A DNA stretch of 64,000 bases from Pirellulales bacterium (GTDB lineage: Bacteria; Planctomycetota; Planctomycetia; Pirellulales; UBA1268): contig JBIIOK010000001.1 of assembly GCA_044336985.1 (NCBI GenBank), positions 4,998 through 68,997 on the forward strand, in the 5' to 3' direction. Positions 1-64,000 of this stretch are shown piece by piece. Within the stretch, counting starts at the first letter, position 1. Each line of letters begins with the position of its first letter. The position numbers and the translations under genes were made by a program. The notes under the pieces are model-generated. The model did not search any database. It saw only the letters and a list, made by a program, of their open reading frames with translations, and was not told the DNA's origin.

Positions 1-1580
1 GTGAACTGGATGGCGGACAGATCCCCCTGCAGCGGATCGCGGTAGGGGGCGAGCCAGGGATGGGCCGACCGCGGCGCCGCGAGGGCCAGGGCGGGAGAGA
101 GTTCCTTGTCGTTGCCGAGCTGGGCGGGGGCGAGCCCCGGATTCCGCGGGTCGGCGGAGAAGAAATTCCGGTTGAACTGCAGGGCGCTTGCGTCACCCGA
201 GCAGACGATGAGGAGCGAGCGACCGTCGCGGACGAACGTGCGAAGATCCTCCGCCGCCTTGCCGGGCAGGCTGGAGACGTCGTAGAGCACGATGAGCTCG
301 AACTTGCTGAGCGTCTGGCTGGCGATCGCATCGGGGGCGACCACGGTGGTGTCGATGCCGGTGCCGTTCGAGCGGCCCATTTCACGCCCCGGGTTGAGGA
401 CATACCGCAGGATCGTAGCGCCGTCCACCGTGGAGCCCTCGGCCTCCTCGGCCTCCGCCGCCCCCTGGCCGAGGTTTGCGAGCGACTGATCCTGCGCGGC
501 GGCCTGGCTCGCGCCGTTGACGACGAGCACGCGGCGGCTCTCCGCGACGTTGAGCGGCACGCTCGATGCGTCGTCGGTCTCGAGCGAATCGGGCTCCTTG
601 ATCCGCACGTCGGTGATGGTGCGGACGGCACGGTTCACCGGCATCGTGAGATCGACGATCGCCTCCGCACCGGGCCCGAGCGTGACCTCGGTCACGGCCG
701 GATCGGGCTTGCCGCCGACGACGAGCTGGAGCTTGGCATTCTTCTCCTCCGTGCCGGCGTTCTTGACCGTTGCGATCAGGTGGGCATCGTCGCCGACCTT
801 GACGTTGCCTCCCCGGACACGCGCGGCGGTGACGGCCAGGTTTTCATTGGCATCGCCCGCCAGATTCACGAAGACGAGCTCCAGCTTGTCGCCCAGGCTC
901 GACCGGGCGCGGAGCAGCTTCTCGAGATCCTTCTGGTTGCGGGTGGTGAACGCGGTCGCGCGGAGGTCGGAGAGCACGACGATCTGCGACTTCACCTCCC
1001 GGCGGCCCTGCACGAGGCTCGCCGCGGTGGCAATCGCGTGGACGAGGCCCTCGCCCGATCCGTCGGACGCGCGAATCCTGCCCGGCCCCTCGTCGGGCAC
1101 GCTCGCCAGGGCGGCCTCGTTTCCGGTCTCGAGCGTCGCGAGAACCTTGGTCGAGTCGCCGGCGACGACGACGGCTGACTGGCTCGGCGGCCGGATCTCG
1201 CCGAGCAGCTGGCGGGCCTCGCGAATCGCGAGATCGAGGATCGGAATCCGGGCCGTCTTCTCCGCGTTGAGCACGGTCTGGTTCATGCTCGCCGAGGCGT
1301 CGAGCACGACGACGAGATTCCGCGGGGCCGGCGCCGGGTCGGCCGGGGCAAAGAGCCGGGCCATCGCCAGCACGAGAAGCGCGAGCACCGCCAGCCGCAG
1401 CAGGAGCTGCAACGGATCGATCAGCTTCATCGCGAACTGGTTCGTCCGCTGGTCCTTGGTCAAGAGCCGCAGCGTGGGGAAGTCGCGGATCGGAAACTTG
1501 TGCTTCGCGATCAGGTGCAGCGCGATCGGGACGCTCATCCCGAGCAGACCGGCGAGCATGGCTGGAAAGAGGAAACTCAT
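1..1580 (-). CDS. BatA-like membrane protein (N-terminal double-transmembrane aerotolerance-regulator-type anchor plus vWA-like region); 3' end cut by the left window edge
   Basis: Not in the ORF track because there is no stop inside the window. Manual reverse-strand translation from the ATG (complement of 1578-1580) gives MSFLFPAMLAGLLGMSVPIALHLIAKHKFPIRDFPTLRLL...PRNLVVVLDASASMNQ...SQIVVLSDLRATAF... and stays open to nt 1 (526 codons + 2 nt). The N-terminus matches the BatA_N double-TM anchor. DASAS is a MIDAS-like DxSxS motif. It lies 36 nt downstream of the DUF58 gene, the usual Bat/MoxR operon order. Confidence 0.75.
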   Translation of the reverse strand, partial: MSFLFPAMLAGLLGMSVPIALHLIAKHKFPIRDFPTLRLLTKDQRTNQFAMKLIDPLQLLLRLAVLALLVLAMARLFAPADPAPAPRNLVVVLDASASMNQTVLNAEKTARIPILDLAIREARQLLGEIRPPSQSAVVVAGDSTKVLATLETGNEAALASVPDEGPGRIRASDGSGEGLVHAIATAASLVQGRREVKSQIVVLSDLRATAFTTRNQKDLEKLLRARSSLGDKLELVFVNLAGDANENLAVTAARVRGGNVKVGDDAHLIATVKNAGTEEKNAKLQLVVGGKPDPAVTEVTLGPGAEAIVDLTMPVNRAVRTITDVRIKEPDSLETDDASSVPLNVAESRRVLVVNGASQAAAQDQSLANLGQGAAEAEEAEGSTVDGATILRYVLNPGREMGRSNGTGIDTTVVAPDAIASQTLSKFELIVLYDVSSLPGKAAEDLRTFVRDGRSLLIVCSGDASALQFNRNFFSADPRNPGLAPAQLGNDKELSPALALAAPRSAHPWLAPYRDPLQGDLSAIQF

Positions 1581-1616
1581 GGTGCGTGGGCCGCGGTGCG
1601 GGCGCGGGGTGACGGA

Positions 1617-2528
1617 TCAGCGGGACCGTTGCCGGCGGAAGAGGAGGTAGTCGCGGAGCACGGTCTCGAGCGGCTCGGAGGTGTCGATGAAGCGGTAGTC
1701 GGCGCCCGCCGAGGCGCAGCCGGCCTTGATCGCCTCGCGGAACTTGCCGACGCGGTCGAGGTAGGTCTTGCGGATCCGCAGCGGATCGGTCATCAGCTGG
1801 CCGGTGGTCTCGAGATCGCGGAAGTTTGTCAGGGAGCTGAACGGGAACGTGACCTCGTCGGCGTCGAGCAGGTGGAACACGACGACCTCGTGCCGCCGCG
1901 CGACGAGGTGGCGGATGCCGTCGACCGCCGACTCGATCGTGCTGTGGCAATCGCTGATCAGCACGATCACGCCGCGGCGGCTCAACCGCTGACCGATCAT
2001 CTTCAGCGTGGGCCCGAGATCGCTCTCCCCCTTGCAGGAGAGGCTCTCGAGCTTCGAGAGGATCGTGAACAGGTGCCGCTTGCCCTGCTTGGGAGGCAGG
2101 AAATCCTTCATGTCGGTGTCGAACGTCACGAGCCCGGGCGAATCCTGCTGGTGAGTGGCGAGATGGCTCAGGGCCGCGGCGAGGTAGGAGCCGTATTCGA
2201 GCTTCGAGAGCCGCCCCTTGTCCTGCGGCACGTATCCCATGCTGCCGCTCGTGTCGAGCAGGCAGACGACGTTCATGTTCGATTCCATCTCGAACCGCTT
2301 GACGTAATACCGCTCGGTGCGGGCGAGCATCTTCCAGTCGATCGTCCGCAGCTCGTCGCCGCGGGTGTATTCGCGGTGGTCGACGAACTCCACGCTGTAG
2401 CCGTAGTCGGGCGAGCGGTGGCGGGAGGCGTACATCCCCTCGACGAGCAGCCGGGCCTTGAGTTCGATCCCGGAGATCGAACGCAGGAGGTTGGCGTCTA
2501 GAAACCGGACGGGGGGTGGGGTTTTCAT
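1617..2528 (-). CDS. DUF58 domain protein (vWA-like, normally MoxR-associated)
   Basis: 303-aa ORF with an ATG start. Motifs EFVDHREYTRGDELRTIDWKMLARTERYYVKRFE and VVCLLDTSGSMGY are the typical DUF58 signature. Same strand as, and adjacent to, the BatA-like gene. Confidence 0.9.
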   Translation of the reverse strand: MKTPPPVRFLDANLLRSISGIELKARLLVEGMYASRHRSPDYGYSVEFVDHREYTRGDELRTIDWKMLARTERYYVKRFEMESNMNVVCLLDTSGSMGYVPQDKGRLSKLEYGSYLAAALSHLATHQQDSPGLVTFDTDMKDFLPPKQGKRHLFTILSKLESLSCKGESDLGPTLKMIGQRLSRRGVIVLISDCHSTIESAVDGIRHLVARRHEVVVFHLLDADEVTFPFSSLTNFRDLETTGQLMTDPLRIRKTYLDRVGKFREAIKAGCASAGADYRFIDTSEPLETVLRDYLLFRRQRSR

Positions 2529-2700
2529 CGGGGGAGACTTTCGTGCCTCTCGGAACGGCCGTTAAACTTTAGCACGACCATGCCGGATTCCGCGGCGTGC
2601 CGCCGAATGCACGGCATTTTTGCACTCTCATTCAAGGTGATTCATCGTGCCTGGAGCCGCTGTCATCGCGGGCGGACATCTCGACGCTTGCCTCACCCGG

Positions 2701-3219
2701 TTATTCCGGGGCAGTTCCGCGCACGATGTCGCGAACAGTCGCCAGCGTCATCAGCAGCGTCATCGCTCGCAGCGGCGACTCGACGAAGCCGCGGGAAAGA
2801 TAAAACTGGCGTGCCGGCTCCGAGAGCGCATGAACGAGAACAGCGAAGACGCCCGCCTCCGCAGCGACGGAAAGTGAACGGAGCAGGGCGTCCCGCAGCA
2901 TTCCCTGCCCAATTCCTTGATTGTGCCACCGCCGATCGACTGACATCCGACCAAGAAGCAGGACGGGAAGCGAGTTCGGCGTGTGCCGCCGCACGTTGTG
3001 CGGGGCGGCCGACCGCTCGATCATTCCGGCCGACAACGTGTAGTAGCCGATCACCTTGTTGCCGTCGGCGACGACAAAGCAACGCGAGGCTCCGCTGGCC
3101 TGATTTCGCAGGGCACGTTTCCTCAGCCAGTCGTTGAGCGAAGGCTCACCGCAATCGAAGTCCGTCAGATCGTGTGTCGGCTGAATCGGCGAAGGGGGTG
3201 AGAGTCGGGAGCGGCCCAT
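2701..3219 (-). CDS. GNAT-family acetyltransferase toxin (TacT/KacT-like, partner of DUF1778 antitoxin)
   Basis: The ORF track gives 2701..3240, but codon 3238-3240 is TTG. The first ATG (complement 3217-3219) gives MGRSRLSPPSPIQPTHDLTDFDCGEPSLNDWLRKRA..., the characteristic FDCG..LNDWL N-terminus. The GNAT core reads LLLGRMSVDRRWHNQGIGQGMLRDAL...FYLSRGF. It sits directly downstream of an RHH/DUF1778 gene. Confidence 0.85.
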   Translation of the reverse strand: MGRSRLSPPSPIQPTHDLTDFDCGEPSLNDWLRKRALRNQASGASRCFVVADGNKVIGYYTLSAGMIERSAAPHNVRRHTPNSLPVLLLGRMSVDRRWHNQGIGQGMLRDALLRSLSVAAEAGVFAVLVHALSEPARQFYLSRGFVESPLRAMTLLMTLATVRDIVRGTAPE

Positions 3220-3227
3220 CGATCGAG

Positions 3228-3503
3228 TCACCGCCCCCAAGGCGGCTTGGTCTCGATGAGCCGACGCAGTTTGGGCGTCGCGGGAAGCGGTTTGTCGAGA
3301 AGGCGGTGCAATCGCTCGAAGGTGCCTGCGTCAACCAGGAACAAACTCTGGTCGAGCAGAACATCCTCCGCTTCCCGACAGGCTGCGTCGAGCATGAATT
3401 CGGAGCGACTTCGGCCGAGTCTCTCCGCCGCCCGATCGATGAGATCCCGTTGCCGCTTCCGGGCACGAATGTTGATCGAGACATCCAACCGCGTAGGCTT
3501 CAT
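3228..3503 (-). CDS. DUF1778 (ribbon-helix-helix, TacA-like) antitoxin
   Basis: 91 aa with an ATG start. KPTRLDVSINIRARKRQRDLIDRAAERLGRSRSEFMLDAACREAEDVLLDQ is typical of DUF1778 antitoxins. It is adjacent to, and co-oriented with, the GNAT toxin. Confidence 0.85.
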   Translation of the reverse strand: MKPTRLDVSINIRARKRQRDLIDRAAERLGRSRSEFMLDAACREAEDVLLDQSLFLVDAGTFERLHRLLDKPLPATPKLRRLIETKPPWGR

Positions 3504-3511
3504 GCTTCAGT

Positions 3512-3555
3512 CCTTGTGTACAAGGATACTACACATCGGCGTGTCACTTTTGCAA
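3512..3555 (-). promoter_or_regulatory. Candidate sigma70-type promoter plus operator palindrome for the antitoxin-toxin operon
   Basis: Read on the minus strand: TTGCAA (3555-3550), an 18-nt spacer, TAGTAT (3531-3526), then the inverted repeat CCTTGT-ac-ACAAGG (3525-3512), AGGA, and the ATG at 3503. This is an AT-richer island in a high-GC context. RHH antitoxins usually autoregulate through such palindromes. Confidence 0.4.
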
Positions 3556-3635
3556 TACAAAAGGATAGCCCGGTCAATGGCACCTCCGTTGGGAACCGTT
3601 TGAAACAGAAAGCGGCCAAGCTGCCCGTAGAAATC

Positions 3636-3657
3636 GGTGCCAGCCACCAAATCTGGG
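3636..3657 (+). repeat. REP element copy (single)
   Basis: Exact 22-mer GGTGCCAGCCACCAAATCTGGG followed by CAATCTGG, with an A/T-rich 5' flank as in the other copies. Confidence 0.85.
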
Positions 3658-3678
3658 CAATCTGGGGAGTGCAGGGGA

Positions 3679-4377
3679 TTAATGGACCCAGATCGCTTTT
3701 TCGGCGACGGGGGGTCGCCCGCAGTGTCGGAGCGTCGCGTCGAGATCCAGGTTCGACGCGATCTGCTTCGCCCACGATTCGTCTCCAAACGGCCGACCGC
3801 GCACCGCGCAGGTTCGCAGACTCTGTAACTCGAGCTCAGTTTGCGGTTGGTTCACCCACTCGCGCCATCGCTCTCCGTGCCGCTCAGATGGCTGCGGCAC
3901 CGGCCAGGGGGCGAGCGGAATAGGGTCGCTGGGCGATTCCTGACCAAGGCTCGACCAGGGCCATGCTTCGGCCCTCGAAACGAGATTCGCGCGGAGCGGA
4001 TTTCGCTCGACATAGCGGACCACGGTGTGGAAATAGGCGTCGGTCTGGATCGGAAACGACTTGAACCGCCCCTGATAAAGGTGCCCAAGGCCGATCTCCT
4101 GGTGCGCCTTTTTCCAGCGCTTCACGTGGAGGTTCGAGACTTGCTGGACGAACGCCGACAGTTCACCGTCGCGCTCGGGCCAGAGCACCATGTGCCAATG
4201 ATTCGGCATGATGCAATAACTGCAGATCCGCATCGGCCGGGTTCGCAGCGACTCAGCCACGACGTCGATGAAAGATGCGTAGTCTGCGGCCGATTGAAAA
4301 ATGTTTCGTCGACCGACAGCGCGATTGAGGACGTGGAACGGCAGTCCACCGGGAGCAACTCGATGTGGGCGTGGCAT
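3679..4377 (-). CDS. REP-associated tyrosine transposase (RAYT; IS200/IS605-type Y1 HUH transposase fold)
   Basis: The ORF track gives 3679..4413, starting at TTG. The ATG at complement 4375-4377 gives MPRPHRVAPGGLPFHVLNRAVGRRNIF. HUH motif is in IMPNHWHMVLW. The catalytic Tyr context is VVRYVERNPLRANLV. It is flanked by REP copies. Confidence 0.85.
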   Translation of the reverse strand: MPRPHRVAPGGLPFHVLNRAVGRRNIFQSAADYASFIDVVAESLRTRPMRICSYCIMPNHWHMVLWPERDGELSAFVQQVSNLHVKRWKKAHQEIGLGHLYQGRFKSFPIQTDAYFHTVVRYVERNPLRANLVSRAEAWPWSSLGQESPSDPIPLAPWPVPQPSERHGERWREWVNQPQTELELQSLRTCAVRGRPFGDESWAKQIASNLDLDATLRHCGRPPVAEKAIWVH

Positions 4378-4480
4378 GAACAGATGTATATTTTCTTGCC
4401 AAAGCCTTGTCAAGTTACCTAGCCTTCGAGGGTGGTGCTATTGGCCGTACCTCGCTTCCCCGCAATAGGTGCAGTGAAAT

Positions 4481-4553
4481 GGTGCCAGCCACCAAATCTG
4501 GGCAATCTGCGCAAAAAACCTACCTATCTTTCCCAGATTTGGTGGCTGGCACC
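4481..4553. repeat. REP doublet (REPIN-like inverted pair, 29-nt spacer)
   Basis: Forward 22-mer at 4481-4502 and an exact reverse complement, CCCAGATTTGGTGGCTGGCACC, at 4532-4553. The pair can form a 22-bp stem. Confidence 0.9.
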
Positions 4554-5033
4554 ATTTTTCAAGACGACCGGGCCCAATGGCGACCGGCCGGGCGAATGCG
4601 ACCTCGAGACGACCCGCGACTTCGTGAAGCGGAGCGGCGCCCAGATCGGTATCAACAGCGGGTTCTTCAGCCGCACCGCTGAGGAGCGGCAGCTCGGCGT
4701 GGCCGATCTCAGTTCCTTGGCAGTGAGCGACGGCGTGAGGGTGTCCGATTGGGGCACGTGGATCAAGGACGCATTCAACGTCGCCGCCGACAACACCGTG
4801 ACCTTCGTCGTCCGTCCGAAGGACGCTGCCACCGGATATGCGACCGAGCCGAACGTCGATCTCTACAACGCGATGGCCGGCAACGTGCGGCTGCTCAAGG
4901 ACGGCACGATCCCGCCGGGGCCTGGGGGCGACGCCACCTATCCGCAGACCGCGGTGGGCCACACGGCCGATCACCGGCTCGTCCTCTTCGTCTCCGACGG
5001 GCGGCAGCCGGGGTTCAGCGCGATAACGATAAC
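4554..5033 (+). pseudogene. Phosphodiester glycosidase (NAGPA/DUF2233-like) gene fragment, truncated at both ends by REP doublets
   Basis: The internal part of ORF 4432..5058 reads ...RDFVKRSGAQIGINSGFF...LAVSDGVRVS...YNAMAGNVRLLKDGTI...YPQTAVGHTADHRLVLFVSDGRQPGFS. This matches the central blocks of the family (INgGFF, pLLvkDGk, RTAvG...DGRq..S.G). There is no signal peptide or N-terminal region. The C-terminal ...LNLDGGGS block is missing, and both ORF ends are translated REP sequence (WCQPPNLG / VPATKSG). Confidence 0.55.
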
Positions 5034-5092
5034 GGTGCCAGCCACCAAATCTGGGTAATTTGGCAAATTGCCCAGATTTGGTGGCTGGCACC
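5034..5092. repeat. REP doublet (15-nt spacer)
   Basis: Forward 22-mer at 5034-5055 and exact reverse complement at 5071-5092. The spacer TAATTTGGCAAATTG is itself nearly palindromic. Confidence 0.9.
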
Positions 5093-5175
5093 GGAATTTC
5101 CGGGAGGGGATCGGGGCGGAATTTTGAGCCGTCGCGCTAAACTGTTACGGGTCCCTCGACACGTTGGCCTCCGAG

Positions 5176-5694
5176 ATGCCAGTCTCAGACGACTTCGTCG
5201 CCCTCCTCACCAAGCACCAGCGGCAGCTGCACGCCTACATCTTTTCCCTGATCTGGAACCCCGCCGACGCCGACGACATCCTTCAGGAGACGAACCTCGT
5301 GCTTTTGAAGAAGGCCGCCGAGTTCGATTCCACGCGCGACTTTCTGCCGTGGGCATTGGCGATTGCGAAATTCCAAACGCTCGCCGGCCTCAAGCGCCGC
5401 AAGCGGCTGCGATTCGTGTTTGATGAATCGCTCGCGGCGCTCCTGGCCGACGACGCCGCCCGGGAGGATCCCGTCCTCGAGGCCCGCCGCCTGGCGCTGG
5501 CCACCTGCCTCCAAAAGCTCCCCGCGCGGCAGCGTGACCTGCTCGTTCGCCGCTACGAGCCGAACGCGGTGGTCGGCGAGATGGCCGCGGCGCTCGGCCT
5601 GAGCCTGAAGACGCTCTCCGACCGCCTGCGACGCATGCGGCAGAACCTGCTCGACTGCATCAACCGCACGCTCGCCGAGGAGGCTCTGCCATGA
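5176..5694 (+). CDS. ECF-type RNA polymerase sigma-70 factor (Rhodopirellula/Verrucomicrobium-type)
   Basis: The ORF track start 5164 is TTG; the first ATG is at 5176. Region 2: LHAYIFSLIWNPADADDILQETNLVLLKK...FLPWALAIAKF. Region 4 HTH: LPARQRDLLVRRYEPNAVVGEMAAALGLSLKTLSDRLRRMRQNL. There is a 4-nt ATGA overlap with the next gene. Confidence 0.9.
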   Translation: MPVSDDFVALLTKHQRQLHAYIFSLIWNPADADDILQETNLVLLKKAAEFDSTRDFLPWALAIAKFQTLAGLKRRKRLRFVFDESLAALLADDAAREDPVLEARRLALATCLQKLPARQRDLLVRRYEPNAVVGEMAAALGLSLKTLSDRLRRMRQNLLDCINRTLAEEALP

Positions 5695-7349
5695 CCTCCC
5701 TTTCGCAGCGCGAGCGCGACGAGCTCACGGAACTCCTCAACACTCTGGCCGACGGCGGCCTCTCGGAGGCCGAGGAACGCCGGCTGCGGGAGATCCTCGA
5801 CCGCGGCGTGCCGGCGCGGCGCATCTTCCGCGAGTTCGCCGCGCTGCACACCGTCCTCCACTGGGACTACGCCACGCTCCTGGCCCCGATGCCACCGCCC
5901 CCGTCCCGCGCGGCGAAGCGGGGCGACGACCGATGGTCGCCGATCCGCCGGGCGGCGGCGTTTCTTGCGGCGGCGGCAATGGCCGGGGCCGCGACCGTGG
6001 CCACCTGGATGCTCGTCGTGCAGCCCGCGGGCCCGCCGGCCGGCCGCGGCCCGCTCGCGACTGTGAAGCAAACGCGATTCCTGCTGCCGGCCGACGGCGA
6101 GCAACCGCTCGCGATCGGGCAGGGCCTCGAGGCCGGCCGGATCTCGCTCGTCGGCGGCGCTGTGGAACTCTTGCTCCGCAATGGCGTGGTCGTCGTCTTC
6201 GAGGGGCCGGGCGAACTCGATCTCTCCGGCGAACTGTCGGCGACGCTGCACGACGGCAACCTCGTCGTGCGGATGCCCGAGGGGATGCAGGGCTTCGTCG
6301 TGCGGACGCCCACGACCGACGTGCTCGACCTCGGCACCGAGTTCGCGGTCAGCATCGGGGCGGGCAACGCCACCGACGTGCAGGTGTACGACGGCGAGGT
6401 CATCACCTCGGCGGGCCGGCGACAGGAGGCGACGCGGGTGCCGCGGCGGCTGGTCGCGGGGGATGCGGCGCGATTTCCAGCGGTGCCGAAGGCCGAGCCA
6501 GTGCCGATGGCGTTCCGGCCCGAGCGGTTCGTCCGCGAACTGCCGGCCGACGTCGGCATCCCGCTGGGCAATTCGTCGACGGGCGACGACCTGCGGTATT
6601 ACGGTCCGGCCCGGCAGGCCTCGATCGCCGTCCATCGGGCACCGGCCGACATGGTGATCGACGGCCGGCTCGACGAATGGGGCGATGCGGTTGGCTTCAG
6701 CGGCACCCGCGACGGCACCGCCTCCTGCGCGGAGCGGGCCGACGGGCGGATGATGTACGACGACAGATTCCTCTACATCGCGGCCCGCGTCGGCGATCCC
6801 TTGCCGCTGCGGAGCATCATCGACCCGGAGATCGACGCTGCCTGGGGCTGGCGGGGCGGCGGCGTGCAGGTGCGGGTTTCGACCGATCGGCAGATGGGCT
6901 GGCCGGCCCGCGGCAATTCCTCCAGCTACTACGGCCAGCGGCGGATCGCGCCCTCGCCCGAGCAGGAAGAGTGTGCCCGCAATCCGCGGCTCGCGCATCT
7001 CACGATGTGGTTCCATGCCCCGACGAAGACACCCTGCCTCACGATCGTCGACGGCGCGCTCGTCGGCGAGATGCGGGTCAATCCGGCCGGTTTCAGCGGC
7101 AGCTTCGCCCCCGCCGCCGATGGCACCGGCTACACGATGGAATATGCGATTCCCTGGTCGCAGCTCGGCTGCGCCGACGACCCGCCGCGAAGCGGCGACG
7201 TGCTCGCCGCGGTCTGGCAGGTGATCTGGGCCGACGCGGCCGGCCGCATGCGTCGGGAGCAGATGGTGGAGATCCGCAATCCCGACGAGCCGCTGCGGAT
7301 CTACGTCTGGGAACGCGCCGCCACCTGGGGCCGCGCGGAGTACCAATAA
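5691..7349 (+). CDS. Anti-sigma factor, FecR-like, with C-terminal CBM9/DOMON-like extracytoplasmic module
   Basis: 552 aa. N-terminal anti-sigma region: ELTELLNTLADGGLSEAEERRLREIL. Single TM: AAFLAAAAMAGAATVATWMLVV. FecR-like beta region: GRISLVGGAVELLLRNGVVVVFEGPGELDL...VVRTPTTDVLDLGTEFAV. C-terminal part: VIDGRLDEWGDAVGF...DDRFLYIAARV...GYTMEYAIPWSQLG. Translationally coupled to the sigma gene. Confidence 0.85.
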   Translation: MTSLSQRERDELTELLNTLADGGLSEAEERRLREILDRGVPARRIFREFAALHTVLHWDYATLLAPMPPPPSRAAKRGDDRWSPIRRAAAFLAAAAMAGAATVATWMLVVQPAGPPAGRGPLATVKQTRFLLPADGEQPLAIGQGLEAGRISLVGGAVELLLRNGVVVVFEGPGELDLSGELSATLHDGNLVVRMPEGMQGFVVRTPTTDVLDLGTEFAVSIGAGNATDVQVYDGEVITSAGRRQEATRVPRRLVAGDAARFPAVPKAEPVPMAFRPERFVRELPADVGIPLGNSSTGDDLRYYGPARQASIAVHRAPADMVIDGRLDEWGDAVGFSGTRDGTASCAERADGRMMYDDRFLYIAARVGDPLPLRSIIDPEIDAAWGWRGGGVQVRVSTDRQMGWPARGNSSSYYGQRRIAPSPEQEECARNPRLAHLTMWFHAPTKTPCLTIVDGALVGEMRVNPAGFSGSFAPAADGTGYTMEYAIPWSQLGCADDPPRSGDVLAAVWQVIWADAAGRMRREQMVEIRNPDEPLRIYVWERAATWGRAEYQ

Positions 7350-7352
7350 AAC

Positions 7353-7410
7353 GGTGCCAGCCACCAAATCTGGGTAATTTGCAAACTACCCAGATTTGGT
7401 GGCTGGCACC
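7353..7410. repeat. REP doublet (14-nt spacer) starting 3 nt after the anti-sigma stop codon
   Basis: Forward 22-mer at 7353-7374 and exact reverse complement at 7389-7410. This 22-bp-stem hairpin sits between the anti-sigma gene and the dehydrogenase gene. Confidence 0.9.
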
Positions 7411-7421
7411 ATAATTGACTC

Positions 7422-10400
7422 ATGAAACAGACTACCGGAACGTTGTGGGCTGTCGCGGCGGCCCTCGCGATCGCCTGGCTCGTGGCCCCCGCGGCCGCGG
7501 CACCGGTGCCCTGGACCGCCTCGAATGTGAAGGGCACGCCGGAGCCGCCGCCCCCATTCCGCACGAAGAAAGTCTACGAGCACCTGCGGTTCGGGTCGGC
7601 CACCTCGCTGGCCTTCGCTCCCGGCAGCGACCGGGTCTTCGTGACCGAGCAATGGGGCAAGGTCTACTCGATCCCGGCCGACCGCGACTGCCGCCGGGCC
7701 GACCCGTTCGTCGACATCGCCGACCTCGTCAAGCGGCTCAATGTCGGCCGGTCCGACGCGGATCTGCTCCGGCCGTGGAACATCTTCCATCTCGCCTTCC
7801 ACCCCGACTTCGCCACCAACCGCTTCTGCTATCTCTGCTACACGATCGGCTACCGCGACGAGTCGCGGCCCTTTCCGAACGGCACGCGAGTGGTGCGGCT
7901 CGAGGTGATCGACGACGGCGGCGTGCCGCGGGCCGATCCGGCGAGCGAGGTCGAGATCATCACCTGGCCGTCCGGCGGCCACAACGGCGGTTGCCTCGCC
8001 TTCGGCCCCGACGGCATGCTCTACGTGTCGGCCGGCGACGGGGCCGATCATTTTCCGGCGGACCCGCACAAGACCGGGCAGGACCTCACCGACCTGCGGG
8101 CCTCGATCATGCGGATCGACGTCGATCATCCGACGAGTGGCCGCGGCTATTCGATCCCCGCCGACAACCCCTTCGTCGACGTGCCCGGAGCCCGCGGCGA
8201 ACTCTATTCCTTCGGCAACCGCAACATTTGGAAGATGAGCTTCGACCGAAAGACGGGCGAACTCTGGGCCGGCGACGTGGGGCTCGAGGTGTGGGAGCTC
8301 GTCTGCCGCGTGAAGGCGGGCGAGAACTACGGCTGGAGCATCGTCGAGGGCGCGAACCCCATCCATCCCGACTGGCCGCGGGGCCCGGCGCCGATCGCGA
8401 AGCCCTGGTGCCAGGTGCCGCACACGGCCGGGGCCTCGATCACCGGCGGCTTCGTCTATCGCGGCAAGAGGTTTCCGGAGCTCGTCGGCCGCTACGTTTT
8501 CGGCGACTGGGTGACCCGCCGCGTGTGGAGCATCGGCACGACCGGCGACGGGCCGGGCCCGCTCGTCGATCTCGTCGCCCCCACGATCCGCGTGGTCGCC
8601 TTCGCCGAGGATCGCGACGGCGAGATCTTCATCCTCGACTACGACGACGGCTCGATCCACGAGATCCTGCCCAACGACGAGGTGGCCGATGCGGGAAAGT
8701 TTCCCGAGCGGCTCTCCGAGACCGGTCTCTTTGCCGATACCGCGAAGCAGCAGCCGATGCCCGGCGTGACGCCGTTCGAGATCGCGGCCGAGGCCTGGGC
8801 CGACCATGCAAAGTCCCGCCGGTTCATCGGCCTCCCCGGCACGGGCAGTGTCAAGCTCAATCCGGGCAAGAAGCCGGTGCAGGGGTCGATGTTTTCCACG
8901 AGTCTCAACTATCCGCCGGGCACCGTGCTCGCCAAGACGTTTTCGATGCGGATGCGGGAGGATGATCCGCAGAGCGACCGCAAGCTCGAAACGCAGCTGC
9001 TCCACTTCGACGGCCGCCACTGGCACGGCTATTCATACGCCTGGAACGAGGCGGGCACCGACGCCGACCTCGTGGCGACCGAGGGGAAGAGCCTGCCGCT
9101 CGAGATCGCCGACGCCCGCGCGCCGGGCGGCAGGCGGGAGCAGACCTGGCGGTTTCTCGGCCGCAACGAATGCCAGCGATGCCACAACGAGTGGGCCGGG
9201 ACGTCGCTCGCCTTCGACGTCGCCCAGCTCAATCGAGACGTGCCGGCAGCGGGCGACGGCAAGGCGGTGAACCAGCTCCGCGAATTTCGCGCCCGCGGCC
9301 TCTTGGAGGACGTCGTCATCAAGCCGAATCTCGAGGCCGACCCCTTCGACACCATCCAGCGGCCCGGCTCCGAGGACACGCTGCCGCGGTTCCCCGATCC
9401 TCACGATCCCACCGCCGCGCTCGACGCGCGGGCGCGGGCCTACCTGCACACCAACTGCGCCGGCTGCCACCGCTTCGGCGGCGGCAGCGTGCCGCACGTC
9501 CACCTCAACACGGAGATCGTCACCGCGGATCTGGAGGTGCTCGGGATGCGGCCGGCGCGGGGCGACTTCGCCATACCCGAGGCCCGCGTGATCGCCCCGG
9601 GCGAGCCCCATCGTTCGACGCTCTGGTATCGCATGGCGACGTCCGGCCCCGGCCGGATGCCGCACATCGGCGCCGAACTGGTCGACGAGGCCGGGCTCGC
9701 CCTCGTCCGCGAGTGGATCGCGTCGCTGCCCCCCGATTCCATCGAGCGGCGGCTCGTCGCCCGGCTCGTTGCGATCGACGAGCAGGCCGTGCTCGCGAAG
9801 GAGAGCGCCGACGCGCCGCGGGAGCGGTTGCAGATGGCCCGCAAGATCGCCGCCGAAGCCAAGCGGACGCAGCCCGACGACGCCGACCTCGCGGCGGCCG
9901 AGAAGCAGCGGCTCGAAGCGGCCGCCGCACGGGCGGAACAACGGCTCGCCGAACGGCGGCAACTCCTGACGAAACTGCTCGGCTCGACGGGCGGCGCGGC
10001 GACGCTCGCCGACGCGCTCGTCGCCGGCCGGTTGCCGGCGGCGACCCGCGAATTCGTGCTCGACGGGATCGGCGCGGCCGATACCGTCGTCATCGGTCTC
10101 TTCGAAAGGTTCCTGCCGCCCGAGCGCCGGGTGCGACGCTTGGGCGCGGCGATCGACCCGCAGACGATCCTGTCGGTCGCCGGCGACGCCGACCGCGGCC
10201 GGTCGCTCTTCGCCGAATCGAGCGCGGTGCAGTGCCGCACCTGCCATGCCGTCGGCGGGCAGGGAGGCGCGGTCGGCCCGGCGCTCGACCGCGTCGCCAC
10301 GCGGCTCGACCGGCAGAAAATCCTCGAAAGCCTGCTCGAGCCGTCGAAGACGATCGCGCCCGAGTACCGCACGTGGCTGGCGGTCACGGACGACGGCCGC

Positions 10401-10601
10401 AGCGTGACGGGGCTCATGGTGAAGCGGACCGACGAGACCGTCTCGATCGTCGATGCCGCGGGTAAACTGACCGAGCTGGCCGCCGCGACGATCGACGAGC
10501 TCGAGCCGCTGCCTACGTCGCTCATGCCCGAACAACTGCTTCGAGACCTGTCGGCCGGTCAGGCCGCGGACCTGCTTGCCTACCTGGAGTCTTTGCGATG
10601 A
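7422..10601 (+). CDS. Secreted PQQ-dependent sugar dehydrogenase-like beta-propeller fused to multi-heme-motif cytochrome c / Pirellula-Verrucomicrobium-type heme-binding domain
   Basis: 1059 aa. Signal peptide: MKQTTGTLWAVAAALAIAWLVAPAAAA. GSDH-like blocks: GGHNGGCLAFGPDGMLYVSAGDG, NPFV..GELYSFGNRNIWKMSFD, YGWSIVEG. Middle region: LSETGLFADTAKQQPMPGVTPFEIAAEAWADHAKSRRFIGLP. Three CxxCH motifs: CQRCH, CAGCH, CRTCH. C-terminal part: ...SLMPEQLLRDLSAGQAADLLAYLESL. Confidence 0.85.
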   Translation: MKQTTGTLWAVAAALAIAWLVAPAAAAPVPWTASNVKGTPEPPPPFRTKKVYEHLRFGSATSLAFAPGSDRVFVTEQWGKVYSIPADRDCRRADPFVDIADLVKRLNVGRSDADLLRPWNIFHLAFHPDFATNRFCYLCYTIGYRDESRPFPNGTRVVRLEVIDDGGVPRADPASEVEIITWPSGGHNGGCLAFGPDGMLYVSAGDGADHFPADPHKTGQDLTDLRASIMRIDVDHPTSGRGYSIPADNPFVDVPGARGELYSFGNRNIWKMSFDRKTGELWAGDVGLEVWELVCRVKAGENYGWSIVEGANPIHPDWPRGPAPIAKPWCQVPHTAGASITGGFVYRGKRFPELVGRYVFGDWVTRRVWSIGTTGDGPGPLVDLVAPTIRVVAFAEDRDGEIFILDYDDGSIHEILPNDEVADAGKFPERLSETGLFADTAKQQPMPGVTPFEIAAEAWADHAKSRRFIGLPGTGSVKLNPGKKPVQGSMFSTSLNYPPGTVLAKTFSMRMREDDPQSDRKLETQLLHFDGRHWHGYSYAWNEAGTDADLVATEGKSLPLEIADARAPGGRREQTWRFLGRNECQRCHNEWAGTSLAFDVAQLNRDVPAAGDGKAVNQLREFRARGLLEDVVIKPNLEADPFDTIQRPGSEDTLPRFPDPHDPTAALDARARAYLHTNCAGCHRFGGGSVPHVHLNTEIVTADLEVLGMRPARGDFAIPEARVIAPGEPHRSTLWYRMATSGPGRMPHIGAELVDEAGLALVREWIASLPPDSIERRLVARLVAIDEQAVLAKESADAPRERLQMARKIAAEAKRTQPDDADLAAAEKQRLEAAAARAEQRLAERRQLLTKLLGSTGGAATLADALVAGRLPAATREFVLDGIGAADTVVIGLFERFLPPERRVRRLGAAIDPQTILSVAGDADRGRSLFAESSAVQCRTCHAVGGQGGAVGPALDRVATRLDRQKILESLLEPSKTIAPEYRTWLAVTDDGRSVTGLMVKRTDETVSIVDAAGKLTELAAATIDELEPLPTSLMPEQLLRDLSAGQAADLLAYLESLR

Positions 10602-13600
10602 CGATCCCGAAGCGACTGGTGTCTGCATTGCTCGCGTTCGCGAGCCTGGTCTCGATTGCCGTGGCGGCGCCGCCCGCCGCGACCGGCCCGGACCTCACGA
10701 TCGGGCTCAAGAAATCGGACATCGACCTCGCGGCCTGCAAGGCCTGGGTAGACGGCAAGGAGTCCGAGGGCGACTTCAACAACGGCATCCTCGCCACGCT
10801 CGGGCTGGTCGAAGGGAATCCGTGGACGGCGATCCATTACAGCAAGGCGCAGGAAGCCAAGGTCATCGAGTATCTCGTGGTGCTCAAGAAGCCGGTGAAG
10901 TTTCGCGCGCTGCTCTTTCAAAAAGAAGGCACGCTGCGGTACCTGAAGCCGGGTGCGTCCCTGCCGGCGGATTCCGCCAAGGCAGAAAGCTGGTCGGAGG
11001 TGACGTTTCCGCCGAACCAGTCGGGCTGGCGGCTGGCGACGGTGGCGGGCGAATCGCAGGCCTTTCTCTGCACGGTCAAGAACGACCGGTACGGCTGGGA
11101 TCCCTTCACCTTCCTGCGGCTCATGAAGCCGCGGCTCTACAACATCGTGCCCGAGGGGCTCGCCAATGGCGAGGCGGAATACGTCGCGTATGCGGCGGTC
11201 GGCCCGCCGGCGTACCACAAGGCGTCGTTCATCGTCACCGGCGCGGGCTCCTGGCAGAGCCACGGCCCCGACAAAGACACCGGCCGCACGCCGCGGCCGC
11301 CGGTGACCGATATCGACCCGACCTGGTTCGTGGTCTCGTGGGACGAGCCGCGGACGATCTCGGGCCTCCTGCTCGCGTCGAACTTCAAGACCTTCAAGGT
11401 CTATGCCTACACGGGCCCGGCCGGCATCAACCCGGCCGTGGCCGGTCCGCAGGCCTGGACGCGGATCAAGGGAGACCCGCGGGCCGACGGCGGCGCCGCT
11501 CTGCTGACGTTTCCGCCGATCACCACGCGGGGGCTCAGGTTCGTGGCGGAAGCGACCATCAAGAATAACGAGGTGGAGCCTCGCTGGGGCACGATCTCCG
11601 GGCTACAGGTGTTCACCGACTTGGGCGACGCGCCGGTGCCGGAATTCAAGCCGGCCGCCGCGGCGGAATCGCCGCCGCTCGCGATCGAGCTCACGCTGCC
11701 CGAGAAGGGGATCGTTTCGATGGCCATCGACGGCCCCGACGGGCGGCGGGTGCGGAATATGCCCGCACGGCTGGAGATGGAGGGTGGAAAGCAGACCGTC
11801 GGCTGGGATCTCAAGGACGAGAACGGCGGCCACGTGGCCCCGGGAAGTTACACCTGGAAGGCGATCACGCATCCCGGCCTCGAGGTGAAATACCAGATGA
11901 CGTCCTATCCAAACGTCGAGATGGTGACCAAGGAGAATGCGCCCTGGCGCCTCAACGATCCTGGTCCCGACGGCTGGCTGGCCGATCACTCGCCGCCGCG
12001 GGCGGTGTGTGTGGCGGGCGACGACCGGGTCTTCCTGGCGTCTCAGTGTGCCGAGAGCGGCGTGGCGTTGATCGAGTGCGATCTCGACGGCCGCAAGCAC
12101 TGGGGCCACGGCAACATCATCGCCTGGACCGGGCCGGCATACCTGGCCAGCGACGGCAAGGACCTCTACGCCATGCCCGAGTCGAGAGGCCACTTCGAGC
12201 TCCAGGGGCAGGTCGATCATGTCTGGCGATTCTCGCTGCCGGAGAAGAAGCTCGACACGTCCTTCACGCTCAACGCCACCGCCACGCGGAAGCGGGGCGT
12301 TAGCGGCATGGCCGTCCGCGACGGGAAGCTCTACGTCGCCGTGAACGCGGGGGACACCTGGCTCGAGAACGCGTTTGCCGCGTCGATCGTGGACCAGGAC
12401 AACTGCGAGCCGAAATACCCGAAGCCGACGAAGAGCACCAACATGCTTCAGGATCCGCTGCCCCGTGCCGACTTCCTGCGGCTCCTGCGGCTCACCGGCA
12501 CGCCGCCGGGAGGGAATGGCCTTGCATACCTGGAGACCGCGAAGCAGCCGGCGGCCCGGCAGCACATCGTGATCGCGCTCGAGAGGGAGGCGCCGATCGG
12601 CAGCTTCGTGTTTCCGCTGCCGGAGGTGAAGGATCTGCAGATGGTCGTGAGCGTCTTGAAGCCGGGCGCCGCGTATCCGCCGAAGCCAAACAAGGACGCC
12701 GACTGGCAGCGGGTCTACGCCGGCAAGGGCAAGGGCTGGACCGTCGTCACGGCGCCGGAGAAGACGGTGACCCGCGCGATCCGGCTGAGTTTCGACAAGG
12801 GGCTCGACGAACTCGACGAGGCGGTCCTCGACGACGAGGGGGATCCGGCCCTCGATGGCGGTCTCGGCGACGCGGCGGGTGATGCTGACTCCAAGGAAAA
12901 GAACAAGGCCGCCTGGTTCGCCCAGCTCGAGGGGATGAAGATCCTCAGTCGCCGGTTCGAGAATCTTTTCCCCACGTGCAAAGTGACGGTCAATTCCGGC
13001 ACGGTGACGCCGGAGGGGGAATGGGATGCCAATCGCGAAAAGCCGCTCACGTCCGAGAACCCCGGCGTCTACATGATGGAGTGGGATGCGCCGCAGCCGA
13101 TCCGGGGCCTCGCGATCAAGGAGATCGACGGCCGGTTCACTGAGATCGACGCCTGGACGGGCGCAGGCTCTCCCGACATGAAGGCCGTCAAGGGCTGGGA
13201 GAAGCTCGCGAGCTACGAGCAGAAGCTCCGCTACTACTTCAACCCCGACCAGAACCACAACAGCAAGGCCCGCTACATCGACGGCTATGTCGATTTCGGC
13301 CGCGACGTCTCGACACGGGCCATCCGGATGCGGGTCACCGAACAGTGGATGTGGAGGGAAGGCGACCGCGCGGGCGTCGTGGGCGTGCGGATTGACCGCG
13401 GCGGCCCGACACTCGATCCGACCCGCTGTCGGATCTACGGCGTGGCGCCGCTCAAGTCCGTGGGAGGCGAGCCGCCGGTCGACCTGCTCGCGACGCAACG
13501 CATCGAGGTCTATGACGTGGCGACCAAGAAGCTCGTCAAGGAGATCCCGTTCTCCGAGGGGAGCGACATCGCGTTCGCCCCGGATGGATCGCTCTACGGC

Positions 13601-15889
13601 ATCTCCGCCGGGAAGGTGGTGAAGGTGGACGTGGAAGGGGGCAAGCACGTGCCGCTGCCGCTCGACGTGGGTCGGCCCACGGCGATCACGTGTGGCAGGA
13701 CGGGCGAACTGTTCGTGTTCGACAGCGCGCGAGACCAGCGGGTGATCCGCGTCTTCGACTCCTCAGGCAAGCCGCTGCGGACGATCGGCACGCCGGGCGG
13801 GAGGATCGTCGGGCCGTACGACCCGATGCGGTTCACGAGCAGCGCCAACGTGGCCGTGGATCTCGCCGTTGACGCGAAGGATCAACTCTGGGTGGTGGAG
13901 TGCGACGAGACGCCGAGGCGGGTGAGCCTGTGGGGCGTGGACGGCACGTTCAAGAAGGACCTGCTCGGCAACACGGGCTACGGCGGCGGAGGCGTCCTCG
14001 ACCCCTACGACCACTCGCGGCTTTACTACACGACCTTCAGTGGCGGCGGGCTCGAGTTCGCGCTCGACTGGAAGACCGGGGCCACGGCGCTCAAGAGAAT
14101 TCTCTGGCAGGGCGACACACCGGCCGGAGAGCAGGCCATCCGGATCAAGGACCGCGATTACCTCGTGACGAGAGCGCACTTCCAGACGCAGCCGGCGGGG
14201 ATCGTCTATCTCCAGGAGAAAGACCGGCTGAAGTGCGTGGCGGCGATGGGAGCGGCCGACAGTTTCCCGCCGCTGCGGACCTCGGCCATCCTCGAAAAAC
14301 TCGGCCGCAAGCCCCTCGGAACGCAGGGGTTCCTCTGGAGCGATCGCAGCGGCGACGGCACGCCGCAGGCCGACGAAGTGGAATTCTTCGACATTCCCGA
14401 CAGACGTGCCGCGCACGTCGGCCGGTTCGACGAGACGCTCGGCGTCGATTCGCCCAAGTTTCGCTACGAGGTGAAGGAGATCCTCTTGAACGGCGCCCCG
14501 GTCTACGAGCGGAAGAAGAAGGCCTTTGGCTCCGGCGTGGTGCGGATGAACGACGGCCGGTTCTTCGTGGTCGGTGACAACGAGAAGATGGCCGCCGTCG
14601 ACGCCGACGGCAAGGCCGGCTGGACGCATCCGACCGAGAGCTGGGGCGGGCAAGCGATATCCTCGGCGAAGAGGCCCTGGTTCCCGGGCCAGACGGTGGC
14701 CCAGTTCGACGTCGTGGGCCACGAGACGGCCACGAAGGGGGATCTCGGCGAGTTCTTCGTGACCAACGGCAACTGCGGTACCTGGCACATCTGGACGGCC
14801 GACGGCCTGCTCGCGGGCCGGATCTTCTCCGACCTGTTGGGCCCTGTGAAGCAAACCTGGAGCAGGGAGCACGACCGCGGGTTCGACCTGACCGGCGTGT
14901 CGCTCGGGCAGGAGCACTTCCGCGGCGCTTTCTGCCAGTCCCGCGAGAACGGCAGGTTCTACGGCGTGGTCGGCCACAACAACATCAGTGTCGTCGAGGT
15001 GCAGGGCTTCGAGAAGTTCAAGCGGCTCGGCGGCGCGATCACGGTGACGCAGAAGGACGTCGATGAGGCCATGGAGTGGGATCGCAAGGTGCAGGCGCGG
15101 AAGCTCCACGAGGCGGCGAAATTGATCGAATGCCGCCGGCGAAAGGGGGGCATCACGGCCGACGGCAATCCCGCCGAGTGGGATTTCACGAGCGCCGCGC
15201 TCGAAGGCCGCGACGCCGCGCTCGCCATGGCCTACGACGAAAAGAACCTCTATGTCTGCTTCACGGTGCAGGGCTCGGGGCCGCTCAAGAACATGGGCAA
15301 CCGCTGGCAGCGGCTTTTCAAGAGCGGCGCGGCGGTGGACCTGCAGATCGGCGTCGATCCGAAGGCCGACGTGCAGCGGAAGGCGCCCGCCGTGGGCGAC
15401 TGCCGCCTGCTGATGACGATGACGAGCGAGGGCCCGACGGCGGTGCTCTACCAGCCCAACAAGCCCGATGCCAAGCCGGACGAGGCGTGGCAGACGCGGA
15501 CGGATGTGGCGTACGCGGGCTTCGACCGCGTCGTGAAGCTGCCGGAGGTGAAACTGGCGGCGAAGGGCGACGAGAGGGGCTACTGCGCCGAGGCCGTGAT
15601 TCCGCTCGCGGCCCTCGGGCTCACGATCGTGCCGGACGTCACCTACAAGTTCGACTGGGGCATCCTCGCGGGCGGCCCGGAGGGCAACGCGGTGCTCCAG
15701 CGACTCTACTGGGCCAACCCCCAGACGGCGATGCTCAGCGACGAGCCGATCGAGGCGCAGCTCCACCCGGATCTCTGGGGCACGGTGCGGTTTTCGGCGG
15801 GCGGCGGCAGCAAGGGCAAGCCCGAACTCGACATGGAGACGAAGCTCGGCGGCGACGACGACTTCAAGCTCGACCCCGACGAAGAATAG
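10598..15889 (+). CDS. Giant secreted multidomain protein, paralog A (discoidin/F5-8C-like modules, FlgD-Ig-like domain, NHL/beta-propeller repeats, C-terminal CBM9/DOMON-like domain); no recognisable catalytic domain
   Basis: 1763 aa. The ATGA overlap with the dehydrogenase stop indicates translational coupling. Signal peptide: MTIPKRLVSALLAFASLVSIAVA. FlgD-Ig-like: IVSMAIDGPDGRRVRNMPARLEMEGGKQTVGWDLKDENGGHVAPGSYTWKAI. NHL-like: DIAFAPDGSLYGIS..., GELFVFDSARDQRVIRVFDSSGKPLRTIG. C-terminal part: ITADGNPAEWDF...YDEKNLYVCFTV...GYCAEAVIPLAALG...WGTVRF. Confidence 0.85.
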   Translation: MTIPKRLVSALLAFASLVSIAVAAPPAATGPDLTIGLKKSDIDLAACKAWVDGKESEGDFNNGILATLGLVEGNPWTAIHYSKAQEAKVIEYLVVLKKPVKFRALLFQKEGTLRYLKPGASLPADSAKAESWSEVTFPPNQSGWRLATVAGESQAFLCTVKNDRYGWDPFTFLRLMKPRLYNIVPEGLANGEAEYVAYAAVGPPAYHKASFIVTGAGSWQSHGPDKDTGRTPRPPVTDIDPTWFVVSWDEPRTISGLLLASNFKTFKVYAYTGPAGINPAVAGPQAWTRIKGDPRADGGAALLTFPPITTRGLRFVAEATIKNNEVEPRWGTISGLQVFTDLGDAPVPEFKPAAAAESPPLAIELTLPEKGIVSMAIDGPDGRRVRNMPARLEMEGGKQTVGWDLKDENGGHVAPGSYTWKAITHPGLEVKYQMTSYPNVEMVTKENAPWRLNDPGPDGWLADHSPPRAVCVAGDDRVFLASQCAESGVALIECDLDGRKHWGHGNIIAWTGPAYLASDGKDLYAMPESRGHFELQGQVDHVWRFSLPEKKLDTSFTLNATATRKRGVSGMAVRDGKLYVAVNAGDTWLENAFAASIVDQDNCEPKYPKPTKSTNMLQDPLPRADFLRLLRLTGTPPGGNGLAYLETAKQPAARQHIVIALEREAPIGSFVFPLPEVKDLQMVVSVLKPGAAYPPKPNKDADWQRVYAGKGKGWTVVTAPEKTVTRAIRLSFDKGLDELDEAVLDDEGDPALDGGLGDAAGDADSKEKNKAAWFAQLEGMKILSRRFENLFPTCKVTVNSGTVTPEGEWDANREKPLTSENPGVYMMEWDAPQPIRGLAIKEIDGRFTEIDAWTGAGSPDMKAVKGWEKLASYEQKLRYYFNPDQNHNSKARYIDGYVDFGRDVSTRAIRMRVTEQWMWREGDRAGVVGVRIDRGGPTLDPTRCRIYGVAPLKSVGGEPPVDLLATQRIEVYDVATKKLVKEIPFSEGSDIAFAPDGSLYGISAGKVVKVDVEGGKHVPLPLDVGRPTAITCGRTGELFVFDSARDQRVIRVFDSSGKPLRTIGTPGGRIVGPYDPMRFTSSANVAVDLAVDAKDQLWVVECDETPRRVSLWGVDGTFKKDLLGNTGYGGGGVLDPYDHSRLYYTTFSGGGLEFALDWKTGATALKRILWQGDTPAGEQAIRIKDRDYLVTRAHFQTQPAGIVYLQEKDRLKCVAAMGAADSFPPLRTSAILEKLGRKPLGTQGFLWSDRSGDGTPQADEVEFFDIPDRRAAHVGRFDETLGVDSPKFRYEVKEILLNGAPVYERKKKAFGSGVVRMNDGRFFVVGDNEKMAAVDADGKAGWTHPTESWGGQAISSAKRPWFPGQTVAQFDVVGHETATKGDLGEFFVTNGNCGTWHIWTADGLLAGRIFSDLLGPVKQTWSREHDRGFDLTGVSLGQEHFRGAFCQSRENGRFYGVVGHNNISVVEVQGFEKFKRLGGAITVTQKDVDEAMEWDRKVQARKLHEAAKLIECRRRKGGITADGNPAEWDFTSAALEGRDAALAMAYDEKNLYVCFTVQGSGPLKNMGNRWQRLFKSGAAVDLQIGVDPKADVQRKAPAVGDCRLLMTMTSEGPTAVLYQPNKPDAKPDEAWQTRTDVAYAGFDRVVKLPEVKLAAKGDERGYCAEAVIPLAALGLTIVPDVTYKFDWGILAGGPEGNAVLQRLYWANPQTAMLSDEPIEAQLHPDLWGTVRFSAGGGSKGKPELDMETKLGGDDDFKLDPDEE

Positions 15890-15973
15890 GATGCCGCGGC
15901 GAAGCCGGGCCGCGAGGGGCGATTGCCAGCTCGGCGGTGGTACACTCGATGATCCCGGGAATACGACGAATCG

Positions 15974-16183
15974 ATGAAGCGTTCGACCGAACAGCCGGCG
16001 CGGCTGAGCGTCACTGACCAGGTGTCGCAGGCACGTGCCGATCGTGCGGCATGGCAGGCCTGTACGCCTGAAGAACGCCTCGACGCCGTCGAGGCCTTGA
16101 GGCTGCAGGCTGGGAAGTTCATCTATGAATACCCAACCAGACTTCGAAGACTTCTTACGATTACTCGAAGTTCATCGCGTTGA
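15974..16183 (+). CDS. Small conserved hypothetical protein, upstream partner of the nucleotidyltransferase-fold gene
   Basis: 69 aa with an ATG start. ADRAAWQACTPEERLDAVEALRLQAGKFIYEYPTRLRRLLTITR matches a small-protein pattern I recall (..yW.s.TPEERL.AlE.LR....y....RLqRvl.i..) that is usually found just upstream of this nucleotidyltransferase family. It overlaps the next gene by 59 nt. Confidence 0.5.
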   Translation: MKRSTEQPARLSVTDQVSQARADRAAWQACTPEERLDAVEALRLQAGKFIYEYPTRLRRLLTITRSSSR

Positions 16184-16565
16184 GTACATGATCGTGGGGG
16201 GCTACGCGGTCGCGTATCACGGCTTTCCGCGATTCACGAAGGACATAGACATCTTCTTTTCCGATGGCGATGAGAACCTCGTGCGCCTCCAGGCGGCGCT
16301 CGTGGCCTTCGGCTTTCAGCCAGCGACCGTGCCCGTCGAGACGTTGGGGAAACCCGACGCGGTGTTGGCGGTCGGCGTGGAGCCGGTGCGGATCGACCTC
16401 CTCAACAGGATCGACGGGGTGACCTTCGACGAGGCACGGTCCTCCACGGTTCGAGGCCGCTACGGAGCCGTCGAGGTGACGTTCATCGGCAAGGAGCATT
16501 TGCTGCGGAACAAGCGTGCCACGGGAAGGCACCGTGATTTGGGCGACGTGGACGAACTGCTCTGA
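16125..16565 (+). CDS. Nucleotidyltransferase-fold protein (DUF6036-like; possible toxin-antitoxin-type cassette component)
   Basis: 146 aa. N-terminus: MNTQPDFEDFLRLLEVHRVEYMIVGGYAVAYHGFPRFTKDIDIFF (GG...hG.pR.TkDiDi motif). C-terminus: LLRNKRATGRHRDLGDVDEL. It lies between the two giant paralogs. Confidence 0.7.
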   Translation: MNTQPDFEDFLRLLEVHRVEYMIVGGYAVAYHGFPRFTKDIDIFFSDGDENLVRLQAALVAFGFQPATVPVETLGKPDAVLAVGVEPVRIDLLNRIDGVTFDEARSSTVRGRYGAVEVTFIGKEHLLRNKRATGRHRDLGDVDELL

Positions 16566-16601
16566 GCGGCGGGCTGTCGCTCCGCCGGATCAGTGGCCGA
16601 G

Positions 16602-16623
16602 CCCAGATTTGGTGGCTGGCACC
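16602..16623 (-). repeat. REP element copy (single, reverse orientation)
   Basis: Exact CCCAGATTTGGTGGCTGGCACC at 16602-16623, 36 nt after the nucleotidyltransferase stop and about 100 nt upstream of giant paralog B. Confidence 0.85.
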
Positions 16624-16658
16624 TTTTTCGTTTCGTGTAACCGTTGGCGGCTTTCACT

Positions 16659-16694
16659 CATTATAGTGGCGGCCGACATTATATTGGCGGCCGA
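16659..16694 (+). repeat. Tandem 18-bp direct repeat (CATTATAgTGGCGGCCGA / CATTATAtTGGCGGCCGA) in the leader of giant paralog B; candidate regulatory site
   Basis: Two head-to-tail copies at 16659-16676 and 16677-16694, 17/18 identical. A third partial TTGGCGGC lies at 16644-16651. Each unit carries a TATAGT/TATATT -10-like hexamer. This is an AT-rich island 33 nt upstream of the ATG at 16727. Confidence 0.6.
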
Positions 16695-16726
16695 GCGGTC
16701 CCACGCACCATCGGGAGTGTTTTTCG

Positions 16727-19700
16727 ATGAATCGCCGTATTACTTCATGGCTCGCGGTTCTCTCGATCCTCGCCGGACTCGCGGCCGAGGCCGCGGCGGC
16801 GCCGCCCGCCGCGACCGGGCCGGACCTCTCGATCGGGCTCAAGAAGTCGGACATCGATCTCGAGGCCTGCAAGGCGTTTGTCGACGGCAAGGAGGCCGAG
16901 GGCGACTTCAAGAACGGCATCCTCGCCACGCTGGGGCTCGCTGGAGGGAATCCGTGGACCGCGATCCAACCCAGCAAGTGGAAGGAACACAAGGTCATCC
17001 AGTATCTCGTGGTGCTCAAGCGGCCGGTGAAGTTCGGCGCGGTGCTCTTCCAGAAGAACGGCACCATGCAGTACCTGAAGCCGGGCGAGGCCCTGCCGCC
17101 GGATCCCGCCAAGGCAGAAAGCTGGTCGGAGGTGACGTTTCCGCCGAACCAGTCGGGCTGGCGGCTGGCGACCGCCGCGGGCGAGTCGCAGGCCTTTCTC
17201 TGCACCGTGAAGAACGACCGGTACGGCTGGGATCCCTTCACGTTCCTGCGGCTCATGAAGCCGCGGCTCTACAACATCGTGCCCGAGGGGCTCGCCAACG
17301 GTGAGGCGGAATACGTCGCGTATGCGCAGTTTAGTCCGCCGACGTACTACAAGGCGGCGAACATCGTCGCCGGCAAGGGCTCCTGGCAGAGCCATGGCCC
17401 GGACGACACCGGCCGCGTGCCGCGGCCCCCGGTGACCGATATCGACCCGACCTGGTTCGTGGTGTCGTGGAACGAGCCACGGGAGATTTCCGGGATCCTC
17501 CTGAATTCAAACTTCGTGAATTTCAAGATGTATTCCTACAAGGGACCGCCCGGCATCAACCCGGCGGTGGCCGGCCCGCAGGACTGGGCACGGATCAAGC
17601 AGGAGCCACGGTCGGACGGCGGAGCCGCCGTGATCACGTTTCCGCCGATCACGACGCGGGGACTGCGGTTCGTGGCGGAAGCGACCAGGTCGACGGGCGG
17701 TCCCAACGGAACCGCTCGCTGTGGCGCGATCTCGGGGCTGCAGGTGTTCGCCGACCTCAAGGAGGCGGCTGTGCCGAAGCTCGAGGTGGCGGGGCAGGCA
17801 CCGCCGCTGGCGATCAAGTTTGCACTGCCGGAGAAGGCGATCGTGTCGATGGCCGTCGACGGCTCCGACGGCCGCCGGGCGCGGAATTTTCCCGCGCGGC
17901 TGGAGATGGATGCCGGCGAGCAGACGGTGGGCTGGGATCTCAAGGACGAGAGCGGCAGCTTCGTGGCTCCGGGCAGTTACACGTGGAAGGCGATCACGCA
18001 TCCCGGGCTGCAGCTCAAATATGAGATGACGCCGTACCCCAACGTCGAGATGCTGACGAAGGACAACTCGCCGTGGCCGAACGGGGATAGCGGCCCCGGC
18101 GGCTGGATGGCGAACCATACGCCGCCGCGCGCAGTCTGCGCCGCGGGCGCGGACCGGGTCTTCCTGGGCGCCCAAATGTGCGAGGGTGGCTCGGCCCTGA
18201 TCGAGTGCGATCTCGAGGGGCGCAAGGCTTGGGGGCACAGCAACATGATCCCCTGGACCGGACCGGCCTTCCTCGCGAGCGACGGCAAAGACGTCTATGC
18301 CATGCCCACGGTGGCGGGGGGCTTCGCCTTCAAGGGGCTGGTCGATTACGTCTGGCGGTTCACGCTGCCGGAGAAGAAGCTCGACACGCCCTTCAAGCTC
18401 GAGGCCAGCGCCACCCGACAGCGCGGCGCCACTGGCCTGGCGGTTCGCGACGGCAGGCTCTACGTCGCGGTGAACGCAGGAACCGACTGGCTGGAAAACG
18501 CGTTTGACCCGGGAATCGTCGACCAGGACAACTGCGAGCCGAAGTATGCGAAGCCGGTGAAGGCAGACGCGTTTGCACCCGACCGCCGCGAGGACTTCCT
18601 GCGACTGCTGCGGCTCACCCGCGCGCCGGCGGGCCAAGACCTGATCTATCTCGAGACCGCGAAGCAGCCGGCGGCCCGGCAGCACATCGTGATCGCGCTC
18701 GAGAGCGAGACGCCGATCGGGAGTTTCGTCTTTCCGCTGCCGGAGGTGAAGGACCTGCAGATGATCATCAGCGTCTTGAAGCCGGGCGCCGCCTATCCGC
18801 CGAATCCAAACAAGGACGCCGACTGGCAGCGGTTGTATGCCGGCAAGGGGAAGGGGTGGACCGTGGTGCCGGCGCCCGAGAAGACGCTGACGCGGGCCAT
18901 CCGCCTGAGCTTCGACAAGGGGCTCGATGAACTCGACGAGGCGGCTCTGGGCGGCGAATTGGGCGACGACGGGGGGCCAACCCTCGACGGCGGGCTGGAC
19001 CTGGGCGACAAGGGGGACGGCGCGGGCTCCAACGACAAAAACAAGGCCGCCTGGTTCGCCCAGCTCGAGGGCATGAAGATCCTCCGGCGCCGCTTCGAGA
19101 ATCTCTTCCCCACCTGCAAGGTGAGCGTGAATTCCGGCACGGTCACGCCGGAGGGGGAGTGGGAGGCGAACCGCGAGAGGCCGCTGACGTCCGAGAATCC
19201 CGGCATCTACATGATGGAGTGGGATGCGCCGCAGCAGGTCCGCGGGCTGGCGATCAAGGAAGTCGACGGCCGCTTCACCGAGATCGACGCCTGGACTGGC
19301 GACGGCTCTCCCGACATGAAGGCCGACAAGGGCTGGGAGAAGCTCGCGACCTACGAGCAGGACCGGCGGTTGTACTACCACCCCGACAAGGCCTACAACC
19401 ACGCGGCCCGCTACATGGACGGCTATGTCGATTTCGGCCGCGACGTGACGACGCGCGCGCTCCGGATGCGGGTGACCGAACAGTGGCTGTCGAGCGATCA
19501 CGGCTATTACCCGATGGGAGTGCGGAGCGACCGTGGGGGCCGAACGCTCGATCCGACCCGCTGCCGAATCTACGGGGTGGCGGTGCTGCGGGTGGCGGGG
19601 GGCGATACTCCGGTCGACATCCTCGCGACCCAGCGGATCGAGGTCTACGATCTCACCACGAAGAAGCTCGTGCTGGAAATCCCGTTCCCCCAGGGGAGCG

Positions 19701-22033
19701 ACATCGCCTTCGCCCCGGATGGATCGCTCTACGGCATCTCCGACGGCAAGGTTGTGAAGATCGATATCGACGGAGGCAAGCATGTGCCGCTGCCACTCGA
19801 CGTGGGGCGGCCCACGGCGATCACGTGTGGCAAGGCCGGCGAACTCTTCGTGTTCGACAGTGCGGCCGACAAGCGTGTGATCCGCGTCTTCGACGCGGCA
19901 GGCAAGCCGCTGCGGACGATCGGCACGCCGGGCGGCCGGATCATGGGCCCCTACGATCCAAAGCGGTTCACGAGCAGCCCGGGCGTGGCGGTCGATCTGG
20001 CCGTCGATGCCCAAAACCAGCTCTGGGTGGTGGAGTGCGACTGGTCCCCGAAGCGGGTGAGCCTCTGGGGCGTGGACGGCACGTTCAAGAAGGACATGTT
20101 CGGCCCCACGGCCTACGGCGGCGGTGGGGCCCTCGATCCATTCGACAAGTCGCGGCTCTATTACGCACCGTACGACGGACACGGGCTCGAGTTCGCCATC
20201 GACTGGAAGACGGGGGCCACGGCCCTGAAGAACGTGCTTTGGCAGGGCAACGCGCGGGCCGGCGAGCAGGCCATTCAGATCAAGGATCGCCAGTACCTCG
20301 TGACGCGGCCGATGTTCACCGTCCAGCCGGCGGGAATCGTCTATCTCCGGGAGAAAGACCGGCTCAAGTGCGTGGCGGCGATGGGTCATGCCGGTGGCTT
20401 TCCCATGTTGAAGACGCCGGGGATCCTCGACAAGCTCGGCCGAAAGGCCCTCGGCGATGCCGGGTTTGTGTGGAGCGATCGCAGCGGCGACGGTGCCCCG
20501 CAGCCGGACGAGGTGGAATTTTTCGACGCGCCGGACGGTAGTGCCGTGGCCATCGGCAGGTTCGACGAGACGCTCGGCGTCGATTCGTCCAACTTCCGCT
20601 ATGAAGTGAAGGAGATCCTCGCCAACGGCACTCCGGCTTACGAGCGGAAAAAGAAGGCTTTCAATTCCCGCGTGGTGCGGATGGACGACGGCCGGTTCTT
20701 CGTCGTCTTCGACAACCAGCGGATGGCCGCCGTCGATGCCGACGGGAAGGCCGCCTGGACGCATCCGGTGGAAGGCTGGGGCGTGCACGCGATCGCCGGT
20801 GCCAAGACGCCGTGGTATCCGGGCCAGGCCGTGGCGCAGTTCGACGTCATCGGCCATGAAACGGCGACGGCGGGCGATCTGGGGGAGTTCTTCGTGACGA
20901 ACACCAACTGCGGCACGTGGCACATCTGGACCGCCGACGGGCTCTTGGCCGGCCGGATTTTCCAGGACCTCCTCGGCCCGAACAAGAAGCCGTGGAGCAT
21001 GAAGGAGCACGACCGCGGGCTCGACCTGACCGACGTGACGGCGGGCCAGGAGCACTTCAACGGCTCCTTCTGCAAGACCCGCGAAGACGGGAAGTTCTAC
21101 GTCGTCGCCGGCGGCATCACCACCAGCGTCGTCGAGGTGCAGGGCTTCGAAAAGTTCAAGCGGCTCGGGGGGGCGCTGACGGTGACCCAAAAAGACGTCG
21201 ACGCGGCCATGGAATGGGATCGCAAGGTGCAGTCGCGGAAGCTCTACGAGGCGGCGAAGATGATCGAGTGCCGACGGCGGAAGGGCGGGATCACGATCGA
21301 CGGCAATCCCGCCGATTGGGAATTCACGACTGCGGCGCTCGATGGCCGCGACGCTTCACTCGCCATGGCCTATGACGACGCGAACCTCTACGTCTGCTTC
21401 AACGTGCGCGGATCAGGGCCGCTCAAGAACACGGGCAACGACTGGCATCGCCTCTTCAAGACCGGCGCGTCGGTCGACCTGCAGATCGGCGTCGATCCGC
21501 AGGCCGACGTGAAGCGGAAGATTCCGGCCGTGGGCGACTGCCGCCTGCTCATGACCATGACGGACGAGGGGCCGACGGCGGTGCTCTACCAGCCGAACAA
21601 GCCGGGCTCCAAGCCGGAGGAGGAATGGGAGGCGGTGACGGGCGTGGCCCAGGCGGCCTTCGACCGCGTGGCGAAGCTGCCAGACGTGCGGATGGCGGCG
21701 CGGGGCGGCGAGAATGGCTACTGCTTGGAAGCCATGATTCCGCTCAAGTCGCTGGGGCTCGAGATCGTGCCGGATGTGCCCTACAAGTTCGACTGGGGCA
21801 TCCTCGTGAGCGGACCGGATGGCAGCGAGGTGCTCGAGCGACTCTACTGGGCCAACCCCCAGACGAGGATGCTGTCGGACGAGGCGATCGAAGCGAAGCT
21901 CCATCCGGATCTCTGGGGCACGGTGCGGTTCGCAACGGGCTCCGGCCGCAAGGGGCAGCCCGATCTCGACATGGAGAAGAAACTCGGCGGCGAGTTGGAC
22001 GACGACTTCGAGCTCGACCCCGACGAGGAATAA
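16727..22033 (+). CDS. Giant secreted multidomain protein, paralog B (same architecture as 10598-15889)
   Basis: 1768 aa. Signal peptide: MNRRITSWLAVLSILAGLAAEAAA. It is colinear with paralog A over its full length. By hand alignment, about 24 differences fall in the first ~175 mature residues. It has the same FlgD-Ig, NHL and C-terminal CBM9-like blocks and ends in ...DDDFELDPDEE (A ends in ...DDDFKLDPDEE). Confidence 0.85.
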   Translation: MNRRITSWLAVLSILAGLAAEAAAAPPAATGPDLSIGLKKSDIDLEACKAFVDGKEAEGDFKNGILATLGLAGGNPWTAIQPSKWKEHKVIQYLVVLKRPVKFGAVLFQKNGTMQYLKPGEALPPDPAKAESWSEVTFPPNQSGWRLATAAGESQAFLCTVKNDRYGWDPFTFLRLMKPRLYNIVPEGLANGEAEYVAYAQFSPPTYYKAANIVAGKGSWQSHGPDDTGRVPRPPVTDIDPTWFVVSWNEPREISGILLNSNFVNFKMYSYKGPPGINPAVAGPQDWARIKQEPRSDGGAAVITFPPITTRGLRFVAEATRSTGGPNGTARCGAISGLQVFADLKEAAVPKLEVAGQAPPLAIKFALPEKAIVSMAVDGSDGRRARNFPARLEMDAGEQTVGWDLKDESGSFVAPGSYTWKAITHPGLQLKYEMTPYPNVEMLTKDNSPWPNGDSGPGGWMANHTPPRAVCAAGADRVFLGAQMCEGGSALIECDLEGRKAWGHSNMIPWTGPAFLASDGKDVYAMPTVAGGFAFKGLVDYVWRFTLPEKKLDTPFKLEASATRQRGATGLAVRDGRLYVAVNAGTDWLENAFDPGIVDQDNCEPKYAKPVKADAFAPDRREDFLRLLRLTRAPAGQDLIYLETAKQPAARQHIVIALESETPIGSFVFPLPEVKDLQMIISVLKPGAAYPPNPNKDADWQRLYAGKGKGWTVVPAPEKTLTRAIRLSFDKGLDELDEAALGGELGDDGGPTLDGGLDLGDKGDGAGSNDKNKAAWFAQLEGMKILRRRFENLFPTCKVSVNSGTVTPEGEWEANRERPLTSENPGIYMMEWDAPQQVRGLAIKEVDGRFTEIDAWTGDGSPDMKADKGWEKLATYEQDRRLYYHPDKAYNHAARYMDGYVDFGRDVTTRALRMRVTEQWLSSDHGYYPMGVRSDRGGRTLDPTRCRIYGVAVLRVAGGDTPVDILATQRIEVYDLTTKKLVLEIPFPQGSDIAFAPDGSLYGISDGKVVKIDIDGGKHVPLPLDVGRPTAITCGKAGELFVFDSAADKRVIRVFDAAGKPLRTIGTPGGRIMGPYDPKRFTSSPGVAVDLAVDAQNQLWVVECDWSPKRVSLWGVDGTFKKDMFGPTAYGGGGALDPFDKSRLYYAPYDGHGLEFAIDWKTGATALKNVLWQGNARAGEQAIQIKDRQYLVTRPMFTVQPAGIVYLREKDRLKCVAAMGHAGGFPMLKTPGILDKLGRKALGDAGFVWSDRSGDGAPQPDEVEFFDAPDGSAVAIGRFDETLGVDSSNFRYEVKEILANGTPAYERKKKAFNSRVVRMDDGRFFVVFDNQRMAAVDADGKAAWTHPVEGWGVHAIAGAKTPWYPGQAVAQFDVIGHETATAGDLGEFFVTNTNCGTWHIWTADGLLAGRIFQDLLGPNKKPWSMKEHDRGLDLTDVTAGQEHFNGSFCKTREDGKFYVVAGGITTSVVEVQGFEKFKRLGGALTVTQKDVDAAMEWDRKVQSRKLYEAAKMIECRRRKGGITIDGNPADWEFTTAALDGRDASLAMAYDDANLYVCFNVRGSGPLKNTGNDWHRLFKTGASVDLQIGVDPQADVKRKIPAVGDCRLLMTMTDEGPTAVLYQPNKPGSKPEEEWEAVTGVAQAAFDRVAKLPDVRMAARGGENGYCLEAMIPLKSLGLEIVPDVPYKFDWGILVSGPDGSEVLERLYWANPQTRMLSDEAIEAKLHPDLWGTVRFATGSGRKGQPDLDMEKKLGGELDDDFELDPDEE

Positions 22034-22038
22034 ATAAA

Positions 22039-22111
22039 GGTGCCAGCCACCAAATCTGGGCAAGATGCGTAAGCGGCTTGCCCAGATTCTCCAGATTTGG
22101 TGGCTGGCACC
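22039..22111. repeat. REP doublet filling the convergent intergenic gap
   Basis: Forward 22-mer at 22039-22060 and a 21-nt reverse copy, CCAGATTTGGTGGCTGGCACC, at 22091-22111. The spacer contains GGGCAAG...CTTGCCC and a partial extra CCCAGATT. It starts 5 nt after the stop at 22033 and ends 3 nt before the stop of the minus-strand esterase gene. Confidence 0.9.
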
Positions 22112-22114
22112 TTT

Positions 22115-24586
22115 TCAGTGGGTTTCCGCCGCCTTGACGGCGGCCTTGCCGCCCGCGACGCAGATGCTTTCGAGCTTCAGTTCCTGGGCCTTGCCATCGT
22201 CGAAGACCGGCTCGATCTCGAGCAGGTGCGGCACGCTCGGATCGAGGCCGCGGGCCACCTCGTGGAGCAGGAAGCCGTTGGCGGTCTTCCAGCGATTCCC
22301 GTCGAAGAGTTCGGAGCCCTTGTCGGGTCCCCAGGCGATCGTCACCGGCTTGCCGTCGACCTTCAGGCGAAACTTCCCCGATTCGGCGGTCGATTCGCCG
22401 AAGAGCAGGATCGCCGTCGCCTGGACCTCGAGCCGCAAGGGTTCGAGCGGCTGCGGCTCCTTCCCGGGCTTGCCCTGCTCGTCGAGCTTGCGATTCCGCG
22501 CCACGACGAGGTCGTCGAGCCAGCGCGACATGAGCCAGTCGTGGTTGGCGGCCGTGAGATGCGGCCGTCCCTTGCTCCATCCCGACGGCAGCGCGGGCAG
22601 GTCGGCGAGGCGGAATCGCGTCAGGCTCATGTAGGTGCCGCCGTGGAGCGGCTGTGGCGGCACACGCGGCGCCAGCTTGGCCTTGACCGCCGCCTGGTAG
22701 CCATCCCAGGCGGCCGCGGCGAATTCCCGATAGCCGGGATCGTGAGGGTGGACGCCGTCGGTGACCCAGAGATCCTCGAGCGTGTATTTTTTCTGGTCGA
22801 ACGCCCGGCAGATATGCGTCACCGCGTCGCCCCAGCCGTTGCCGTACGCCTGGGCGAGCGCCCGGTGGGCGGTGAGCCGCTTCATGCCGGGCAGCTTCTT
22901 CGTGTCGATGTCCCATTTGAACGGGAAGGCGACCTGCACCACCGGGATGCCCGCCATGGCCAGCCGGCGCAGGATCGATTCGTAGGAGGCGAGTGTTTCG
23001 GGGTCGTCGGAGCCGATGCCGTCGTTGGCGGTGAAATCGACGAACACGAGGTCGGGCTTGTGGGCGAGCGCGTCGCGGTCGAGCCGGAAGGCTCCGAGCT
23101 GCGAACCGGTGCCGCCGATGGCCGCGTCGCGAAACCGGAAATGCGCGGCCGGATACTCCCGCTCGAAGCGGTCGCGCATCACGGCGCGGTAGGAGGTCTC
23201 GACGGGATCGGACGCGTTGGCGCCCCAGGTGAGCGAAGCGCCGAAGAAGACGACGTTGAGTTTCTCCCCGGCCTTGGCCCGGGCGTCGAAGTCGGCGAAC
23301 GAGCCGGGCTTGCCGTCCGCCGCGATCGCGGCCGGCGAACTCACCTGCAGCCCGGCGGGGGTGGTGGCCGTGAAGAAAAACGCCCGGGCATTCTCCGGAG
23401 GCTTTGGCGCGGTGAGCGTGCCGTCGGCGGCCACCTCGGCCGGCACGGTCTGCCAAGTGAGCTTGTTGATTGGTCCCGGGTCGCTCGTGGAGACGAGCGC
23501 CGCTTTGGCGACCGGTCCGCCTGCCGTGACGCGGCACCGCGCGACCGGTCCGTCGACCACGGGCGGGTCGATCACCGGCAGCGCGGGCTTGCCGAGCAGC
23601 GCGGCGTCGATGAAGGCGGCGATCTCCGGCGGGGCCCAGCCCGGCTCGTGGCCGTGCTTCATGTCCACCTCGATGCGGACGTTCTTCGGCGCGTGCCGCA
23701 CGTCGGCGTGGCTCTTCATGAAACTGTCGAGGGGATAGGCGAAATCGTTGGTGCCGTTGACGAAGAAGATCGGCACGCGGCATTTCGGCAGGTAGTTGCC
23801 CGGATCGTAGAGACTGGCCCACCGCGCCGACCGCTCGGGGCCGAGCTTCGCGAATTCGCCGAGCCAGCAACTGTTGTCGCGAAGGTGGCCGCAGCCGTAG
23901 ACCGGCACCGCCGCGCGAAACCGGTCGTCGAGCGAGGCGACGATGCAGGTGGTGTAGCCGCCCCAGCTGATGCCCGTGATCGCCGTGCGGTCGGGATCGA
24001 CTCCCGGCAGGCTCCGCAAGAGCGAGTGGGCCCGGATCACGTTGGCCACGGCGTGGTAGGGCCAGTCGTCGTCGACTTCCGGCGTGGCGACCGTGTCGAA
24101 CTTGTCCTTGTGCTCCTGCCCGGGCCCGCCGTCGGGCAGTCGAACGACGGCGTTCTTCTTCGTCGAGGTTGGATCGGGCCGGTTGCCCGCGAGGTCCATG
24201 GCGATGGCGGCGTAGCCCCGTCGGGCCCAGAGCGTGACCCATTCGGAGAAGGCCGTGCCACCCCCGCCGTGCACGAGCACGATGCCGGGCCAGGGGCAGG
24301 CGGGCACCTTGCCCGCGGCCGGCTTGGCCAAAGGATCCGCGCCGATGCTCGCGGGCGTGGCGTAGTAGGCGAACACTTGCGTGGGTCGGCCCTTTTCCCC
24401 GTAGGGCTCACCCGCGTAGAGGAGCGATCGCACCGGCGCGTCGTCGTCGAGCCATTCGACGGCGGGAGGCGCCGCGAGGCCGGCGAGATCCCAGGGTGGC
24501 GATGCCGGCGGTTCCGCAGTCGCGGCCGCGCAAGAAAAAAGCAACGCGGCACGCGCCGCTCGCACGATCGCAGATGACACCTTCAT
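22115..24586 (-). CDS. Secreted bifunctional esterase: alpha/beta-hydrolase (acetyl-xylan-esterase/dienelactone-hydrolase-like) fused to an SGNH/GDSL hydrolase
   Basis: The ORF track extends to 24667. The ATG at complement 24584-24586 gives the signal peptide MKVSSAIVRAARAALLFSCAAATA, preceded by GAGGA. N-terminal part: IVLVHGGGGT...ITGISWGGY (GxSxG)...FFVNGTNDF...HGHE. C-terminal SGNH blocks: VVFFGASLTWG, IGGTG, VDFTANDG, DGVHPH. Confidence 0.85.
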   Translation of the reverse strand: MKVSSAIVRAARAALLFSCAAATAEPPASPPWDLAGLAAPPAVEWLDDDAPVRSLLYAGEPYGEKGRPTQVFAYYATPASIGADPLAKPAAGKVPACPWPGIVLVHGGGGTAFSEWVTLWARRGYAAIAMDLAGNRPDPTSTKKNAVVRLPDGGPGQEHKDKFDTVATPEVDDDWPYHAVANVIRAHSLLRSLPGVDPDRTAITGISWGGYTTCIVASLDDRFRAAVPVYGCGHLRDNSCWLGEFAKLGPERSARWASLYDPGNYLPKCRVPIFFVNGTNDFAYPLDSFMKSHADVRHAPKNVRIEVDMKHGHEPGWAPPEIAAFIDAALLGKPALPVIDPPVVDGPVARCRVTAGGPVAKAALVSTSDPGPINKLTWQTVPAEVAADGTLTAPKPPENARAFFFTATTPAGLQVSSPAAIAADGKPGSFADFDARAKAGEKLNVVFFGASLTWGANASDPVETSYRAVMRDRFEREYPAAHFRFRDAAIGGTGSQLGAFRLDRDALAHKPDLVFVDFTANDGIGSDDPETLASYESILRRLAMAGIPVVQVAFPFKWDIDTKKLPGMKRLTAHRALAQAYGNGWGDAVTHICRAFDQKKYTLEDLWVTDGVHPHDPGYREFAAAAWDGYQAAVKAKLAPRVPPQPLHGGTYMSLTRFRLADLPALPSGWSKGRPHLTAANHDWLMSRWLDDLVVARNRKLDEQGKPGKEPQPLEPLRLEVQATAILLFGESTAESGKFRLKVDGKPVTIAWGPDKGSELFDGNRWKTANGFLLHEVARGLDPSVPHLLEIEPVFDDGKAQELKLESICVAGGKAAVKAAETH

Positions 24587-24663
24587 GTGTAAGTCCTCGG
24601 GGAGATACAGACCACCTCGTCGCTCGTCGCCCATCCTATCGCGAGTTGCCCCAGGGTTGCGGT

Positions 24664-25100
24664 TCACGCCTCCCGGAGCCGGGCGGCTGCGGCGGTCTCA
24701 AGACGCCTGAATTCCGGCACGGCCTCGCCGATGATCGCCGCATACAGGGAGGCGAGTTCATCGGGCAGGTAATCGTGACCCCCGGATTTCGGAGATCCCG
24801 CAGGGCGACCCACGTCGAGTGGTCGCTGATCAGGCCGACCTTTTCCATGCGCAGCAGCAGATCGCGGAACGTATCCGACACGTTCGCCTCCCGGACCCGC
24901 TCCCAGGTGCGAAAGAATTTGAGGCTCGATTCGAATGCCCTCAGGAATCGATCGCTGAGCGCGTCGTACGGCTCTCGTTCCTGCGGCGAGTAGATGCGGC
25001 CCGGAGTGAAAGGTGCATAAGCATCCGCCGACGCAAACACGAGTTCGAGTGCGGCCCGCAACTTGGCCTGCGAGTCGGCGAGAAGCGGCTCGACAGTCAT
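24664..25100 (-). pseudogene. HEPN-domain toxin (HepT-like) of an MNT/HEPN pair, interrupted by a 1-nt frameshift inside the Rx4H catalytic motif
   Basis: Frame 1 (from the ATG at complement 25098-25100) reads ...HSTWVALRDLRN-PG and then drifts into a Pro/Arg-rich tail (track ORF 24636..25100). From the run of 5 C at 24779-24783 (5 G on the coding strand), the -1 frame reads GHDYLPDELASLYAAIIGEAVPEFRRLETAAAARLREA*, with its stop at 24664-24666. One extra G would restore RDLRNPGGHDY, which fits RNxxxHxY. Confidence 0.7.
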
Positions 25101-25441
25101 GCGATCTTCACCCTCCGCAGCGACTGCAGAAACGCCGACTCGGCAGCCGTGAGCCGATCCGGGTCGAGCACGACGACGTCGAGCCGTTCCTCGCAGTGCA
25201 AGAAGAAACGGTTGCTCACCCGTCGGGCCGTCTCGAAACGCGGTGCGGCGGACAGGATCAGCAGGTCGATGTCACCGCCGCGACTCGACGGGTCGGTTCG
25301 CGAGCCGAACAGTTCGACGGACCCCGCCGCGACCCCATCGATCGCCGCTGCCAGCGCTGCCGCTTCGGCGTTGTCGAGCCTCACGAGCCCCAGCGATCGC
25401 AGGTGCGCGAGCGATTTTTCGCAGGTGACGGCGGCCGACAT
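25097..25441 (-). CDS. Minimal nucleotidyltransferase (MNT/MntA-like antitoxin)
   Basis: 114 aa with an ATG start. The motif VELFGSRTDPSSRGGDIDLLIL matches GS-x(n)-DxD. It has an ATGA overlap with the downstream HEPN gene. Confidence 0.85.
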   Translation of the reverse strand: MSAAVTCEKSLAHLRSLGLVRLDNAEAAALAAAIDGVAAGSVELFGSRTDPSSRGGDIDLLILSAAPRFETARRVSNRFFLHCEERLDVVVLDPDRLTAAESAFLQSLRRVKIA

Positions 25442-25703
25442 GGACGGTTTCCGGTGGGGCTAGATGGAGGTTGCGGAACCCATGGGGGATTTTATCCACG
25501 AAAGGGGTTTCCGCCGCGTGGCGGCCTTTCCGGACCGAGGATACACTACGCTCTGACCGGTTTTTAGGCGGCTGAACCGGTTGTTCCACACCCTGGTCGC
25601 GTAACGGATTTCCTCCCTTTGCCATATATCCGGTGAGCGGATGGCCCAGCGGGCCGCCGCAGACCGGTTCACGATCCCCTCGCGATCCAGGAAGATTCGC
25701 ACC

Positions 25704-27464
25704 ATGAGGAACCTGCGGATGATCTTCGTGCTGGCGGCAATCGTCGCCGGCCTCGACGGCGGCTTTGTCCGGGCCCAGGAGACGAGCCTCTCGCAGGAGG
25801 AGCGGGCGAAGCTCGACACCTTCGAGGGAGTGTCGATCGACAGGGCCGACAAGGTCTTCGTGGCCAAGGAATGGCCGCGGGCCGTGGCCGAATACGACGC
25901 CTTCATCGTCCAGTTTCCGGAATCGAAGGTGACGCCCTATGCGATCCTGCGGAAGGCCCGCTCGCTGCAGGAGGCCCAGAAGCGGTTCGAGGCGATCAAG
26001 GTCTACCAGGAGGTGATCGACTTCTTTCCCGACGACGTGAAATATGCCGCGGCTGCCCTCTTCCGGATCGGCGAATGCCACATGCAAAGCGGCGACGTGC
26101 CGAAGGCGATGAAGGCCTGGTTCGAGCTTTCCGAAGACGCCGACTACGTGAAGGAGCCGCTCGGTGCCGCCGCCCTCAACGGCCTCGCCGAGAATCTCAT
26201 CAAGCAGGACAAGCCCGACGAGGGGATCAAGCGGTTCGAGCAGGTGGCCGTCGAATTCCGTACGAGGAACGTCGAAGCCGCGCAGGCGGCGATCGCCAGA
26301 GTCGTGCCCTACCACATCCGCACGAAGCCCGACAACAAGAAGCTTCGCGACTTCTACGTGGCCGTGAAGTGTTTCGATTGGAGCGCGCGGGAACCTGGGG
26401 CCAACGTGGCCACCGATGAAGGCTACTGGGCCATGGTGCGCGACCAGATCGAGAAGAATGACAAGTTCACCGACCTGCAGAAGGCGGAGCGGGAGTCGTT
26501 CTACCGCTACTGGGCCGGCCAATTGCAGACGGCCCTCAAGACGAACGACGACCAGCAGATCGCGGTGGCCAACTACATCCGCGCGGCCGACCGCGACGCC
26601 GCCGCCTGGGCGCAGCGGCTCGACAAGCAGTTCGCCGACCACCAGAAGGAGGGCGACTTCCGCCGGATCGGCCGGTGGGTGGGCCTCTTCGCGGCCGAAA
26701 AGGCGAAGGCCGACGAATACTACCGCAAGCTCGACTTCGCCAAGATGAGCAACGCCGACATCCTCGCAATGGTCTACGCCATCGTCGAGAACAAGGGCGA
26801 CACCGGGCTCGCCGGCAACACGTTCGGCAAGCTGAAGCTCGCCGAGATGCCCGATGGCGAAAAGCAAAAGATCTGCGACTGGATGCGGGAACGCTGGCAC
26901 TTGCCCGGCACCCGCGACCTCGCCCTCCGGGCATGCCAGGGATTCAGCGACTCGAGCAAGGGCAAGATGGCCGCCCTCCGCTACCTCCACTGGCGGTGCA
27001 CACCCCATCACCTTCCCACCCGCGGGCCCGAAGACATCAAGGAGGGCCTCGCGATCGCCGGTGAGATGCAGAAGGTGCCCGACACGGCGAAGGAGGCCTT
27101 CGTTCTCGGCGGCAACCTGCTCCAGTGGACGGGCAAGTACGAGGAGGCGATCAAGGACTACCAGCAGGCCGACAGCCCGCCGCAGACGCTCTTCTGGACG
27201 GCCGAATGCCTGGCGAAGCTCGGCAAGCTCGAGCCGGCCGTCTCGCAGCTGAAGGAAGTCGAGAACTTCTTCAAGGACCGGGCCCCCGCGGCGTCGCTCG
27301 CCGTCGCCTACCTCTACCGCGACGCCGGCATCAAGGAAAAATACGTGCGCTCGCTCCGCGGGGTGCTCAAGCGGTATCCCAAGAGCGGCGAATCGAGCCA
27401 GGCGCACCAGCGTCTGGAGGAAATGGGGCTCCCGATCGGAGGCGGCGTCGATGCGGAGGAATGA
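25704..27464 (+). CDS. Exported TPR protein 1 (YbgF/BamD-like TPR repeats)
   Basis: The track ORF starts at 25641. The ATG at 25704 follows AGGAAG and gives the signal peptide MRNLRMIFVLAAIVAGLDGGFVRAQE. TPR-like units include WPRAVAEYDAFIVQFPESKVTPYAILRKARSL, FPDDVKYAAAALFRIGECHMQSGDVPKAMKAW and others. Confidence 0.8.
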   Translation: MRNLRMIFVLAAIVAGLDGGFVRAQETSLSQEERAKLDTFEGVSIDRADKVFVAKEWPRAVAEYDAFIVQFPESKVTPYAILRKARSLQEAQKRFEAIKVYQEVIDFFPDDVKYAAAALFRIGECHMQSGDVPKAMKAWFELSEDADYVKEPLGAAALNGLAENLIKQDKPDEGIKRFEQVAVEFRTRNVEAAQAAIARVVPYHIRTKPDNKKLRDFYVAVKCFDWSAREPGANVATDEGYWAMVRDQIEKNDKFTDLQKAERESFYRYWAGQLQTALKTNDDQQIAVANYIRAADRDAAAWAQRLDKQFADHQKEGDFRRIGRWVGLFAAEKAKADEYYRKLDFAKMSNADILAMVYAIVENKGDTGLAGNTFGKLKLAEMPDGEKQKICDWMRERWHLPGTRDLALRACQGFSDSSKGKMAALRYLHWRCTPHHLPTRGPEDIKEGLAIAGEMQKVPDTAKEAFVLGGNLLQWTGKYEEAIKDYQQADSPPQTLFWTAECLAKLGKLEPAVSQLKEVENFFKDRAPAASLAVAYLYRDAGIKEKYVRSLRGVLKRYPKSGESSQAHQRLEEMGLPIGGGVDAEE

Positions 27465-27465
27465 C

Positions 27466-29829
27466 ATGCCGAGAATTCAAATGACGACTCTGCGACCCGG
27501 CGTGCTGGCGATCGCGATCGCGGCGACGTTGGTTTTGCCGCAGGCGGCCGAAGCGCAGCGGCCGCGGCGGACCCGCGGCGAGGCGGCGCAGGGTCAGGGG
27601 CAGGGGCAGGCCGAGGGGGGCAAGCAAGGCGATGGCGGCAACTACGCCGCCTTCCAACTGCTCCGCAAGGGTCAGGAACTGCTCGACGCCGGCGAGCACG
27701 ATCGCGGGGCCAAGATCCTGGAGACGATCGTCGAGCAGTATCCGGCCGACCCGATCCGGTTCCGGGCCTACCTCGCGCTCGGCAAGCATGCGCTCTCCCG
27801 CAGCCAGCAGATGGAGGCGATCGGCTACCTCCGCAACCTCAAGGCCCTCGAGCAGCCGGGCAAGGAACTGGAAGGGGAAGACCGCGAGTTGTTCCTCGAG
27901 GGGCTCTACCTGCAGGGCATGGCCTACTTCCAGACCCGGCAATACGCCCAGGCCTTCCCGTTCCTCCGCCGGATCACCAACGACTTCCCCAATACCGTCT
28001 GGGCCAACCAGTCGTACTACTACATCGGCATGTGCCACTTCGCGCAGGGCAACTGGAACAAGGCGATCGAGGCCCTCGGGCTCGTCGGCACGTTCGTCGA
28101 CGACACCGGCGACGAGCTTGAAAACGCCGAGGCTGGCCGGCGGTTCTACGTCAAGATCCACGACACCGACCTGCCCGTGCTCGCCAATCTCGGCGAGGAT
28201 GTGAAGGTGACGATCACCTCCAAGAGCGGCGACACGGAGACGGTCTCGCTCGTGCCGCTGCCCGGCGACGAGCACGCGTCGCTCGGCTCGGTCGCGACGG
28301 CGCTTGGCAAGGCCGTCCCCGGCGACGGCACGCTGCAGGTGATCGGCGGCGACACGATCAGCACGTCGTACGTCGACGGCAACACGCTCGAGGGCAAGAA
28401 GGACGTCGCCCGTTCGCGGGAGGTGCGGGTCGTGGGCACCGGCGCCGTGGCCTTCACCCGCGGCGACCTGGAGTCGCCCGCCGACGCGGCCTTTCCTGGC
28501 CAGCCGGTCTTCATCGTCGTCTCCGACGCCGACCTCGACCTTTCCGACGCCGCCGACACGGCGACCGTCCGGGTGATGGCCCGGTTCAAGGAGGAGGAAG
28601 AGGACGAAGGCTCGACCGCCACGGGCGTCAATCTCGAAAAGCTCCTCCGGGCCGAGGAGGATCGCTGGCGGACCCGCGACGAGATCACGATCCCGCTCAC
28701 CGAATTCGTGCCGGCGGCCGAGGGGAAAGCGCAGGCCGCGGGGCCGGTGCACTCCGGCCGTTTCCGCGGCCAGTTTTCGCTCGGCAAGTTCGTCGAGGAT
28801 CAGCCCGTCGACCAGGCCGATCAGATGCTCACCGTCGCCCTCGGCGACGAGGTCGTGGCGACGTTCACCGACGAGCGTCACATCGCCGGCACGGCGCCGC
28901 GGACGGCCTCGTCGACGATCCTCGTCGGCAGCGAGATCGACAGCCGCCCACGGGCCGTGCAGTATGAGGTCGCCGATCCGGTGGTGGCGGCGAAGAAGAG
29001 CCTCGTCGAGGCGGAGGCCTTCCTCGAACTCGGACGCATCTTCCGGGCGATGGGCCTGGTGAAGGGGGCGAAGGAGAAAGTGGACGAGGGGCTCACGCGG
29101 ATCGAGCCGATCATCCGGCAGTCGGGGGCGATCCCTGCCGGGCTCACCGAGCAGGCCTTCCGCAACAAGTGGGATCTCCACATCACCGCCGGCGACTACG
29201 AGGCGGCGATCAAGACCTGCGAACTGTTCAACAAGCTTTACCCCGAATCGCCGTTCGTCGACCAGGCGCTCCTCCAGATCGGCCGCATCAAGGAGGAGCA
29301 GCGGGATTCACAGGGCGCGATCGCCGTCTACCGCCGGATCCTCGCCCTCAAGGCCTCGCAGATCAAGGCGGAGGCCCAGTATCGGATCGCACGGGCGATC
29401 GAAGCGGAGGTGGGCAAGGACGGCCAGCCCCTGCTGGGGGCGGGCGAACGGGCGATCATCGAATACAAGTCCTGCGCCGAGCGGTATCCCGACAGCCCCT
29501 ATGCAGGCGAGTCGCTCGGCAAGCTGATCGACTACCACATCGACAAGAAGGACAACGCCGCCGCGAGCGAGCTGCTCGAACAGGTCTTCCAGGATTACCC
29601 CGACGCGCAGTTCCTCGACAAGATGCTGCTCAAGTGGGTGATGGTCGCCTACCGGATGGGCGACGTGCAGAAGGCCCACGAGAAGTGCGAGCAGTTGCTC
29701 TTCGAATACCCCGCGAGCCCGTCTGCCGAGAAGGGCCGGGCGATCATGCCGAAGATCCAGGCCAAGCTGAAGCCGGCCGGCGGCGGCGAGACGGCGCAGG
29801 CCGACTCCGGAACCAAGTCTGAAAACTGA
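27466..29829 (+). CDS. Exported TPR protein 2 with two internal beta-rich modules
   Basis: Alternative starts are at 27451 and 27481. The ATG at 27466 follows GGAGGA. Signal peptide: ...TTLRPGVLAIAIAATLVLPQAAEA. YbgF-like TPRs: QYPADPIRFRAYLALG, DFPNTVWANQSYYYIGMCHF, LYPESPFVDQALLQIG, RYPDSPYAGESLGKL, DYPDAQFLDKMLLKW, EYPASPSAEKG. Two DxD...SGxF modules are described in the findings. Confidence 0.8.
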   Translation: MPRIQMTTLRPGVLAIAIAATLVLPQAAEAQRPRRTRGEAAQGQGQGQAEGGKQGDGGNYAAFQLLRKGQELLDAGEHDRGAKILETIVEQYPADPIRFRAYLALGKHALSRSQQMEAIGYLRNLKALEQPGKELEGEDRELFLEGLYLQGMAYFQTRQYAQAFPFLRRITNDFPNTVWANQSYYYIGMCHFAQGNWNKAIEALGLVGTFVDDTGDELENAEAGRRFYVKIHDTDLPVLANLGEDVKVTITSKSGDTETVSLVPLPGDEHASLGSVATALGKAVPGDGTLQVIGGDTISTSYVDGNTLEGKKDVARSREVRVVGTGAVAFTRGDLESPADAAFPGQPVFIVVSDADLDLSDAADTATVRVMARFKEEEEDEGSTATGVNLEKLLRAEEDRWRTRDEITIPLTEFVPAAEGKAQAAGPVHSGRFRGQFSLGKFVEDQPVDQADQMLTVALGDEVVATFTDERHIAGTAPRTASSTILVGSEIDSRPRAVQYEVADPVVAAKKSLVEAEAFLELGRIFRAMGLVKGAKEKVDEGLTRIEPIIRQSGAIPAGLTEQAFRNKWDLHITAGDYEAAIKTCELFNKLYPESPFVDQALLQIGRIKEEQRDSQGAIAVYRRILALKASQIKAEAQYRIARAIEAEVGKDGQPLLGAGERAIIEYKSCAERYPDSPYAGESLGKLIDYHIDKKDNAAASELLEQVFQDYPDAQFLDKMLLKWVMVAYRMGDVQKAHEKCEQLLFEYPASPSAEKGRAIMPKIQAKLKPAGGGETAQADSGTKSEN

Positions 29830-29859
29830 ACACGATTCACCGTGGAGGACTTCCGAATC

Positions 29860-32800
29860 ATGAACGCCACCATCCTTCGCTTCGCGATCGCCGCCTGCCT
29901 CTTGGCGGCGCCTGCGGTCCGTGCGGCCGAGCCGCAGCCGGCGAAGCTCTCCCCCGATGCGGCCGAGCCGCAGGTCGTGGAATTTCTCACGAAGGCCGGC
30001 GAAGCCGGCGACGCCTACGCCGCCAACATCGCCCTCAAGGCCTGGCTCGCCCGTCATCCGTCGCCGGCGCCTGCCGTGCTCCTCGCCGCGGGCGACACGG
30101 CCCGGGCCGCGGGCGACCTGCAAGCCGCCGCCTCGCTCTACAAGCGCTGGATCGCGACAGCGCCGGCCGACGAGGCCCGCAGCCGCGTGGCGGCGCGGCT
30201 CTACGAGATCCTCGCGGGCTCTCTGCAGAGCAACGACGATGCCTATTCCTTTTTCGTCCGGAACGGCTTCGAGCTGCGGCAGTCGCTCGAGGCGCGGCAG
30301 TTCGACCTTTGGTTTTTGGAGCAGGCCCAGGCCCGCAAGGATCCGGTCACGGCCGCGCAGATCCTTGCTACGGTGATGTCCGAGAAACTGCCCCTCGAAC
30401 TCGAGCGGAATCTCTACTGGGACCTCCTCGACTGGACGATGGGCGAATTGGCCAGGGCCACGCCCGACAGGCACGCCGCGGCGCCGGCCGCGCGACAGAT
30501 CGTGGGCCTGGTGCGGGAGAGCCCGGCCCGGGCCGCCCGTTACGGCTTCATCACCGCGTGGCTCGAGTTCCAGGCGGCGGTCGCGGGGAAGGATGCGGCG
30601 GCACAGGCGGCAGCGTTCGCCCCGGTGGCCACCGCGGCCGCGGCCTACGTCGACGCCGCGCCCACGAACGCCGTGCTCAACGACATTCTCAACGCGTTCT
30701 TCTGCGGCACCAACGGCCACCAGGCCTGGCAGACGATCGGCGGGCCGATCACCGGCCTGTGGACCGCGTCGTTCGAGAAATTGCCCGACGACGAGAAGGC
30801 GAAGGCGATCAACGGCTGGAACGGCTGGTGGAACTTCCAGGCCTCGCCGGAGCAGTGGGTCGAACTCGGTGCGAAGTATCCCGCCGTGTTTCAGAAGGCG
30901 GTCGGCACCCGCACGCTGCCGCTGCTCGTCAGCAAGCCCGACCCGGCCGTGTTTGCCAAGCAGGCGACGTTTCTGTCGGGCGTGACCTCCGACGCCGCGA
31001 AGGTCGTCAATGCCGTGGTCGCGACGAAGGGCACGGATCTTCCCGCGGGCCTCAGGCATCTCTCGCAGGCCGAGAGCTGGCATGGCGAATTCGTCTCCAC
31101 GTGGGGGGCGGCCGGCCAGCTGTGGAACATCTACCGCTCGTTCCCGCGGCAGCCGGCCGCGAACGACGCCGACTGGCTCAAGGCGCTGGCGGCCTGGGCG
31201 CCCGAGGGGGTCTACCGCACGCCGATCGCCCTCTTCCAGCCCGACGCGGTCGCCAACTGCCTCACGGCGTCGCTCGTCGTGCTCCCGCAAGAAGACAAGT
31301 CGGCCTTCGCGGCAGAATTGCGGCGGCTCGACTGGGTGCCCTGGGACGAGAACGGCCGCAAGGCCGCGATCACGCCGGCCCATGCCGCCTTCAAGCAGTG
31401 GGCCGACCAGGTTCGCAACCAGCTCAAGGCCGCGCAGGGGGCGGCCAAGGCGGCCCCTGCCGACAAGGCCAGGGCCGAAGCGGTGGCGAAGTGGGAAAAG
31501 GCCGCCGGACAGATCGCGGCCTTGGAGGAGGAATTCAAGAAGGCGTTCGACGTGAACGTTCCTGCCTCCGCCGACTGGGCGAAGCTCGCCGATCCGCTGG
31601 CGATGCACCTGGGCCGCTGCGTGCAGGCGGCGCGGGAGAAGAAGGCCGATGCCTACGTCGCCGGCGGACGCGAGGCCTACAAGCTCATCCGCGACTATTT
31701 CGACAAGAAGACCCCGTTTGGCGGCCCGGCGCTCAAGTGGCTGTTGGGCAGCGGTGCCACCGGCCTCGAGATCGCCGACTTCCAAGCCGAGGTGTTCGCC
31801 GACCAGATCGCACTGTGGCAGCCGGGCAAGCCGACTGCGGCCCTGAGTGCGATCGAGTATGCGCTGGTAAGCAACTTTTCCAACGTTCCCGCAGACCGCA
31901 AGAGCCAGGCTCTCAAGCTCAACGCCGCGATCGGCAAGGGAATCCTCGCGCAGCTGGAGAGGGGTCGATTCGAGCCCGTACTCTTCGGGTGGTTCCGCCA
32001 AACGAAGACGGGGGCGGGCTGGCGGGATCAGGAGGCCGGCAAGGAGGTGATGGCCAAACTCATCGACACGAAGGCGCTGCTCGTCCACAAGCAGTCCGTC
32101 GTCCATGCAAGCGCCACGGCCAGCTACCAGTACCTCGTGCGCAGCGAGTTCAATTCGCTTGCCAAGACCTATCCGCCCGAGACCTATTTCGACGACATGT
32201 TCGTCGAGGAGTCGAAGGCCAACGGCTGGCTCGACTGGGCCTTCTTCAACTACAGCCCAGATCAGAAGCAGAAGGCGGTGACGCTCGCCGCCGAGATGTT
32301 CGCCGGCTTCCCCGGCCTCGCCACGGGGCCCAACGCCCCGAAGCAATTCGACCGCCTGCCGCAAATGCTCGCGGCCGGTGACCCCCGCGTGGTCACTCGG
32401 CCGCCGACGTGGACCGTCGCCGACGTGAACAACTGGTACACCCGAACGCTCACCGCCCCGGCGGAGCCGCGGGCGAAGCTCGTCGCGGCGGTCGAGGGGG
32501 CCTGGGGCAAGACCCGCTTCGATAACGTTGCCATGGGCTATGCTTCGATCCCCGCCGATCCGGCGGCGATCGCGGCGGCGCCAGCCCGGGCCGAGTATTT
32601 CAAAAACGTCGCCACGCTTCTCGATCGCCGCACGAGTTATCCGGTGCGTTCGGCCGCCCCCTCGCTCGTCGCGCTCGTCCCCGTGCCGGCGGCGTCGTAC
32701 AGCGCCGAGGAACTGGCCGTCATCGCCAGGGTGTTCGACGCCCCGCAGCCGTCGAGCTGGCCGGGCGGCTCCGAGTGGTTCGGTCCCGCACTCGCCCTGG

Positions 32801-35800
32801 CCCTCCAGGCCGGTGGTCGCGAGGCAGACCTGCCGCGGGCCTTCCTCGAACTGTGGCGCATTCCACGGGAGTTGAACAACCCGAATGCCGCCAATGCTTT
32901 AGCGGCCATCCCGGCGGGCCTCGCGAGGGCGGGCAAGACCGGCGTCGCGGCCGCCATCGCCGAGAGCGGCATCCAAATGCTCGGCTCGTTCCTGCCCGAC
33001 GGCGCCCGCAGCCCCCTGGCGGCGATCCGCACCGACGCCCTGCTCGCGCTCGGCGGCGGCAACCCCCTCCCGCGGAACGATCCGCGCTGGCCGATCTACG
33101 AGGCGCAGCTGCAATTGGCCGCCGGCAAGCCGCAGGGAGCCTGGCAGCTCTACCAGGGCAATCCCGTCATCGCGACGCAGATCTACAAGGAGCTCAATCC
33201 CGAGTTCACGGCCTGGCTGATCCGTGAGAACACGGCGACCGGCAACTACGACCGCGCCCGCGAACTCGGCCAGCTCCTGCTGGCATGGACGGAGTCAGCG
33301 CCGGGCGTGCTCACGCCGGAGGCCCAGGCCGGCCTGCTCGTGGCCTATGCCGACATCGCGCTGGCCCGGCGGGAATACGCCCAGGCGCGGGCCCTCTACG
33401 AGCGGATCGCGGCGGCCAAGGAATTCGACGGCACGGCCGGCAAGTCCGACGCCGAACTGCGGGTGGCCGAGGTCGACCGGCTCACCCGCCAGTTCGACCG
33501 CGCCCGCGACCTGCTCCAGAAGCTCTCCCGCCGGCCCGACCGCCTGCTCCAGGCCGAGGCGCTCTATCAATTGGCACTCTTGAAGGCCGACCAGGAGGAG
33601 ATCGAGGAGGCGGCCGGCTTCCTCCAGGAGGTGTTCACCCGCGTGCCCAACCACGTCGGCGGCCGAATCCTCGAGGGCAAGCTCAACCTCCTGCGGCGCA
33701 AGTACGACGTCGCCGCGAAGGTGAAGCTCGGCGTGCTCGGCGACAAGAAGTTCCTCATCCCGGGCAAGCCGCTCGAGGTGGATCTCGAGGATCGCAACCT
33801 CGCCGTCGTCGGCAAGGCCGCGCAGATCGAGATCAAGGCCTGGACGGCCAGCGGCGACGAGGAGCGGTTCAACCTGTTCCCGTTCGGCGACTCGAAGACC
33901 CGGTTCACCGGCCAGGTTCCGACGCAGCTCGGGCCCCCCGCGAAGGGCGACCACGTCCTGCAGTTGGTGGGCGGCGACACCGTCCGCTACACGTTCGCCG
34001 AGTCGTTCACCGCGGGCAGCAAGACCGCCGTGGAGGAGCCGGCGGCGATGACGGTCGTCACCGACGCCGAGGTCTTCGCCTCCAGCGGCGCGATCCTCAC
34101 GAAGGAGGAGCTCGAGAACCGGGCGCTCGAGAAGATGATCCGCGCGAAACTCGAGCTCGAGTCGGGTGCGCCGCAGAGCACGGCCCTCGCCGCGACCCGC
34201 AGCGAAGACCAGGTCAAGCCCGGCAACCCGGTGAACATCCGGGTCGTCGATCCGGATCGCGGCACGACGCCCCAAGCCGACACGATCGACGTGCGAGCCA
34301 CGACCGCCAGCGGCGACAGCCTCCAGGTGAAACTCACGGAGACGGGCCCCTACACGGGCATCTTCGAGGGTCGGGTGCCGACCGGTTCCGGTCAGGCGAC
34401 GGCCTACGCATCGGATTCGACCGAGGGCAACGATCCCAACAACGTGATCGGCCCCGCCTCGGGCACGCCCTGGATCGGCCTGGCCGACAGCAAGCGGCCG
34501 AAGACGTTCGCCGTCGACCTCAACGACAACGTGGCGCTCGGCAAGATGACCGTCGCCGCCAACGTGCCCGGCCGCAAGCTCAAGGACGTGTACGTGCAGA
34601 CCTCGCTCAACGGCCGCGACTTCCGCACGGTCGGCCAATGGCGGGCCGACGGCAAGGCGACGTTCGTGCCGTGGGACGGCGGCCCGCGGGCGGAATTCGC
34701 GCGGATCGTCGGCCCGCCGACGCCGTTCAACACACCCGCACGTTTCGCCGACTACCTTGAAACTGGCCGACTGGCCTCGGGTTCGCCGCTGGTTCTGCCC
34801 AAGGTCGAATCGCTCGCGTTCGGCCCCTTGGACGGCAACCTGGGGGGATTGCACACGGCCATGGAACTCCAGGATTGGTACGTTGGCCACTGGGTGGCCG
34901 GCTTTGAGCTCGACAAGCCGCAGACGCGGTCGTTCACGCTCGACCCGAAGGGCAAGACCGGGAACATCAGCTATGTTTTCGCGATCGACGGCAAGGTGTC
35001 GGCCAACCCGCAGACGCCCCTGAAGATCGAGCGGGCCCTCACCAGGGGCGTGCATCGGATCGACGTCTACGCGCTGGCCCAACGGTATGCCGGCCTGAAC
35101 TTCGAGGTGCTCATCGACGCCCCCGAAGCCCCGTTCACCGCGTCGATCCCGAAGGAGACCTTCTCCATCGAGAAGCATCCGGCGATCGCCGATGCCTTCG
35201 GCACCGCCCCCGCCGAGATCAAGGCGAATGCCGACGGCTCCGCGCTGGAGGTGGCCTTCGCCAAGGGCTCACGGGCCCGCGTCGTGCGGCTCCTGCTCGC
35301 CGATTTCGAGACCGACGCGCCGGCGATCAACGCCATGACCCTCGTCGACGCCGACGGCAAGACGGTGCTGCCGACGCAGAAGAGCTTCCTCGACGTCGCC
35401 AAGAACGACGTGCTCGAGATCATCCCCGGGGACAAGCTCACGGTGCTCTACGAGGATCCGACGGTCATCACGAAGGAACGGGCGACGCAGGAGCGGTTCC
35501 TCACCGCCACGTTCACCAATGCCGAGGTCTCGGCCACGTTCGTCGAGTTTATCGAGCACAACGGCGAGCGCCGGGCCCGGTACGTGCCAATGCGGCGGTT
35601 CGCGCCGGGCGACACGGTGAAAGTGTTCATCGGCGACCCCGACATGGACGTCTCGCCCGAGGCCGACCGCGTGAGCTTCACGGTGAAGGCCGGCCGCGGT
35701 GAGCCGATCACCGTCGAGGCGCTCGAGACGGAGCCCCATTCGGGCATCTTCATCGGCACGGTCTTTCCGGTGGCCGGGGAGCCCGCGCGAAAAACCGAAC

Positions 35801-37878
35801 TGAAGGTCGAGCCGGCCGAGGATCTGCTCGTCGCCTACCTCGACCGCGAGAACACCGACCCGGGCATCCCCTGGGAGCGGAAGAGCCCGGTGGAGCAGTC
35901 GGGCGCCGAAGACGCGCAGCTGCGGGTCTTCGACGTGGCTAGCCGGCCGCTCGACGATGCGGAGCGGAAGGCCGTCGCCACGACGCGGGCGGTGGGACGT
36001 CGGTTCGGTGAGTTCGTGCCCGTCACCCGCGAGATCGTGGCCGTACGACCGGAGAGGATGGCCAAGGCCGACAGCCCGGCGCAGGTGCTCGTCGACGGTC
36101 CGCTCCTCGTCGAGCTGCTCGCTCCGGCGGTCGCCAAGAGCGCCGAGAGCAGGGGAGAAATCTTCGTGCAGACCGAGGCGGGCCGGGAGAAGTTCGGCCG
36201 GCCGGTGGGGGAAGGGGAGTTTCCGCTCGAGGTGCCCGGCACGATCCGGCTCGTGCGGCATCCGGGCGACTGGAACGCCATCACACCGCCCCCCGGCGTG
36301 CGCGGCGTGGTGGTCCGCGGCAACCGCTTCGCGGTCGATCCGCTCGCCGAGGGCCGCTTCGTGTTCCTCGTGAACAAGGAGCTCGGCCCCGTGCCGGACG
36401 AGCCGGACGAATCGCTGACGACGGAGCACGTGGAAAGACTGCGATACGATCCGCCCACGCTCCAGGTGCGGGGCAACGACACCGTCTACGTCGGCTACCG
36501 CACCACGGCCAAGGACGGCGGCGAAAAGTGGATCGTGCAGCCTGTGAAGCTCACCTCCGACATCCTCTTCGACGTGATGGACGAACGCTACCAGGAGTCG
36601 ATGGCGGGCACGCACGTGGGCGACAGCCTGCACGTGCGGCTCATCAATCCATCGCTCGACGCGACCGACGAGAAGGACACGGCGACCGTGCGGCTCACCG
36701 CCTCGGGTGGCGGTGAACTGGAACTGACGCTCTTCGAGACGTTTGGCCACTCGGGCGTGTTCAAGGGCGTGGCCCGGCTCTCCTACCGGGACGTAGCCGA
36801 GCCGGCCGCGGCCGCCGCTCCCTCGGCGTCCGACCGGGCTCTGCCGGTCGCCTACGGCGAAACGGTGAAGATCCGCTACGAGCCGCCGACGGGCGATGCC
36901 ATCGAGCGCTCGGTCGATATCTTCAAGGGGGGCGATGGCCGGCTCGTGCCCTTCACGAAGCGGTTCAACGATCCCGCGATCGCGGTCCAGACCCAGTTCA
37001 CGGTGGCGGAGGCCTGGTTCGAACTGGCCAAGCGGCACCGCGAGCTCGGCCAGGAAAGCCTCGCCCGCCGCGAGATCGCGCAGGGCAAGAAGCTGCTCGA
37101 GGAGGCGATCCGCGACTATCCCGACACGGAGGCCCGGGCCCAGGCCGACTACCTGCTCGCGAACCTCTCCTTCGAGTTCTCGAAGGAGGCGGACAACGAG
37201 GATCTCAAGCGGCAGCATGCCCTCGACGCCGTGGCCCGGTTCAGCAACATCGTGTCGAGCCATCCCGACAGCGAGTATGCCCCGAAGAGCCAATACAAGA
37301 AGGCCCTCGTCCTCGAGACGCTCGGCGACATCGACCAGGCCTGCGAGGAATACGTCAAGCTTTCCTACCGCTATCCCGACAACGAACTCGTGGCCGAGAC
37401 GATCGCCCGGCTGGGGCAATACTTCCTCGCCAAGGGGAAGCAACTCGACGAGGAATCGTCCTCCCAGACCGATCCGGTCGAGAAGGAGAAGGTGGCGATC
37501 AAGGGCCGGGAGATGTTCACGACGGCGGCCGAGGTCTTCGGCCGCCTGAGCGAGCGTTTCCCACAGCACGCGCTGGCCAACAAGACGAAGATGCTCTCGG
37601 CCCAGTGCTACATGCGGGCCAAGGAATTCAAGAAGGCGCTCGCCGGCTTCGAGGGCATCGCCAGGGATCCGCAGACGGAGAAGGACCTCGCCGCCGAGGC
37701 GATGTATTGGGGCGGCGACGTCAACCTCCAGCAGAAGGACCTGAAGAACGCCTACCGCAGCTTCAAGAAGCTCACCTGGGACTACCCCGAGAGCAAGTGG
37801 GCCAAGTTCGCCCGCGGCCGGCTCACGGAAGACGCGCTGGTGCAGGTCGAGGAACAGATGGAGAAGGAGAGCAAATGA
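29860..37878 (+). CDS. Giant exported protein (2672 aa): helical N-terminal region, discoidin-like and repeated beta-rich modules, C-terminal YbgF/BamD-like TPR array
   Basis: The track ORF starts at GTG 29842. The ATG at 29860 lies 10 nt after GGAGGA and gives the signal peptide MNATILRFAIAACLLAAPAVRAAE. Discoidin-like: GTPWIGLADSKRPKTFAVDLNDNVALGKMTV...YVQTSLNGRDFRTVGQW. C-terminal TPRs: DYPDTEARAQADYLLAN, SHPDSEYAPKSQYKKALVL, RYPDNELVAETIARLGQY, RFPQHALANKTKMLSAQCY, DYPESKWAKFARGRL. Confidence 0.85.
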   Translation: MNATILRFAIAACLLAAPAVRAAEPQPAKLSPDAAEPQVVEFLTKAGEAGDAYAANIALKAWLARHPSPAPAVLLAAGDTARAAGDLQAAASLYKRWIATAPADEARSRVAARLYEILAGSLQSNDDAYSFFVRNGFELRQSLEARQFDLWFLEQAQARKDPVTAAQILATVMSEKLPLELERNLYWDLLDWTMGELARATPDRHAAAPAARQIVGLVRESPARAARYGFITAWLEFQAAVAGKDAAAQAAAFAPVATAAAAYVDAAPTNAVLNDILNAFFCGTNGHQAWQTIGGPITGLWTASFEKLPDDEKAKAINGWNGWWNFQASPEQWVELGAKYPAVFQKAVGTRTLPLLVSKPDPAVFAKQATFLSGVTSDAAKVVNAVVATKGTDLPAGLRHLSQAESWHGEFVSTWGAAGQLWNIYRSFPRQPAANDADWLKALAAWAPEGVYRTPIALFQPDAVANCLTASLVVLPQEDKSAFAAELRRLDWVPWDENGRKAAITPAHAAFKQWADQVRNQLKAAQGAAKAAPADKARAEAVAKWEKAAGQIAALEEEFKKAFDVNVPASADWAKLADPLAMHLGRCVQAAREKKADAYVAGGREAYKLIRDYFDKKTPFGGPALKWLLGSGATGLEIADFQAEVFADQIALWQPGKPTAALSAIEYALVSNFSNVPADRKSQALKLNAAIGKGILAQLERGRFEPVLFGWFRQTKTGAGWRDQEAGKEVMAKLIDTKALLVHKQSVVHASATASYQYLVRSEFNSLAKTYPPETYFDDMFVEESKANGWLDWAFFNYSPDQKQKAVTLAAEMFAGFPGLATGPNAPKQFDRLPQMLAAGDPRVVTRPPTWTVADVNNWYTRTLTAPAEPRAKLVAAVEGAWGKTRFDNVAMGYASIPADPAAIAAAPARAEYFKNVATLLDRRTSYPVRSAAPSLVALVPVPAASYSAEELAVIARVFDAPQPSSWPGGSEWFGPALALALQAGGREADLPRAFLELWRIPRELNNPNAANALAAIPAGLARAGKTGVAAAIAESGIQMLGSFLPDGARSPLAAIRTDALLALGGGNPLPRNDPRWPIYEAQLQLAAGKPQGAWQLYQGNPVIATQIYKELNPEFTAWLIRENTATGNYDRARELGQLLLAWTESAPGVLTPEAQAGLLVAYADIALARREYAQARALYERIAAAKEFDGTAGKSDAELRVAEVDRLTRQFDRARDLLQKLSRRPDRLLQAEALYQLALLKADQEEIEEAAGFLQEVFTRVPNHVGGRILEGKLNLLRRKYDVAAKVKLGVLGDKKFLIPGKPLEVDLEDRNLAVVGKAAQIEIKAWTASGDEERFNLFPFGDSKTRFTGQVPTQLGPPAKGDHVLQLVGGDTVRYTFAESFTAGSKTAVEEPAAMTVVTDAEVFASSGAILTKEELENRALEKMIRAKLELESGAPQSTALAATRSEDQVKPGNPVNIRVVDPDRGTTPQADTIDVRATTASGDSLQVKLTETGPYTGIFEGRVPTGSGQATAYASDSTEGNDPNNVIGPASGTPWIGLADSKRPKTFAVDLNDNVALGKMTVAANVPGRKLKDVYVQTSLNGRDFRTVGQWRADGKATFVPWDGGPRAEFARIVGPPTPFNTPARFADYLETGRLASGSPLVLPKVESLAFGPLDGNLGGLHTAMELQDWYVGHWVAGFELDKPQTRSFTLDPKGKTGNISYVFAIDGKVSANPQTPLKIERALTRGVHRIDVYALAQRYAGLNFEVLIDAPEAPFTASIPKETFSIEKHPAIADAFGTAPAEIKANADGSALEVAFAKGSRARVVRLLLADFETDAPAINAMTLVDADGKTVLPTQKSFLDVAKNDVLEIIPGDKLTVLYEDPTVITKERATQERFLTATFTNAEVSATFVEFIEHNGERRARYVPMRRFAPGDTVKVFIGDPDMDVSPEADRVSFTVKAGRGEPITVEALETEPHSGIFIGTVFPVAGEPARKTELKVEPAEDLLVAYLDRENTDPGIPWERKSPVEQSGAEDAQLRVFDVASRPLDDAERKAVATTRAVGRRFGEFVPVTREIVAVRPERMAKADSPAQVLVDGPLLVELLAPAVAKSAESRGEIFVQTEAGREKFGRPVGEGEFPLEVPGTIRLVRHPGDWNAITPPPGVRGVVVRGNRFAVDPLAEGRFVFLVNKELGPVPDEPDESLTTEHVERLRYDPPTLQVRGNDTVYVGYRTTAKDGGEKWIVQPVKLTSDILFDVMDERYQESMAGTHVGDSLHVRLINPSLDATDEKDTATVRLTASGGGELELTLFETFGHSGVFKGVARLSYRDVAEPAAAAAPSASDRALPVAYGETVKIRYEPPTGDAIERSVDIFKGGDGRLVPFTKRFNDPAIAVQTQFTVAEAWFELAKRHRELGQESLARREIAQGKKLLEEAIRDYPDTEARAQADYLLANLSFEFSKEADNEDLKRQHALDAVARFSNIVSSHPDSEYAPKSQYKKALVLETLGDIDQACEEYVKLSYRYPDNELVAETIARLGQYFLAKGKQLDEESSSQTDPVEKEKVAIKGREMFTTAAEVFGRLSERFPQHALANKTKMLSAQCYMRAKEFKKALAGFEGIARDPQTEKDLAAEAMYWGGDVNLQQKDLKNAYRSFKKLTWDYPESKWAKFARGRLTEDALVQVEEQMEKESK

Positions 37879-38270
37879 CATTGTCGCTGCCTTCCGAAAC
37901 GCCGACGACGCTGCCCACCGCAGTGCGCGACCTGCTGGCCTCCCGTGGGCTCGGTGACGCCCCCGTGACGTTCGCGGCCCCGTCGCCGACCCGGCTCGAC
38001 ACCGGCGGCTGGCTGCGGGGCGGTCAGGCCTGGGCGGCGGTCGTGGGGAACAGCTTCGTGATCGCCGCGGCCGGTCCGCGGCCCTCCCTGATCCAACTGC
38101 CGCGTGCGGCGCTTTCCCGCGCGGTCTACAACCACGTCACCGGCGAGCTCGGCTTTCCGCCGGTGACCTCCGGCCCCGACATTCCCCCGGTGCGGCTCGA
38201 TCCGCTCGTCGCGCGGGCGCTCGTGGCGCTCGCCTCTCCCTCCACCCCAGGAAGTTCCTCCGATGCTTGA
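37875..38270 (+). CDS. Hypothetical protein (131 aa), translationally coupled on both sides
   Basis: The ATG at 37875 overlaps the TGA of the giant gene (ATGA). The sequence MTLSLPSETPTTLPTAVRDLLASRGLGDAPVTF... has no recognisable domain. It is in frame within track ORF 37605..38270 and overlaps the exbB start by 8 nt. Confidence 0.55.
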   Translation: MTLSLPSETPTTLPTAVRDLLASRGLGDAPVTFAAPSPTRLDTGGWLRGGQAWAAVVGNSFVIAAAGPRPSLIQLPRAALSRAVYNHVTGELGFPPVTSGPDIPPVRLDPLVARALVALASPSTPGSSSDA

Positions 38271-38964
38271 AACGATCATCAAGGGCGGCTCGATGATGGC
38301 GCCGCTCATGCTGCAAAGCGTACTCGCCATCGCCGTCGTCATCGACCGCTGGATCGCCTTCTCCCGCAACGACAAGGTCGACTCCCGATCGCTGCGGTCG
38401 AAGGTGCTCGAGCTGCTGGCCGCCGGCAAGGTCGGCGAGGCGATGTCACTGTGTGCGAGCACGCCCGGGCCGGTGTCGGCGGTGATGCTTGCGGGCCTGC
38501 AGGCCTACGCGAAATTCGCCCGGGTGACGGCGGGCCGGCCGGAGACCTGCCGGGCGCTCGTCGAGGACGCCATGGAAAACTACTCGCAGGTCGCCTCGGC
38601 AGCGCTCAACAAGCGGCTCAGCGTGCTCTCCTTCGTGGCGGGCTCGGCGCCGCTGCTCGGGATGCTCGGCACCGTGACGGGCATGATCAGCGCCTTCGCC
38701 GGCATGGCCGTGGGCGGCGTGTCGAACGAGACGGTGTCGGCGGGCATCTCCGAGGCCCTGATCACGACGGCCGCGGGCCTCATCATCTCGCTGATCGCCG
38801 TCGTGCCCTACCACTACCTCACCTCCCGGGCCGGCGCCGTCGAATCGGAGATGGTCGAGGCGGCCTCCGAACTGCTCGACTACATCACGCTCCGCCAGGG
38901 TGCCGCGGCCCAGCCCCGTCCGGCCGCGGCCGCCCCCGCCGCCCGGCCCGCCGCTCCGGCCTGA
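38263..38964 (+). CDS. exbB: MotA/TolQ/ExbB-family proton channel
   Basis: 233 aa. The sequence reads MMAPLMLQSVLAIAVVIDRW...LSFVAGSAPLLGMLGTVTGMISAFAGMA...GISEALITTAAGLIISLIAVVPYHYL, the classic ExbB/TolQ TM2-TM3 signature. Confidence 0.9.
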   Translation: MLETIIKGGSMMAPLMLQSVLAIAVVIDRWIAFSRNDKVDSRSLRSKVLELLAAGKVGEAMSLCASTPGPVSAVMLAGLQAYAKFARVTAGRPETCRALVEDAMENYSQVASAALNKRLSVLSFVAGSAPLLGMLGTVTGMISAFAGMAVGGVSNETVSAGISEALITTAAGLIISLIAVVPYHYLTSRAGAVESEMVEAASELLDYITLRQGAAAQPRPAAAAPAARPAAPA

Positions 38965-38981
38965 CAAAAAAGCACCCCGCC

Positions 38982-39398
38982 ATGCCCTTTGCCCGGCGCA
39001 AGGAAAAACGTGATCTCGAGATCCCCACCGATTCGGTGTCGGACATCGCGTTTCTCCTCATCATCTTCTTCATCCTCACCACCACCCTGAGCAAGCTCAC
39101 GGGATTCACGGCAGAGCTGCCCTCGGGCGCGGCCGCCCAGCAGCAGGCGGCCAAGACCGATGCCAAGACCCCGACCGTGCAGATCGCAAACGGCAAGCTC
39201 CTCTTCAACGAGCAGGAGGTCACGCCGGCCGCGCTCCGCGAGCGGCTCCTCGACCTGCGGCTCGACACGAAGCAGGGGGAGGAGAAGGTGGTGATGCTCG
39301 AGGCGGCCGGCAAGGTCGACTACCAGACCTACTATGCCACCATGGCCGCGATCAGCGGCGCCGGCGGCATCGTGGCGATCGTGGAGGAGGGGGAATGA
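38982..39398 (+). CDS. exbD: ExbD/TolR-family protein 1
   Basis: Internal ATG of track ORF 38451..39398. MPFARRKEKRDLEIPTDSVSDIAFLLIIFFILTTT carries the conserved D in the TM segment. C-terminal part: VVMLEAAGKVDYQTYYATMAAISGAG. Confidence 0.9.
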   Translation: MPFARRKEKRDLEIPTDSVSDIAFLLIIFFILTTTLSKLTGFTAELPSGAAAQQQAAKTDAKTPTVQIANGKLLFNEQEVTPAALRERLLDLRLDTKQGEEKVVMLEAAGKVDYQTYYATMAAISGAGGIVAIVEEGE

Positions 39399-39814
39399 AG
39401 CTCCGCAAGTCGCGCCGCGTCGCCCCCGCCGTGCCGCTGGCGAGCATGGGAGACATCGCGTTTCTCCTCACGATCTTCTTCATCCTCACGAGCAACTTCG
39501 CGAAGGACGACACGCGGAAGATCAAGCCGCCGAACGCCCGGGAACTCGCCCAGCTCGAGAACCAGAACGTGTCGGTGTCGATCGACGCCGACGGCGGCGT
39601 CTTCTTCAACGGCCGGCCGGTCGCCTCGCCGGCGACGATCGAGGCCGGCGTGGCCGGCTTTCTCGCCGGCAAGAAGGACGCCAAGGACCGGATGGTGGTG
39701 TTTCGCTGCGACCAGGGCGTCGACAAGAAGGTGTTCGAGCCGGTGCTCGCGGCGATCTCCAAGGGCGGCGGCGTGATCGCCGCCGTCGGGCAGGCGTCGC
39801 AGGCGAAACCGTAA
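39395..39814 (+). CDS. exbD: ExbD/TolR-family protein 2
   Basis: 139-aa ORF with an ATGA overlap with exbD-1. N-terminal part: VPLASMGDIAFLLTIFFILTSNF. C-terminal part: VVFRCDQGVDKKVFEPVLAAISKGG. Confidence 0.9.
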   Translation: MKLRKSRRVAPAVPLASMGDIAFLLTIFFILTSNFAKDDTRKIKPPNARELAQLENQNVSVSIDADGGVFFNGRPVASPATIEAGVAGFLAGKKDAKDRMVVFRCDQGVDKKVFEPVLAAISKGGGVIAAVGQASQAKP

Positions 39815-39867
39815 ACGAAACCGGAAACGAAAAAATAGAACGACAGGAAATCAACAGAGAGGACCCC

Positions 39868-40284
39868 ATGGCAACCCCATCCCCGCAGGCCGCCACGACC
39901 GCCGAACAGATCTCGCCCGACGACCTGCTCGCGGGCTTCTCCAAGAGCCACCTCGTTCGCTGGTTCCTCGCCGCGCTCCTGCTCCATGCGATCGTGATCG
40001 GCGGATTCTCCGTCGGCACGGTCCGCGACTGGCTCGACCCGGAGGGGGCGAAGGCCCGCAAGGAGGCGGCGATCGCCGCCGCGAAGGCCGCCACCGCGCC
40101 GGCCGAGACGCCGGCTCCAGCGGCCGAAGGTAAGCCCGAGGAGACGAAGCCCGCCGCCGATGCGACCGCGGCGGAGGCCAAGTCGGCGGTCGAGAAGGCC
40201 ACGACCGAGGTGGCCAAGCCGGGCGAGATTCCCTCGGCGCCCGACGACCTCGGCCTGAGCATCGAAGACACCAACCCCAACTGA
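39868..40284 (+). CDS. TolA/TonB-like stub: single TM helix with embedded His plus Ala/Glu/Lys/Pro-rich linker, no C-terminal TonB/TolA domain
   Basis: Internal ATG of track ORF 39334..40284, preceded by GAGAGGA. TM: LVRWFLAALLLHAIVIGGFSV. Linker: EGAKARKEAAIAAAKAATAPAETPAPAAEGKPEETKPAADATAAEAKSAVEKATTE. The protein ends after 138 aa. Confidence 0.65.
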   Translation: MATPSPQAATTAEQISPDDLLAGFSKSHLVRWFLAALLLHAIVIGGFSVGTVRDWLDPEGAKARKEAAIAAAKAATAPAETPAPAAEGKPEETKPAADATAAEAKSAVEKATTEVAKPGEIPSAPDDLGLSIEDTNPN

Positions 40285-40297
40285 GCCCTCCCCACAG

Positions 40298-41905
40298 GTG
40301 CCGTCGGTGCGTCTCTCCCCCTCCACCCTCGCGCGGGCCACGCTCGCCGTGACGCTTCTGGCGCTTGCGGCGATCGGTGGCGCATGCGCCTGGCGGCTCG
40401 TGCAGGCGGCCGACTGGCTCGCGGCCCGGCATGCCGGCCTGGCGGAGCCGCTTGCTGCCGAGGGGGTCACGGCGTTGGCCCTGGCCGCGGGGGCCGTCAT
40501 CGCGATCGCGGCCGCGGTGGCCGCCGCGGGCGGCCTCGCGGCGTTCCTCCCGGGGCGGCTCGCGCTTGCGATGGTGCGGGCGGGCTTCTGGGCGAGCTAC
40601 GCGGGGATCGCGGCCTGGCTCGTGCTCGCCAGCCGCGGCGTCGGCGTGATCGGCGAGAAGAAGCTCCTCGTCGACGGCCTGCAGCAGGATGGAGTGACGC
40701 TCTTCACGCTCTGGTGGAGCCTCATCGGGCCGGCGCTCCTGCCGTTGGCGATGGCCCTCTTCGGCCATGTGCAGAGCTGGCGGGGTTCGACGATCGCCTC
40801 GTTCACCGGGGGCCGCAAGGATGCGGGCGATCCGCCGCCCGCCGCCATCGGCGACGCGATCGTGGAAAACGTCCGGACCGGCGGGGCTGATCCACTCTTT
40901 CGCAAGAGCTGGCTCGGCAGCTTCTGGAGCCACATGCTCCTGATCGTGATCATCCCCTGGCTCATGCAGTACATCGGCTGCCGCGAGCGTTACAACGTGC
41001 CACAGGGCTCGGGCGAGGAGGCGGTCGCCGCCGTCGTGCAGGTGGCCAAGCCCATCAAGAAGAAAAAGAAACGCTACATCCTCAACCTCAACTCGGCGAT
41101 CATTCTCTCGAAGCCCGACCTCGACAAAGATTCCGACGTCGAGGAGACGGTGGAGAAGGCCTCCGAGATCACCTACACGGCCGACACCAACTCCGCCCAG
41201 GCCCGCGCTGCGGGGAAGCTGGGGAAGGGGGGCGGCAAGGAGGGCGGTTGGCCCGACGGCGTGGGGAAGGATCCGGTGCGGTTCTTCCGGATCAAGCACA
41301 ACGGCCCCGGCTGGGATGACGGCATGGACGAGGCGTCGCGGGCCGACATGAACTTCATGGACGAATTCAAGAAGGTGACCGGCTTCAAGATCGCGAAGGT
41401 GCCCGAGGCCCGCACGATCCAGCAACTGCGAAGTTTCGACAAGGGCTTCGCGCCGCCGTTCATGTATCTCACCGGGGCGGGCGGGATTCCGGTCACGGCC
41501 GCCGACGTGAAGGTGCTCCGCGAGTACCTGCTCGACGGCGGCATGCTCTTCGCCGATGCCGGCAGCCCGCAGTTTCACCATAGTTTTCTCGCCCTCATGG
41601 CGGCGGTGTTTCCCGACCGGCAACTCGTGACGATCGCCGACGACGACCCGATCTTCCTGGCGCCGTTCACGTTTCCCAACGGCGCCCCGCCGCTCTGGCA
41701 CCACGGGGGGAACAAGGCACTCGGCGTGAAGCACCAGAACCGCTGGGCGGTCTTCTACCACCCCGGCGACATCAACGACGCCTGGAAGACGGGCGGCTCG
41801 GGCATGAGCCGCGAACTGAGCCAGCAGTCGTACCGGCTGGGCGTGAACATCATCTACCACGCCTTCACCAACTATCTCGACATGACGCGAAAGCACCGCA
41901 AGTGA
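40298..41905 (+). CDS. Polytopic membrane protein with C-terminal DUF4159 domain
   Basis: 535 aa with a GTG start. There are several hydrophobic segments in the first ~230 aa, followed by a KKKKKR patch. C-terminal part: VRFFRIKHNGPGWDDG...PPFMYLTGAGGIPVTAADVKVLREYLLDGGMLFADAGS...FPDRQLVTIADDDPIFLAPFTF...AVFYHPGDINDAW, typical of DUF4159 (a domain seen in Bat/MoxR-type neighbourhoods). Confidence 0.8.
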   Translation: MPSVRLSPSTLARATLAVTLLALAAIGGACAWRLVQAADWLAARHAGLAEPLAAEGVTALALAAGAVIAIAAAVAAAGGLAAFLPGRLALAMVRAGFWASYAGIAAWLVLASRGVGVIGEKKLLVDGLQQDGVTLFTLWWSLIGPALLPLAMALFGHVQSWRGSTIASFTGGRKDAGDPPPAAIGDAIVENVRTGGADPLFRKSWLGSFWSHMLLIVIIPWLMQYIGCRERYNVPQGSGEEAVAAVVQVAKPIKKKKKRYILNLNSAIILSKPDLDKDSDVEETVEKASEITYTADTNSAQARAAGKLGKGGGKEGGWPDGVGKDPVRFFRIKHNGPGWDDGMDEASRADMNFMDEFKKVTGFKIAKVPEARTIQQLRSFDKGFAPPFMYLTGAGGIPVTAADVKVLREYLLDGGMLFADAGSPQFHHSFLALMAAVFPDRQLVTIADDDPIFLAPFTFPNGAPPLWHHGGNKALGVKHQNRWAVFYHPGDINDAWKTGGSGMSRELSQQSYRLGVNIIYHAFTNYLDMTRKHRK

Positions 41906-43128
41906 CGTCCACTTCCGCCATCCTCTGGGAGACCTTCGGCCTCGTGGGCCTCGCCTCGGCGGTGGCCTGGGCGGCGGCGGCTGTTTTCCTGGTGGCCGGA
42001 ATCGCGAGCCGCATCCGCTGGACCTGCTGGCTCGCGGCGGCCGGGATGGCGGCAGCGGGCGTCGTGCTCGCCGCGGCGACGTCGGCGAGCATCCGCTCGA
42101 TCGAGATCGATCGCTCGGCCGAGGTGCTGGCGGCCGAGGCGGCGGGCACGAAGGCGGTGCAGGAGAAGCTCCGCAGCCGCGCCGCGAACATCCGCTTCGC
42201 CGAGGACACGACGGCCGACCAGGCCGACGTCGCGGGCGTGACGGTGGCCGAGGAGGAGGGGGCCTACGAGCGGGCCGTCGAGGAGCAACTTGCGAAGATC
42301 CCCGCCTACCAAGCCCGCGGCAAGAAGGCCCGCGCGGGCAGAAAGGCGGCGGCCCCAGGCGACGAGGCAGCCCCGGGCATGGACGCATCGGCCGCGGACG
42401 CCCCCGATGCCGATCCAGAGGCCGCCGACGGGGAGCCGGCCCCGCAGGTGCGGAAACTGCCCGAATCGCAGCTCGTCGTGGCCGACCGGTTTGACCGGGG
42501 CAACCGGGCCTTGGCCTGGGCCGCGCTCCTCGGCGCAGTCGGGCTCGTCGGCATGGAGTATGTCCGCCGGTTCAACAGCACGTTCGATCCCGTCTGGCCC
42601 GTGCCATTGACCGGCACGCCCATCGACGGGCTCGCCGGCAAGGAGCATGTGGTTTCGCTTCCGCCGGGGGGAGTCGAGGCGGTTCCGGCCTGGCTCGAGT
42701 CGCTCGTGCGGCGCGGCGAGTCGTTCATCCTGTTTGCGGCGAACGATCCGCTCGCGGGGCGGTCGGTGCTGCAGCGGGTATCCCTGCCGGCAGTGTCGTT
42801 GCCGAGAATATCGCTGCCGCAGGTTCAGATCACGACGCCGGTGCGCGCGTTTTCGGCCCGGGCGCTGGCCGCCGATCCGTCGCTCGTGGAGCTCGCCTTC
42901 GAGTCGGCCTGGTTTGGCCGCGGCTGCACGGTGATCGTCGGGGCCGACGCCGCCGGCGACGTGCTCACGCGATTCGCGGCCGCGGTCGAATCGCGGCGGC
43001 AGTGCCGTGCAGCAGCCGCGCGCACACTCGACATCATCTGGGCGCTCGACGCCGCCCCGCCGCCCGAAGCCGCCGCAACGCTCGCCCGCCTCGCCGCCCC
43101 GACCAATATCCGCTGGTCGCGCCCGTAA
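41902..43128 (+). CDS. Hypothetical membrane protein (408 aa), last gene of the operon
   Basis: The GTGA overlap with the DUF4159 gene indicates coupling. Two N-terminal hydrophobic helices: LWETFGLVGLASAVAWAAAAVFLVAGI and WTCWLAAAGMAAAGVVLAAA. These are followed by an acidic/Ala-rich linker and a C-terminal globular region. No domain was recognised. Confidence 0.6.
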   Translation: MTSTSAILWETFGLVGLASAVAWAAAAVFLVAGIASRIRWTCWLAAAGMAAAGVVLAAATSASIRSIEIDRSAEVLAAEAAGTKAVQEKLRSRAANIRFAEDTTADQADVAGVTVAEEEGAYERAVEEQLAKIPAYQARGKKARAGRKAAAPGDEAAPGMDASAADAPDADPEAADGEPAPQVRKLPESQLVVADRFDRGNRALAWAALLGAVGLVGMEYVRRFNSTFDPVWPVPLTGTPIDGLAGKEHVVSLPPGGVEAVPAWLESLVRRGESFILFAANDPLAGRSVLQRVSLPAVSLPRISLPQVQITTPVRAFSARALAADPSLVELAFESAWFGRGCTVIVGADAAGDVLTRFAAAVESRRQCRAAAARTLDIIWALDAAPPPEAAATLARLAAPTNIRWSRP

Positions 43129-43287
43129 GCGCAACGCCCGCGCGCCTCCAAGGGAATGCGGGTGGCCGCACGGCGATGGCGAGCGGATTCCCGTCGCTTG
43201 CGCAGGCGGGCTTGGCATCCCCGGCAGGCCGGTCTGCACTCCCTTCCGGGCCACGGTATGCTGGAAGGCTTTCCCGTCCGCCCATCC

Positions 43288-44532
43288 ATGCCTGCCATGA
43301 GTCTGCCTCTCCTTCGCGCCTCCGAGCATCTTCACGACGTCCGCTACGAGATCCGCGGTGCGCTCGCCCGCCGCGCCGAGCAGCTCGAGCGGGAGGGTCA
43401 CGAGATCATCAAGCTCAACATCGGCAATCCCGGCGCCTTCGGGTTTCGGATGCCGGGCTCGATGCGGGTGGCCGTCGTTGAAAACCTCCACCAGGCCGAT
43501 CCCTACTCGCACCAGAAGGGGATCTTCGCGGCCCGTGAGGCGGTCGTCATGCAGCAGCAGAGCCGCGGCGTGATGGACGTGACCGCCGACGACGTCTTCA
43601 TCGGCAACGGCGTGTCGGAATTGATCATGCTCGCGATGCGGGCGCTCCTGAACCCCGGTGACGAGGTGCTCGTGCCGAGCCCCGACTACCCGCTCTGGAC
43701 GGCGAGCGTCGTGATCCACGGCGCGAAGGCGGTGCACTACCCCTGCCGGCCCGAGCGGGGCTTCGTGCCCGACCCGGTCGAGGTGGAGCGGCTGATCACG
43801 CCGCGCACCCGCGCGCTCGTCGTGATCAATCCCAACAACCCCACCGGCGCCGTGTATCCGCGGCAGACGCTCGCCGCCCTCGCCGACATCGCGCGGCAGC
43901 GGCACCTCGTCTTCTGCGCCGACGAGATCTACGACGAGATGCTCTACGACGGCGCCGAGTTCGTGCCGGCGGCGAGCCTCGACGGCTCGCTCCTCTGCCT
44001 CACGTTTGGCGGCCTGAGCAAGGTCTACCGGGCCTGCGGCCTGCGGGTGGGCTGGCTCGTCTTCTCGGGCGAGCGGGAGCATGCCCGCGACTACATCCAG
44101 GCCGTGGAGCTCCTGGCCAGCCTGCGGCTCTGCTCCAACGTGCCCGGGCAATACGCCGTGCAGACGGCGCTCGGCGGCCATCAATCGATCCTCGACCTCA
44201 CGAAGCCCGGCGGGCGGCTGCATGCGACGCGGGCCGCGATGCTCGAGGCGGTGCGGCGGAGCAAGTATCTCTCCGTCATGCCGCCGCAGGGGGCGATGTA
44301 TGCCTTCGTGAAGGTGCATGCCGACCGGCTGCCAGGCGGCGTCGACGGATTCGACGACCAGGCCTTCGCGCTCGATCTCTTGGAGCGGAAGCACGTGCTC
44401 GTGGCCCCGGGGTCGAGCTTCAACGTGCCGTATCGCGACCACTTCCGCGTCACGCTCCTGCCCGACGCGGAGCAGATGGCCGACGTCTTCGGCCGGATCG
44501 AGTCGCTGCTCGACGAATACGCCGCGAGGTAG
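43288..44532 (+). CDS. alaA: Alanine/glutamate-pyruvate aminotransferase (PLP-dependent, AlaA/YfbQ-like)
   Basis: Colinear with E. coli AlaA as I remember it: VRYEIRGALARRAEQLEREGHEIIKLNIGNPGAFGF, GNGVSELI, LVPSPDYPLWTA, INPNNPTGAVY, ADEIYD, GLSKVYRACGLRVGW, RLCSNVPGQYAVQTALGG, HFRVTLLP. The ATGs at 43288 or 43297 are chosen over the longer track ORF (43156). Confidence 0.9.
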   Translation: MPAMSLPLLRASEHLHDVRYEIRGALARRAEQLEREGHEIIKLNIGNPGAFGFRMPGSMRVAVVENLHQADPYSHQKGIFAAREAVVMQQQSRGVMDVTADDVFIGNGVSELIMLAMRALLNPGDEVLVPSPDYPLWTASVVIHGAKAVHYPCRPERGFVPDPVEVERLITPRTRALVVINPNNPTGAVYPRQTLAALADIARQRHLVFCADEIYDEMLYDGAEFVPAASLDGSLLCLTFGGLSKVYRACGLRVGWLVFSGEREHARDYIQAVELLASLRLCSNVPGQYAVQTALGGHQSILDLTKPGGRLHATRAAMLEAVRRSKYLSVMPPQGAMYAFVKVHADRLPGGVDGFDDQAFALDLLERKHVLVAPGSSFNVPYRDHFRVTLLPDAEQMADVFGRIESLLDEYAAR

Positions 44533-44569
44533 CGGCCCAAGCGCCGTTTCCCTCCCGAAGGACCGCCCC

Positions 44570-44776
44570 ATGGCCGAGAGTTCGCCTCAGCAGCGCTTTG
44601 AATCCCTCAAGCTCACGCTTCCCCCCGCGCCCAAGCCCGTCGGCGTCTACAAGCCGGCGCTCATCGTGGGCAAGCATCTCTCTGTGTCGGGCCACGGGCC
44701 GCGGGGTCGTTACACTTGTCGGGCTCCGGAGTCGTCGGATGATCCTAAGGTTTCGGCTGCCCAAAGGACTTTCGCC
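44570..44776 (+). pseudogene. RidA/YjgF-family gene remnant (N-terminal ~45 codons only), read through in frame into the next gene
   Basis: MAESSPQQRFESLKLTLPPAPKPVGVYKPALIVGKHLSVSGHGP is the typical RidA-family N-terminus. After that the frame gives RGRYTCRAPESSDDPKVSAAQRTFA with no family similarity in any frame. About 110 expected residues are missing. Confidence 0.6.
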
Positions 44777-46192
44777 ATGCTACGCAATTCGTCTCCCCGG
44801 GCTTTCGCGGCGATCTCGTGCGCCGCGTGCCTGTCGCTTGCCACAACCGCGGTCGCGGCCGATGCTGTTCCGCCGCAGACCCGCTGGGAGCAACCGCACG
44901 AGCCGATGCCGATCGTGGACACGGAAGCCGCCGCGAAGCCGGATGCGCCCCCGGCCTTCACCGTGCCGGCCGGATTCGCCGTCGACCGTCTCTTCGTCGT
45001 GCCGCAGGAGTCGCTTGGCTCGTGGGTCTGCCTCGCCACCGATCCCAAGGGGCAGATCATCGCCAGCGACCAAGGGGGCCGGGGACTCGTGCGGATCACG
45101 CCCGCGCCGCTCGACGGGTCCGCGACCACCGTCGTCGAAAAGATCCCGGCTGACATCTCCGGTGCCCAAGGTCTGCTCTGGGCGTTTGACGCGCTTTACG
45201 TCGTCCGCAACGGAGGGGTGTCGGTCCTCTACCGCGTCACGGATTCCGACGGCGACGACAGGCTCGACAAGGTCGAAAAGCTCCGCGGGTTCGCCGGGGG
45301 CGGCGAGCACGGCCCGCATGCGCTGCGGCTCTCCCCCGATGGCCAGCGGCTCTTCGTCATCTGCGGCAACCACACGAAACTGCCCTTCGCGATCGAGGAT
45401 CTCACGCCGCCGCAAACCATGGGGGGCATCCGCGGCGATCAACGGCGGGTCAAGCTGCCGGCCGACGGCACGAGCCGCCTGCCCGCCAATTGGGACGAAG
45501 ACCAGATCATCACCCGAATGTGGGACTCCAACGGCCACGCCGCCGGCATCCTCGCGCCGGGCGGCTACGTGGCGAGCACCGACCGCGACGGCAAGGCCTG
45601 GGAGGTGTGGAGCGGTGGCTACCGCAATCCCTACGACATGGCCTTCAACGCCGACGGCGAGCTATTCGTCTGCGACTGGACGTTCGGCACGATGTATGCG
45701 ATCCACCTCGAGCCCGCGGGGGCGACCTACAGGGGCGTGAAGGAGGAGTTTCTCGCGCGCACGCCCTTGCCGCTCACCGACATGGTGGTGGGAGCGGATG
45801 GGGCGATCTACTTCGCCGTGGGCGGCCGCGGCGGCCAGAGCGAGCTTTACCGGGTGCGGTACGAGGGGAACGAATCGACCGCGCCGGTCGATGCCCGCGA
45901 CACGACGGCCGCTCGGGAACGTAACGTGCGGCACGAACTGGAATCGCTGCACCGGCTGGCCGACGATCCGGCCCCCGAGACGCCCGACCAGATCACGATC
46001 GTGACCGACCCGGAAGACGCGACGAAGTTCGTGCAGGTGCCGCGGACCGACGTCGAGGAGATCGTGGCGGCCAGCGAGTCGCTCATGCCAAAGGGTCTGC
46101 TCGACCAGCTGAATGAAACCGAGGTGCTCGACCTCATCGCCTACACGCTCTCACGCGGCAGCAGGCACGGCCCGCGATTCAAGAAGGACTGA
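44777..46192 (+). CDS. Pirellula/Verrucomicrobium-type membrane-bound-dehydrogenase-domain protein, unusually short (apparent internal deletions; no heme-binding CxxCH)
   Basis: The internal ATG of track ORF 44318..46192 gives the signal peptide MLRNSSPRAFAAISCAACLSLATTAVAADA. Family blocks: FTVPAGFAVDRLF, VTDSDGDDRLDKV, GGEHGPHALRLSPDG, NWDEDQIITRMWDSNGHAAG, GYRNPYDMAFNADGELF, DWTFGTMYAIHLEPAGATY, GGRGGQSELYRVRYEG. The C-terminal tail SESLMPKGLLDQLNETEVLDLIAYTLS is present. The protein is 471 aa, whereas I remember this family at roughly 1000 aa. Confidence 0.65.
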   Translation: MLRNSSPRAFAAISCAACLSLATTAVAADAVPPQTRWEQPHEPMPIVDTEAAAKPDAPPAFTVPAGFAVDRLFVVPQESLGSWVCLATDPKGQIIASDQGGRGLVRITPAPLDGSATTVVEKIPADISGAQGLLWAFDALYVVRNGGVSVLYRVTDSDGDDRLDKVEKLRGFAGGGEHGPHALRLSPDGQRLFVICGNHTKLPFAIEDLTPPQTMGGIRGDQRRVKLPADGTSRLPANWDEDQIITRMWDSNGHAAGILAPGGYVASTDRDGKAWEVWSGGYRNPYDMAFNADGELFVCDWTFGTMYAIHLEPAGATYRGVKEEFLARTPLPLTDMVVGADGAIYFAVGGRGGQSELYRVRYEGNESTAPVDARDTTAARERNVRHELESLHRLADDPAPETPDQITIVTDPEDATKFVQVPRTDVEEIVAASESLMPKGLLDQLNETEVLDLIAYTLSRGSRHGPRFKKD

Positions 46193-46199
46193 AGTTGCC

Positions 46200-46655
46200 A
46201 TGGTTCTTGACTCGCTTCCGCTCTGGCAGCGCTATGCCGCGCTCAATCCGCGGCTCACCCGCGGCTTCGAGTTCCTCGAGCAGCTTTCGCCCGACGTGGC
46301 CGTCGGCCGCCACGAGATCGACGGCGACTCGGTCTACGCGCTCGTGCAGCGGTATCACACCCGGCCGGTCGAGCAGATGCAGTTCGAGGCCCACCGCCGC
46401 TACATCGACATCCAATATCTCGCGAGCGGCCGCGAGGTGATCCAGTGGGCGCCGCTTGCAAGCCTGGCGGCTGCCACGAAGCCCTACGACGCCGTGACCG
46501 ACGCGGCGCTCTTCGCGCTGACGCCCGACATGCTGCCGTTGCAGCTGCAGGCGGGGCAGTTTGCGATCCTCTTTCCGGACGACGCCCATGCGCCCTGCTG
46601 CAGCTGGGGCGATCCCGCCGAGGTGCTCAAGGTGGTGGTCAAGGTCGAGGTCTAA
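46200..46655 (+). CDS. YhcH/YjgK/YiaL-family (DUF386) protein
   Basis: Internal ATG of track ORF 46113..46655. Sequence: GRHEIDGDSVYALVQRYHTRPVEQMQFEAHRRYIDIQYLASGRE...GQFAILFPDDAHAPC, the typical cupin-like YhcH signature. Confidence 0.8.
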   Translation: MVLDSLPLWQRYAALNPRLTRGFEFLEQLSPDVAVGRHEIDGDSVYALVQRYHTRPVEQMQFEAHRRYIDIQYLASGREVIQWAPLASLAAATKPYDAVTDAALFALTPDMLPLQLQAGQFAILFPDDAHAPCCSWGDPAEVLKVVVKVEV

Positions 46656-46679
46656 CATTGTCGGCAGAGGAGATGTGGC

Positions 46680-48701
46680 ATGCGGCGCGATGATCGGATT
46701 CTGTTTGCAGTGACGAGGATCCTGACGGCCTTCGCGATCGCGGCCTGCTGGTCGGGCGGCGAGCCCCGCGCCGCCGATGCCAACTACGACGAAGCCGCGG
46801 TCCGCACGTTCACGCTGCCGGATGTCCTGGCGGGCCCCAATGGCAAGCCCGCCGCCTCGCCCGAGGATTGGAAGAATCGCTGCCGGCCGCACCAGTTCGC
46901 GCTGCTCGAAGCCAACGTCTATGGACGGCGGCTGCCGGCGGTTCCGGTGCAGACCGTTGGCGTGGTCGAGCGGACCGAAGTGGCGCTCGCCGGCGACATC
47001 AAGGCCACGCGGGTGCAGGCGCGGCTGCGGCTCGGTGAGAAAGCCGACGCGCCGGTGATCGATGTGCTTCTCTATCTGCCGAAGAGCCCGCGGCCCGCCC
47101 CCGTCTTCCTCAACCTGAATTTCCGGGGCAACCAGTCGGAGCACCCCGATCCCGGGATTCGCATCACCGACCGCTGGGTGCAAGACGACCCCTCGGCCCG
47201 CGTTGAAAATAACCGTGCCACCGAGCGCTCCCGCGGCACGACGGCCCAGCGCTGGCCCGTCGAGCAGATGCTCGAACGGGGCTATTGCATGGCCACGGCC
47301 TATTACGGCGATCTCTTCCCCGACCGTGCCGATGGCCGAAACAACAGCGTCCTCGCGTCGCTCGGGCGGCCGGTCTCTGGCGACTTGGCGCCCGATGAGC
47401 CGGGCGCGATCGCCGCCTGGGCCTGGGGGCTCTCGCGGATACTCGACTGGCTCGTCACGCTGCCGGAGGTCGATCGCGAGAAGGTGATCGTGGTGGGCCA
47501 TTCGCGGCTCGGCAAGACGGCCCTCTGGGCCGGCGCGTGCGACGAGCGGTTTGCGATGGTGGTCTCCAATGAATCCGGCTGCGGCGGCGCGGCACTCTCC
47601 CGCCGCAACTTCGGCGAGACCATCGACGTGATCACGAAGCGGTTTCCGCACTGGTTCTGCCCCGCCTTCCCGACGTTTGCCAACCGCGAGCTCGATCTCC
47701 CCTGCGACCAGCACACGCTCCTGGCGATGACCGCGCCGCGGCCGCTCTATGTGGCAAGCGCTGCCGAGGATCACTGGGCCGACCCGCGGGGCGAGTTTCT
47801 TTCGGCCGTCGCGGCGTCGCCGGTCTGGAAGCTCTTCGGCCGCGAGGGGCTCGGCACGGCCGAATGGCCCGCTCCCGACAAGCCCGTGGGCCGGCAGGTG
47901 GGCTATCACGTGCGGAGTGGCCGCCACGACCTCATCGATTACGACTGGCAGCGGTTCGCCGACTTCGCCGATCGCACGATCCTCGGCCGCGAGCCCCCCG
48001 CCGCCGACGGCCATCCGGCCTTCCATCCGCAGCAGTCGCCGCTGCCGAAGCAGCCGCCGGCCGGCGCGATCGTGCTCTTCGGCGACGGCAGCGAGCCGCC
48101 GCGGTTCACGAGCATGGCGGGTGGGCCGATCGACTGGAAGGTGGAGAACGGCGAACTCGTGGTCACGACGACGGACGGTTGCGTTAACCACATCGTCTCC
48201 ACGGCGATGTTCCGGGATGCCGACATCCACGCCGAATTCATGGTCTCGCCGCAGGCCAACGGCAATAGCGGCCTCTATCTACACGGCCACTACGAGATGC
48301 AGATCTACGATTCATGCGGCGTCGAGCCGCCCACCGCTCAAGACGAGGGCGGGCTCTATCGGTTTTCGAAGCCGATCGTGAATGCATCGCGGCCCGCAGG
48401 CGAGTGGCAGGTGTATGACATCCGCTTCATCGCACCGCGCCGCGATGCCACGGGCGCGATCGTGAAGCCGGGCAGCGTAACGGCCTGGCTCAACGGCAAT
48501 CTCGTGCAGAACGGCCTCACGTTCACCGAGCCGCGATCCCCCTACGCGCCCTACGAGCATGGCGTGACCGAGTTTCTCAAGGGCATGAAGAAGCAACTGC
48601 TCGCCACGGGCCGTGGACCGCTTTTCCTGCAGGACCACGGCAGCCCGACCCACTATCGCAACGTCTGGGTGAAGCCGCTCGACGACCAGCCACCAAGGTG
48701 A
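46680..48701 (+). CDS. CE15 glucuronoyl esterase fused to a C-terminal DUF1080 (3-keto-disaccharide-hydrolase-like) domain
   Basis: 673 aa with a signal or lipoprotein-like N-terminus. CE15 motifs: VIVVGHSRLGKTALWAGACDERFAMVVSNESGCGGAAL (G-x-S-R-x-G nucleophile) and HWADPRGEF. DUF1080 part: WKVENGELVV...NSGLYLHGHYEMQIYDS...EWQVYDIRF...AWLNGNLVQ...LFLQDHGSPTHYRNVWVKPL. Confidence 0.85.
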   Translation: MRRDDRILFAVTRILTAFAIAACWSGGEPRAADANYDEAAVRTFTLPDVLAGPNGKPAASPEDWKNRCRPHQFALLEANVYGRRLPAVPVQTVGVVERTEVALAGDIKATRVQARLRLGEKADAPVIDVLLYLPKSPRPAPVFLNLNFRGNQSEHPDPGIRITDRWVQDDPSARVENNRATERSRGTTAQRWPVEQMLERGYCMATAYYGDLFPDRADGRNNSVLASLGRPVSGDLAPDEPGAIAAWAWGLSRILDWLVTLPEVDREKVIVVGHSRLGKTALWAGACDERFAMVVSNESGCGGAALSRRNFGETIDVITKRFPHWFCPAFPTFANRELDLPCDQHTLLAMTAPRPLYVASAAEDHWADPRGEFLSAVAASPVWKLFGREGLGTAEWPAPDKPVGRQVGYHVRSGRHDLIDYDWQRFADFADRTILGREPPAADGHPAFHPQQSPLPKQPPAGAIVLFGDGSEPPRFTSMAGGPIDWKVENGELVVTTTDGCVNHIVSTAMFRDADIHAEFMVSPQANGNSGLYLHGHYEMQIYDSCGVEPPTAQDEGGLYRFSKPIVNASRPAGEWQVYDIRFIAPRRDATGAIVKPGSVTAWLNGNLVQNGLTFTEPRSPYAPYEHGVTEFLKGMKKQLLATGRGPLFLQDHGSPTHYRNVWVKPLDDQPPR

Positions 48702-48716
48702 GAGCCACCTTTCGGC

Positions 48717-49886
48717 TCAAAGCCCCAGTTCGGAGAGCCCTTCCTGCCAGGGCACCGCGAGCACGTCGCCGATCTGCCGACGGAGCGGATCGCGCGACAG
48801 GCAGAGCGGCATCGCCCCCGGGAAATCGGGCAGGAACCGCTGTAGGTCGCGGACATGACGAGCCTCGACCCGATCGGTGGACTTGATCTCCACGAGGGCG
48901 GGCGGCCGCCCGGGACGCTCCACGATCAGGTCGATCTCCGCATCGTCCTTCGTGCGTAGGTAATAGAACCGGAAATCGCTCCGGGCGTAGTCGGCGGCCC
49001 GGATGATTTCCAGAATCACGAAATGCTCGAACGCCCGACCGAAACCACCGGATCGCGGCACGATGTCGACCGTCAGCGTGCCCGCGAGCGCCCGGGCGAC
49101 GCCCGGATCGAACCACCAGAATTTCGGCGCTTGCCGCTGCCGCTTACGGACGGAAGCATGCCAGGGCTCCAGCATGAAGCCGAGCAGCGTGTCTTCGAGA
49201 ATCTCGAAATACGAGCCGACGGTCTTGTGATCGACGCCCACGTCGCGGGCGATGTTGGAGAAGTTGATGATCTCGCCGTTGCACTGGGCGGCCACCTCCA
49301 GGAACCGGCGAAAGGGGTCGAGCCGGCGGATGAGGTGCTCGCCCCAGACCTCCTCTCGCAGGTAGGTGCGGGCATAGGCACGGAGGAATTCGGCGCGGTC
49401 GCCATCCGTATTGAACGCGAGGGTGGCCGGGAGCGTGCCGAATCGCAGGCACTGAACCAGGTCGAAGGCGGTGCCGAGTTCGCGGGCCGTTAATGGAAAG
49501 AGGTGGTAGACGAAGGCACGGCCGGCGAGCAGGTTTACGGCCCCGCGCTTCAGCCTGCGGGCGCTCGAGCCGGTCATCGCGAACCGCACGCGGCGGTTCT
49601 TCCCGAGCGCCCCCTCGATGCAGCCATGCACGACATCGAGGAGCGCCGGCACCTTCTGGATCTCGTCGATCACGACCCAGTCGGCCGTCGGATTCGCCGC
49701 GATGAGTTCGCGCAGCGACGACGGCTGCAGGCTGTAGCGGTGCTCCGTTTCCGGGTCGAGCAGGTCGACCCAGAGCGTGGGTCGGCCGGCGAACCGTTCG
49801 CGGAGCAACGTCGACTTGCCGGAGCCGCGGGGGCCGAGGAGCAGAAAACTGCTGGATTCGCCGGTGGAAATAACTCTTGGGAACAT
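48717..49886 (-). CDS. AAA+ ATPase, AAA_14/DUF4143 family
   Basis: 389 aa with an ATG start. Walker A: LLLGPRGSGKSTLL. Walker B: WVVIDEIQKVP. The C-terminal part, ...FENFVILE-like FEHFVILEIIRA, fits DUF4143. Convergent with the CE15 gene; the stops are 15 nt apart. Confidence 0.85.
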   Translation of the reverse strand: MFPRVISTGESSSFLLLGPRGSGKSTLLRERFAGRPTLWVDLLDPETEHRYSLQPSSLRELIAANPTADWVVIDEIQKVPALLDVVHGCIEGALGKNRRVRFAMTGSSARRLKRGAVNLLAGRAFVYHLFPLTARELGTAFDLVQCLRFGTLPATLAFNTDGDRAEFLRAYARTYLREEVWGEHLIRRLDPFRRFLEVAAQCNGEIINFSNIARDVGVDHKTVGSYFEILEDTLLGFMLEPWHASVRKRQRQAPKFWWFDPGVARALAGTLTVDIVPRSGGFGRAFEHFVILEIIRAADYARSDFRFYYLRTKDDAEIDLIVERPGRPPALVEIKSTDRVEARHVRDLQRFLPDFPGAMPLCLSRDPLRRQIGDVLAVPWQEGLSELGL

Positions 49887-50045
49887 GCTCCCAGATTGTA
49901 CGCCGTTTCGGGAGTATGGTCAAAAGAAGCCCTCAGCAACCGTCGATGCCACATGACGGCATCGTCTCGCCAGTGATTCTCCTCCGGCGTTCGAACAAGT
50001 AGCCTGTGGGCCCGATAGGGACATCGGGGTTCCGGAGTCGATGTG

Positions 50046-51455
50046 ATGGCGCACCATGTGACCACTTCCCGCCGCCGCGGATTCCACGAAGACACCGCCG
50101 CGATCGTCGTCGGCGGCCTGCTCGTCGCCCTGGCTTTGGCGCTGGGGTGGATTGCCCGTCCGGCCGAGAATGCAGGCAGCCGCAAGGCCTTTCCCAAGGG
50201 CTGGCCGAATCCCCTCGCGGCGACCATCGACAAGCCGCAGACGTGGGATGACTCACCCGGGCGGGCGTTTTTCGACAAGAAAAAGCAGCCGGTGACAGTG
50301 CCGATTCTCCTGGGCATGGCGTGGGTCGTCGGCGTGCTCGCCTGCGGCACCGCCCTTCGCGGCGGGAGCGTGCCTTCGGTGCTTCCCGGAGCAGCGGCGC
50401 TTGCGGCGCTCGGCGGCCTTGCCTACCTGCTCGCGGCGCAGAAACTCGTCAACCACTACAACCTCGAATATCCCCTTTGGGCCCTCCTCGTCGGCCTCGT
50501 CATCGGCAACACCGTCGGCGCGCCGCGCTGGCTCGAACCGGCGCTGCAGGGGGAATTCCTCATCAAGGCCGGGCTCGTGGTATTCGGCGCGGAGGTGCTC
50601 TTCAGCCGGCTTCTCGAACTGGGCCTGCCGGGGCTGCTGACGAGCTGGGTGGTGACGCCGATCGTCCTCGTGACGACCTACTGGTGTGGCGTGCACTGGA
50701 TGAAGATTCCATCGAAGTCGCTGTGCATGGTGATCTCTGCCGATATGTCGGTGTGCGGCGTCTCGGCGGCGATCGCCACCGGGGCGGCCTGCAAGGCGAA
50801 GAAGGAGGAGTTGTCGCTGGCCATCGGACTCTCGCTTTTGTTCACGGTGGCGATGATGGTGGCGATGCCGCCGTTCATCCGCTGGGCGGAGATCGACCCG
50901 ATCGTCGGCGGCGCCTGGCTCGGCGGCACGATCGACGCCACCGGCGCAGTGGTGGCGGCAGGCGAGATGCTCGGCAAGGAGATCGACGACAAGCGGCCGG
51001 CCGAAGTGGCCGCGACGGTGAAGATGATCCAGAACTCGATGATCGGGATCATCGCCTTCGCCGTCGCCGTCTATTGGGCGGGGTGGGTCGAGCGGGGCTC
51101 GTCGGGCCCGCGCACGTCGCTCGCCGTCGAAACCTGGGGCCGGTTCCCCACGTTCATCCTCGGGTTCGTGGCGGCCTCGATCGTCTGCTCGTTTCTCTTC
51201 AGCCGCTCGCCGGAGAACGCCCTCTGGGTCGATGGCGCCACGCTCTGGTTCACGTCGCGGCTGCGGGGCTGGCTGTTTTGCGTCGGCTTTGTCTGCATGG
51301 GCATGCAGACGGTGTTTCACGAGCTCGCCCCCTATCTCGCCAGCGGCCGGCCGCTCGTGCTCTACGTGCTTGGCCAGTGCCTCAACCTCGCGCTCTCGCT
51401 CGCGATGGCGAGCCTCACGTTCGGCTGGCTCTTCAGGAAGGCGGTGGAGCCGTGA
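50046..51455 (+). CDS. yeiH: YeiH/UPF0324 family putative sulfate-exporter-type membrane transporter
   Basis: The track ORF starts at GTG 50043; an ATG is at 50046. Polytopic protein: FLIKAGLVVFGAEVLFSRLLELGLPGL...MVISADMSVCGVSAAIATGAACKAKKEELSLAIGLSLLFTVAMMVAMP, characteristic of YeiH. Confidence 0.85.
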   Translation: MAHHVTTSRRRGFHEDTAAIVVGGLLVALALALGWIARPAENAGSRKAFPKGWPNPLAATIDKPQTWDDSPGRAFFDKKKQPVTVPILLGMAWVVGVLACGTALRGGSVPSVLPGAAALAALGGLAYLLAAQKLVNHYNLEYPLWALLVGLVIGNTVGAPRWLEPALQGEFLIKAGLVVFGAEVLFSRLLELGLPGLLTSWVVTPIVLVTTYWCGVHWMKIPSKSLCMVISADMSVCGVSAAIATGAACKAKKEELSLAIGLSLLFTVAMMVAMPPFIRWAEIDPIVGGAWLGGTIDATGAVVAAGEMLGKEIDDKRPAEVAATVKMIQNSMIGIIAFAVAVYWAGWVERGSSGPRTSLAVETWGRFPTFILGFVAASIVCSFLFSRSPENALWVDGATLWFTSRLRGWLFCVGFVCMGMQTVFHELAPYLASGRPLVLYVLGQCLNLALSLAMASLTFGWLFRKAVEP

Positions 51456-51943
51456 TCACTTCCCGCCTCGCCGGGCCGCTGCGGCTTATCGCGTGCACCG
51501 GCATCGTCGCCGTGGCGTGGCTCGTCGTCCTTCCCTGGTTCGGTCGTCAATCGCCGATCGAGCGACACATTCGCGTGATGGAAGAAGGGGGAGTGAATCC
51601 GGCGGCGATGGTCTACACCGAGCTCGAGCGGCTCCCGCTCCGCCCCGGCTGGATCGAGGATCACCTCGTCCTCTGGCCCTCGGAAAAGGGCACGCAGCCT
51701 TTTTTCCCACCGGCTTCCGCCGGGGGCTTTTGGTGGCCGGATCACTTCCTGCGGATGCCCAACAACACCGGGAGCGGCCGCGGACGGGCAGATCCGCTTG
51801 CGGAGCAAGCGGTCTCCTGTCGACAGGCTGAAGCCCGTCCTACCAAAGCAAAGGCCGTGCCGAACAGGATTGGGACAGTTGGGCAAAGCCGCCGGCCCGG
51901 GACGAGAAAAAATCGAGAAAATTTCACCCCGAAAAACCGTTGA
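51452..51943 (+). CDS. Hypothetical small membrane protein (extent uncertain)
   Basis: GTG start with a GTGA overlap on the yeiH stop. It is in frame inside track ORF 50321..51943. The N-terminal 75 aa look genuine (TM LIACTGIVAVAWLVVLPWF, then ...GVNPAAMVYTELERLPL). The C-terminal half is low-complexity, so the real stop or a sequence change may lie earlier. Confidence 0.35.
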   Translation: MITSRLAGPLRLIACTGIVAVAWLVVLPWFGRQSPIERHIRVMEEGGVNPAAMVYTELERLPLRPGWIEDHLVLWPSEKGTQPFFPPASAGGFWWPDHFLRMPNNTGSGRGRADPLAEQAVSCRQAEARPTKAKAVPNRIGTVGQSRRPGTRKNRENFTPKNR

Positions 51944-51956
51944 AAACGGTTTTTCG
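51930..51956. terminator. Perfect 11-bp-stem hairpin (CGAAAAACCGT-tgaaa-ACGGTTTTTCG) in an AT-rich island
   Basis: Stem arms at 51930-51940 and 51946-51956 with loop 51941-51945. The TGA ending ORF 51452..51943 sits in the loop. The stem has low GC, and the only U-run is inside the 3' arm, so this is a weak intrinsic-terminator candidate. Confidence 0.3.
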
Positions 51957-52082
51957 AGGTGGCGAGGGGGGCCGGCAAACTGTCGACAGCATGGCGGGGA
52001 GCCGATATGATAGGAATAAGTGTCGTGCGGAGGACCAGCCTGGCAACGCCGCCTCGAGCACCTGGCGCGAGGAAATGCCACT

Positions 52083-55000
52083 ATGAGAGCCCCGGTGACA
52101 TTGGCCGCCTGTCGATCGCCAGTGGTCGTCTCCATGGCCCTCGCCGCCTGGCTGATGGCGGGCGGCGCAACGCGGGGCGCCACGCCCGATGCCTCCTCAG
52201 CGGACGGTGACTTTGCGGCGGCACGGCCTCTTTTCGCCCGCTACTGCCTCGACTGCCATTCCGGCGACACGGTCGAGGGGGAGGTCGATCTCTCGGTTAT
52301 GGCCGATCCGGCCGGGCTCGGGCAGCATGCCAAGCTGCTCCAGCGGGTGGCGGACATGGTCACGAGCAGCCAGATGCCGCCGCCCGAGTACGACCAGCCC
52401 ACCGACGAGGAGCGGCGGGTGCTCGCCGACTCGCTGCAGGCGTTCCTCGCCGCGGAGGCGCGGGCCCATGCCGGCGATCCGGGGCGCGTCGTCCTCCGCC
52501 GGCTCAACAACGCCGAATACACGCACACCATCCGCGACCTCACGGGCGTCGATTCGCTCGACCCCGCCGAGGAGTTTCCCGCCGACGGCGGCGCCGGCGA
52601 AGGCTTCACGAACACGGGGCAAGCGCTCGTGATGTCGCCGAGCCTGGCCACGAAGTATCTCGACGCCGCCAAGGCGATCGCGGCCTACGCCGTCTTCCTG
52701 CCCGACGGCCTGCGGTTTTCGGCCGGCGACTCCCGCCGCGACTTTGCCGACGAGGCGCTCGTTCGCATCAAGCAATTTTATGGCCGCTACACACAGCCGC
52801 TCGACGCCGCTGCGGCCAACGCGCAGCAGACCGTGAAGCAGGGGGTCAAGCTCGACACGGGATCCGAGGGCTTCCTGCCGGTTGAAAAATATCTGTTCGC
52901 GACGCTCGCCGACCGCGAGCGGCTGACGCAAGGCGGTGACGCCGTGGCCGCCGTGGCCCGCGAGCGGGGCCTGAGCCCGAAATACCTGGCCACGCTCTTT
53001 GCCGCGCTCTCGGCTGAATCGACGGCCGGCAAGCCAGCCGTGATTCTCGACACGCTGCGGGCCCGGTGGAAGGCCGCGACTCCGGCCGATGCCGCCGCGC
53101 TGGCGTCGTTCGTTTCCCAGTGGCAGGCGGCCCTCTGGAAGTTCAACCATGCCGGCCAGATCGCCACCCGCTTTGGCACGACCGACGGCCCGGCCGTCTG
53201 GATGGAGGCGACGACGCCGCTCCTCGAGCGGCAGGAAATCCGTGTGAAGCTCGCGGTTCCGAAAGACCAGGACACGGTCACGATCCATCTCGCAGCCGGT
53301 GATGCCGGCGACGGCCGCGATCACGACGTCGTCGTCTGGAAGAATCCGCGGCTCGTGGCCGCCGGCCGGACCGATCTGCCGCTGGCCATGGTGCGTCCGA
53401 TGGCGGCGCTGCTCGGCACCGAACGCGAGCGGATAGCCGCGACCGCGGCACAGTGCCTGGCCGCCGCATCCGAGGCGCTCGCCGGGCCGCACGTGACGGC
53501 CGCCGCGCTCGACGCCGCGGCCGCCGCGCTCGCCGAGAAGCATGCCGTCGATCCGCGGCTGCTCGCGGGCTGGCTCTCGTATCTCGGACTCGGCGCGCCG
53601 GAGCCGGCCTTCGCCAAACTGCTCGACAAGAAGCTGGAAAAAATCGAGGACTGGGAGGCGTTGAACGGCTGGCGTGGCGAGGGCAAACTGCGCGTGATCG
53701 CCAACTCGTCGGACGAGAAGTACCTCATCCCCGGCACGGTCGAGCCGCACGGCGTGGTCGTGCATCCCGACGCCAAGCACCGGGTGATCATCGGCTGGCG
53801 GAGCCCGATCACGGGCCCGGTGGAGATCCGGGGCGCGACGGCGGCCGCCCATGGGGTCTGCGGCAACGGCACGACCTGGTCGGTGGAGGTGTGGCGGGGC
53901 AAGACCCGCGAGACGCTCGTGAACGCCGCCGGCAAGGCCGCCGCCTTCGGCCCGTTCGGGCCGCTTGCCCTGCGGACGGGCGACGTCGTGGCCGTCTGCG
54001 TGGGTGCACCTGACGGCAACGCAGACTGCGACCTCACCCGCGTCGATCTCACACTCCGCTCCGGCGACGACGTGTCGGGTGAAAAGGAGTGGGATCTGGC
54101 CCGCGACGTCTCGGGCGACATCCTCGCAGCGAATCCGCATGCCGACGGCCAGGGCAACGCGAACGTCTGGCACTTCGCGACGGAGCCCGAGGGCTCTGCC
54201 GGCGGCTGGACGATTCCCCCGGGCTCTCTCCTCGCACGATGGATGGCGGCCACCGGCGCGGAAGACCGCGGCATGATCGCCGCCGACCTCGGGCAGCTGC
54301 TCGCGGGCGACGGCTCCGGCCTCGCGAAAGACTCGCCCGACACCCAACTGCGGCAGCTGCTCCGCTCCGCGACGGGCCCGCTCCTGGCCGGGATCAAGCC
54401 GCCGCGGGAGCAGTTCGGCGCCGGCGAACAGGCGGCCGGGTTGGGCCTCGATGCTGCGGCCTTCGGTCGGCATCCCCAGGAGCTCACGGTCGAGTCCGAT
54501 GACCTGTGCATGCAGGCGCCCGATTCGATCACGATCACGATCCCGGCGGAATTGGCCGAAGGCTGTGAGTTCGTGACGGAGGGCACGCTGCATCCAAGCT
54601 CCCCCGCCGACGCGAGCGTGCAGGTCGAGGCCGGGGCCGATGCGCCGAGCAATCTGGTGGCCGGCGGCCTCGTGACGGCACTGCCGGTCGTGGCCCGCAA
54701 AGACTCCGCCGCATGGAAGCGATTCGAGCAGGCGTTCGCCGACGCGCGCGATCTCTTTCCAGAGGCTCTCTGCTACGGCCGCATCGTGCCGGTGGACGAG
54801 GTCGTCACGTTGAATCTGTATTACCGCGAGGATGACCAGCTCCGCCGGCTCATGCTCGACGATGCCGAGGCCAAGGAACTCGACCGGCTCTGGGACGAGC
54901 TCTTCTTCATCGCCCGGGAGCCGCTCGAATTCGAGGATGGCTTCGAGCAGCTCATGGAGTACGCCGGCCAGGACAGACCCGATCTCGTCAAACGATGGAC

Positions 55001-56321
55001 GCCCATCAAGCCGGCGATCACCGCCTACGCGGAGGCCTTCAAACAGCGGCTCGTGGAGGCCGAGCCGCGGCACCTCGACGCGGTCGTGGCGCTCGCCGGG
55101 CGGGCCTTCCGCAGGCCGCTGCAGCCAAACGAAGAGACACGACTCCGCACGCTCTACGACACGCTGCGAAAGAAGGAGGTGCCCCACGAGGAGGCGATCC
55201 GTGCGGTCCTCGCCCACGTGCTCGTGTCGGCCGATTTCCTCTACAAGATCGAGGTGGCCGCTCCGGGCACCGAATCAAAGCCCGTCTCCGACTACGAGCT
55301 GGCCACGCGGCTCTCCTACTTCCTCTGGTCGTCGATGCCGGATGCGGAGTTGCTTGCAGCAGCCGAGAGCGGCCGGCTCCACGATCCGGAGGTCTTGAAG
55401 TCGGAGACGCGGCGGATGCTCGCCGCCCCGGCCTCGCGGCGGCTGGCGGAGGAGTTCGGCACGCAGTGGCTCCACGTCCACGGCTTCTCATCGCTCGACG
55501 AAAAAAATGCCGAGCTCTTCCCGACGTTCGCCGATCTGCGGGCCGACATGGAGGAGGAGACGGTGCTCTTCCTCGACGACTTCTTCAGGAATGACCGCTC
55601 GATCCTCTCGCTCGTCGACGCCGACCACACGTTTTTGAACGAGCGGCTGGCGAAGCACTATTGCATCGAGGGCGTGACGGGCGAGGCGTGGCGGCGGGTG
55701 GAGGGGGTGCGAAGGCATGGCCGGGGCAGCATCCTCTGCCTGGCCACGACGCTCTCCACGCAGGCCGGCGCCTCCCGCACGAGCCCCATCCTCCGCGGGA
55801 ACTGGCTCTACGAGACGATCCTCGGCGAGAAGCTGCCGAAGCCGCCGAAGGACGTGCCGCTTTTGGCGGAGACGGTGCCGACGGGATTGAGCGAGCGGCA
55901 ATTGATCGCGATGCACTCGGAGAACGCGGCCTGTGCGAAGTGCCACCGCCGAATCGATCCCTTCGGCTTCGCGCTCGAGGAGTTCGATGCCATCGGCCGG
56001 CTCCGCACGGCCGACGCCTCGGGCAAGCCGCTCGACATGAAGGCCACGCTGCCCGATGGGGCCACGCTCGACGGCCAGGAGAGCGTGAGGGCGTATCTGC
56101 TCGGGCCGCGTCGCGACCAGTTCGTGCGGGTCTTCTGCCGCAAGCTGCTCGGCTACGCCCTCGGCCGTGGCGTGCAACTCTCCGACGAGCCGCTGCTCGA
56201 CGAGATGGCGGCCCGGCTGGCCGCCTCCGAGTACAGGGTTTCGGTCGCCATCGACGCGATTCTTGCAAGCCCGCAGTTTCGCATGATCCGCGGCCGGGAT
56301 GCGGCCGATGATGCCACGTGA
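52083..56321 (+). CDS. PSCyt (planctomycete cytochrome c) / DUF1587-DUF1592-DUF1595-DUF1588 family protein, pair 1
   Basis: The internal ATG at 52083 gives the signal-like sequence MRAPVTLAACRSPVVVSMALAAWLMAGGA. Family blocks: FARYCLDCHSG (CxxCH), RRLNNAEYTHTIRDLTG, FPADGGAGEGFTNTG, ATRLSYFLWSSMPD, FGTQWLHV, SPILRGNWLYETILG, CAKCHRRIDPFGFALEEFDAIG. Confidence 0.9.
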   Translation: MRAPVTLAACRSPVVVSMALAAWLMAGGATRGATPDASSADGDFAAARPLFARYCLDCHSGDTVEGEVDLSVMADPAGLGQHAKLLQRVADMVTSSQMPPPEYDQPTDEERRVLADSLQAFLAAEARAHAGDPGRVVLRRLNNAEYTHTIRDLTGVDSLDPAEEFPADGGAGEGFTNTGQALVMSPSLATKYLDAAKAIAAYAVFLPDGLRFSAGDSRRDFADEALVRIKQFYGRYTQPLDAAAANAQQTVKQGVKLDTGSEGFLPVEKYLFATLADRERLTQGGDAVAAVARERGLSPKYLATLFAALSAESTAGKPAVILDTLRARWKAATPADAAALASFVSQWQAALWKFNHAGQIATRFGTTDGPAVWMEATTPLLERQEIRVKLAVPKDQDTVTIHLAAGDAGDGRDHDVVVWKNPRLVAAGRTDLPLAMVRPMAALLGTERERIAATAAQCLAAASEALAGPHVTAAALDAAAAALAEKHAVDPRLLAGWLSYLGLGAPEPAFAKLLDKKLEKIEDWEALNGWRGEGKLRVIANSSDEKYLIPGTVEPHGVVVHPDAKHRVIIGWRSPITGPVEIRGATAAAHGVCGNGTTWSVEVWRGKTRETLVNAAGKAAAFGPFGPLALRTGDVVAVCVGAPDGNADCDLTRVDLTLRSGDDVSGEKEWDLARDVSGDILAANPHADGQGNANVWHFATEPEGSAGGWTIPPGSLLARWMAATGAEDRGMIAADLGQLLAGDGSGLAKDSPDTQLRQLLRSATGPLLAGIKPPREQFGAGEQAAGLGLDAAAFGRHPQELTVESDDLCMQAPDSITITIPAELAEGCEFVTEGTLHPSSPADASVQVEAGADAPSNLVAGGLVTALPVVARKDSAAWKRFEQAFADARDLFPEALCYGRIVPVDEVVTLNLYYREDDQLRRLMLDDAEAKELDRLWDELFFIAREPLEFEDGFEQLMEYAGQDRPDLVKRWTPIKPAITAYAEAFKQRLVEAEPRHLDAVVALAGRAFRRPLQPNEETRLRTLYDTLRKKEVPHEEAIRAVLAHVLVSADFLYKIEVAAPGTESKPVSDYELATRLSYFLWSSMPDAELLAAAESGRLHDPEVLKSETRRMLAAPASRRLAEEFGTQWLHVHGFSSLDEKNAELFPTFADLRADMEEETVLFLDDFFRNDRSILSLVDADHTFLNERLAKHYCIEGVTGEAWRRVEGVRRHGRGSILCLATTLSTQAGASRTSPILRGNWLYETILGEKLPKPPKDVPLLAETVPTGLSERQLIAMHSENAACAKCHRRIDPFGFALEEFDAIGRLRTADASGKPLDMKATLPDGATLDGQESVRAYLLGPRRDQFVRVFCRKLLGYALGRGVQLSDEPLLDEMAARLAASEYRVSVAIDAILASPQFRMIRGRDAADDAT

Positions 56322-56358
56322 GTATCATTGGTGCAGAGCCACCGACAGGAGCCTTCCC

Positions 56359-57687
56359 ATGACTCAGAAACTCTCCCGCCGCACGATGCTCCGCGGCCTC
56401 GGCGTGTCGATGGCCCTGCCCTGGATGGAGTCGCTCACCGCCGCCGGCGCGCCGGCCGTGGCCGGCGCGGCAGCCGCCGCGCCGCCGCTTCGCCTCGCCG
56501 TGCTCTTCGCCGGCAACGGCTTCCATTCGAAGGAGTGGTGGGCCAAGGGCTCGGGCAAGGAGATGGAACTCGGCAAGGTGCTCGAGCCGGTGGCCGACTT
56601 CCGGGAGAAGATGCTCTTCGTGAAGGGGCTTTACAACGAGCAGGCCCGCAAGGGCAACATCCATTCCTCGCAGACCGGCAACCTGCTCTCCGGTGCCCCG
56701 CTCGCCTCCGGCGGCGAGATCCGCTCCGGCACGAGCTTCGACCAACTCCTCGCCCAGACCTACGGCCGCGGCACGAAAGTGCCGAGCCTCGTCCTCGGCT
56801 GCGAGAAGAGCAACCCGAGCGTCCATAAAAACTACTCGATGCTCTACAGCTCCCACATCTCCTGGAGCAGCCCCACCACGCCGACGCCGCTGGAGCTCTA
56901 CCCGGCGCTGGCCTTCGACCGGCTCTTCAAGGACGAGTCGCACGCCGGCGACGTGAGCGTGCTCGACGCGGTCCTCGAGACGGCCGACGACCTCCGCCGC
57001 AAAGTCAGCGTGGCCGACCGGCGGAAGCTCGACGAATACCTCGACAGCGTCCGCGACGTGGAGGCCCGGATCGAGGCGGCGGGCAAGAAGGGCGAGTTGC
57101 AGGGCTGGCGGCCCGCCCTCGAAAAGCCCGACATCCCGCGGCCGGCCGACGGCATCCCGCAGGACATCGCCGAGCACATGCGGCTGATGTGCGACATTCT
57201 CGTGCTTGCCTTCCAGACCGACACCACGCGGATCGTCACGCTCAAGCTCAACAACGACCACTCGTCCCTGCGGTTTCCGAACCTCCCGCGGACCGACAAA
57301 CCGTCGCAGGGGATCGACTACATGATCCACCACCTGCTGTCGCATTCCGACAACGCCGACTGGCTCGTGGTCAACCGCTTCTTCATGGAACAGATGGCCC
57401 ACGTCGCCCGGCGGCTCGACGCGATTCAGGAAGGGGAGCGGACGGCGCTCGACAACTCGATCGTCATGATGTGCTCGAGCATGATGGCCGGCGCCAAGCA
57501 CGACAACGACCAGTTGCCGGTGGTGATGCTCGGCCGGGCCGGTGGAAAACTCGAGACGGGCCGCGTGCTCGACTACACCGGCAAGCCCGACCGCCAGATG
57601 TGCCGGCTGTATCTCTCGCTGATGGAAAAGATGGGCGTCCGCGAGAAGACCTTCGGCGACGCCACGGCGCCCCTGGAAGAAGTCTGA
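56359..57687 (+). CDS. DUF1552 protein with twin-arginine signal, pair 1
   Basis: The internal ATG at 56359 follows AGGA. MTQKLSRRTMLRGLGVSMALPWMESL is Tat-type SRRxxL. It continues RLAVLFAGNGFH...GNLLSGA...SLVLGCE...HLLSHS...MCSSMMAGAKHDNDQLPVVMLG. Confidence 0.9.
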   Translation: MTQKLSRRTMLRGLGVSMALPWMESLTAAGAPAVAGAAAAAPPLRLAVLFAGNGFHSKEWWAKGSGKEMELGKVLEPVADFREKMLFVKGLYNEQARKGNIHSSQTGNLLSGAPLASGGEIRSGTSFDQLLAQTYGRGTKVPSLVLGCEKSNPSVHKNYSMLYSSHISWSSPTTPTPLELYPALAFDRLFKDESHAGDVSVLDAVLETADDLRRKVSVADRRKLDEYLDSVRDVEARIEAAGKKGELQGWRPALEKPDIPRPADGIPQDIAEHMRLMCDILVLAFQTDTTRIVTLKLNNDHSSLRFPNLPRTDKPSQGIDYMIHHLLSHSDNADWLVVNRFFMEQMAHVARRLDAIQEGERTALDNSIVMMCSSMMAGAKHDNDQLPVVMLGRAGGKLETGRVLDYTGKPDRQMCRLYLSLMEKMGVREKTFGDATAPLEEV

Positions 57688-57833
57688 CTTCGTTCTGAAG
57701 CTACCGTACGACCCGCAAAGCCCGATTTGTCAAGCCACGGTTTCAATATGTCGACACTATAGCAATGGGCGGCTACTATTGAAGTGGTTTCCCGCCGAAT
57801 TGCGCGGTTCAGCCAGTTCGAGAAAGGTTCGAG

Positions 57834-60800
57834 ATGCGACGTTCGTGGCTCTCATTCACGTTGCCCGCGTGCCTCGCGCTCGCCGCCCCGGCCACGGCGT
57901 CCGGGGATGATCTGGCGCAAGCGTACGTCGCCCAGGTCCATCCGCTCATGGTGAAGACCTGCGGAGGCTGCCACGGTGCCGAGCCCAAGGACAACGACCT
58001 CGATCTCGCCGGCTTCGCCACGTCCGAGGCGCTCCTCGGCCGGCCCGCGGTGCTCGAGCATGTGATCGAGCGGCTGCACGTCGGCGACATGCCGCCGCGC
58101 GAGGCCCCGCAGCCGAGCGACGCCGAGCGGGAGCAGCTGCTCGGCTGGTTCACGGCGGCGCTCGACGCGGAGGCGGCCGCGCGGGCCGGCGACCCGGGCC
58201 CGGTGACGCTGCGACGGCTGAGCAACGTCGAATACGACAATGCCGTGCGGGATCTCACCGGCATCGACATGCGGCCGACGCAGGCCCGCGAGTTTCCTCC
58301 CGACGCCGTCGGCGGCGAGGGTTTCGCGAATGTCGGCGAGGCGATGCCCGTGACGCCCGTGCTCGTGGAGCGCTATCTGAAGGCCGCCCGCGACGTCGCC
58401 GCGCGGGCGGTGCTGCTGCCGACCGGCTTCCGATTTTCCGCGTCGCCGGAGCGGCCGGAATGGACGGCCGAGGCGGAGAAGGCCGTCCGCGGCTTCCATT
58501 CGCGCTACGCCAACGCTGCCGGCGAGCCGCCGCTCGAGCGACATCTCGCGGCCACCCTGAAGCATCGCGAGCGGCTGGCGAGCGGCGGCCCGGCGGCGCT
58601 CGCCGCCGTCGCGGCCGAGGAGCAGCTCAATGCAACCTATCTGACCGCGCTCTGGACGGGGCTCTCCGGCACGGCCACCTCGCCGACGGAAGACGTTCCC
58701 CGGGCGGTGCAGTGGCTTGAAAAAGTGATCGAGAACGAAGCCGATCACGAGCGGCGACGGGCGGTTGTCCAGTCTGCCCGGCAAAAGATCGATTCGAACT
58801 GGGCGAAGGCGAAGCGGGTGCTCGCTGAGGCGAAGGTCGACGAAGGTGGGTCGGTTCCCTTCGAGCAGAAAATCGCGGTCCGCCGCGGCGAGATGCTTCT
58901 CCTCACGGTGCTCGCGAACAAAAGCGGCGCAGGAGACGACACGCTCGTCGAATGGACGATCCGGGAGACGGGCGGTGAGGGTCGGACCTGGAGCGTCGCC
59001 GACCTGGTTCCCGATCTCCTCAAGGGCAATCCCTGGCAGGACAAACACGACGCCCGCTGGAGCTTCCTGGCATTGACGCCGCACCCGGTGTTTCTCGCCG
59101 AGAAGCGCGACAACAATGCCGAACGGGCCGAGTTGAAATCCTGGAGCCTCAAGGACAAGCCCGCAGTGGTGGTGAACTCTGCAAGCGAGGCCGTGAAGAT
59201 CGGGACGGCGACGTTGCCTGCACGGTCGTTCGGTGTGCACCCCGACAACAATCGCCCCGTGGCGGTCGCCTGGACGAGCCCGATCGACGGCGAGTTTTCG
59301 GTCGCGGGCCGCGTCGCCGACGAGGACCAGACCAATGATGACGGTGTGTCGTTCGAACTGGCGCACGTCGCCGCCCCGGAACTCGGGCAGGCGCTGGCCG
59401 ATCTGGGGACCGACCTCGGTCTGCAGAATGCCGGCCCGCCGCCGGCCACGATTGCCCTCGTGCGGGAGAAGTGGCGAACGGCCACCACCGATCCCAAGCC
59501 GGTCTTGAAAGTGATCAAGTCGCTGCAAGACAGGCTGTTCTGGAACAACTACGGCAAACACACCGTGGTGGCCGTCGGCAACGGTTTTCCGTGGTGGGAG
59601 GATACGCTCCGCGTGGTCGCCCGCGAACAGGTCGAGGGCCCTGCCCGGGAGCCGGTGTTCCGGCTGATCGCGCGGGAGGTCGCGCCCGCGAAACCGGGAA
59701 CGTTCGTGATCTGGGATCGGCTGCGGCTGGAAGGGGGCGAAGGGCCCCTCGTGGTGCTGGCCGAGCAGCCGGAATTGCGGGCGGCCATCGAGGCCTCGGG
59801 CCTGCGGTTCGGCATCCATCCCGAGGGGCGGCCCGTGCCGCCGACGGCCCTCGTCACGCAGGCTGCCTCGGAGACGGTCATCGATTTGAGGAAACTGCCG
59901 GCGCCGCTCCTCGACGCACTCGCACTGCCGCGGTTTCTCCGCGCCGACGTGTGGCTCGACGAGGTCAGCCCAGAATCGGCGTCGGTGCAGGCGTTGCTCG
60001 TGAACAACCCGGGCAGGACGCCTGTGCCCAGCACGTGGAAGAGCGGCGACCCGCTCGTGATCGACCAGCCGGAGCCGCGGGTGGCGCAGATCGTGCATCC
60101 GCGGGTGGCTGCCGAGCGGGCCCGGCCGGCGGCGGAGTTTCGTGGGCTGTTTCCGCCGGCTGTTCTGTTCGCGCCGATCATCCCGCGCGATGCCCAGGGG
60201 AGCTTCTTCACGTTCCGTCGCATCGACGAGCCGCTGCGGCGGCTCCTGCTCGACGACGCGGGCAAGGCCGAGCTCGAGCGGCTGTGGGCCGAGCTGCATT
60301 TCGTGAGCGAAGACGCGGTCGCGGATCGGCGCATGTTCGAGGAGATGATGAAGTACTACCGCTATGAACCGACCCAAGGAATGATGTTTTTTCATATCCA
60401 GACGTTGGGCGACCGGGTGGACCGCGACGAGCGGGTCTTCCGTGCCGCCCAGGTCGTGGCCGAGCCTTCCCATCTGGAGCAGCTCATGGCCTTCGCCGCC
60501 CGGGCCTGGCGTCGGCCGCTTGCCGCGGAGGAGCGCGAGGCGATCCTGGCCGGCTACAAGGCCGACCGCGCCGAAAACGTGGCGCACGATCCGGCCTTCC
60601 GAGCGGCGTTGGCCGGCGTGCTCTCGTCGCCCTGGTTTCTGTACCGCGTCGAGGAGCCGGGCCGCGGGCCGAACTGGCAGCCTGTCACCGGAGTGGAGCT
60701 GGCCTCGCGGCTGAGTTTTCTCATCTGGGACTCGATCCCCGACGAGCCGCTCATGGCGGCGGCCCCGCGGCTCCACGAGCCCGCCGTGATGGAGGCGCAG

Positions 60801-61715
60801 CTCCGCCGGCTGCTCAAGGACGCCCGGGCCCGCGGCATGGCAGAGGAGTTCGGCGCCCGCTGGCTGGGCGTGCGCGACTTCGTGGCCAACCATGGCCGCA
60901 GCATGAAGGACTTTCCCGAGTTCACGCCGGCCGTGCGCGACAGCCTGGCCGAGGAGCCGGTGCAGTTTTTCCAAGACCTGCTCGCGAACGACCGGCCGGT
61001 GATCGACCTCATCACGGCCGATGCGGTGGTGGTGAACGACGTGCTTGCGAAGCACTATGGGCTCCCCGACGTGACCGGCCCCGAGTGGCGCCGCGTGGAG
61101 AAGGTGGCCGCCCAGGGCCGCGGCGGGCTGCTCGGCTTCGGCGCCGTGCTCGCCAAGCAGTCGGCGGCCGCCCGCACGAGCCCCATCAAGCGCGGGGCGT
61201 GGGTGGCCCAACTGCTCGGCGAGCGGCTGCCCAATCCGCCCGCCGACGTGCCCCCCTTGCCGGAGACGCCGCCCGAAGGGCTCTCCGTCCGCGAGATCAC
61301 CGAGTTTCACACGAAGGATGCCCGCTGTTCTGGCTGCCACAGCCGCATCGATCCCTACGGCATCTCCCTCGAGCGGTTCGACGCCCTCGGCCGGCTGCGG
61401 CCGGCCGCCGACCTGAAGCCGGGCGAAACCAAGGCCACGCTCCGCGACGGCACCGTGCTCGACGATACCGCCGGCGGCCTCAAGAGCTACATCGCCGGCC
61501 GGCGCCGCGACGACCTCCTGCGGTCGCTCGCCCGCAAACTGACGGGCTATGCGCTCGGCCGGGCCGTGCTCCCTTCCGACCGCGGGCTCGTGGATACAAT
61601 TACCAAGACCATGGCCGCCGGCGGCCGCTGGTCCGACGCCCTGCTCGTGATCGCGCAGAGCGAGCAGTTTCGCTGCATCCGGTCGACGGCCTCCGTGGCC
61701 GCGGCATCCCCCTGA
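57834..61715 (+). CDS. PSCyt / DUF1587-DUF1592-DUF1595-DUF1588 family protein, pair 2
   Basis: 1293 aa with a signal peptide. Family blocks: MVKTCGGCHGA (CxxCH), RRLSNVEYDNAVRDLTG, FPPDAVGGEGFANVG, ASRLSFLIWDSIPD, FGARWLGV, SPIKRGAWVAQLLG, CSGCHSRIDPYGISLERFDALG. Paralogous to 52083-56321. Confidence 0.9.
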   Translation: MRRSWLSFTLPACLALAAPATASGDDLAQAYVAQVHPLMVKTCGGCHGAEPKDNDLDLAGFATSEALLGRPAVLEHVIERLHVGDMPPREAPQPSDAEREQLLGWFTAALDAEAAARAGDPGPVTLRRLSNVEYDNAVRDLTGIDMRPTQAREFPPDAVGGEGFANVGEAMPVTPVLVERYLKAARDVAARAVLLPTGFRFSASPERPEWTAEAEKAVRGFHSRYANAAGEPPLERHLAATLKHRERLASGGPAALAAVAAEEQLNATYLTALWTGLSGTATSPTEDVPRAVQWLEKVIENEADHERRRAVVQSARQKIDSNWAKAKRVLAEAKVDEGGSVPFEQKIAVRRGEMLLLTVLANKSGAGDDTLVEWTIRETGGEGRTWSVADLVPDLLKGNPWQDKHDARWSFLALTPHPVFLAEKRDNNAERAELKSWSLKDKPAVVVNSASEAVKIGTATLPARSFGVHPDNNRPVAVAWTSPIDGEFSVAGRVADEDQTNDDGVSFELAHVAAPELGQALADLGTDLGLQNAGPPPATIALVREKWRTATTDPKPVLKVIKSLQDRLFWNNYGKHTVVAVGNGFPWWEDTLRVVAREQVEGPAREPVFRLIAREVAPAKPGTFVIWDRLRLEGGEGPLVVLAEQPELRAAIEASGLRFGIHPEGRPVPPTALVTQAASETVIDLRKLPAPLLDALALPRFLRADVWLDEVSPESASVQALLVNNPGRTPVPSTWKSGDPLVIDQPEPRVAQIVHPRVAAERARPAAEFRGLFPPAVLFAPIIPRDAQGSFFTFRRIDEPLRRLLLDDAGKAELERLWAELHFVSEDAVADRRMFEEMMKYYRYEPTQGMMFFHIQTLGDRVDRDERVFRAAQVVAEPSHLEQLMAFAARAWRRPLAAEEREAILAGYKADRAENVAHDPAFRAALAGVLSSPWFLYRVEEPGRGPNWQPVTGVELASRLSFLIWDSIPDEPLMAAAPRLHEPAVMEAQLRRLLKDARARGMAEEFGARWLGVRDFVANHGRSMKDFPEFTPAVRDSLAEEPVQFFQDLLANDRPVIDLITADAVVVNDVLAKHYGLPDVTGPEWRRVEKVAAQGRGGLLGFGAVLAKQSAAARTSPIKRGAWVAQLLGERLPNPPADVPPLPETPPEGLSVREITEFHTKDARCSGCHSRIDPYGISLERFDALGRLRPAADLKPGETKATLRDGTVLDDTAGGLKSYIAGRRRDDLLRSLARKLTGYALGRAVLPSDRGLVDTITKTMAAGGRWSDALLVIAQSEQFRCIRSTASVAAASP

Positions 61716-61749
61716 CTCCGATTTGCCCCCCGGCCCGAAAGGATCCCCC

Positions 61750-63054
61750 ATGACCACAGCATCCACTCCCGGCTGCTCGCGCCGCACACTGCTCCGCGGC
61801 ATCGGCGTGTCGATGGCATTGCCCTGGCTCGAGTCGCTGCCGCGGGCCGTGGCTGCCGCCGCGACTGCTGCCGATCAGCCGCCCACCCGCACGCTCGTCA
61901 CGTTCACCGGCATGGGCTTCCACTCGCAGCACTGGTGGGCGAAGGGAGAGGGCGCGGCCATGGAACTCGGGCCCTGCCTCAAGCCGCTCGAGCCGTGGCG
62001 GGAGCGGATGGTGTTTCTCCGCGGCCTGTGGCACGAGAAGGCCAACAACGGCGTGATCCACTGCATGCAGACGGGCAACATCCTCAGCGGCGCGCCGATG
62101 GAGAAGAAGGAGGTCCGCACGGGCGTGAGCTTCGACCAGATGATGGCGCAGAAGATCGGCGACCGGACGAAGGTCCCGTCGCTCGTGCTCGGCTGCGAGG
62201 AGGCCGTGCCCGGCCTTCAGGACGGTCATCCGTGCCTCTACGGATCACACATCTCTTGGAGTTCGGCCGTGTCGCCGACCTGGACGGAGACGCGGCCGGC
62301 GCTCGCCTTCGACCAGCTCTTCCGCACCGATCGCGGCCGCGAAGATCGCCGCGTGGTCGACGCCGTGCTCGAAGACGCCCGCTCGATCCAGCGGCGACTC
62401 TCCGTGTCGGACCGGCAGCGGTTCGAGGAGTATCTCGGCAGCGTCCACGAGATCGAGGGCCGCATCAAGCGGGCCGACAAGGAACAGGCCGCCGGCGACT
62501 GGAAGCCGACGCTCGCCGCCCCCGATTGCGAACGGCCGGCCGACGGCATCCCGCCGGAATTACCGGAATACTGGCGGCTGATGAACGACATCCTGCTGCT
62601 CGCCTTCCGCACCGACTCCACGCGGATCGCGACCATGAAGTATTGCAACGACGCCTCGGCGATCGTGTACAGCCACCTCGGGATCCGCGACAACCACCAC
62701 TATCTGTCCCACACGCAGCCGGAGACGCTGATCGCCCTCAACCAGTTCTTCACGTCGCAGCTGGCCTACCTCTGCGAGAAGATGTCGGAGGTGCAGGAGG
62801 GCGACCGCACGCTGCTCGACAACACGGCGATCATGCACTGCTCGAGCATGCTGCACGGCAACCACGACGCGAAGCAGCTGCCGGTGCTGCTCCTCGGCGG
62901 GGCCGGCGGCAGGCTCAGGGGCGGACGGTCGCTCGACTACCTCGAGGCGCCCAACCGGCGGATGTGCAGCCTGTTCCTCCACATGATGGACTGGGGCGGC
63001 CTCGAACTCGACAGCTTCGGCGACTCGAACGAGCGGCTGCCGGGCATCGTCTGA
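61750..63054 (+). CDS. DUF1552 protein with twin-arginine signal, pair 2
   Basis: The internal ATG at 61750 follows AAAGGA. N-terminus: MTTASTPGCSRRTLLRGIGVSMALPWLESL. Colinear with 56359-57687 (FTGMGFH, GNILSGAP, SLVLGCE, HYLSHT, HCSSMLHGNHDAKQLPVLLLG). Confidence 0.9.
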   Translation: MTTASTPGCSRRTLLRGIGVSMALPWLESLPRAVAAAATAADQPPTRTLVTFTGMGFHSQHWWAKGEGAAMELGPCLKPLEPWRERMVFLRGLWHEKANNGVIHCMQTGNILSGAPMEKKEVRTGVSFDQMMAQKIGDRTKVPSLVLGCEEAVPGLQDGHPCLYGSHISWSSAVSPTWTETRPALAFDQLFRTDRGREDRRVVDAVLEDARSIQRRLSVSDRQRFEEYLGSVHEIEGRIKRADKEQAAGDWKPTLAAPDCERPADGIPPELPEYWRLMNDILLLAFRTDSTRIATMKYCNDASAIVYSHLGIRDNHHYLSHTQPETLIALNQFFTSQLAYLCEKMSEVQEGDRTLLDNTAIMHCSSMLHGNHDAKQLPVLLLGGAGGRLRGGRSLDYLEAPNRRMCSLFLHMMDWGGLELDSFGDSNERLPGIV

Positions 63055-63361
63055 CCGAGGGCAGCACTTCCGGGAGCCGCTGATTGGTTGCCGGGGAACG
63101 CCGCACCAGCCTCCCCAGCCGCCCATCAACTCGAAAATGCCTGCGGACATGCTGGCGGAAGTGCCATTGACCGGACTCTACCTTGGCCTGCTCGCCGAAA
63201 TCCTCGCCGAAGCCGATGAAATCTCACGCTGAGCGGAAAGAGAGCCAATAGACTGGAGTCGCCACGATCGCTCGTCAGTCACTGCAGCCAGTGGTTCCTG
63301 CACCGCCACCTCGCGAGGCGGTGAGGCTGCTCAACGCCCGCATGAGCGGACGAGCCTTCCA

Positions 63362-64000
63362 ATGACGCACACGCCCGTGACCGACCCCACCGCGATCTAC
63401 CGCTACCGCGAGTCGCTCACTGCGATCGATGCGCTCACCGCGGCGATCGTGCATCTCGATCTCTTCACGTCGCTCGCCGCCAACCCCGCCGACCTGCCCA
63501 CGATCTGCCGAAGGTTCTCGATCCACCCGCGGCCGGCCGACACGCTCTGCACCCTCTTGCTCGCCAACGGCCTCGTGCGGCGGGACGATGACGGCATCCT
63601 GCACGTCACCGACACCGCGCGGGAGTTTCTTGTGGCAGGCGCACCGTTCGACGCGCGGCCCTACTACGCGAGCATCGCCGAGAAGCCGGGCGTTGCCGAC
63701 TTCCTCACGGTGCTGCGGACCGACCGCCCCGCCAACTGGCCGGGGGAGGAGGGGGAGGCCGACTGGCATGCCGCGATGCGGACGGAGGCGTTCGCGGAAT
63801 CGTTCACCGCCGCCATGGACTGCCGCGGCCGCGTGCTCGGGCCGGGGCTGGTCGCGGCCCTTGCCGCAAGCCCGCCCCATCGACTGCTGGACGTCGGCGG
63901 CGGATCGGGCGCGTATGCAATCGCGGTCGCGCGGGCGTTTCCCCAGGCCCGCGCGACGGTTCTCGAAGCAGCACCCGTCGACGGAATCGCGAGGCGGACG
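63362..64000 (+). CDS. Class I SAM-dependent O-methyltransferase (dimerisation domain + MT domain), 3' end cut by the right window edge
   Basis: Not in the ORF track because there is no stop in the window. The ATG at 63362 gives MTHTPVTDPTAIYRYRESLTAIDALTAAIVHLDLFTSLAANPADLPTICRRFSIHPRPADTLCTLLLANGLVRRDDDG... and ...HRLLDVGGGSGAYAIAVARAFP (SAM motif I). It is open for 213 codons to nt 64000. Confidence 0.75.
   Translation, partial: MTHTPVTDPTAIYRYRESLTAIDALTAAIVHLDLFTSLAANPADLPTICRRFSIHPRPADTLCTLLLANGLVRRDDDGILHVTDTAREFLVAGAPFDARPYYASIAEKPGVADFLTVLRTDRPANWPGEEGEADWHAAMRTEAFAESFTAAMDCRGRVLGPGLVAALAASPPHRLLDVGGGSGAYAIAVARAFPQARATVLEAAPVDGIARRT

Follow-up and report, generated by a model that had tools for sequence, protein, structure and literature searches.

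A probable TIRtron-type RAYT system with inverted-doublet repeats in a Planctomycetota genome

The window, that is, the whole 64-kb stretch of DNA analysed here, carries the 22-mer GGTGCCAGCCACCAAATCTGGG or its reverse complement 10 times on its two strands (3636+, 4481+, 4532-, 5034+, 5071-, 7353+, 7389-, 16602-, 22039+ and 22090-), and 0 copies are expected by chance (100 dinucleotide-preserving shuffles of the window). Nine copies are exact and the one at 22090- has one mismatch. A 22-mer search groups them into four inverted doublets and two singles, which reproduces the count and the arrangement given by an earlier sequence-only reading. The repeats and their closest neighbours are as follows.

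3636..3657, + strand: right-end terminal repeat of the RAYT unit, an exact 22-mer match
3679..4377, - strand: gene of a RAYT-like HUH/Y1 tyrosine transposase, 232 aa
4385..4413, - strand: promoter-like TTGACA-17 nt-TATACA, 7 nt upstream of the RAYT ATG
4418..4439, - strand: decayed left-end terminal repeat, AGCACCACCCTCGAAGGCTAGG, 13/22 match
4481..4553: inverted doublet, 29-nt loop, -31.6 kcal/mol, z = -10.3
4555..5033, + strand: phosphodiester glycosidase (NAGPA) gene fragment, Pfam NAGPA positions 2-118 of 169
5034..5092: inverted doublet, 15-nt loop, -36.2 kcal/mol
7353..7410: inverted doublet, 14-nt loop, between FecR-like and GSDH-cytochrome c genes
16602..16623, - strand: single 22-mer unit, with AAAAA on its 5' side
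22039..22111: inverted doublet, 29-nt loop, one arm with 1 mismatch, -37.5 kcal/mol

The spacers of the four doublets (29, 15, 14 and 29 nt) and their folding as DNA hairpins (-31 to -37.5 kcal/mol, z = -10 to -12) bear out the 14-30 nt and the hairpins proposed earlier, and the four outrank all other short-range inverted repeats across the whole window. All 6 elements lie within the first 22 kb and 0 in the other 42 kb (p ~0.002 under uniformity); beyond 22111, as had been stated, there is no extra copy of the 16-nt core even with up to 3 mismatches allowed. Flanks shared by all copies had been described as A/T-rich on the 5' side and YAAT on the 3' side. The former is A-rich, AAAAA being nearly invariant among 243 copies from related genomes, so that the true unit is A5 plus the 22-mer; the latter is present in only 5/10 window copies. 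Nor do the copies lie strictly outside coding sequence, since the one at 5034 overlaps the final codons of an ORF; that ORF, however, is a truncated pseudogene fragment. The doublet at 4481..4553 is flanked by GAAAT...ATTTTT. The doublet at 5034..5092 is a minimal fusion of two 29-nt ends, and this 59-nt element has a 98% identical counterpart in the relative L032. The doublet at 7353..7410 begins 3 nt past the FecR-like stop and ends 11 nt ahead of the GSDH-cytochrome c start, the single unit at 16602..16623 stands between a DUF2204 gene and the second giant paralogue, and the doublet at 22039..22111, flanked by AAA...TTTT, occupies the whole gap of two convergent genes, lying 5 nt from one stop codon and 3 nt from the other.

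The ORF at 3679..4377 is intact, and the Y1/HUH fold assigned to its product is confirmed by a Pfam Y1_Tnp match (E = 5e-12) and by the invariance of H60-W-H62, the HUH motif, and of the catalytic Y122 within RYVERNP in an alignment of 43 homologues. Its Y-x-x-x-N-P signature is that of class 2 (PMC6006769 Table 1), and its NCBIfam REP_Tyr_transpos score is 71.5 bits, under the cut-off of 80. E. coli TnpAREP (4ER8) is the sole PDB sequence match at E<0.01 (E = 6e-7), and the same search returned no IS200-type TnpA at E up to 1. The AF2 model (pLDDT 86.5) likewise has 4ER8 as its top Foldseek match (E = 1.4e-8), compared with E ~1e-5 to 1e-4 for IS200/IS605-type TnpA. In sequence and predicted fold, the 232-aa protein is closer to E. 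coli TnpAREP, a RAYT, than to the TnpA of IS200, IS608 or ISDra2, in agreement with the earlier assignment. The core is followed by a W-S-S motif and by a conserved helical C-terminal tail of ~90 aa, for which a search detected no HTH or DnaA_C similarity. Ten species have the ORF intact, at 229-232 aa, and dN/dS among the 10 orthologues is 0.04-0.16 with synonymous sites saturated (dS 1-2.3); the gene is under strong purifying selection. With the IS200/IS605 family (IS608, ISDra2) the system shares the HUH/Y1 fold, the lack of target-site duplications and a presumed single-strand mechanism. It differs in that the Y motif is not Y-x-x-x-Q, the gene is single and divergent among species under purifying selection instead of multi-copy and identical, subterminal hairpins are missing from the ends and there is no tnpB.

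Inverted 22-mers bracket the RAYT gene in the window and also in nine further species. At the left end of all nine orthologous loci a + copy begins 61-62 nt upstream of the RAYT ATG, and at the right end of all nine a - copy lies 22-69 nt past the aligned end; these terminal repeats have 0-1 mismatch although dS is saturated. No other gene was ever seen between inverted 22-mers (10 species). The right-end repeat of the window, 21 nt beyond the RAYT stop codon and reading CAGATTG-CCCAGATTTGGTGGCTGGCACC on the RAYT strand, has the same position and orientation as in the nine orthologous loci. The sequence-only reading was right that inverted repeats flank the gene, but it took the doublet at 4481 for the left flank. 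The canonical left repeat is instead the decayed one at 4418-4439, which aligns column by column with the intact left repeats of the nine orthologues and whose 13/22 match is reached by only ~0.2% of window positions; the doublet lies a further 41 nt outside it. Because of this decayed end, the window RAYT gene itself is probably no longer mobile, i.e., domesticated. The upstream regions of 10 orthologues all keep TTGAC and TATAC(A) in the candidate promoter, which lies close inside the left end, and the hexamers are also found in the more distant relatives L118 and L135; a consensus promoter scan is silent here, since the second hexamer has A at position 6. If used, this promoter would give a leaderless or nearly leaderless mRNA.

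More distant RAYT relatives have related yet distinct repeats. The repeat is GGTGCCAGCCACCTAATTTGGG in a relative at 63%; GGTGCCTGGCACCGAATCTGGG at both ends in one at 58%, which also has a doublet of this variant of its own 10 kb away; and AAAA-GGGAC(A/G)GGTCCATT in one at 54%. These results show that the repeat co-varies with the RAYT protein, and together with the fixed-geometry bracket they indicate that the RAYT is the partner of the 22-mer.

It is also evident that the 22-mer is abundant elsewhere, the exact sequence being found in genomes of at least 50 species of freshwater Planctomycetota. The comparison material consists of 8-kb stretches picked by an exact 22-mer match, so the conservation apparent in the at least 243 copies found in 116 stretches of 50 species-level assemblies is inflated. 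Among close pairs, 80/87 are convergent (+/-), with loops of 14-41 nt whose lengths peak at 15 and 29-31 nt; the 78 single unpaired units are also conserved. Orthologous doublets have arms of 94-100% identity, loops of 38-97% and flanks of 67-100%. No compensatory base-pair changes were found in the doublet arms and variable arm positions are often unpaired, so the hairpin is not demonstrably the selected form; these data show that arm constraint acts on sequence and not on structure. Moreover, loops vary among doublets inside one genome, contrary to what is expected if doublets had recently been copied as whole units. In folding, single arms form no subterminal hairpins, which are what Y1 transposases normally read.

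Traces of movement are found at two places. At the FecR/GSDH site, the sole series of orthologues that was not ascertained through the 22-mer and one that shows decay, the window has a perfect doublet, L121 a decayed one and L122 a remnant, and the sites of L128 and L126 are empty. The NAGPA fragment is broken at both ends exactly at doublet borders; the reading frame of its homologue in L128 continues 66 aa beyond the break, and that in L132 extends ~110 aa ahead of it. The empty, decayed and occupied sites and the truncated gene show past mobility.

Group 2 REPIN-RAYT systems occur in E. coli and Neisseria, and Group 3 systems in Pseudomonas. Such systems were reportedly the subject of Nunvar 2010, Bertels & Rainey 2011 and Ton-Hoang 2012. 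It seems improbable that the window holds a classical system of this kind, in which the 22-mer would be a REP, the doublets REPINs replicating as units and the RAYT a standard equivalog. The likeness is real: inverted short units flank a RAYT-like gene (a single copy in the window, as in each MAG sampled) whose best PDB match is TnpAREP, the repeat fills extragenic space chiefly as convergent doublets that make long hairpins, and the system has persisted long, apparently by vertical descent, with decay in some lineages. The decay in the un-ascertained relative resembles that of REPINs after RAYT loss (bioRxiv 10.1101/2021.07.10.451892). However, the 22-mer, which had been called a REP, is, when folded alone, no more stable than shuffles (-2.8 kcal/mol, z = 0.2); being non-palindromic and without the GTAG/GTGG foot, it is not a classical REP and behaves as a terminal inverted repeat. 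Groups 2 and 3, the two RAYT groups for which REPINs are known, have DHLH, YIHYNP and 165 aa, and DH[LF]H, YI[VI]ANP and 151 aa, respectively (PMC6006769 Table 1), unlike the NHWH, YVERNP, 232 aa and extra C-terminal domain here; the protein is also under the NCBIfam cut-off, the loops vary among copies and the host belongs to Planctomycetota. A more serious competitor, though still the less likely reading, is that the doublets serve the host first of all, as bidirectional Rho-independent terminators or as stabilisers of mRNA 3' ends, and are kept by site-wise selection, with the RAYT as their historical source only. The stem, GC-rich and 22 bp or longer, stands between A5...T5 flanks, a gene 3' end adjoins 84/100 classifiable elements (median 26 nt), 29 elements lie within 10 nt of a stop codon, convergent gene pairs are enriched at elements (33% vs 21% background), and doublets are kept at orthologous sites across species. 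Termination depends on pairing and on no fixed sequence, whereas here the sequence is fixed, with frequent mismatches at variable positions; single units are conserved too, copies 5034 and 7353 have no T-run, 7353 lies just ahead of a co-directional gene, repeat and RAYT lineage vary together, and some lineages have decayed orthologues.

IS/MITE pairs typically combine long, non-palindromic terminal inverted repeats with short derivatives that have lost internal sequence, and the 22-mer might be the end of a conventional DDE-type IS with the doublets as its MITEs. We consider this hardly credible, because 0/89 doublets have a target-site duplication (their 5-nt flanks are never direct, and 66/89 agree at four or more of five positions when inverted), only the Y1 gene was found between inverted 22-mers, and no DDE gene is next to any window copy. 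Neisseria Correia/NEMIS elements are likewise short, gene-less, inverted-repeat, intergenic elements by genes that can make hairpins and affect transcripts, but the partner here is a Y1 enzyme and not a DDE transposase, there is no target-site duplication and the loops are far shorter. It is also very unlikely that the 22-mer is a site for a RAYT-unrelated host factor, for instance one bound by a nucleoid protein or serving as a DNA-uptake-type signal. Sites of this kind can likewise form inverted pairs past genes, sequence and not structure is conserved over at least 50 species, and the outer 13 nt come close to a GGTGCC-N-GGCACC palindrome, which the L118 variant matches perfectly; against it stand the bracket at the RAYT in every lineage examined, the co-variation of the repeat and the lack of any candidate host factor.

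The best explanation, and in our judgement a probable one, is a RAYT system of the TIRtron type, with a gene and gene-less doublet derivatives. TIRtrons and their TIRYTs were described by Di Nocera et al. 2013 (PMC3733652), and Quentin et al. 2018 (PMC6006769) equated TIRYTs with TnpAY1 subclass 2.1, which contains 291/292 Bertels Group 1 RAYT sequences and around whose genes they saw no repeats. The architecture matches TIRtron/TIRYT systems (subclass 2.1-like) and not Group 2/3 REPIN systems: a Y1 gene with long non-palindromic terminal inverted repeats at a fixed distance, moderately abundant repeat families often present as dimers, a protein of ~230 aa with a C-terminal tail and W-S-S past the core, and a repeat outer end like GGGGWSAS (6/8 here, 7/8 in the 54% relative). 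It differs in that neither HTH nor DnaA_C similarity is detectable in the tail, the HuH is NHWH with W not among the listed 'u' residues, and letter-for-letter conservation over at least 50 species with orthologous doublets is unreported for TIRtrons. The 22-mer was not found in the literature searched and is new relative to TIRtron families. GTAG REPs and RAYT/TIRYT genes flanked by repeats were, however, reported in 2013 in Rhodopirellula baltica and Opitutus terrae (PMC3733652), so the claim that a system in the PVC group deserves description as such was overstated. What is new is the spread of the 22-mer over at least 50 species, end conservation despite saturated dS, orthologous doublets with kept arms and drifting loops, variant repeats in relatives and sites of past mobility; the letter-perfect repeat in so many species makes the system notable.

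The core of the proposed TIRtron-type system would be one HUH/Y1 gene of the TnpAREP/RAYT class, kept by selection and framed by inverted ends of ~27 nt (AAAAA plus the 22-mer), with its putative own promoter just inside the left end. Doublets may be gene-less derivatives, REPIN-like or MITE-like, intergenic and mostly directly past stop codons, in which two ends (each 22 nt plus ~7 subterminal nt) were fused head to head round a loop of 15 or ~29 nt. By analogy with IS608, ISDra2 and E. coli TnpAREP, from which we infer hairpin processing on single-stranded DNA, the enzyme would recognise the arms, which could pair over 22 bp or more as a hairpin, and would cut and rejoin them through Tyr122 with an HUH-bound metal, thereby spreading or maintaining doublets. 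Since most copies have A5 upstream and T5 downstream, the doublets likely act secondarily as bidirectional intrinsic terminators.

The 22-mer GGTGCCAGCCACCAAATCTGGG, or its reverse complement, occurs 10 times in the window, whose G+C content is 67.7%; nine copies are exact, the copy at 22090(-) has one mismatch, and shuffled sequence contains 0 copies. The sequence-only reading had claimed ten copies, and the same coordinates were recovered. Four inverted pairs (doublets) are present:

4481/4532, +/-, doublet with a 29-nt spacer
5034/5071, +/-, doublet with a 15-nt spacer
7353/7389, +/-, doublet with a 14-nt spacer
22039/22090, +/-, doublet with a 29-nt spacer

Among the short-range inverted repeats of the 64-kb window these four are the longest, and as single-stranded DNA they fold into hairpins of -31 to -37.5 kcal/mol (z = -10 to -12), in agreement with the stems that had been proposed. 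By a crude gene map based on GC3, every copy is intergenic, as claimed, except the one at 5034, which overlaps the 3'-terminal codons of an ORF that is itself a pseudogene fragment. The doublet at 7353-7410 begins 3 nt past one gene's stop codon and ends 11 nt short of the following start codon, and that at 22039-22111 occupies the gap between two convergent genes. The reported clustering is also borne out, with six elements in the first 22 kb versus none in the other 42 kb (p ~0.002 under uniformity); the 16-nt core of the 22-mer was not found beyond 22111 in the 64-kb window even with up to 3 mismatches allowed. An Rfam gathering scan of the window gave no match.

A single unit does not fold by itself. 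The A5 run plus the 22-mer has a minimum free energy of -2.8 kcal/mol (z = 0.20), a stability that 107 of 200 shuffles also reach; neither a GTAG nor a GTGG foot is present at either end of the 22-mer, which starts with GGTGCC. The label "REP" in the sequence-only reading thus does not apply, and the 22-mer is a terminal repeat, not a palindrome. In a position-frequency table of 243 copies, taken from the window and from related genomes among the matches listed, the 5' flank is AAAAA with little variation (A frequencies 0.64, 0.87, 0.97, 0.95 and 0.81), next to no variation is seen at positions 1-16, two variants exist at positions 17-22 (TCTGGG and ATTGGA), and partial conservation extends over about 7 bases past the 22-mer (YAAnnTG). 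Each element arm therefore consists of A5 + 22 + ~7 nt, and a short doublet of 58-59 nt is no more than a head-to-head fusion of two arms.

The 22-mer is by no means confined to the window. When one genome per GTDB species was scanned for exact matches, it turned up in at least 116 stretches from at least 50 assemblies. The carriers are, among the matches listed, almost all freshwater MAGs with the labels Pirellulales, Planctomycetia or Planctomycetaceae. None of the 116 stretches comes from the window's own genome; the best match to the window among them has 78% nucleotide identity over 1.3 kb. Several high-GC freshwater carrier MAGs (L001, L011, L021, L051, L061, L075 and others) are labelled 'Candidatus Kuenenia stuttgartiensis', and single 22-mer matches occur in MAGs labelled Chitinophagaceae, Actinomycetota and Verrucomicrobiota (listed loci L016, L022 and L095); these odd labels are probably due to mislabelling or binning contamination rather than true spread. 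Viral contigs gave 0 matches to the 22-mer and thus no sign of phage carriage.

Together with the window, the 116 listed stretches contain 90 +/- doublets and 78 singles. Close pairs in the related genomes, among the matches listed, are +/- in 80 of 87 cases and in other orientations in 7 of 87. The doublet loops cluster at 15 nt (29 cases), 29 nt (29), 30-33 nt (18) and ~41 nt, and their sequences vary widely; arm position 23 is mismatched in 74 of 90 doublets. It is also evident that the 5-nt outer flanks are inverted (A5/T5), with at least 4 of 5 bases matching in 66 of 89 doublets, and that their direct identity is only 0-1 of 5 in 80 of 89; the next five bases outward show no direct identity. 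A target-site duplication, which had been set as the sign of a conventional insertion sequence, is hence absent in the 89 doublets examined. This absence and the inverted flanks exclude a DDE-type insertion sequence or MITE and fit Y1 chemistry. Among 100 elements that could be classified with a crude gene caller, 84 adjoin the 3' end of a gene, at a median distance of 26 nt, and 29 lie within 10 nt of a stop codon; convergent gene pairs are enriched at elements (33% vs 21% background). With a crude GC3 gene caller, one doublet (L038, 2690-2774) is apparently inside a 758-aa ORF, which may represent an in-frame insertion within a gene, of the sort described for REPs in Opitutus terrae, or else a fusion of two ORFs.

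The ORF at 3679-4377(-), hereafter the RAYT gene, encodes 232 aa and matches Pfam Y1_Tnp (PF01797, E = 5e-12). With the NCBIfam equivalog model REP_Tyr_transpos (NF047646) it scores 71.5 bits and does not reach the cut-off of 80, and all 43 family members match this model (best E = 5.5e-22). In a phmmer search against all PDB sequences the only match at E<0.01 is 4ER8 (E = 6e-7), the E. coli TnpAREP bound to a REP hairpin, and the TnpA proteins of IS608, ISDra2 and IS200 gave no match at E up to 1. An AlphaFold2 model from 43 homologues (mean pLDDT 86.5) superposes best on 4ER8 in Foldseek (E = 1.4e-8, TM 0.71 on the target), with the ISDra2, IS608 and IS200 TnpA structures behind it (E = 2e-5 to 1e-3). 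By both comparisons, the RAYT protein is nearer to TnpAREP than to IS200-type TnpA. The HUH and tyrosine catalytic residues, whose presence was to be checked in a proper alignment, are in place: H60-W-H62 and Y122 are invariant in 43 sequences, and E124, R125 and N126 are invariant together with Y122 in the family alignment, P127 lying outside the columns conserved at 90% or more. The motif Y122-V-E-R-N126-P127 has the form Y-x-x-x-N-P, which Quentin et al. assign to class 2 (TnpAREP), and not the Y-x-x-x-Q of IS200 (class 1) (PMC6006769). A W141-S-S motif precedes a conserved helical tail at residues 145-232 (W158-P, V175-N, RGxPxGxxxW and GRP; pLDDT ~85-93), for which no Pfam match was found even at E up to 10, HTH and DnaA_C included. 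With 27,653 clusters at 50% identity (E up to 1e-3), the family is very large; it includes full-length homologues of 26-30% identity on proteobacterial plasmids; an exact-sequence look-up showed the RAYT protein itself not to be on record. The composition of the gene is atypical, with a GC of 61.7% and a GC3 of 0.71, compared to a GC3 of 0.87-0.92 (~0.9) in its neighbours.

A RAYT orthologue with 70-79% identity is present in 9 stretches from 9 different MAGs, among the matches listed. All nine share one layout, A5-(22-mer, +)-TAGTTTGAC-N17/18-TATACA-N7-ATG ... stop ... CAGATTG-(22-mer, -)-T4-5, and gene and repeat are thus associated. Two parts of this layout are found upstream of the gene in the window:

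4385-4413, promoter-like TTGAC/TATACA pair, present
4418-4439, left repeat at its canonical place, decayed to 13/22, a score that ~0.2% of window positions attain

The RAYT gene is therefore bracketed by inverted 22-mers in the window and in the nine orthologous loci, as the sequence-only reading had it; the doublet it took as the left flank, however, lies 41 nt farther out than the canonical left repeat, which in the window is the decayed one. The TTGAC/TATACA pair looks like the gene's own promoter, from which an almost leaderless transcript would be made; a consensus promoter scan did not call the TTGACA/TATACA pair. The window has one copy of the RAYT gene, and all ten genes are intact (229-232 aa), with dN/dS of 0.04-0.16 among them and dS between the major lineages of 1.0-2.3. 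The RAYT gene is thus old, divergent and under purifying selection. Despite this divergence, the flanking 22-mers have 0-1 mismatch, and recent horizontal spread of the unit cannot explain such identical repeats. Flanking genes of the RAYT gene are common only to the closest species (L005, L076 and L107), and in L067 the unit is on the other side of a shared neighbour gene. At the ends of three RAYT genes the terminal unit is found in tandem direct duplication (L107 at 1578-1640, with a period of 35 nt equal to A6 + 22-mer + TAGTTTG; L067 at 1813-1869; L094 at ~6636-6690), which suggests an action of the enzyme, or slippage during replication, at the borders of the unit.

In more distant relatives the repeat differs together with the protein:

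L117 (protein P0062), 63% identity, right end GGTGCCAGCCACCTAATTTGGG, left end decayed
L118 (protein P0076), 58% identity, AAAAAAC-GGTGCCTGGCACCGAATCTGGG at both ends
L135 (protein P0113), 54% identity, AAAA-(T/G)GGGAC(A/G)GGTCCATT at both ends

The geometry is constant in these three loci: an A-run, a repeat ~40-60 nt ahead of the ATG, another repeat close behind the stop, and a T-run. Moreover, L118 bears, 10 kb away, a doublet of its own GGTGCCTGGCACCGAATCTGGG variant with a 30-nt loop, and L135 has a third repeat copy 600 nt downstream, followed again by TTGAC. Repeat divergence tracks protein divergence, and this co-variation is the best available indirect evidence for recognition of the repeat by the protein.

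We compared orthologous elements to see which parts are held constant. In three orthologous groups, pairwise identity is 94-100% in the arms (54 nt including A5/T5), 38-97% in the loops of the same elements and 67-100% in the 200-nt, mostly coding flanks; between L059 and L080, for example, the arms are 100% identical, the loop 38% and the flanks 72-74%. The loops are related by descent in groups A and C and in the closer pairs of group B, with CAAGATGCCTATAAC... in 5 of 5 group A members, so these are the same insertions, vertically inherited, with their arms held and their loops drifting. Base-pair covariation in 29 same-length doublets is at or below that in shuffles, and variable arm positions are often unpaired. 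What is conserved in the arms is sequence, not structure.

In this set every stretch was required to contain one exact 22-mer and the set is thus ascertained; within it, all 96 of 96 elements with matchable flanks are present in other species too, and a flank-pair test found no empty site. Un-ascertained orthologues were therefore sought by scanning JGI metagenomes with the GSDH-cytochrome c protein encoded 3' of the 7353 doublet, which gave 14 loci of 72-88% identity. A homologue search with the 850-aa hydrolase adjoining the 22039 doublet found no full-length orthologue, that protein being a variable domain fusion. The junction between the FecR and GSDH genes differs between species in the presence or absence of the element:

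Window, perfect doublet
L121 (88%), orthologous doublet with a nearly identical loop and 8 changes in 44 arm nt
L122 (85%), only GGCTGGCACC and a T-run left
L128 (78%) and L126 (72%), short unrelated spacers, i.e. empty sites

The view that doublets are never absent at orthologous sites is contradicted by these loci and was in part a product of ascertainment on the exact 22-mer. Relative to the family consensus, all 8 of 8 arm differences between the window and L121 are on the L121 branch, and no other 22-mer copies occur in ~75 kb of these metagenome loci. The decay in L121 and the remnant in L122 indicate that the arms are not universally protected, being intact in some lineages and decayed in others. 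The L121 pattern, as read from the locus alone, is like the decay after RAYT loss described for REPINs in N. gonorrhoeae (bioRxiv 10.1101/2021.07.10.451892).

Past mobility is also recorded in a damaged gene beside the RAYT unit. Positions 4555-5033 encode the central part of a phosphodiester glycosidase, corresponding to NAGPA profile positions 2-118 of 169. In L128, where the order NAGPA-sigma-FecR-GSDH is kept, the NAGPA frame continues 66 residues beyond the window's break, through an LDGGGS motif; in L132 it extends ~110 residues before the window's start, including a hydrophobic signal-like stretch and a possible start Met ~67 residues upstream of the window's NAGPA start. The homology in the window begins right after the T-run of the doublet at 4481-4553 and ends at the first base of the doublet at 5034-5092, so the host gene was cut on both sides exactly at doublet borders. 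From the truncated gene and the empty sites it follows that the elements have inserted, and have rearranged DNA, in this lineage.

As to the kind of element, the four doublets of the window share with REPINs (Bertels & Rainey) the arrangement of two close inverted units forming a hairpin. Bertels and colleagues assign REPINs to RAYT Groups 2 and 3 only, and the RAYT protein (NHWH, YQ, YVERNP, W-S-S, 232 aa, a C-terminal tail) differs from both Group 2 / subclass 2.2 (DHLH, YIHYNP, 165 aa) and Group 3 / subclass 2.5 (DH[LF]H, YI[VI]ANP, 151 aa); in this motif-level comparison its motifs, length and tail do not fit either signature. By its motifs it would be closest to subclass 2.1 / Group 1, where the median length is 238 aa, the motif is NH[VYF]H and the tail carries an SS motif. 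Quentin et al. equate subclass 2.1 with Di Nocera's TIRYTs and found no repeats around subclass 2.1 genes (PMC6006769). Among the true RAYT groups, only Group 1 is found on plasmids according to Bertels, Group 6 clustering within IS200, and the homologues on proteobacterial plasmids are consistent with this remark. An IS200/IS605 insertion sequence has a multi-copy, near-identical transposase and subterminal hairpins at both ends, whereas here the gene is single in the window, its orthologues have dS above 1 and the ends do not fold. TIRtrons or TIRYTs were named in 2013 for RAYT-like genes with long non-palindromic terminal repeats and dimer-rich families (PMC3733652). The locus shares with them a Y1 gene bracketed at a fixed distance by long, non-self-complementary terminal inverted repeats. 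Their motif GGGGWSAS is matched at 6 of 8 positions by the window's outer octamer GGTGCCAG and at 7 of 8 by GGGGACGG / TGGGACAG of L135, the relative of 54% identity; their protein has ~238 aa with an SS motif and an HTH-like tail, compared to 232 aa, W141-S-S and a helical tail without a Pfam HTH here. The locus is probably a TIRtron from a clade new to such elements, and a full-text literature search for its repeat sequence gave 0 papers. The sequence-only reading held that a family of this sort in a PVC-type genome deserves description, which overstates its novelty, since REP families and RAYT genes with flanking repeats have already been reported in Rhodopirellula baltica and Opitutus terrae (PMC3733652). 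What the locus adds is breadth and sharpness of comparative signal; it is no new principle and no new kind of element.

By analogy with IS608, ISDra2 and E. coli TnpAREP, the enzyme would act on single-stranded DNA, with the doublet folded into a hairpin (22 bp or more, and a conserved mismatch at position 23), and would cleave and rejoin it via Tyr122 and an HUH-bound metal; double-strand recognition of the non-palindromic arm by the RAYT is possible. It is plausible that the doublets serve secondarily as bidirectional intrinsic terminators (A5-stem-T5), and this role cannot explain the invariance of arm sequence. A terminator consensus scan, which is unsuited to long stems, called only a 5-bp mini-hairpin and T-run inside single arms. 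A more far-reaching proposal, which we hold tentatively and consider rather doubtful, is that a RAYT lineage outside Groups 2 and 3 was co-opted across a freshwater Planctomycetota clade of at least 50 species. RAYT-dependent homogenisation or per-site selection would then actively keep the 27-nt arms letter-perfect at fixed orthologous intergenic sites, with loops and synonymous sites free to randomise; the doublets would serve a function in the genome, for instance as RAYT-recognised bidirectional terminators, and not merely persist as parasites, and enzyme loss would lead to arm loss. REPIN-RAYT biology comes almost wholly from Enterobacteria, Pseudomonas and Neisseria, and the locus offers, in another phylum, a repeat population that is well behaved and belongs to a different RAYT lineage, one that is TIRYT-like. 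The comparative signal is unusually clean: synonymous sites are saturated, loops drift, 22-nt arms are identical in dozens of species, and arms shift in step with the protein in more distant relatives. This makes a good natural experiment on what a RAYT recognises and on whether repeats are maintained by the enzyme, by selection or by both, and the many lake time series in whose metagenomes the clade is already present could be used for both questions.

Several features of the neighbourhood are worth recording. Positions 5164-10601 hold a cassette of an ECF sigma factor, a FecR-like anti-sigma protein and a 1059-aa glucose/sorbosone dehydrogenase-cytochrome c fusion, and the order of this cassette is kept in the metagenomic relatives L121, L122, L125, L126 and L128. 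Two tandem giant paralogues follow at 10598-15889 and 16727-22033 (1763 and 1768 aa, 76% identical over 1747 aa), whose only Pfam match is a weak FlgD_ig; between them lie a small DUF2204/AbiEii-like nucleotidyltransferase gene (16125-16565) and a single 22-mer. Farther along, the intergenic gap at 51455-52020 contains a 17-bp near-perfect palindrome (CACCCCGAAAAACCGTT / AACGGTTTTTCGAGGTG, 51925-51961), which has no relation to the 22-mer family and might serve as an operator or a terminator.

Follow-up and report, generated by a model that had tools for sequence, protein, structure and literature searches.

The two giant genes that stand in tandem in the window (the whole 64,000-nt stretch of DNA that was analysed) are probably two old variants of one gene family, housed in a slot that behaves as a recombination hot spot. 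The two lineages are long separated, each copy is a mosaic, a single tract is specific to the pair, and the content of the slot varies from locus to locus. In this reading, which we hold with good confidence, A and B have exchanged sequence once, and the cassette and REP copies beside them are independent insertions. The host group is uncultured freshwater Pirellulales-like planctomycetes. The slot lies between a dehydrogenase-cytochrome gene and an esterase gene, in the following setting:

5176-5694, plus strand: ECF-type sigma factor, which opens the conserved locus (Pfam Sigma70_r2 and Sigma70_r4), syntenic in L015, L002 and L018
5691-7349, plus strand: FecR-like anti-sigma factor whose C-terminal part is CBM9-like (Pfam FecR, E 1.6e-4; CBM9_1, E 2.8e-5; weak NCBIfam anti-sigmaE match)
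7422-10601, plus strand: fused glucose/sorbosone dehydrogenase (GSDH) and c-type cytochrome domains (Pfam GSDH, E 2.6e-35, and Cytochrom_C; NCBIfam TIGR03806 and TIGR02603)
10598-15889, plus strand: copy A, the giant gene of the first slot (ORF, 1763 aa)
16727-22033, plus strand: copy B, the giant gene of the second slot, with its own leader (ORF, 1768 aa)
22115-24667, minus strand: fused esterase ORF (Pfam DLH/AXE1/Peptidase_S9 and GDSL), the conserved right border of the slot; its orthologues in L001, L015, L016 and L022 are two separate genes

Alignment of both ORFs bears out the colinearity reported in the initial annotation, with 23 gapped columns and identities of 81.2% (nucleotide) and 75.6% (amino acid). 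The 67-nt exact run (10974-11040 = 17106-17172) and the strongly diverged loop (ATIKNNEVEPRWGTISG versus ATRSTGGPNGTARCGAISG) described there were both recovered. The 56-nt run is also real, but it pairs 11111-11166 with 17243-17298, so that the B coordinates first given (17233-17288) were off by 10. Copy A is indeed coupled to the dehydrogenase, its start at 10598 overlapping the stop of the 7422-10601 gene by 4 nt, and in L001, L015, L016, L019 and L022 the dehydrogenase gene likewise overlaps the first giant gene by 4 nt. Copy B is uncoupled from any upstream gene and has its own leader, which is AT-rich only in relative terms (GC 0.56-0.60 vs 0.67 for the genes).

The copy A product is predicted to comprise a signal peptide, CBM32/discoidin-like beta-sandwiches, an Ig-like domain, tandem beta-propellers and a C-terminal beta-sandwich. 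On the basis of AlphaFold2 models (pLDDT 82.7 and 83.7) and Foldseek matches, the family probably consists of large, secreted, multidomain, sugar-binding-like proteins of ~1,750 aa; it is spread across Planctomycetota, Verrucomicrobiota and their relatives. Hypervariable loops with length polymorphism are present at aa 319-331.

A and B are long-separated lineages of one family rather than a recent duplicate. In an NJ tree of 26 full-length proteins, A clusters with P0002-7 and P0009 in a clade that leaves out B (bootstrap 97), and B clusters with P0008 and P0012 (bootstrap 100); because mosaic sequences are included, each such tree is an average. Outside the exchange tract described below, A-B dS is 0.48, whereas the GSDH gene gives 0.37 when the two sister species are compared (NG86 estimates, which are biased by a GC3 of ~0.89). 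The suggestion of an old duplication therefore stands as far as the age of the A/B split is concerned.

Comparison of orthologous loci finds both one-copy and two-copy states, with the cassette not tied to copy number. Where the window carries A, the cassette and B, L001 holds B' and C', L016 holds P7 and a C-like gene, L015 and L022 hold C, and L019 holds P6. Flank identity is 98-99.3% among these five loci and 86-87% against the window. Loci of one species differ in their slot, which contains B' and C', D and C, C alone or D alone, species being assigned here on the basis of 0.1-3 kb beside the slot. The C type branches outside the group formed by A, B and D, though in the sister species it is their tandem neighbour. 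The comparators are without exception metagenome contigs or MAGs, and some mosaic boundaries could have been introduced or obscured where co-occurring alleles were assembled into chimeras.

Copy B and B', the first gene of L001, are 97% identical in nucleotide sequence, with a 1,608-nt exact run and a dS of 0.064, whereas the flanks are 86-90% identical. Judged from these sequences, the sharing of B and B' probably reflects transfer across species. L006, a contig of just 5.7 kb that ends at repeats, has flanks 99% identical to window positions 16445-16744 and 22018-22147. Between these flanks, the gene body matches A at 87% (with patches at 93-95%), and resemblance to B is limited to its first ~480 nt (96%). 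This locus appears to be an allele replacement within the window's own species that placed an A-like gene in the B slot. Similarly, B' and P7 start with approximately 140 identical nt of gene sequence before diverging, and signal peptides thus seem to track the slot rather than the gene body.

The 837-nt junction contains, as initially described, a two-gene nucleotidyltransferase cassette and one REP, with a REP doublet after B:

15974-16183, plus strand: 69-aa ORF, upstream partner of the nucleotidyltransferase, intact and conserved with it in L023, L024 and L025
16125-16565, plus strand: DUF2204-type nucleotidyltransferase of 146 aa (Pfam PF09970, 25.8 bits against a cut-off of 20.3; AbiEii weak)
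16602-16623, minus strand: single REP (exact 22-mer), left edge of the B segment
22039-22111, unstranded: REP doublet, a strong hairpin where the convergent B and esterase genes meet (22-mers at 22039-22060, plus, and 22090-22111, minus; predicted fold -56.7 kcal/mol, z = -9.6)
7353-7410, unstranded: REP doublet (inverted pair) in the gap between anti-sigma and dehydrogenase genes (exact 22-mers at 7353-7374, plus, and 7389-7410, minus)
16598-22114, plus strand: 5.5-kb B segment (single REP, leader, copy B, REP doublet), absent where the cassette directly abuts the esterase gene

The 69-aa ORF overlaps the start of the nucleotidyltransferase by 59 nt and has no family match in Pfam, NCBIfam or PADLOC. 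The nucleotidyltransferase has 1,290 homologues at E <= 1e-5, one of which is named from Planctomycetia. The same cassette is found in toxin-antitoxin islands and also beside a single giant gene, and the pair is a putative toxin-antitoxin-like two-gene cassette. The proposal that junction elements mediated a duplication fails on two counts: tandem pairs in the sister species are separated by a plain 72-nt spacer that lacks both cassette and REP, and the cassette can follow a giant gene that stands alone. The cassette and the REPs are later, independent insertions in intergenic space. The REPs may nevertheless have had a role in moving B, since they bracket a segment that is present or absent between lineages.

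This last point underlies a tentative alternative, which we consider clearly less likely than the reading above, in which B was acquired horizontally as a REP-bounded 5.5-kb segment beside a resident homologue, by accretion with no duplication. The segment 16598-22114 is bounded by minus-strand REP copies, B is common to another species at 97% identity, it has its own leader and no upstream coupling, and the outgroup position of the C type beside A, B and D types in tandem is also consistent with accretion. Positions 1-926 of L023 match window positions 15690-16597 (92%), and its positions 931-1770 match 22115-22954 (83%), a gene order repeated on a 31-kb contig carrying P0121. However, this locus without B has no REP at its joint, so a straightforward REP x REP event did not produce it. 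Neither an integrase nor a transposase lies nearby, and both sister species have two-copy arrays, which an ancestral two-slot array would explain equally well.

The sequence exchange between A and B is real and is confined to one tract, listed here with the other long exact run:

10974-11217, plus strand: A side of the exchange tract core, the sole A-B-specific tract, with a weaker 5ˊ shoulder to ~10660
17106-17349, plus strand: B side of the core, supported by the same evidence, at an offset of 6,132 nt
12533-12585 (= 18653-18705), plus strand: 53-nt exact A-B run in a family-wide conserved block, not a conversion tract

Within the core, A and B are 93% identical, compared to 79% in the 3ˊ flank, and each is 78-85% identical to every other lineage. 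The clade of A, B and B' has a bootstrap of 100 in the core, a triplet walk supports the tract (p <= 0.0005), and A and B have derived states in common that are absent from every other lineage. The fraction of identical codons is 0.90 inside the core and 0.74 outside (Fisher p = 0.0012), and 14 control pairs, with 13-31% amino acid differences as against 8% for A-B, have no such rise in synonymous identity. A permutation test on polymorphic sites finds the A-B unevenness significant (p <= 0.001). Because A-B does not reach significance when permutation is restricted strictly to silent sites (p 0.7-0.9), support for the tract comes from nonsynonymous and synonymous sites jointly. The exchange postdates the split of the two sister species and preceded, or was roughly contemporary with, the B/B' split. 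Either direction, or passage via a third allele, is compatible with the tract being 78-85% identical to every other lineage. The initial description of the pair as partly homogenised by gene conversion holds for this one region of ~250-560 of 5,300 nt (~5-10% of the gene), but the remainder has no A-B-specific similarity.

An in-place tandem duplication with recurrent conversion, perhaps mediated by the junction elements, is therefore improbable and largely refuted. The tandem, colinear arrangement, the tract itself with its raised synonymous identity, and the REPs bracketing the B segment would all fit such a history. However, A and B each group with genes of other genomes in separate clades, their dS exceeds that of the interspecies flank, B matches at 97% a gene of a species whose flanks are only 86-90% identical, and an A-clade gene occupies the B slot of a sister strain. 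In addition, A-B-specific similarity is limited to one tract, the other long run belongs to the family-conserved block, tandem junctions elsewhere form without cassette or REP, and the cassette occurs without a second copy.

The uneven A-B identity probably has three sources. First, some blocks are conserved family-wide. The third tract initially reported, at 12530-12760, does include a 53-nt exact run, but it is 85-91% identical between A and B overall, and A-P2 identity there (0.89-0.94) is at least as high; the block at 12533-12585 is near-identical in 9 of 9 sequences, the C type included, even at synonymous sites. Second, each copy has an independent mosaic ancestry, and most of the unevenness comes from it: patches of B match P7, P12 and L6, those of A match L6 and P6, and permutation tests also reach p <= 0.001 for B-L6, B-P12, A-L6, B-B' and C-C'. 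The third source is the single true exchange at 10974-11217 = 17106-17349.

That no exchange occurred at all, with uneven purifying selection and strong codon bias producing the pattern, is very improbable. A GC3 of ~0.89 does set an identical-codon floor of 0.56 at conserved residues, 12533-12585 is conserved in every lineage, the silent-site test is not significant, and exact runs of ~50 nt are typical of the family (the 67-nt run ranks 10th among 53 pairs at 78-84.5% identity; median 50, maximum 163). For the core tract, however, this account is refuted by the control pairs, in which the region is ordinary, and by the derived states, bootstrap and triplet walk. Equally remote is an origin of the mosaics in chimeric contigs of co-occurring strains or paralogues: every sequence is metagenomic, and several of the contigs are short and break off at repeats, but the window arrangement is present on at least two long contigs, the tract is 93% rather than 100% identical and recurs in B' from an independent ENA assembly, and breakpoints and slot-specific 5ˊ ends are consistent across JGI, ENA and Logan assemblies.

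If A and B are old variants in a hot-spot slot, whole gene bodies and internal segments may be swapped by homologous recombination, with crossovers in conserved sequence at the gene ends and in internal blocks. Such exchange would act between alleles of different strains, between species and, occasionally, between two resident copies, and unequal crossover between tandem copies could plausibly yield the single-copy loci. The driver may be selection for diversity on a putatively exposed, glycan-binding protein.

Gene conversion between co-resident homologues has an example in tufA and tufB of Salmonella and Escherichia coli, which evolve in concert and are homogenised over nearly their whole length. 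The A-B tract resembles that case as a discrete paralogue-specific identity tract at synonymous and nonsynonymous sites alike, but A and B are each closer to genes of other genomes than to their neighbour. Strain recombination also generates mosaic surface-protein genes, such as pneumococcal pspA and pspC and the opa and pil loci of Neisseria. With these the slot has in common block-wise mosaics, hypervariable loops with length polymorphism and allele sharing against phylogeny, although it has no silent donor cassettes or phase-variation repeats, and its proteins of ~1,750 aa belong to free-living freshwater planctomycetes. The junction cassette resembles nucleotidyltransferase toxin-antitoxin modules (AbiEii/MNT-like; DUF2204, DUF6036) in pairing a 146-aa protein of this fold with an overlapping small upstream ORF, in its very many variants and in its occurrence in toxin-antitoxin islands. 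Unlike in those modules, neither an antitoxin nor a HEPN domain is recognisable in the partner.

Replacement flexible genomic islands of aquatic prokaryotes are swapped by homologous recombination (Lopez-Perez, Martin-Cuadrado & Rodriguez-Valera 2014, PMC4033161). Like them, the slot has a fixed position with conserved flanks, different versions between near-identical flanks, one version in more divergent backgrounds, boundaries in conserved sequence, and a product that is predicted to be secreted, lectin-like and plausibly exposed. Those islands exchange non-homologous clusters, for example for O-antigen or glycosylation (PMC4033161), whereas the slot holds one or two homologous giant genes. 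This homologous content would permit recombination inside genes and between tandem copies, which in turn would account for the fine-scale mosaics and the changes in copy number.

The two giant genes occupy the slot between the GSDH-cytochrome c gene and the esterase gene:

10598-15889, giant gene A, ORF of 1763 aa, colinear with B
16727-22033, giant gene B, ORF of 1768 aa, colinear with A

Codon alignment bears out the tandem, colinear arrangement and the uneven identity described in the initial annotation, with only 23 gapped columns and overall identities of 81.2% (nucleotide) and 75.6% (amino acid). Three long exact runs are present: 67 nt at 10974-11040 = 17106-17172, 56 nt at 11111-11166 = 17243-17298, and 53 nt at 12533-12585 = 18653-18705. 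The first had been placed correctly, and the second is real but lies 10 nt away from its original position in B. Gene A is indeed coupled to the dehydrogenase, as it overlaps the stop of the GSDH-cytochrome c gene (7422-10601) by 4 nt. Similar neighbours with identical runs look like a duplication with gene conversion, which is a tempting misreading; what this account describes is largely ordinary, and the account is overstated.

The GC3 of the A and B genes is 0.88-0.90, and the same codon is therefore expected at 56% of conserved degenerate residues even at synonymous saturation. This floor makes synonymous-site identity weak evidence here. At 89% GC3 in a recombining family, most identical runs reflect constraint, codon bias, or exchange involving alleles of other genomes. 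The longest exact A-B run (67 nt) ranks 10th among 53 family pairs with similar overall identity, for which the median is 50 nt and the maximum 163 nt. The near-identical block at 12530-12760, previously proposed as a conversion tract, was rejected because it is conserved family-wide. Sliding windows over 14 pairs confirm that the A-B profile is uneven, and they also show that the peak at 12500-12800 is common to the whole family, with identities of 0.89-0.94 for A and the homologous gene P2, 0.88-0.93 for B and P2, and 0.85-0.91 for A and B. In a codon display, the 53-nt run hardly varies among the nine sequences. Judging from these alignments, the similarity of the block is attributable to constraint and codon bias.

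Outside the one region discussed below, the nearest neighbours of each copy change in alternating patches that reach 95-97% identity. For A these are the homologues L6 (the giant gene of locus L006), P6, P2 and L7, and for B they are P12, P7 and L6. This pattern applies to every window that starts outside codons 80-180, and much of the unevenness is therefore due to the mosaic ancestry of each copy. Overall, A is nearer to several genes from other genomes than to B. In a neighbour-joining tree, A clusters with P0002-7 and P0009 in a group that excludes B (bootstrap 97), and B clusters with P0008 and P0012 (bootstrap 100). By the NG86 method, A-B dS is 0.48 outside the exchange tract, and dS for the flanking GSDH gene is 0.37 between the window and a sister species. 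On this evidence A and B are old lineages rather than a recent duplicate. The proposal of an old duplication kept partly homogenised thus survives with regard to the age of the split but not the homogenisation, because the copies fall in different clades and share a single tract.

This tract has its core at 10974-11217 = 17106-17349, where A and B are 93% identical (17 differences in 244 sites) and each is 78-85% identical to all other lineages. Directly 3ˊ of the core, A-B identity is 79%. In a bootscan of 13 sequences, a clade of A, B and B' (the B-type gene of locus L001) forms only in windows starting at codons 120-180, and it reaches a bootstrap of 100 at A 10976-11216. Within the tract, A and B share nonsynonymous and synonymous states that are absent from every other sequence. 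Amino-acid differences amount to 8% in the tract and 24% outside, the identical-codon fraction is 0.90 versus 0.74 (Fisher p = 0.0012), and dS is 0.19 versus 0.48, so the expected reduction in synonymous divergence is present. Because none of the 14 control pairs has such a contrast, a conserved domain does not account for the tract.

Triplet walks along informative sites identify a B-like segment of A at 10660-11217 with four of six A-clade references (p <= 0.0005). With the other two, L20 and P5, the segment starts near 10670 and runs further 3ˊ (p = 0.001 and 0.017). These walks suggest a weaker shoulder on the 5ˊ side of the tract. A finer scan of A and B revealed no A-B-specific region outside 11060-11270. 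A second candidate near codons 1300-1380, where a weak A+B signal has a bootstrap of 44, was rejected because the finer scan is blank there.

GENECONV-style permutation gave p <= 0.001 for the pairs B-L6, B-P12, A-L6, B-B' and C-C' (C and C' being another giant-gene type and its L001 counterpart), but the A-B test limited to codons invariant in all sequences was not significant (p 0.7-0.9). Synonymous sites alone are therefore not claimed as proof, and the control-pair tests were used instead. Taken with those tests, the sequence data argue for a genuine A-B exchange confined to one tract, in which the donor may have been either copy or a third allele. Of the conversion tracts originally envisaged, this is the one that stands; no other window qualifies. 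The tract is also found in B' (A-B' identity 91%), and the exchange is therefore older than, or about as old as, the B/B' split. It is younger than the species split.

Searches with A recovered three loci in a metagenome scan and seven in a genome scan in which the window's own genome was absent. The main caveat is that all comparators are metagenome assemblies. The syntenic order is sigma factor, anti-sigma factor, GSDH-cytochrome c, giant gene(s), an oppositely oriented esterase gene and finally a TPR gene. Comparison with related loci shows one or two giant genes in the slot, with varying content:

Content of the slot in the window and in related loci
Window: A, cassette, B
L001: B', C'
L016: P7 (D type), C-like
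L015: C
L022: C
L019: P6 (D type)

The flanks of the five other loci are 98-99.3% identical to one another and 86-87% identical to the window, and these loci therefore represent one sister species, yet their giant genes differ by 16-23% in nucleotides. Conversely, B and B' share 97% identity, an exact run of 1,608 nt and a dS of 0.064, whereas their flanks are 86-90% identical. The B gene body has therefore moved recently between species. Variation also occurs within the window's own species, to which L006 belongs; its flanks match window 16445-16744 and 22018-22147 at 99% identity. The L006 gene in the B slot is 87% identical to A, with patches of 93-95%, and is B-like (96%) in the first ~480 nt only.

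In L001 and L016, the two-copy loci, the genes in the first slot have identical 5ˊ ends, including the signal peptide, for ~140 nt, beyond which they switch to B-type or D-type bodies. Among single-copy loci (C, L22 and P6), the 5ˊ ends are closely similar regardless of body type. Shared 5ˊ ends with differing bodies are what crossovers within genes would produce. We infer that the single-copy loci arose by unequal crossover between tandem copies, which fits the pattern. More distant relatives have other arrangements. L002, L003 and L018 each carry a single giant gene directly after the sigma and anti-sigma genes, with the GSDH-cytochrome c gene several kilobases downstream in L002 and L003 and not seen within 10 kb downstream in L018. 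In L003, the sigma factor, anti-sigma factor and SBP_bac_10 genes form a duplicated block.

The 837-nt A-B junction contains, as originally described, a two-gene nucleotidyltransferase cassette and one copy of a repeated element (REP), and a REP doublet follows B. The cassette consists of a 69-aa ORF overlapping a gene for a 146-aa DUF2204-type nucleotidyltransferase, which matches PF09970 at 25.8 bits (cut-off 20.3) and falls just under the cut-off for AbiEii (22.3 versus 22.5). The nucleotidyltransferase family comprises 1,290 proteins at E <= 1e-5, of which one is named from Planctomycetia. In four loci the conserved 69-aa ORF overlaps the gene for the nucleotidyltransferase; it has no match in Pfam, NCBIfam or PADLOC. 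The cassette thus resembles DUF2204/AbiEii-like toxin-antitoxin cassettes in its nucleotidyltransferase fold, with the small ORF as a candidate partner.

The suggestion that junction elements may have mediated the duplication is not borne out. A 98%-identical cassette copy follows a single giant gene and directly abuts the esterase gene in L023 and a 31-kb contig, both of which lack the B segment, and a shared plain spacer of 72 nt, without cassette or REP, links the tandem genes of L001 and L016. This makes the cassette an independent toxin-antitoxin-like insertion rather than a duplication agent. A 91%-identical copy resides in toxin-antitoxin islands with HicA, BrnT and HEPN/MNT modules. 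Just upstream of the 69-aa ORF, at 15935-15945, the motif GGTGGTACA is conserved in all cassette copies (window, L023, L024 and L025). Nucleotide homology between cassettes begins at this motif, which may therefore be a cassette promoter or boundary.

The REP-like 22-nt element GGTGCCAGCCACCAAATCTGGG is present in 10 copies, with none expected by chance. All are intergenic and clustered around the locus (3636-7410, 16602-16623 and 22039-22111), and most are paired 36-51 nt apart, forming four inverted doublets. Many intergenic copies and inverted, hairpin-forming pairs are also the hallmarks of REP-like extragenic palindromes. The doublet 3ˊ of B is predicted to fold into a hairpin at -56.7 kcal/mol (z = -9.6) and is probably a bidirectional terminator. 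Comparison with L023 shows a 5.5-kb insertion or deletion at window 16598-22114, comprising REP(-), leader, B and REP(+)/REP(-). REPs bracket this segment and thus could have helped to move B. The L023 joint between cassette and esterase carries no REP, however, which a simple REP x REP model in its present form does not explain. The sequence TCAGTGG occurs at both segment edges (16589-16595 and 22112-22118). In the B leader (16630-16726), the motif TGGCGGC(C/T) occurs three times, as GTTGGCGGCTTTCAC, AGTGGCGGCCGACA and ATTGGCGGCCGAGC, and could be an operator or ECF-type promoter element. A junction scan for promoters and terminators found nothing, including no sigma-70-like promoter in the B leader, and an Rfam search of the window returned no family.

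The giant-protein family has 164 detected members of ~1,750 aa each. Those with taxon labels come from Planctomycetota, Verrucomicrobiota (Pedosphaera and Verrucomicrobiales), Lentisphaeria and Kiritimatiellia, and one partial match is labelled Betaproteobacteria. No member has a Pfam domain above threshold, and the matches to the giant protein from PDB sequences, NCBIfam and Pfam, to FlgD-Ig or PQQ, were all below threshold. AlphaFold2 models built from 64-sequence alignments (pLDDT 82.7 for aa 1-900 and 83.7 for aa 861-1763) resemble tandem CBM32/discoidin domains in the N-terminal half (ZmpB CBM32-1 and CBM32-2, neuropilin b1b2, galactose oxidase) and tandem beta-propellers in the C-terminal half (for example, the BT4663 heparin sensor and LRP6). 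The N-termini of A and B look signal-peptide-like by eye. These folds and N-termini indicate that the proteins are probably secreted or surface glycan-binding proteins.

The exchange tract maps to the first beta-sandwich domain. Variability is greatest in the signal peptide and in loops at aa 319-331, 607-626, 756-771 and 917-933. A hypervariable loop in the second discoidin-like domain differs in length between A (11552-11590, aa 319-331) and B (17681-17725), and its long STGGP-type variant, found in B, B', P12, P2, L20 and L6, is distributed across the lineage tree.

Several neighbouring genes are also distinctive. The esterase gene (22115-24667, minus strand) is one fused 850-aa ORF (DLH/AXE1/S9 + GDSL), and its sister-species equivalent is split into two genes of 425 aa and 374-442 aa. 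In the anti-sigma factor (5691-7349), a FecR domain is joined to a CBM9-like C-terminal part, whose candidate homology to the C-terminal beta-sandwich of the giant protein was rejected as not significant (BLASTP E = 0.11). A second tandem paralogue pair, 52020-57687 versus 57834-63054, is a duplicated two-gene module encoding a PSD/PSCyt protein (DUF1592, DUF1588, DUF1587, DUF1585, DUF1595) and a DUF1552 (HXXSHH) protein, with best nucleotide patches 71-78% identical.

It is possible, although on balance doubtful, that the slot is a population-level diversity locus in which interchangeable giant lectin-like proteins are placed on a conserved module, forming a previously undescribed hypervariable system. 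The sigma factor, anti-sigma factor and GSDH-cytochrome c genes would constitute the module coupled to the giant alleles, which would be held at intermediate frequencies and traded across species boundaries. The driver might be negative frequency-dependent selection by phages or grazers, or differing glycan substrates, and tandem copies would both store alleles and provide a substrate for unequal crossover. If true, such a system would operate on a Pfam-less family conserved in Planctomycetota, Verrucomicrobiota, Lentisphaerota and Kiritimatiellota.

A literature search on giant genes and recombination in Planctomycetes yielded nothing specific to this family. The models offer a first, predicted structural outline, with CBM32/discoidin-like domains and tandem beta-propellers, of a family that is widespread but unannotated and shows translational coupling to a sugar dehydrogenase-cytochrome c gene. 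With well-defined boundaries, allelic variation, and one allele present on both sides of a species boundary at about 87% nucleotide identity, the locus is suited to population genomics of uncultured freshwater planctomycetes. Its cross-species allele sharing and hypervariable slot merit such attention.

In concerted evolution, by definition, each co-resident copy has the other as its closest relative. This is not the case for A and B along most of the gene, which distinguishes them from copies that evolve in the manner of tufA/tufB. Rather, the locus appears to behave like a replacement flexible genomic island, a type of island maintained by homologous recombination (PMC4033161). Such islands have a fixed place and conserved flanks but differing content, as does the slot among loci with near-identical flanks, and a near-identical version can occur in different backgrounds, as seen for B and B'. 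Unlike in those islands, the units exchanged here are giant genes homologous to one another, and recombination consequently takes place inside genes and between tandem copies as well.
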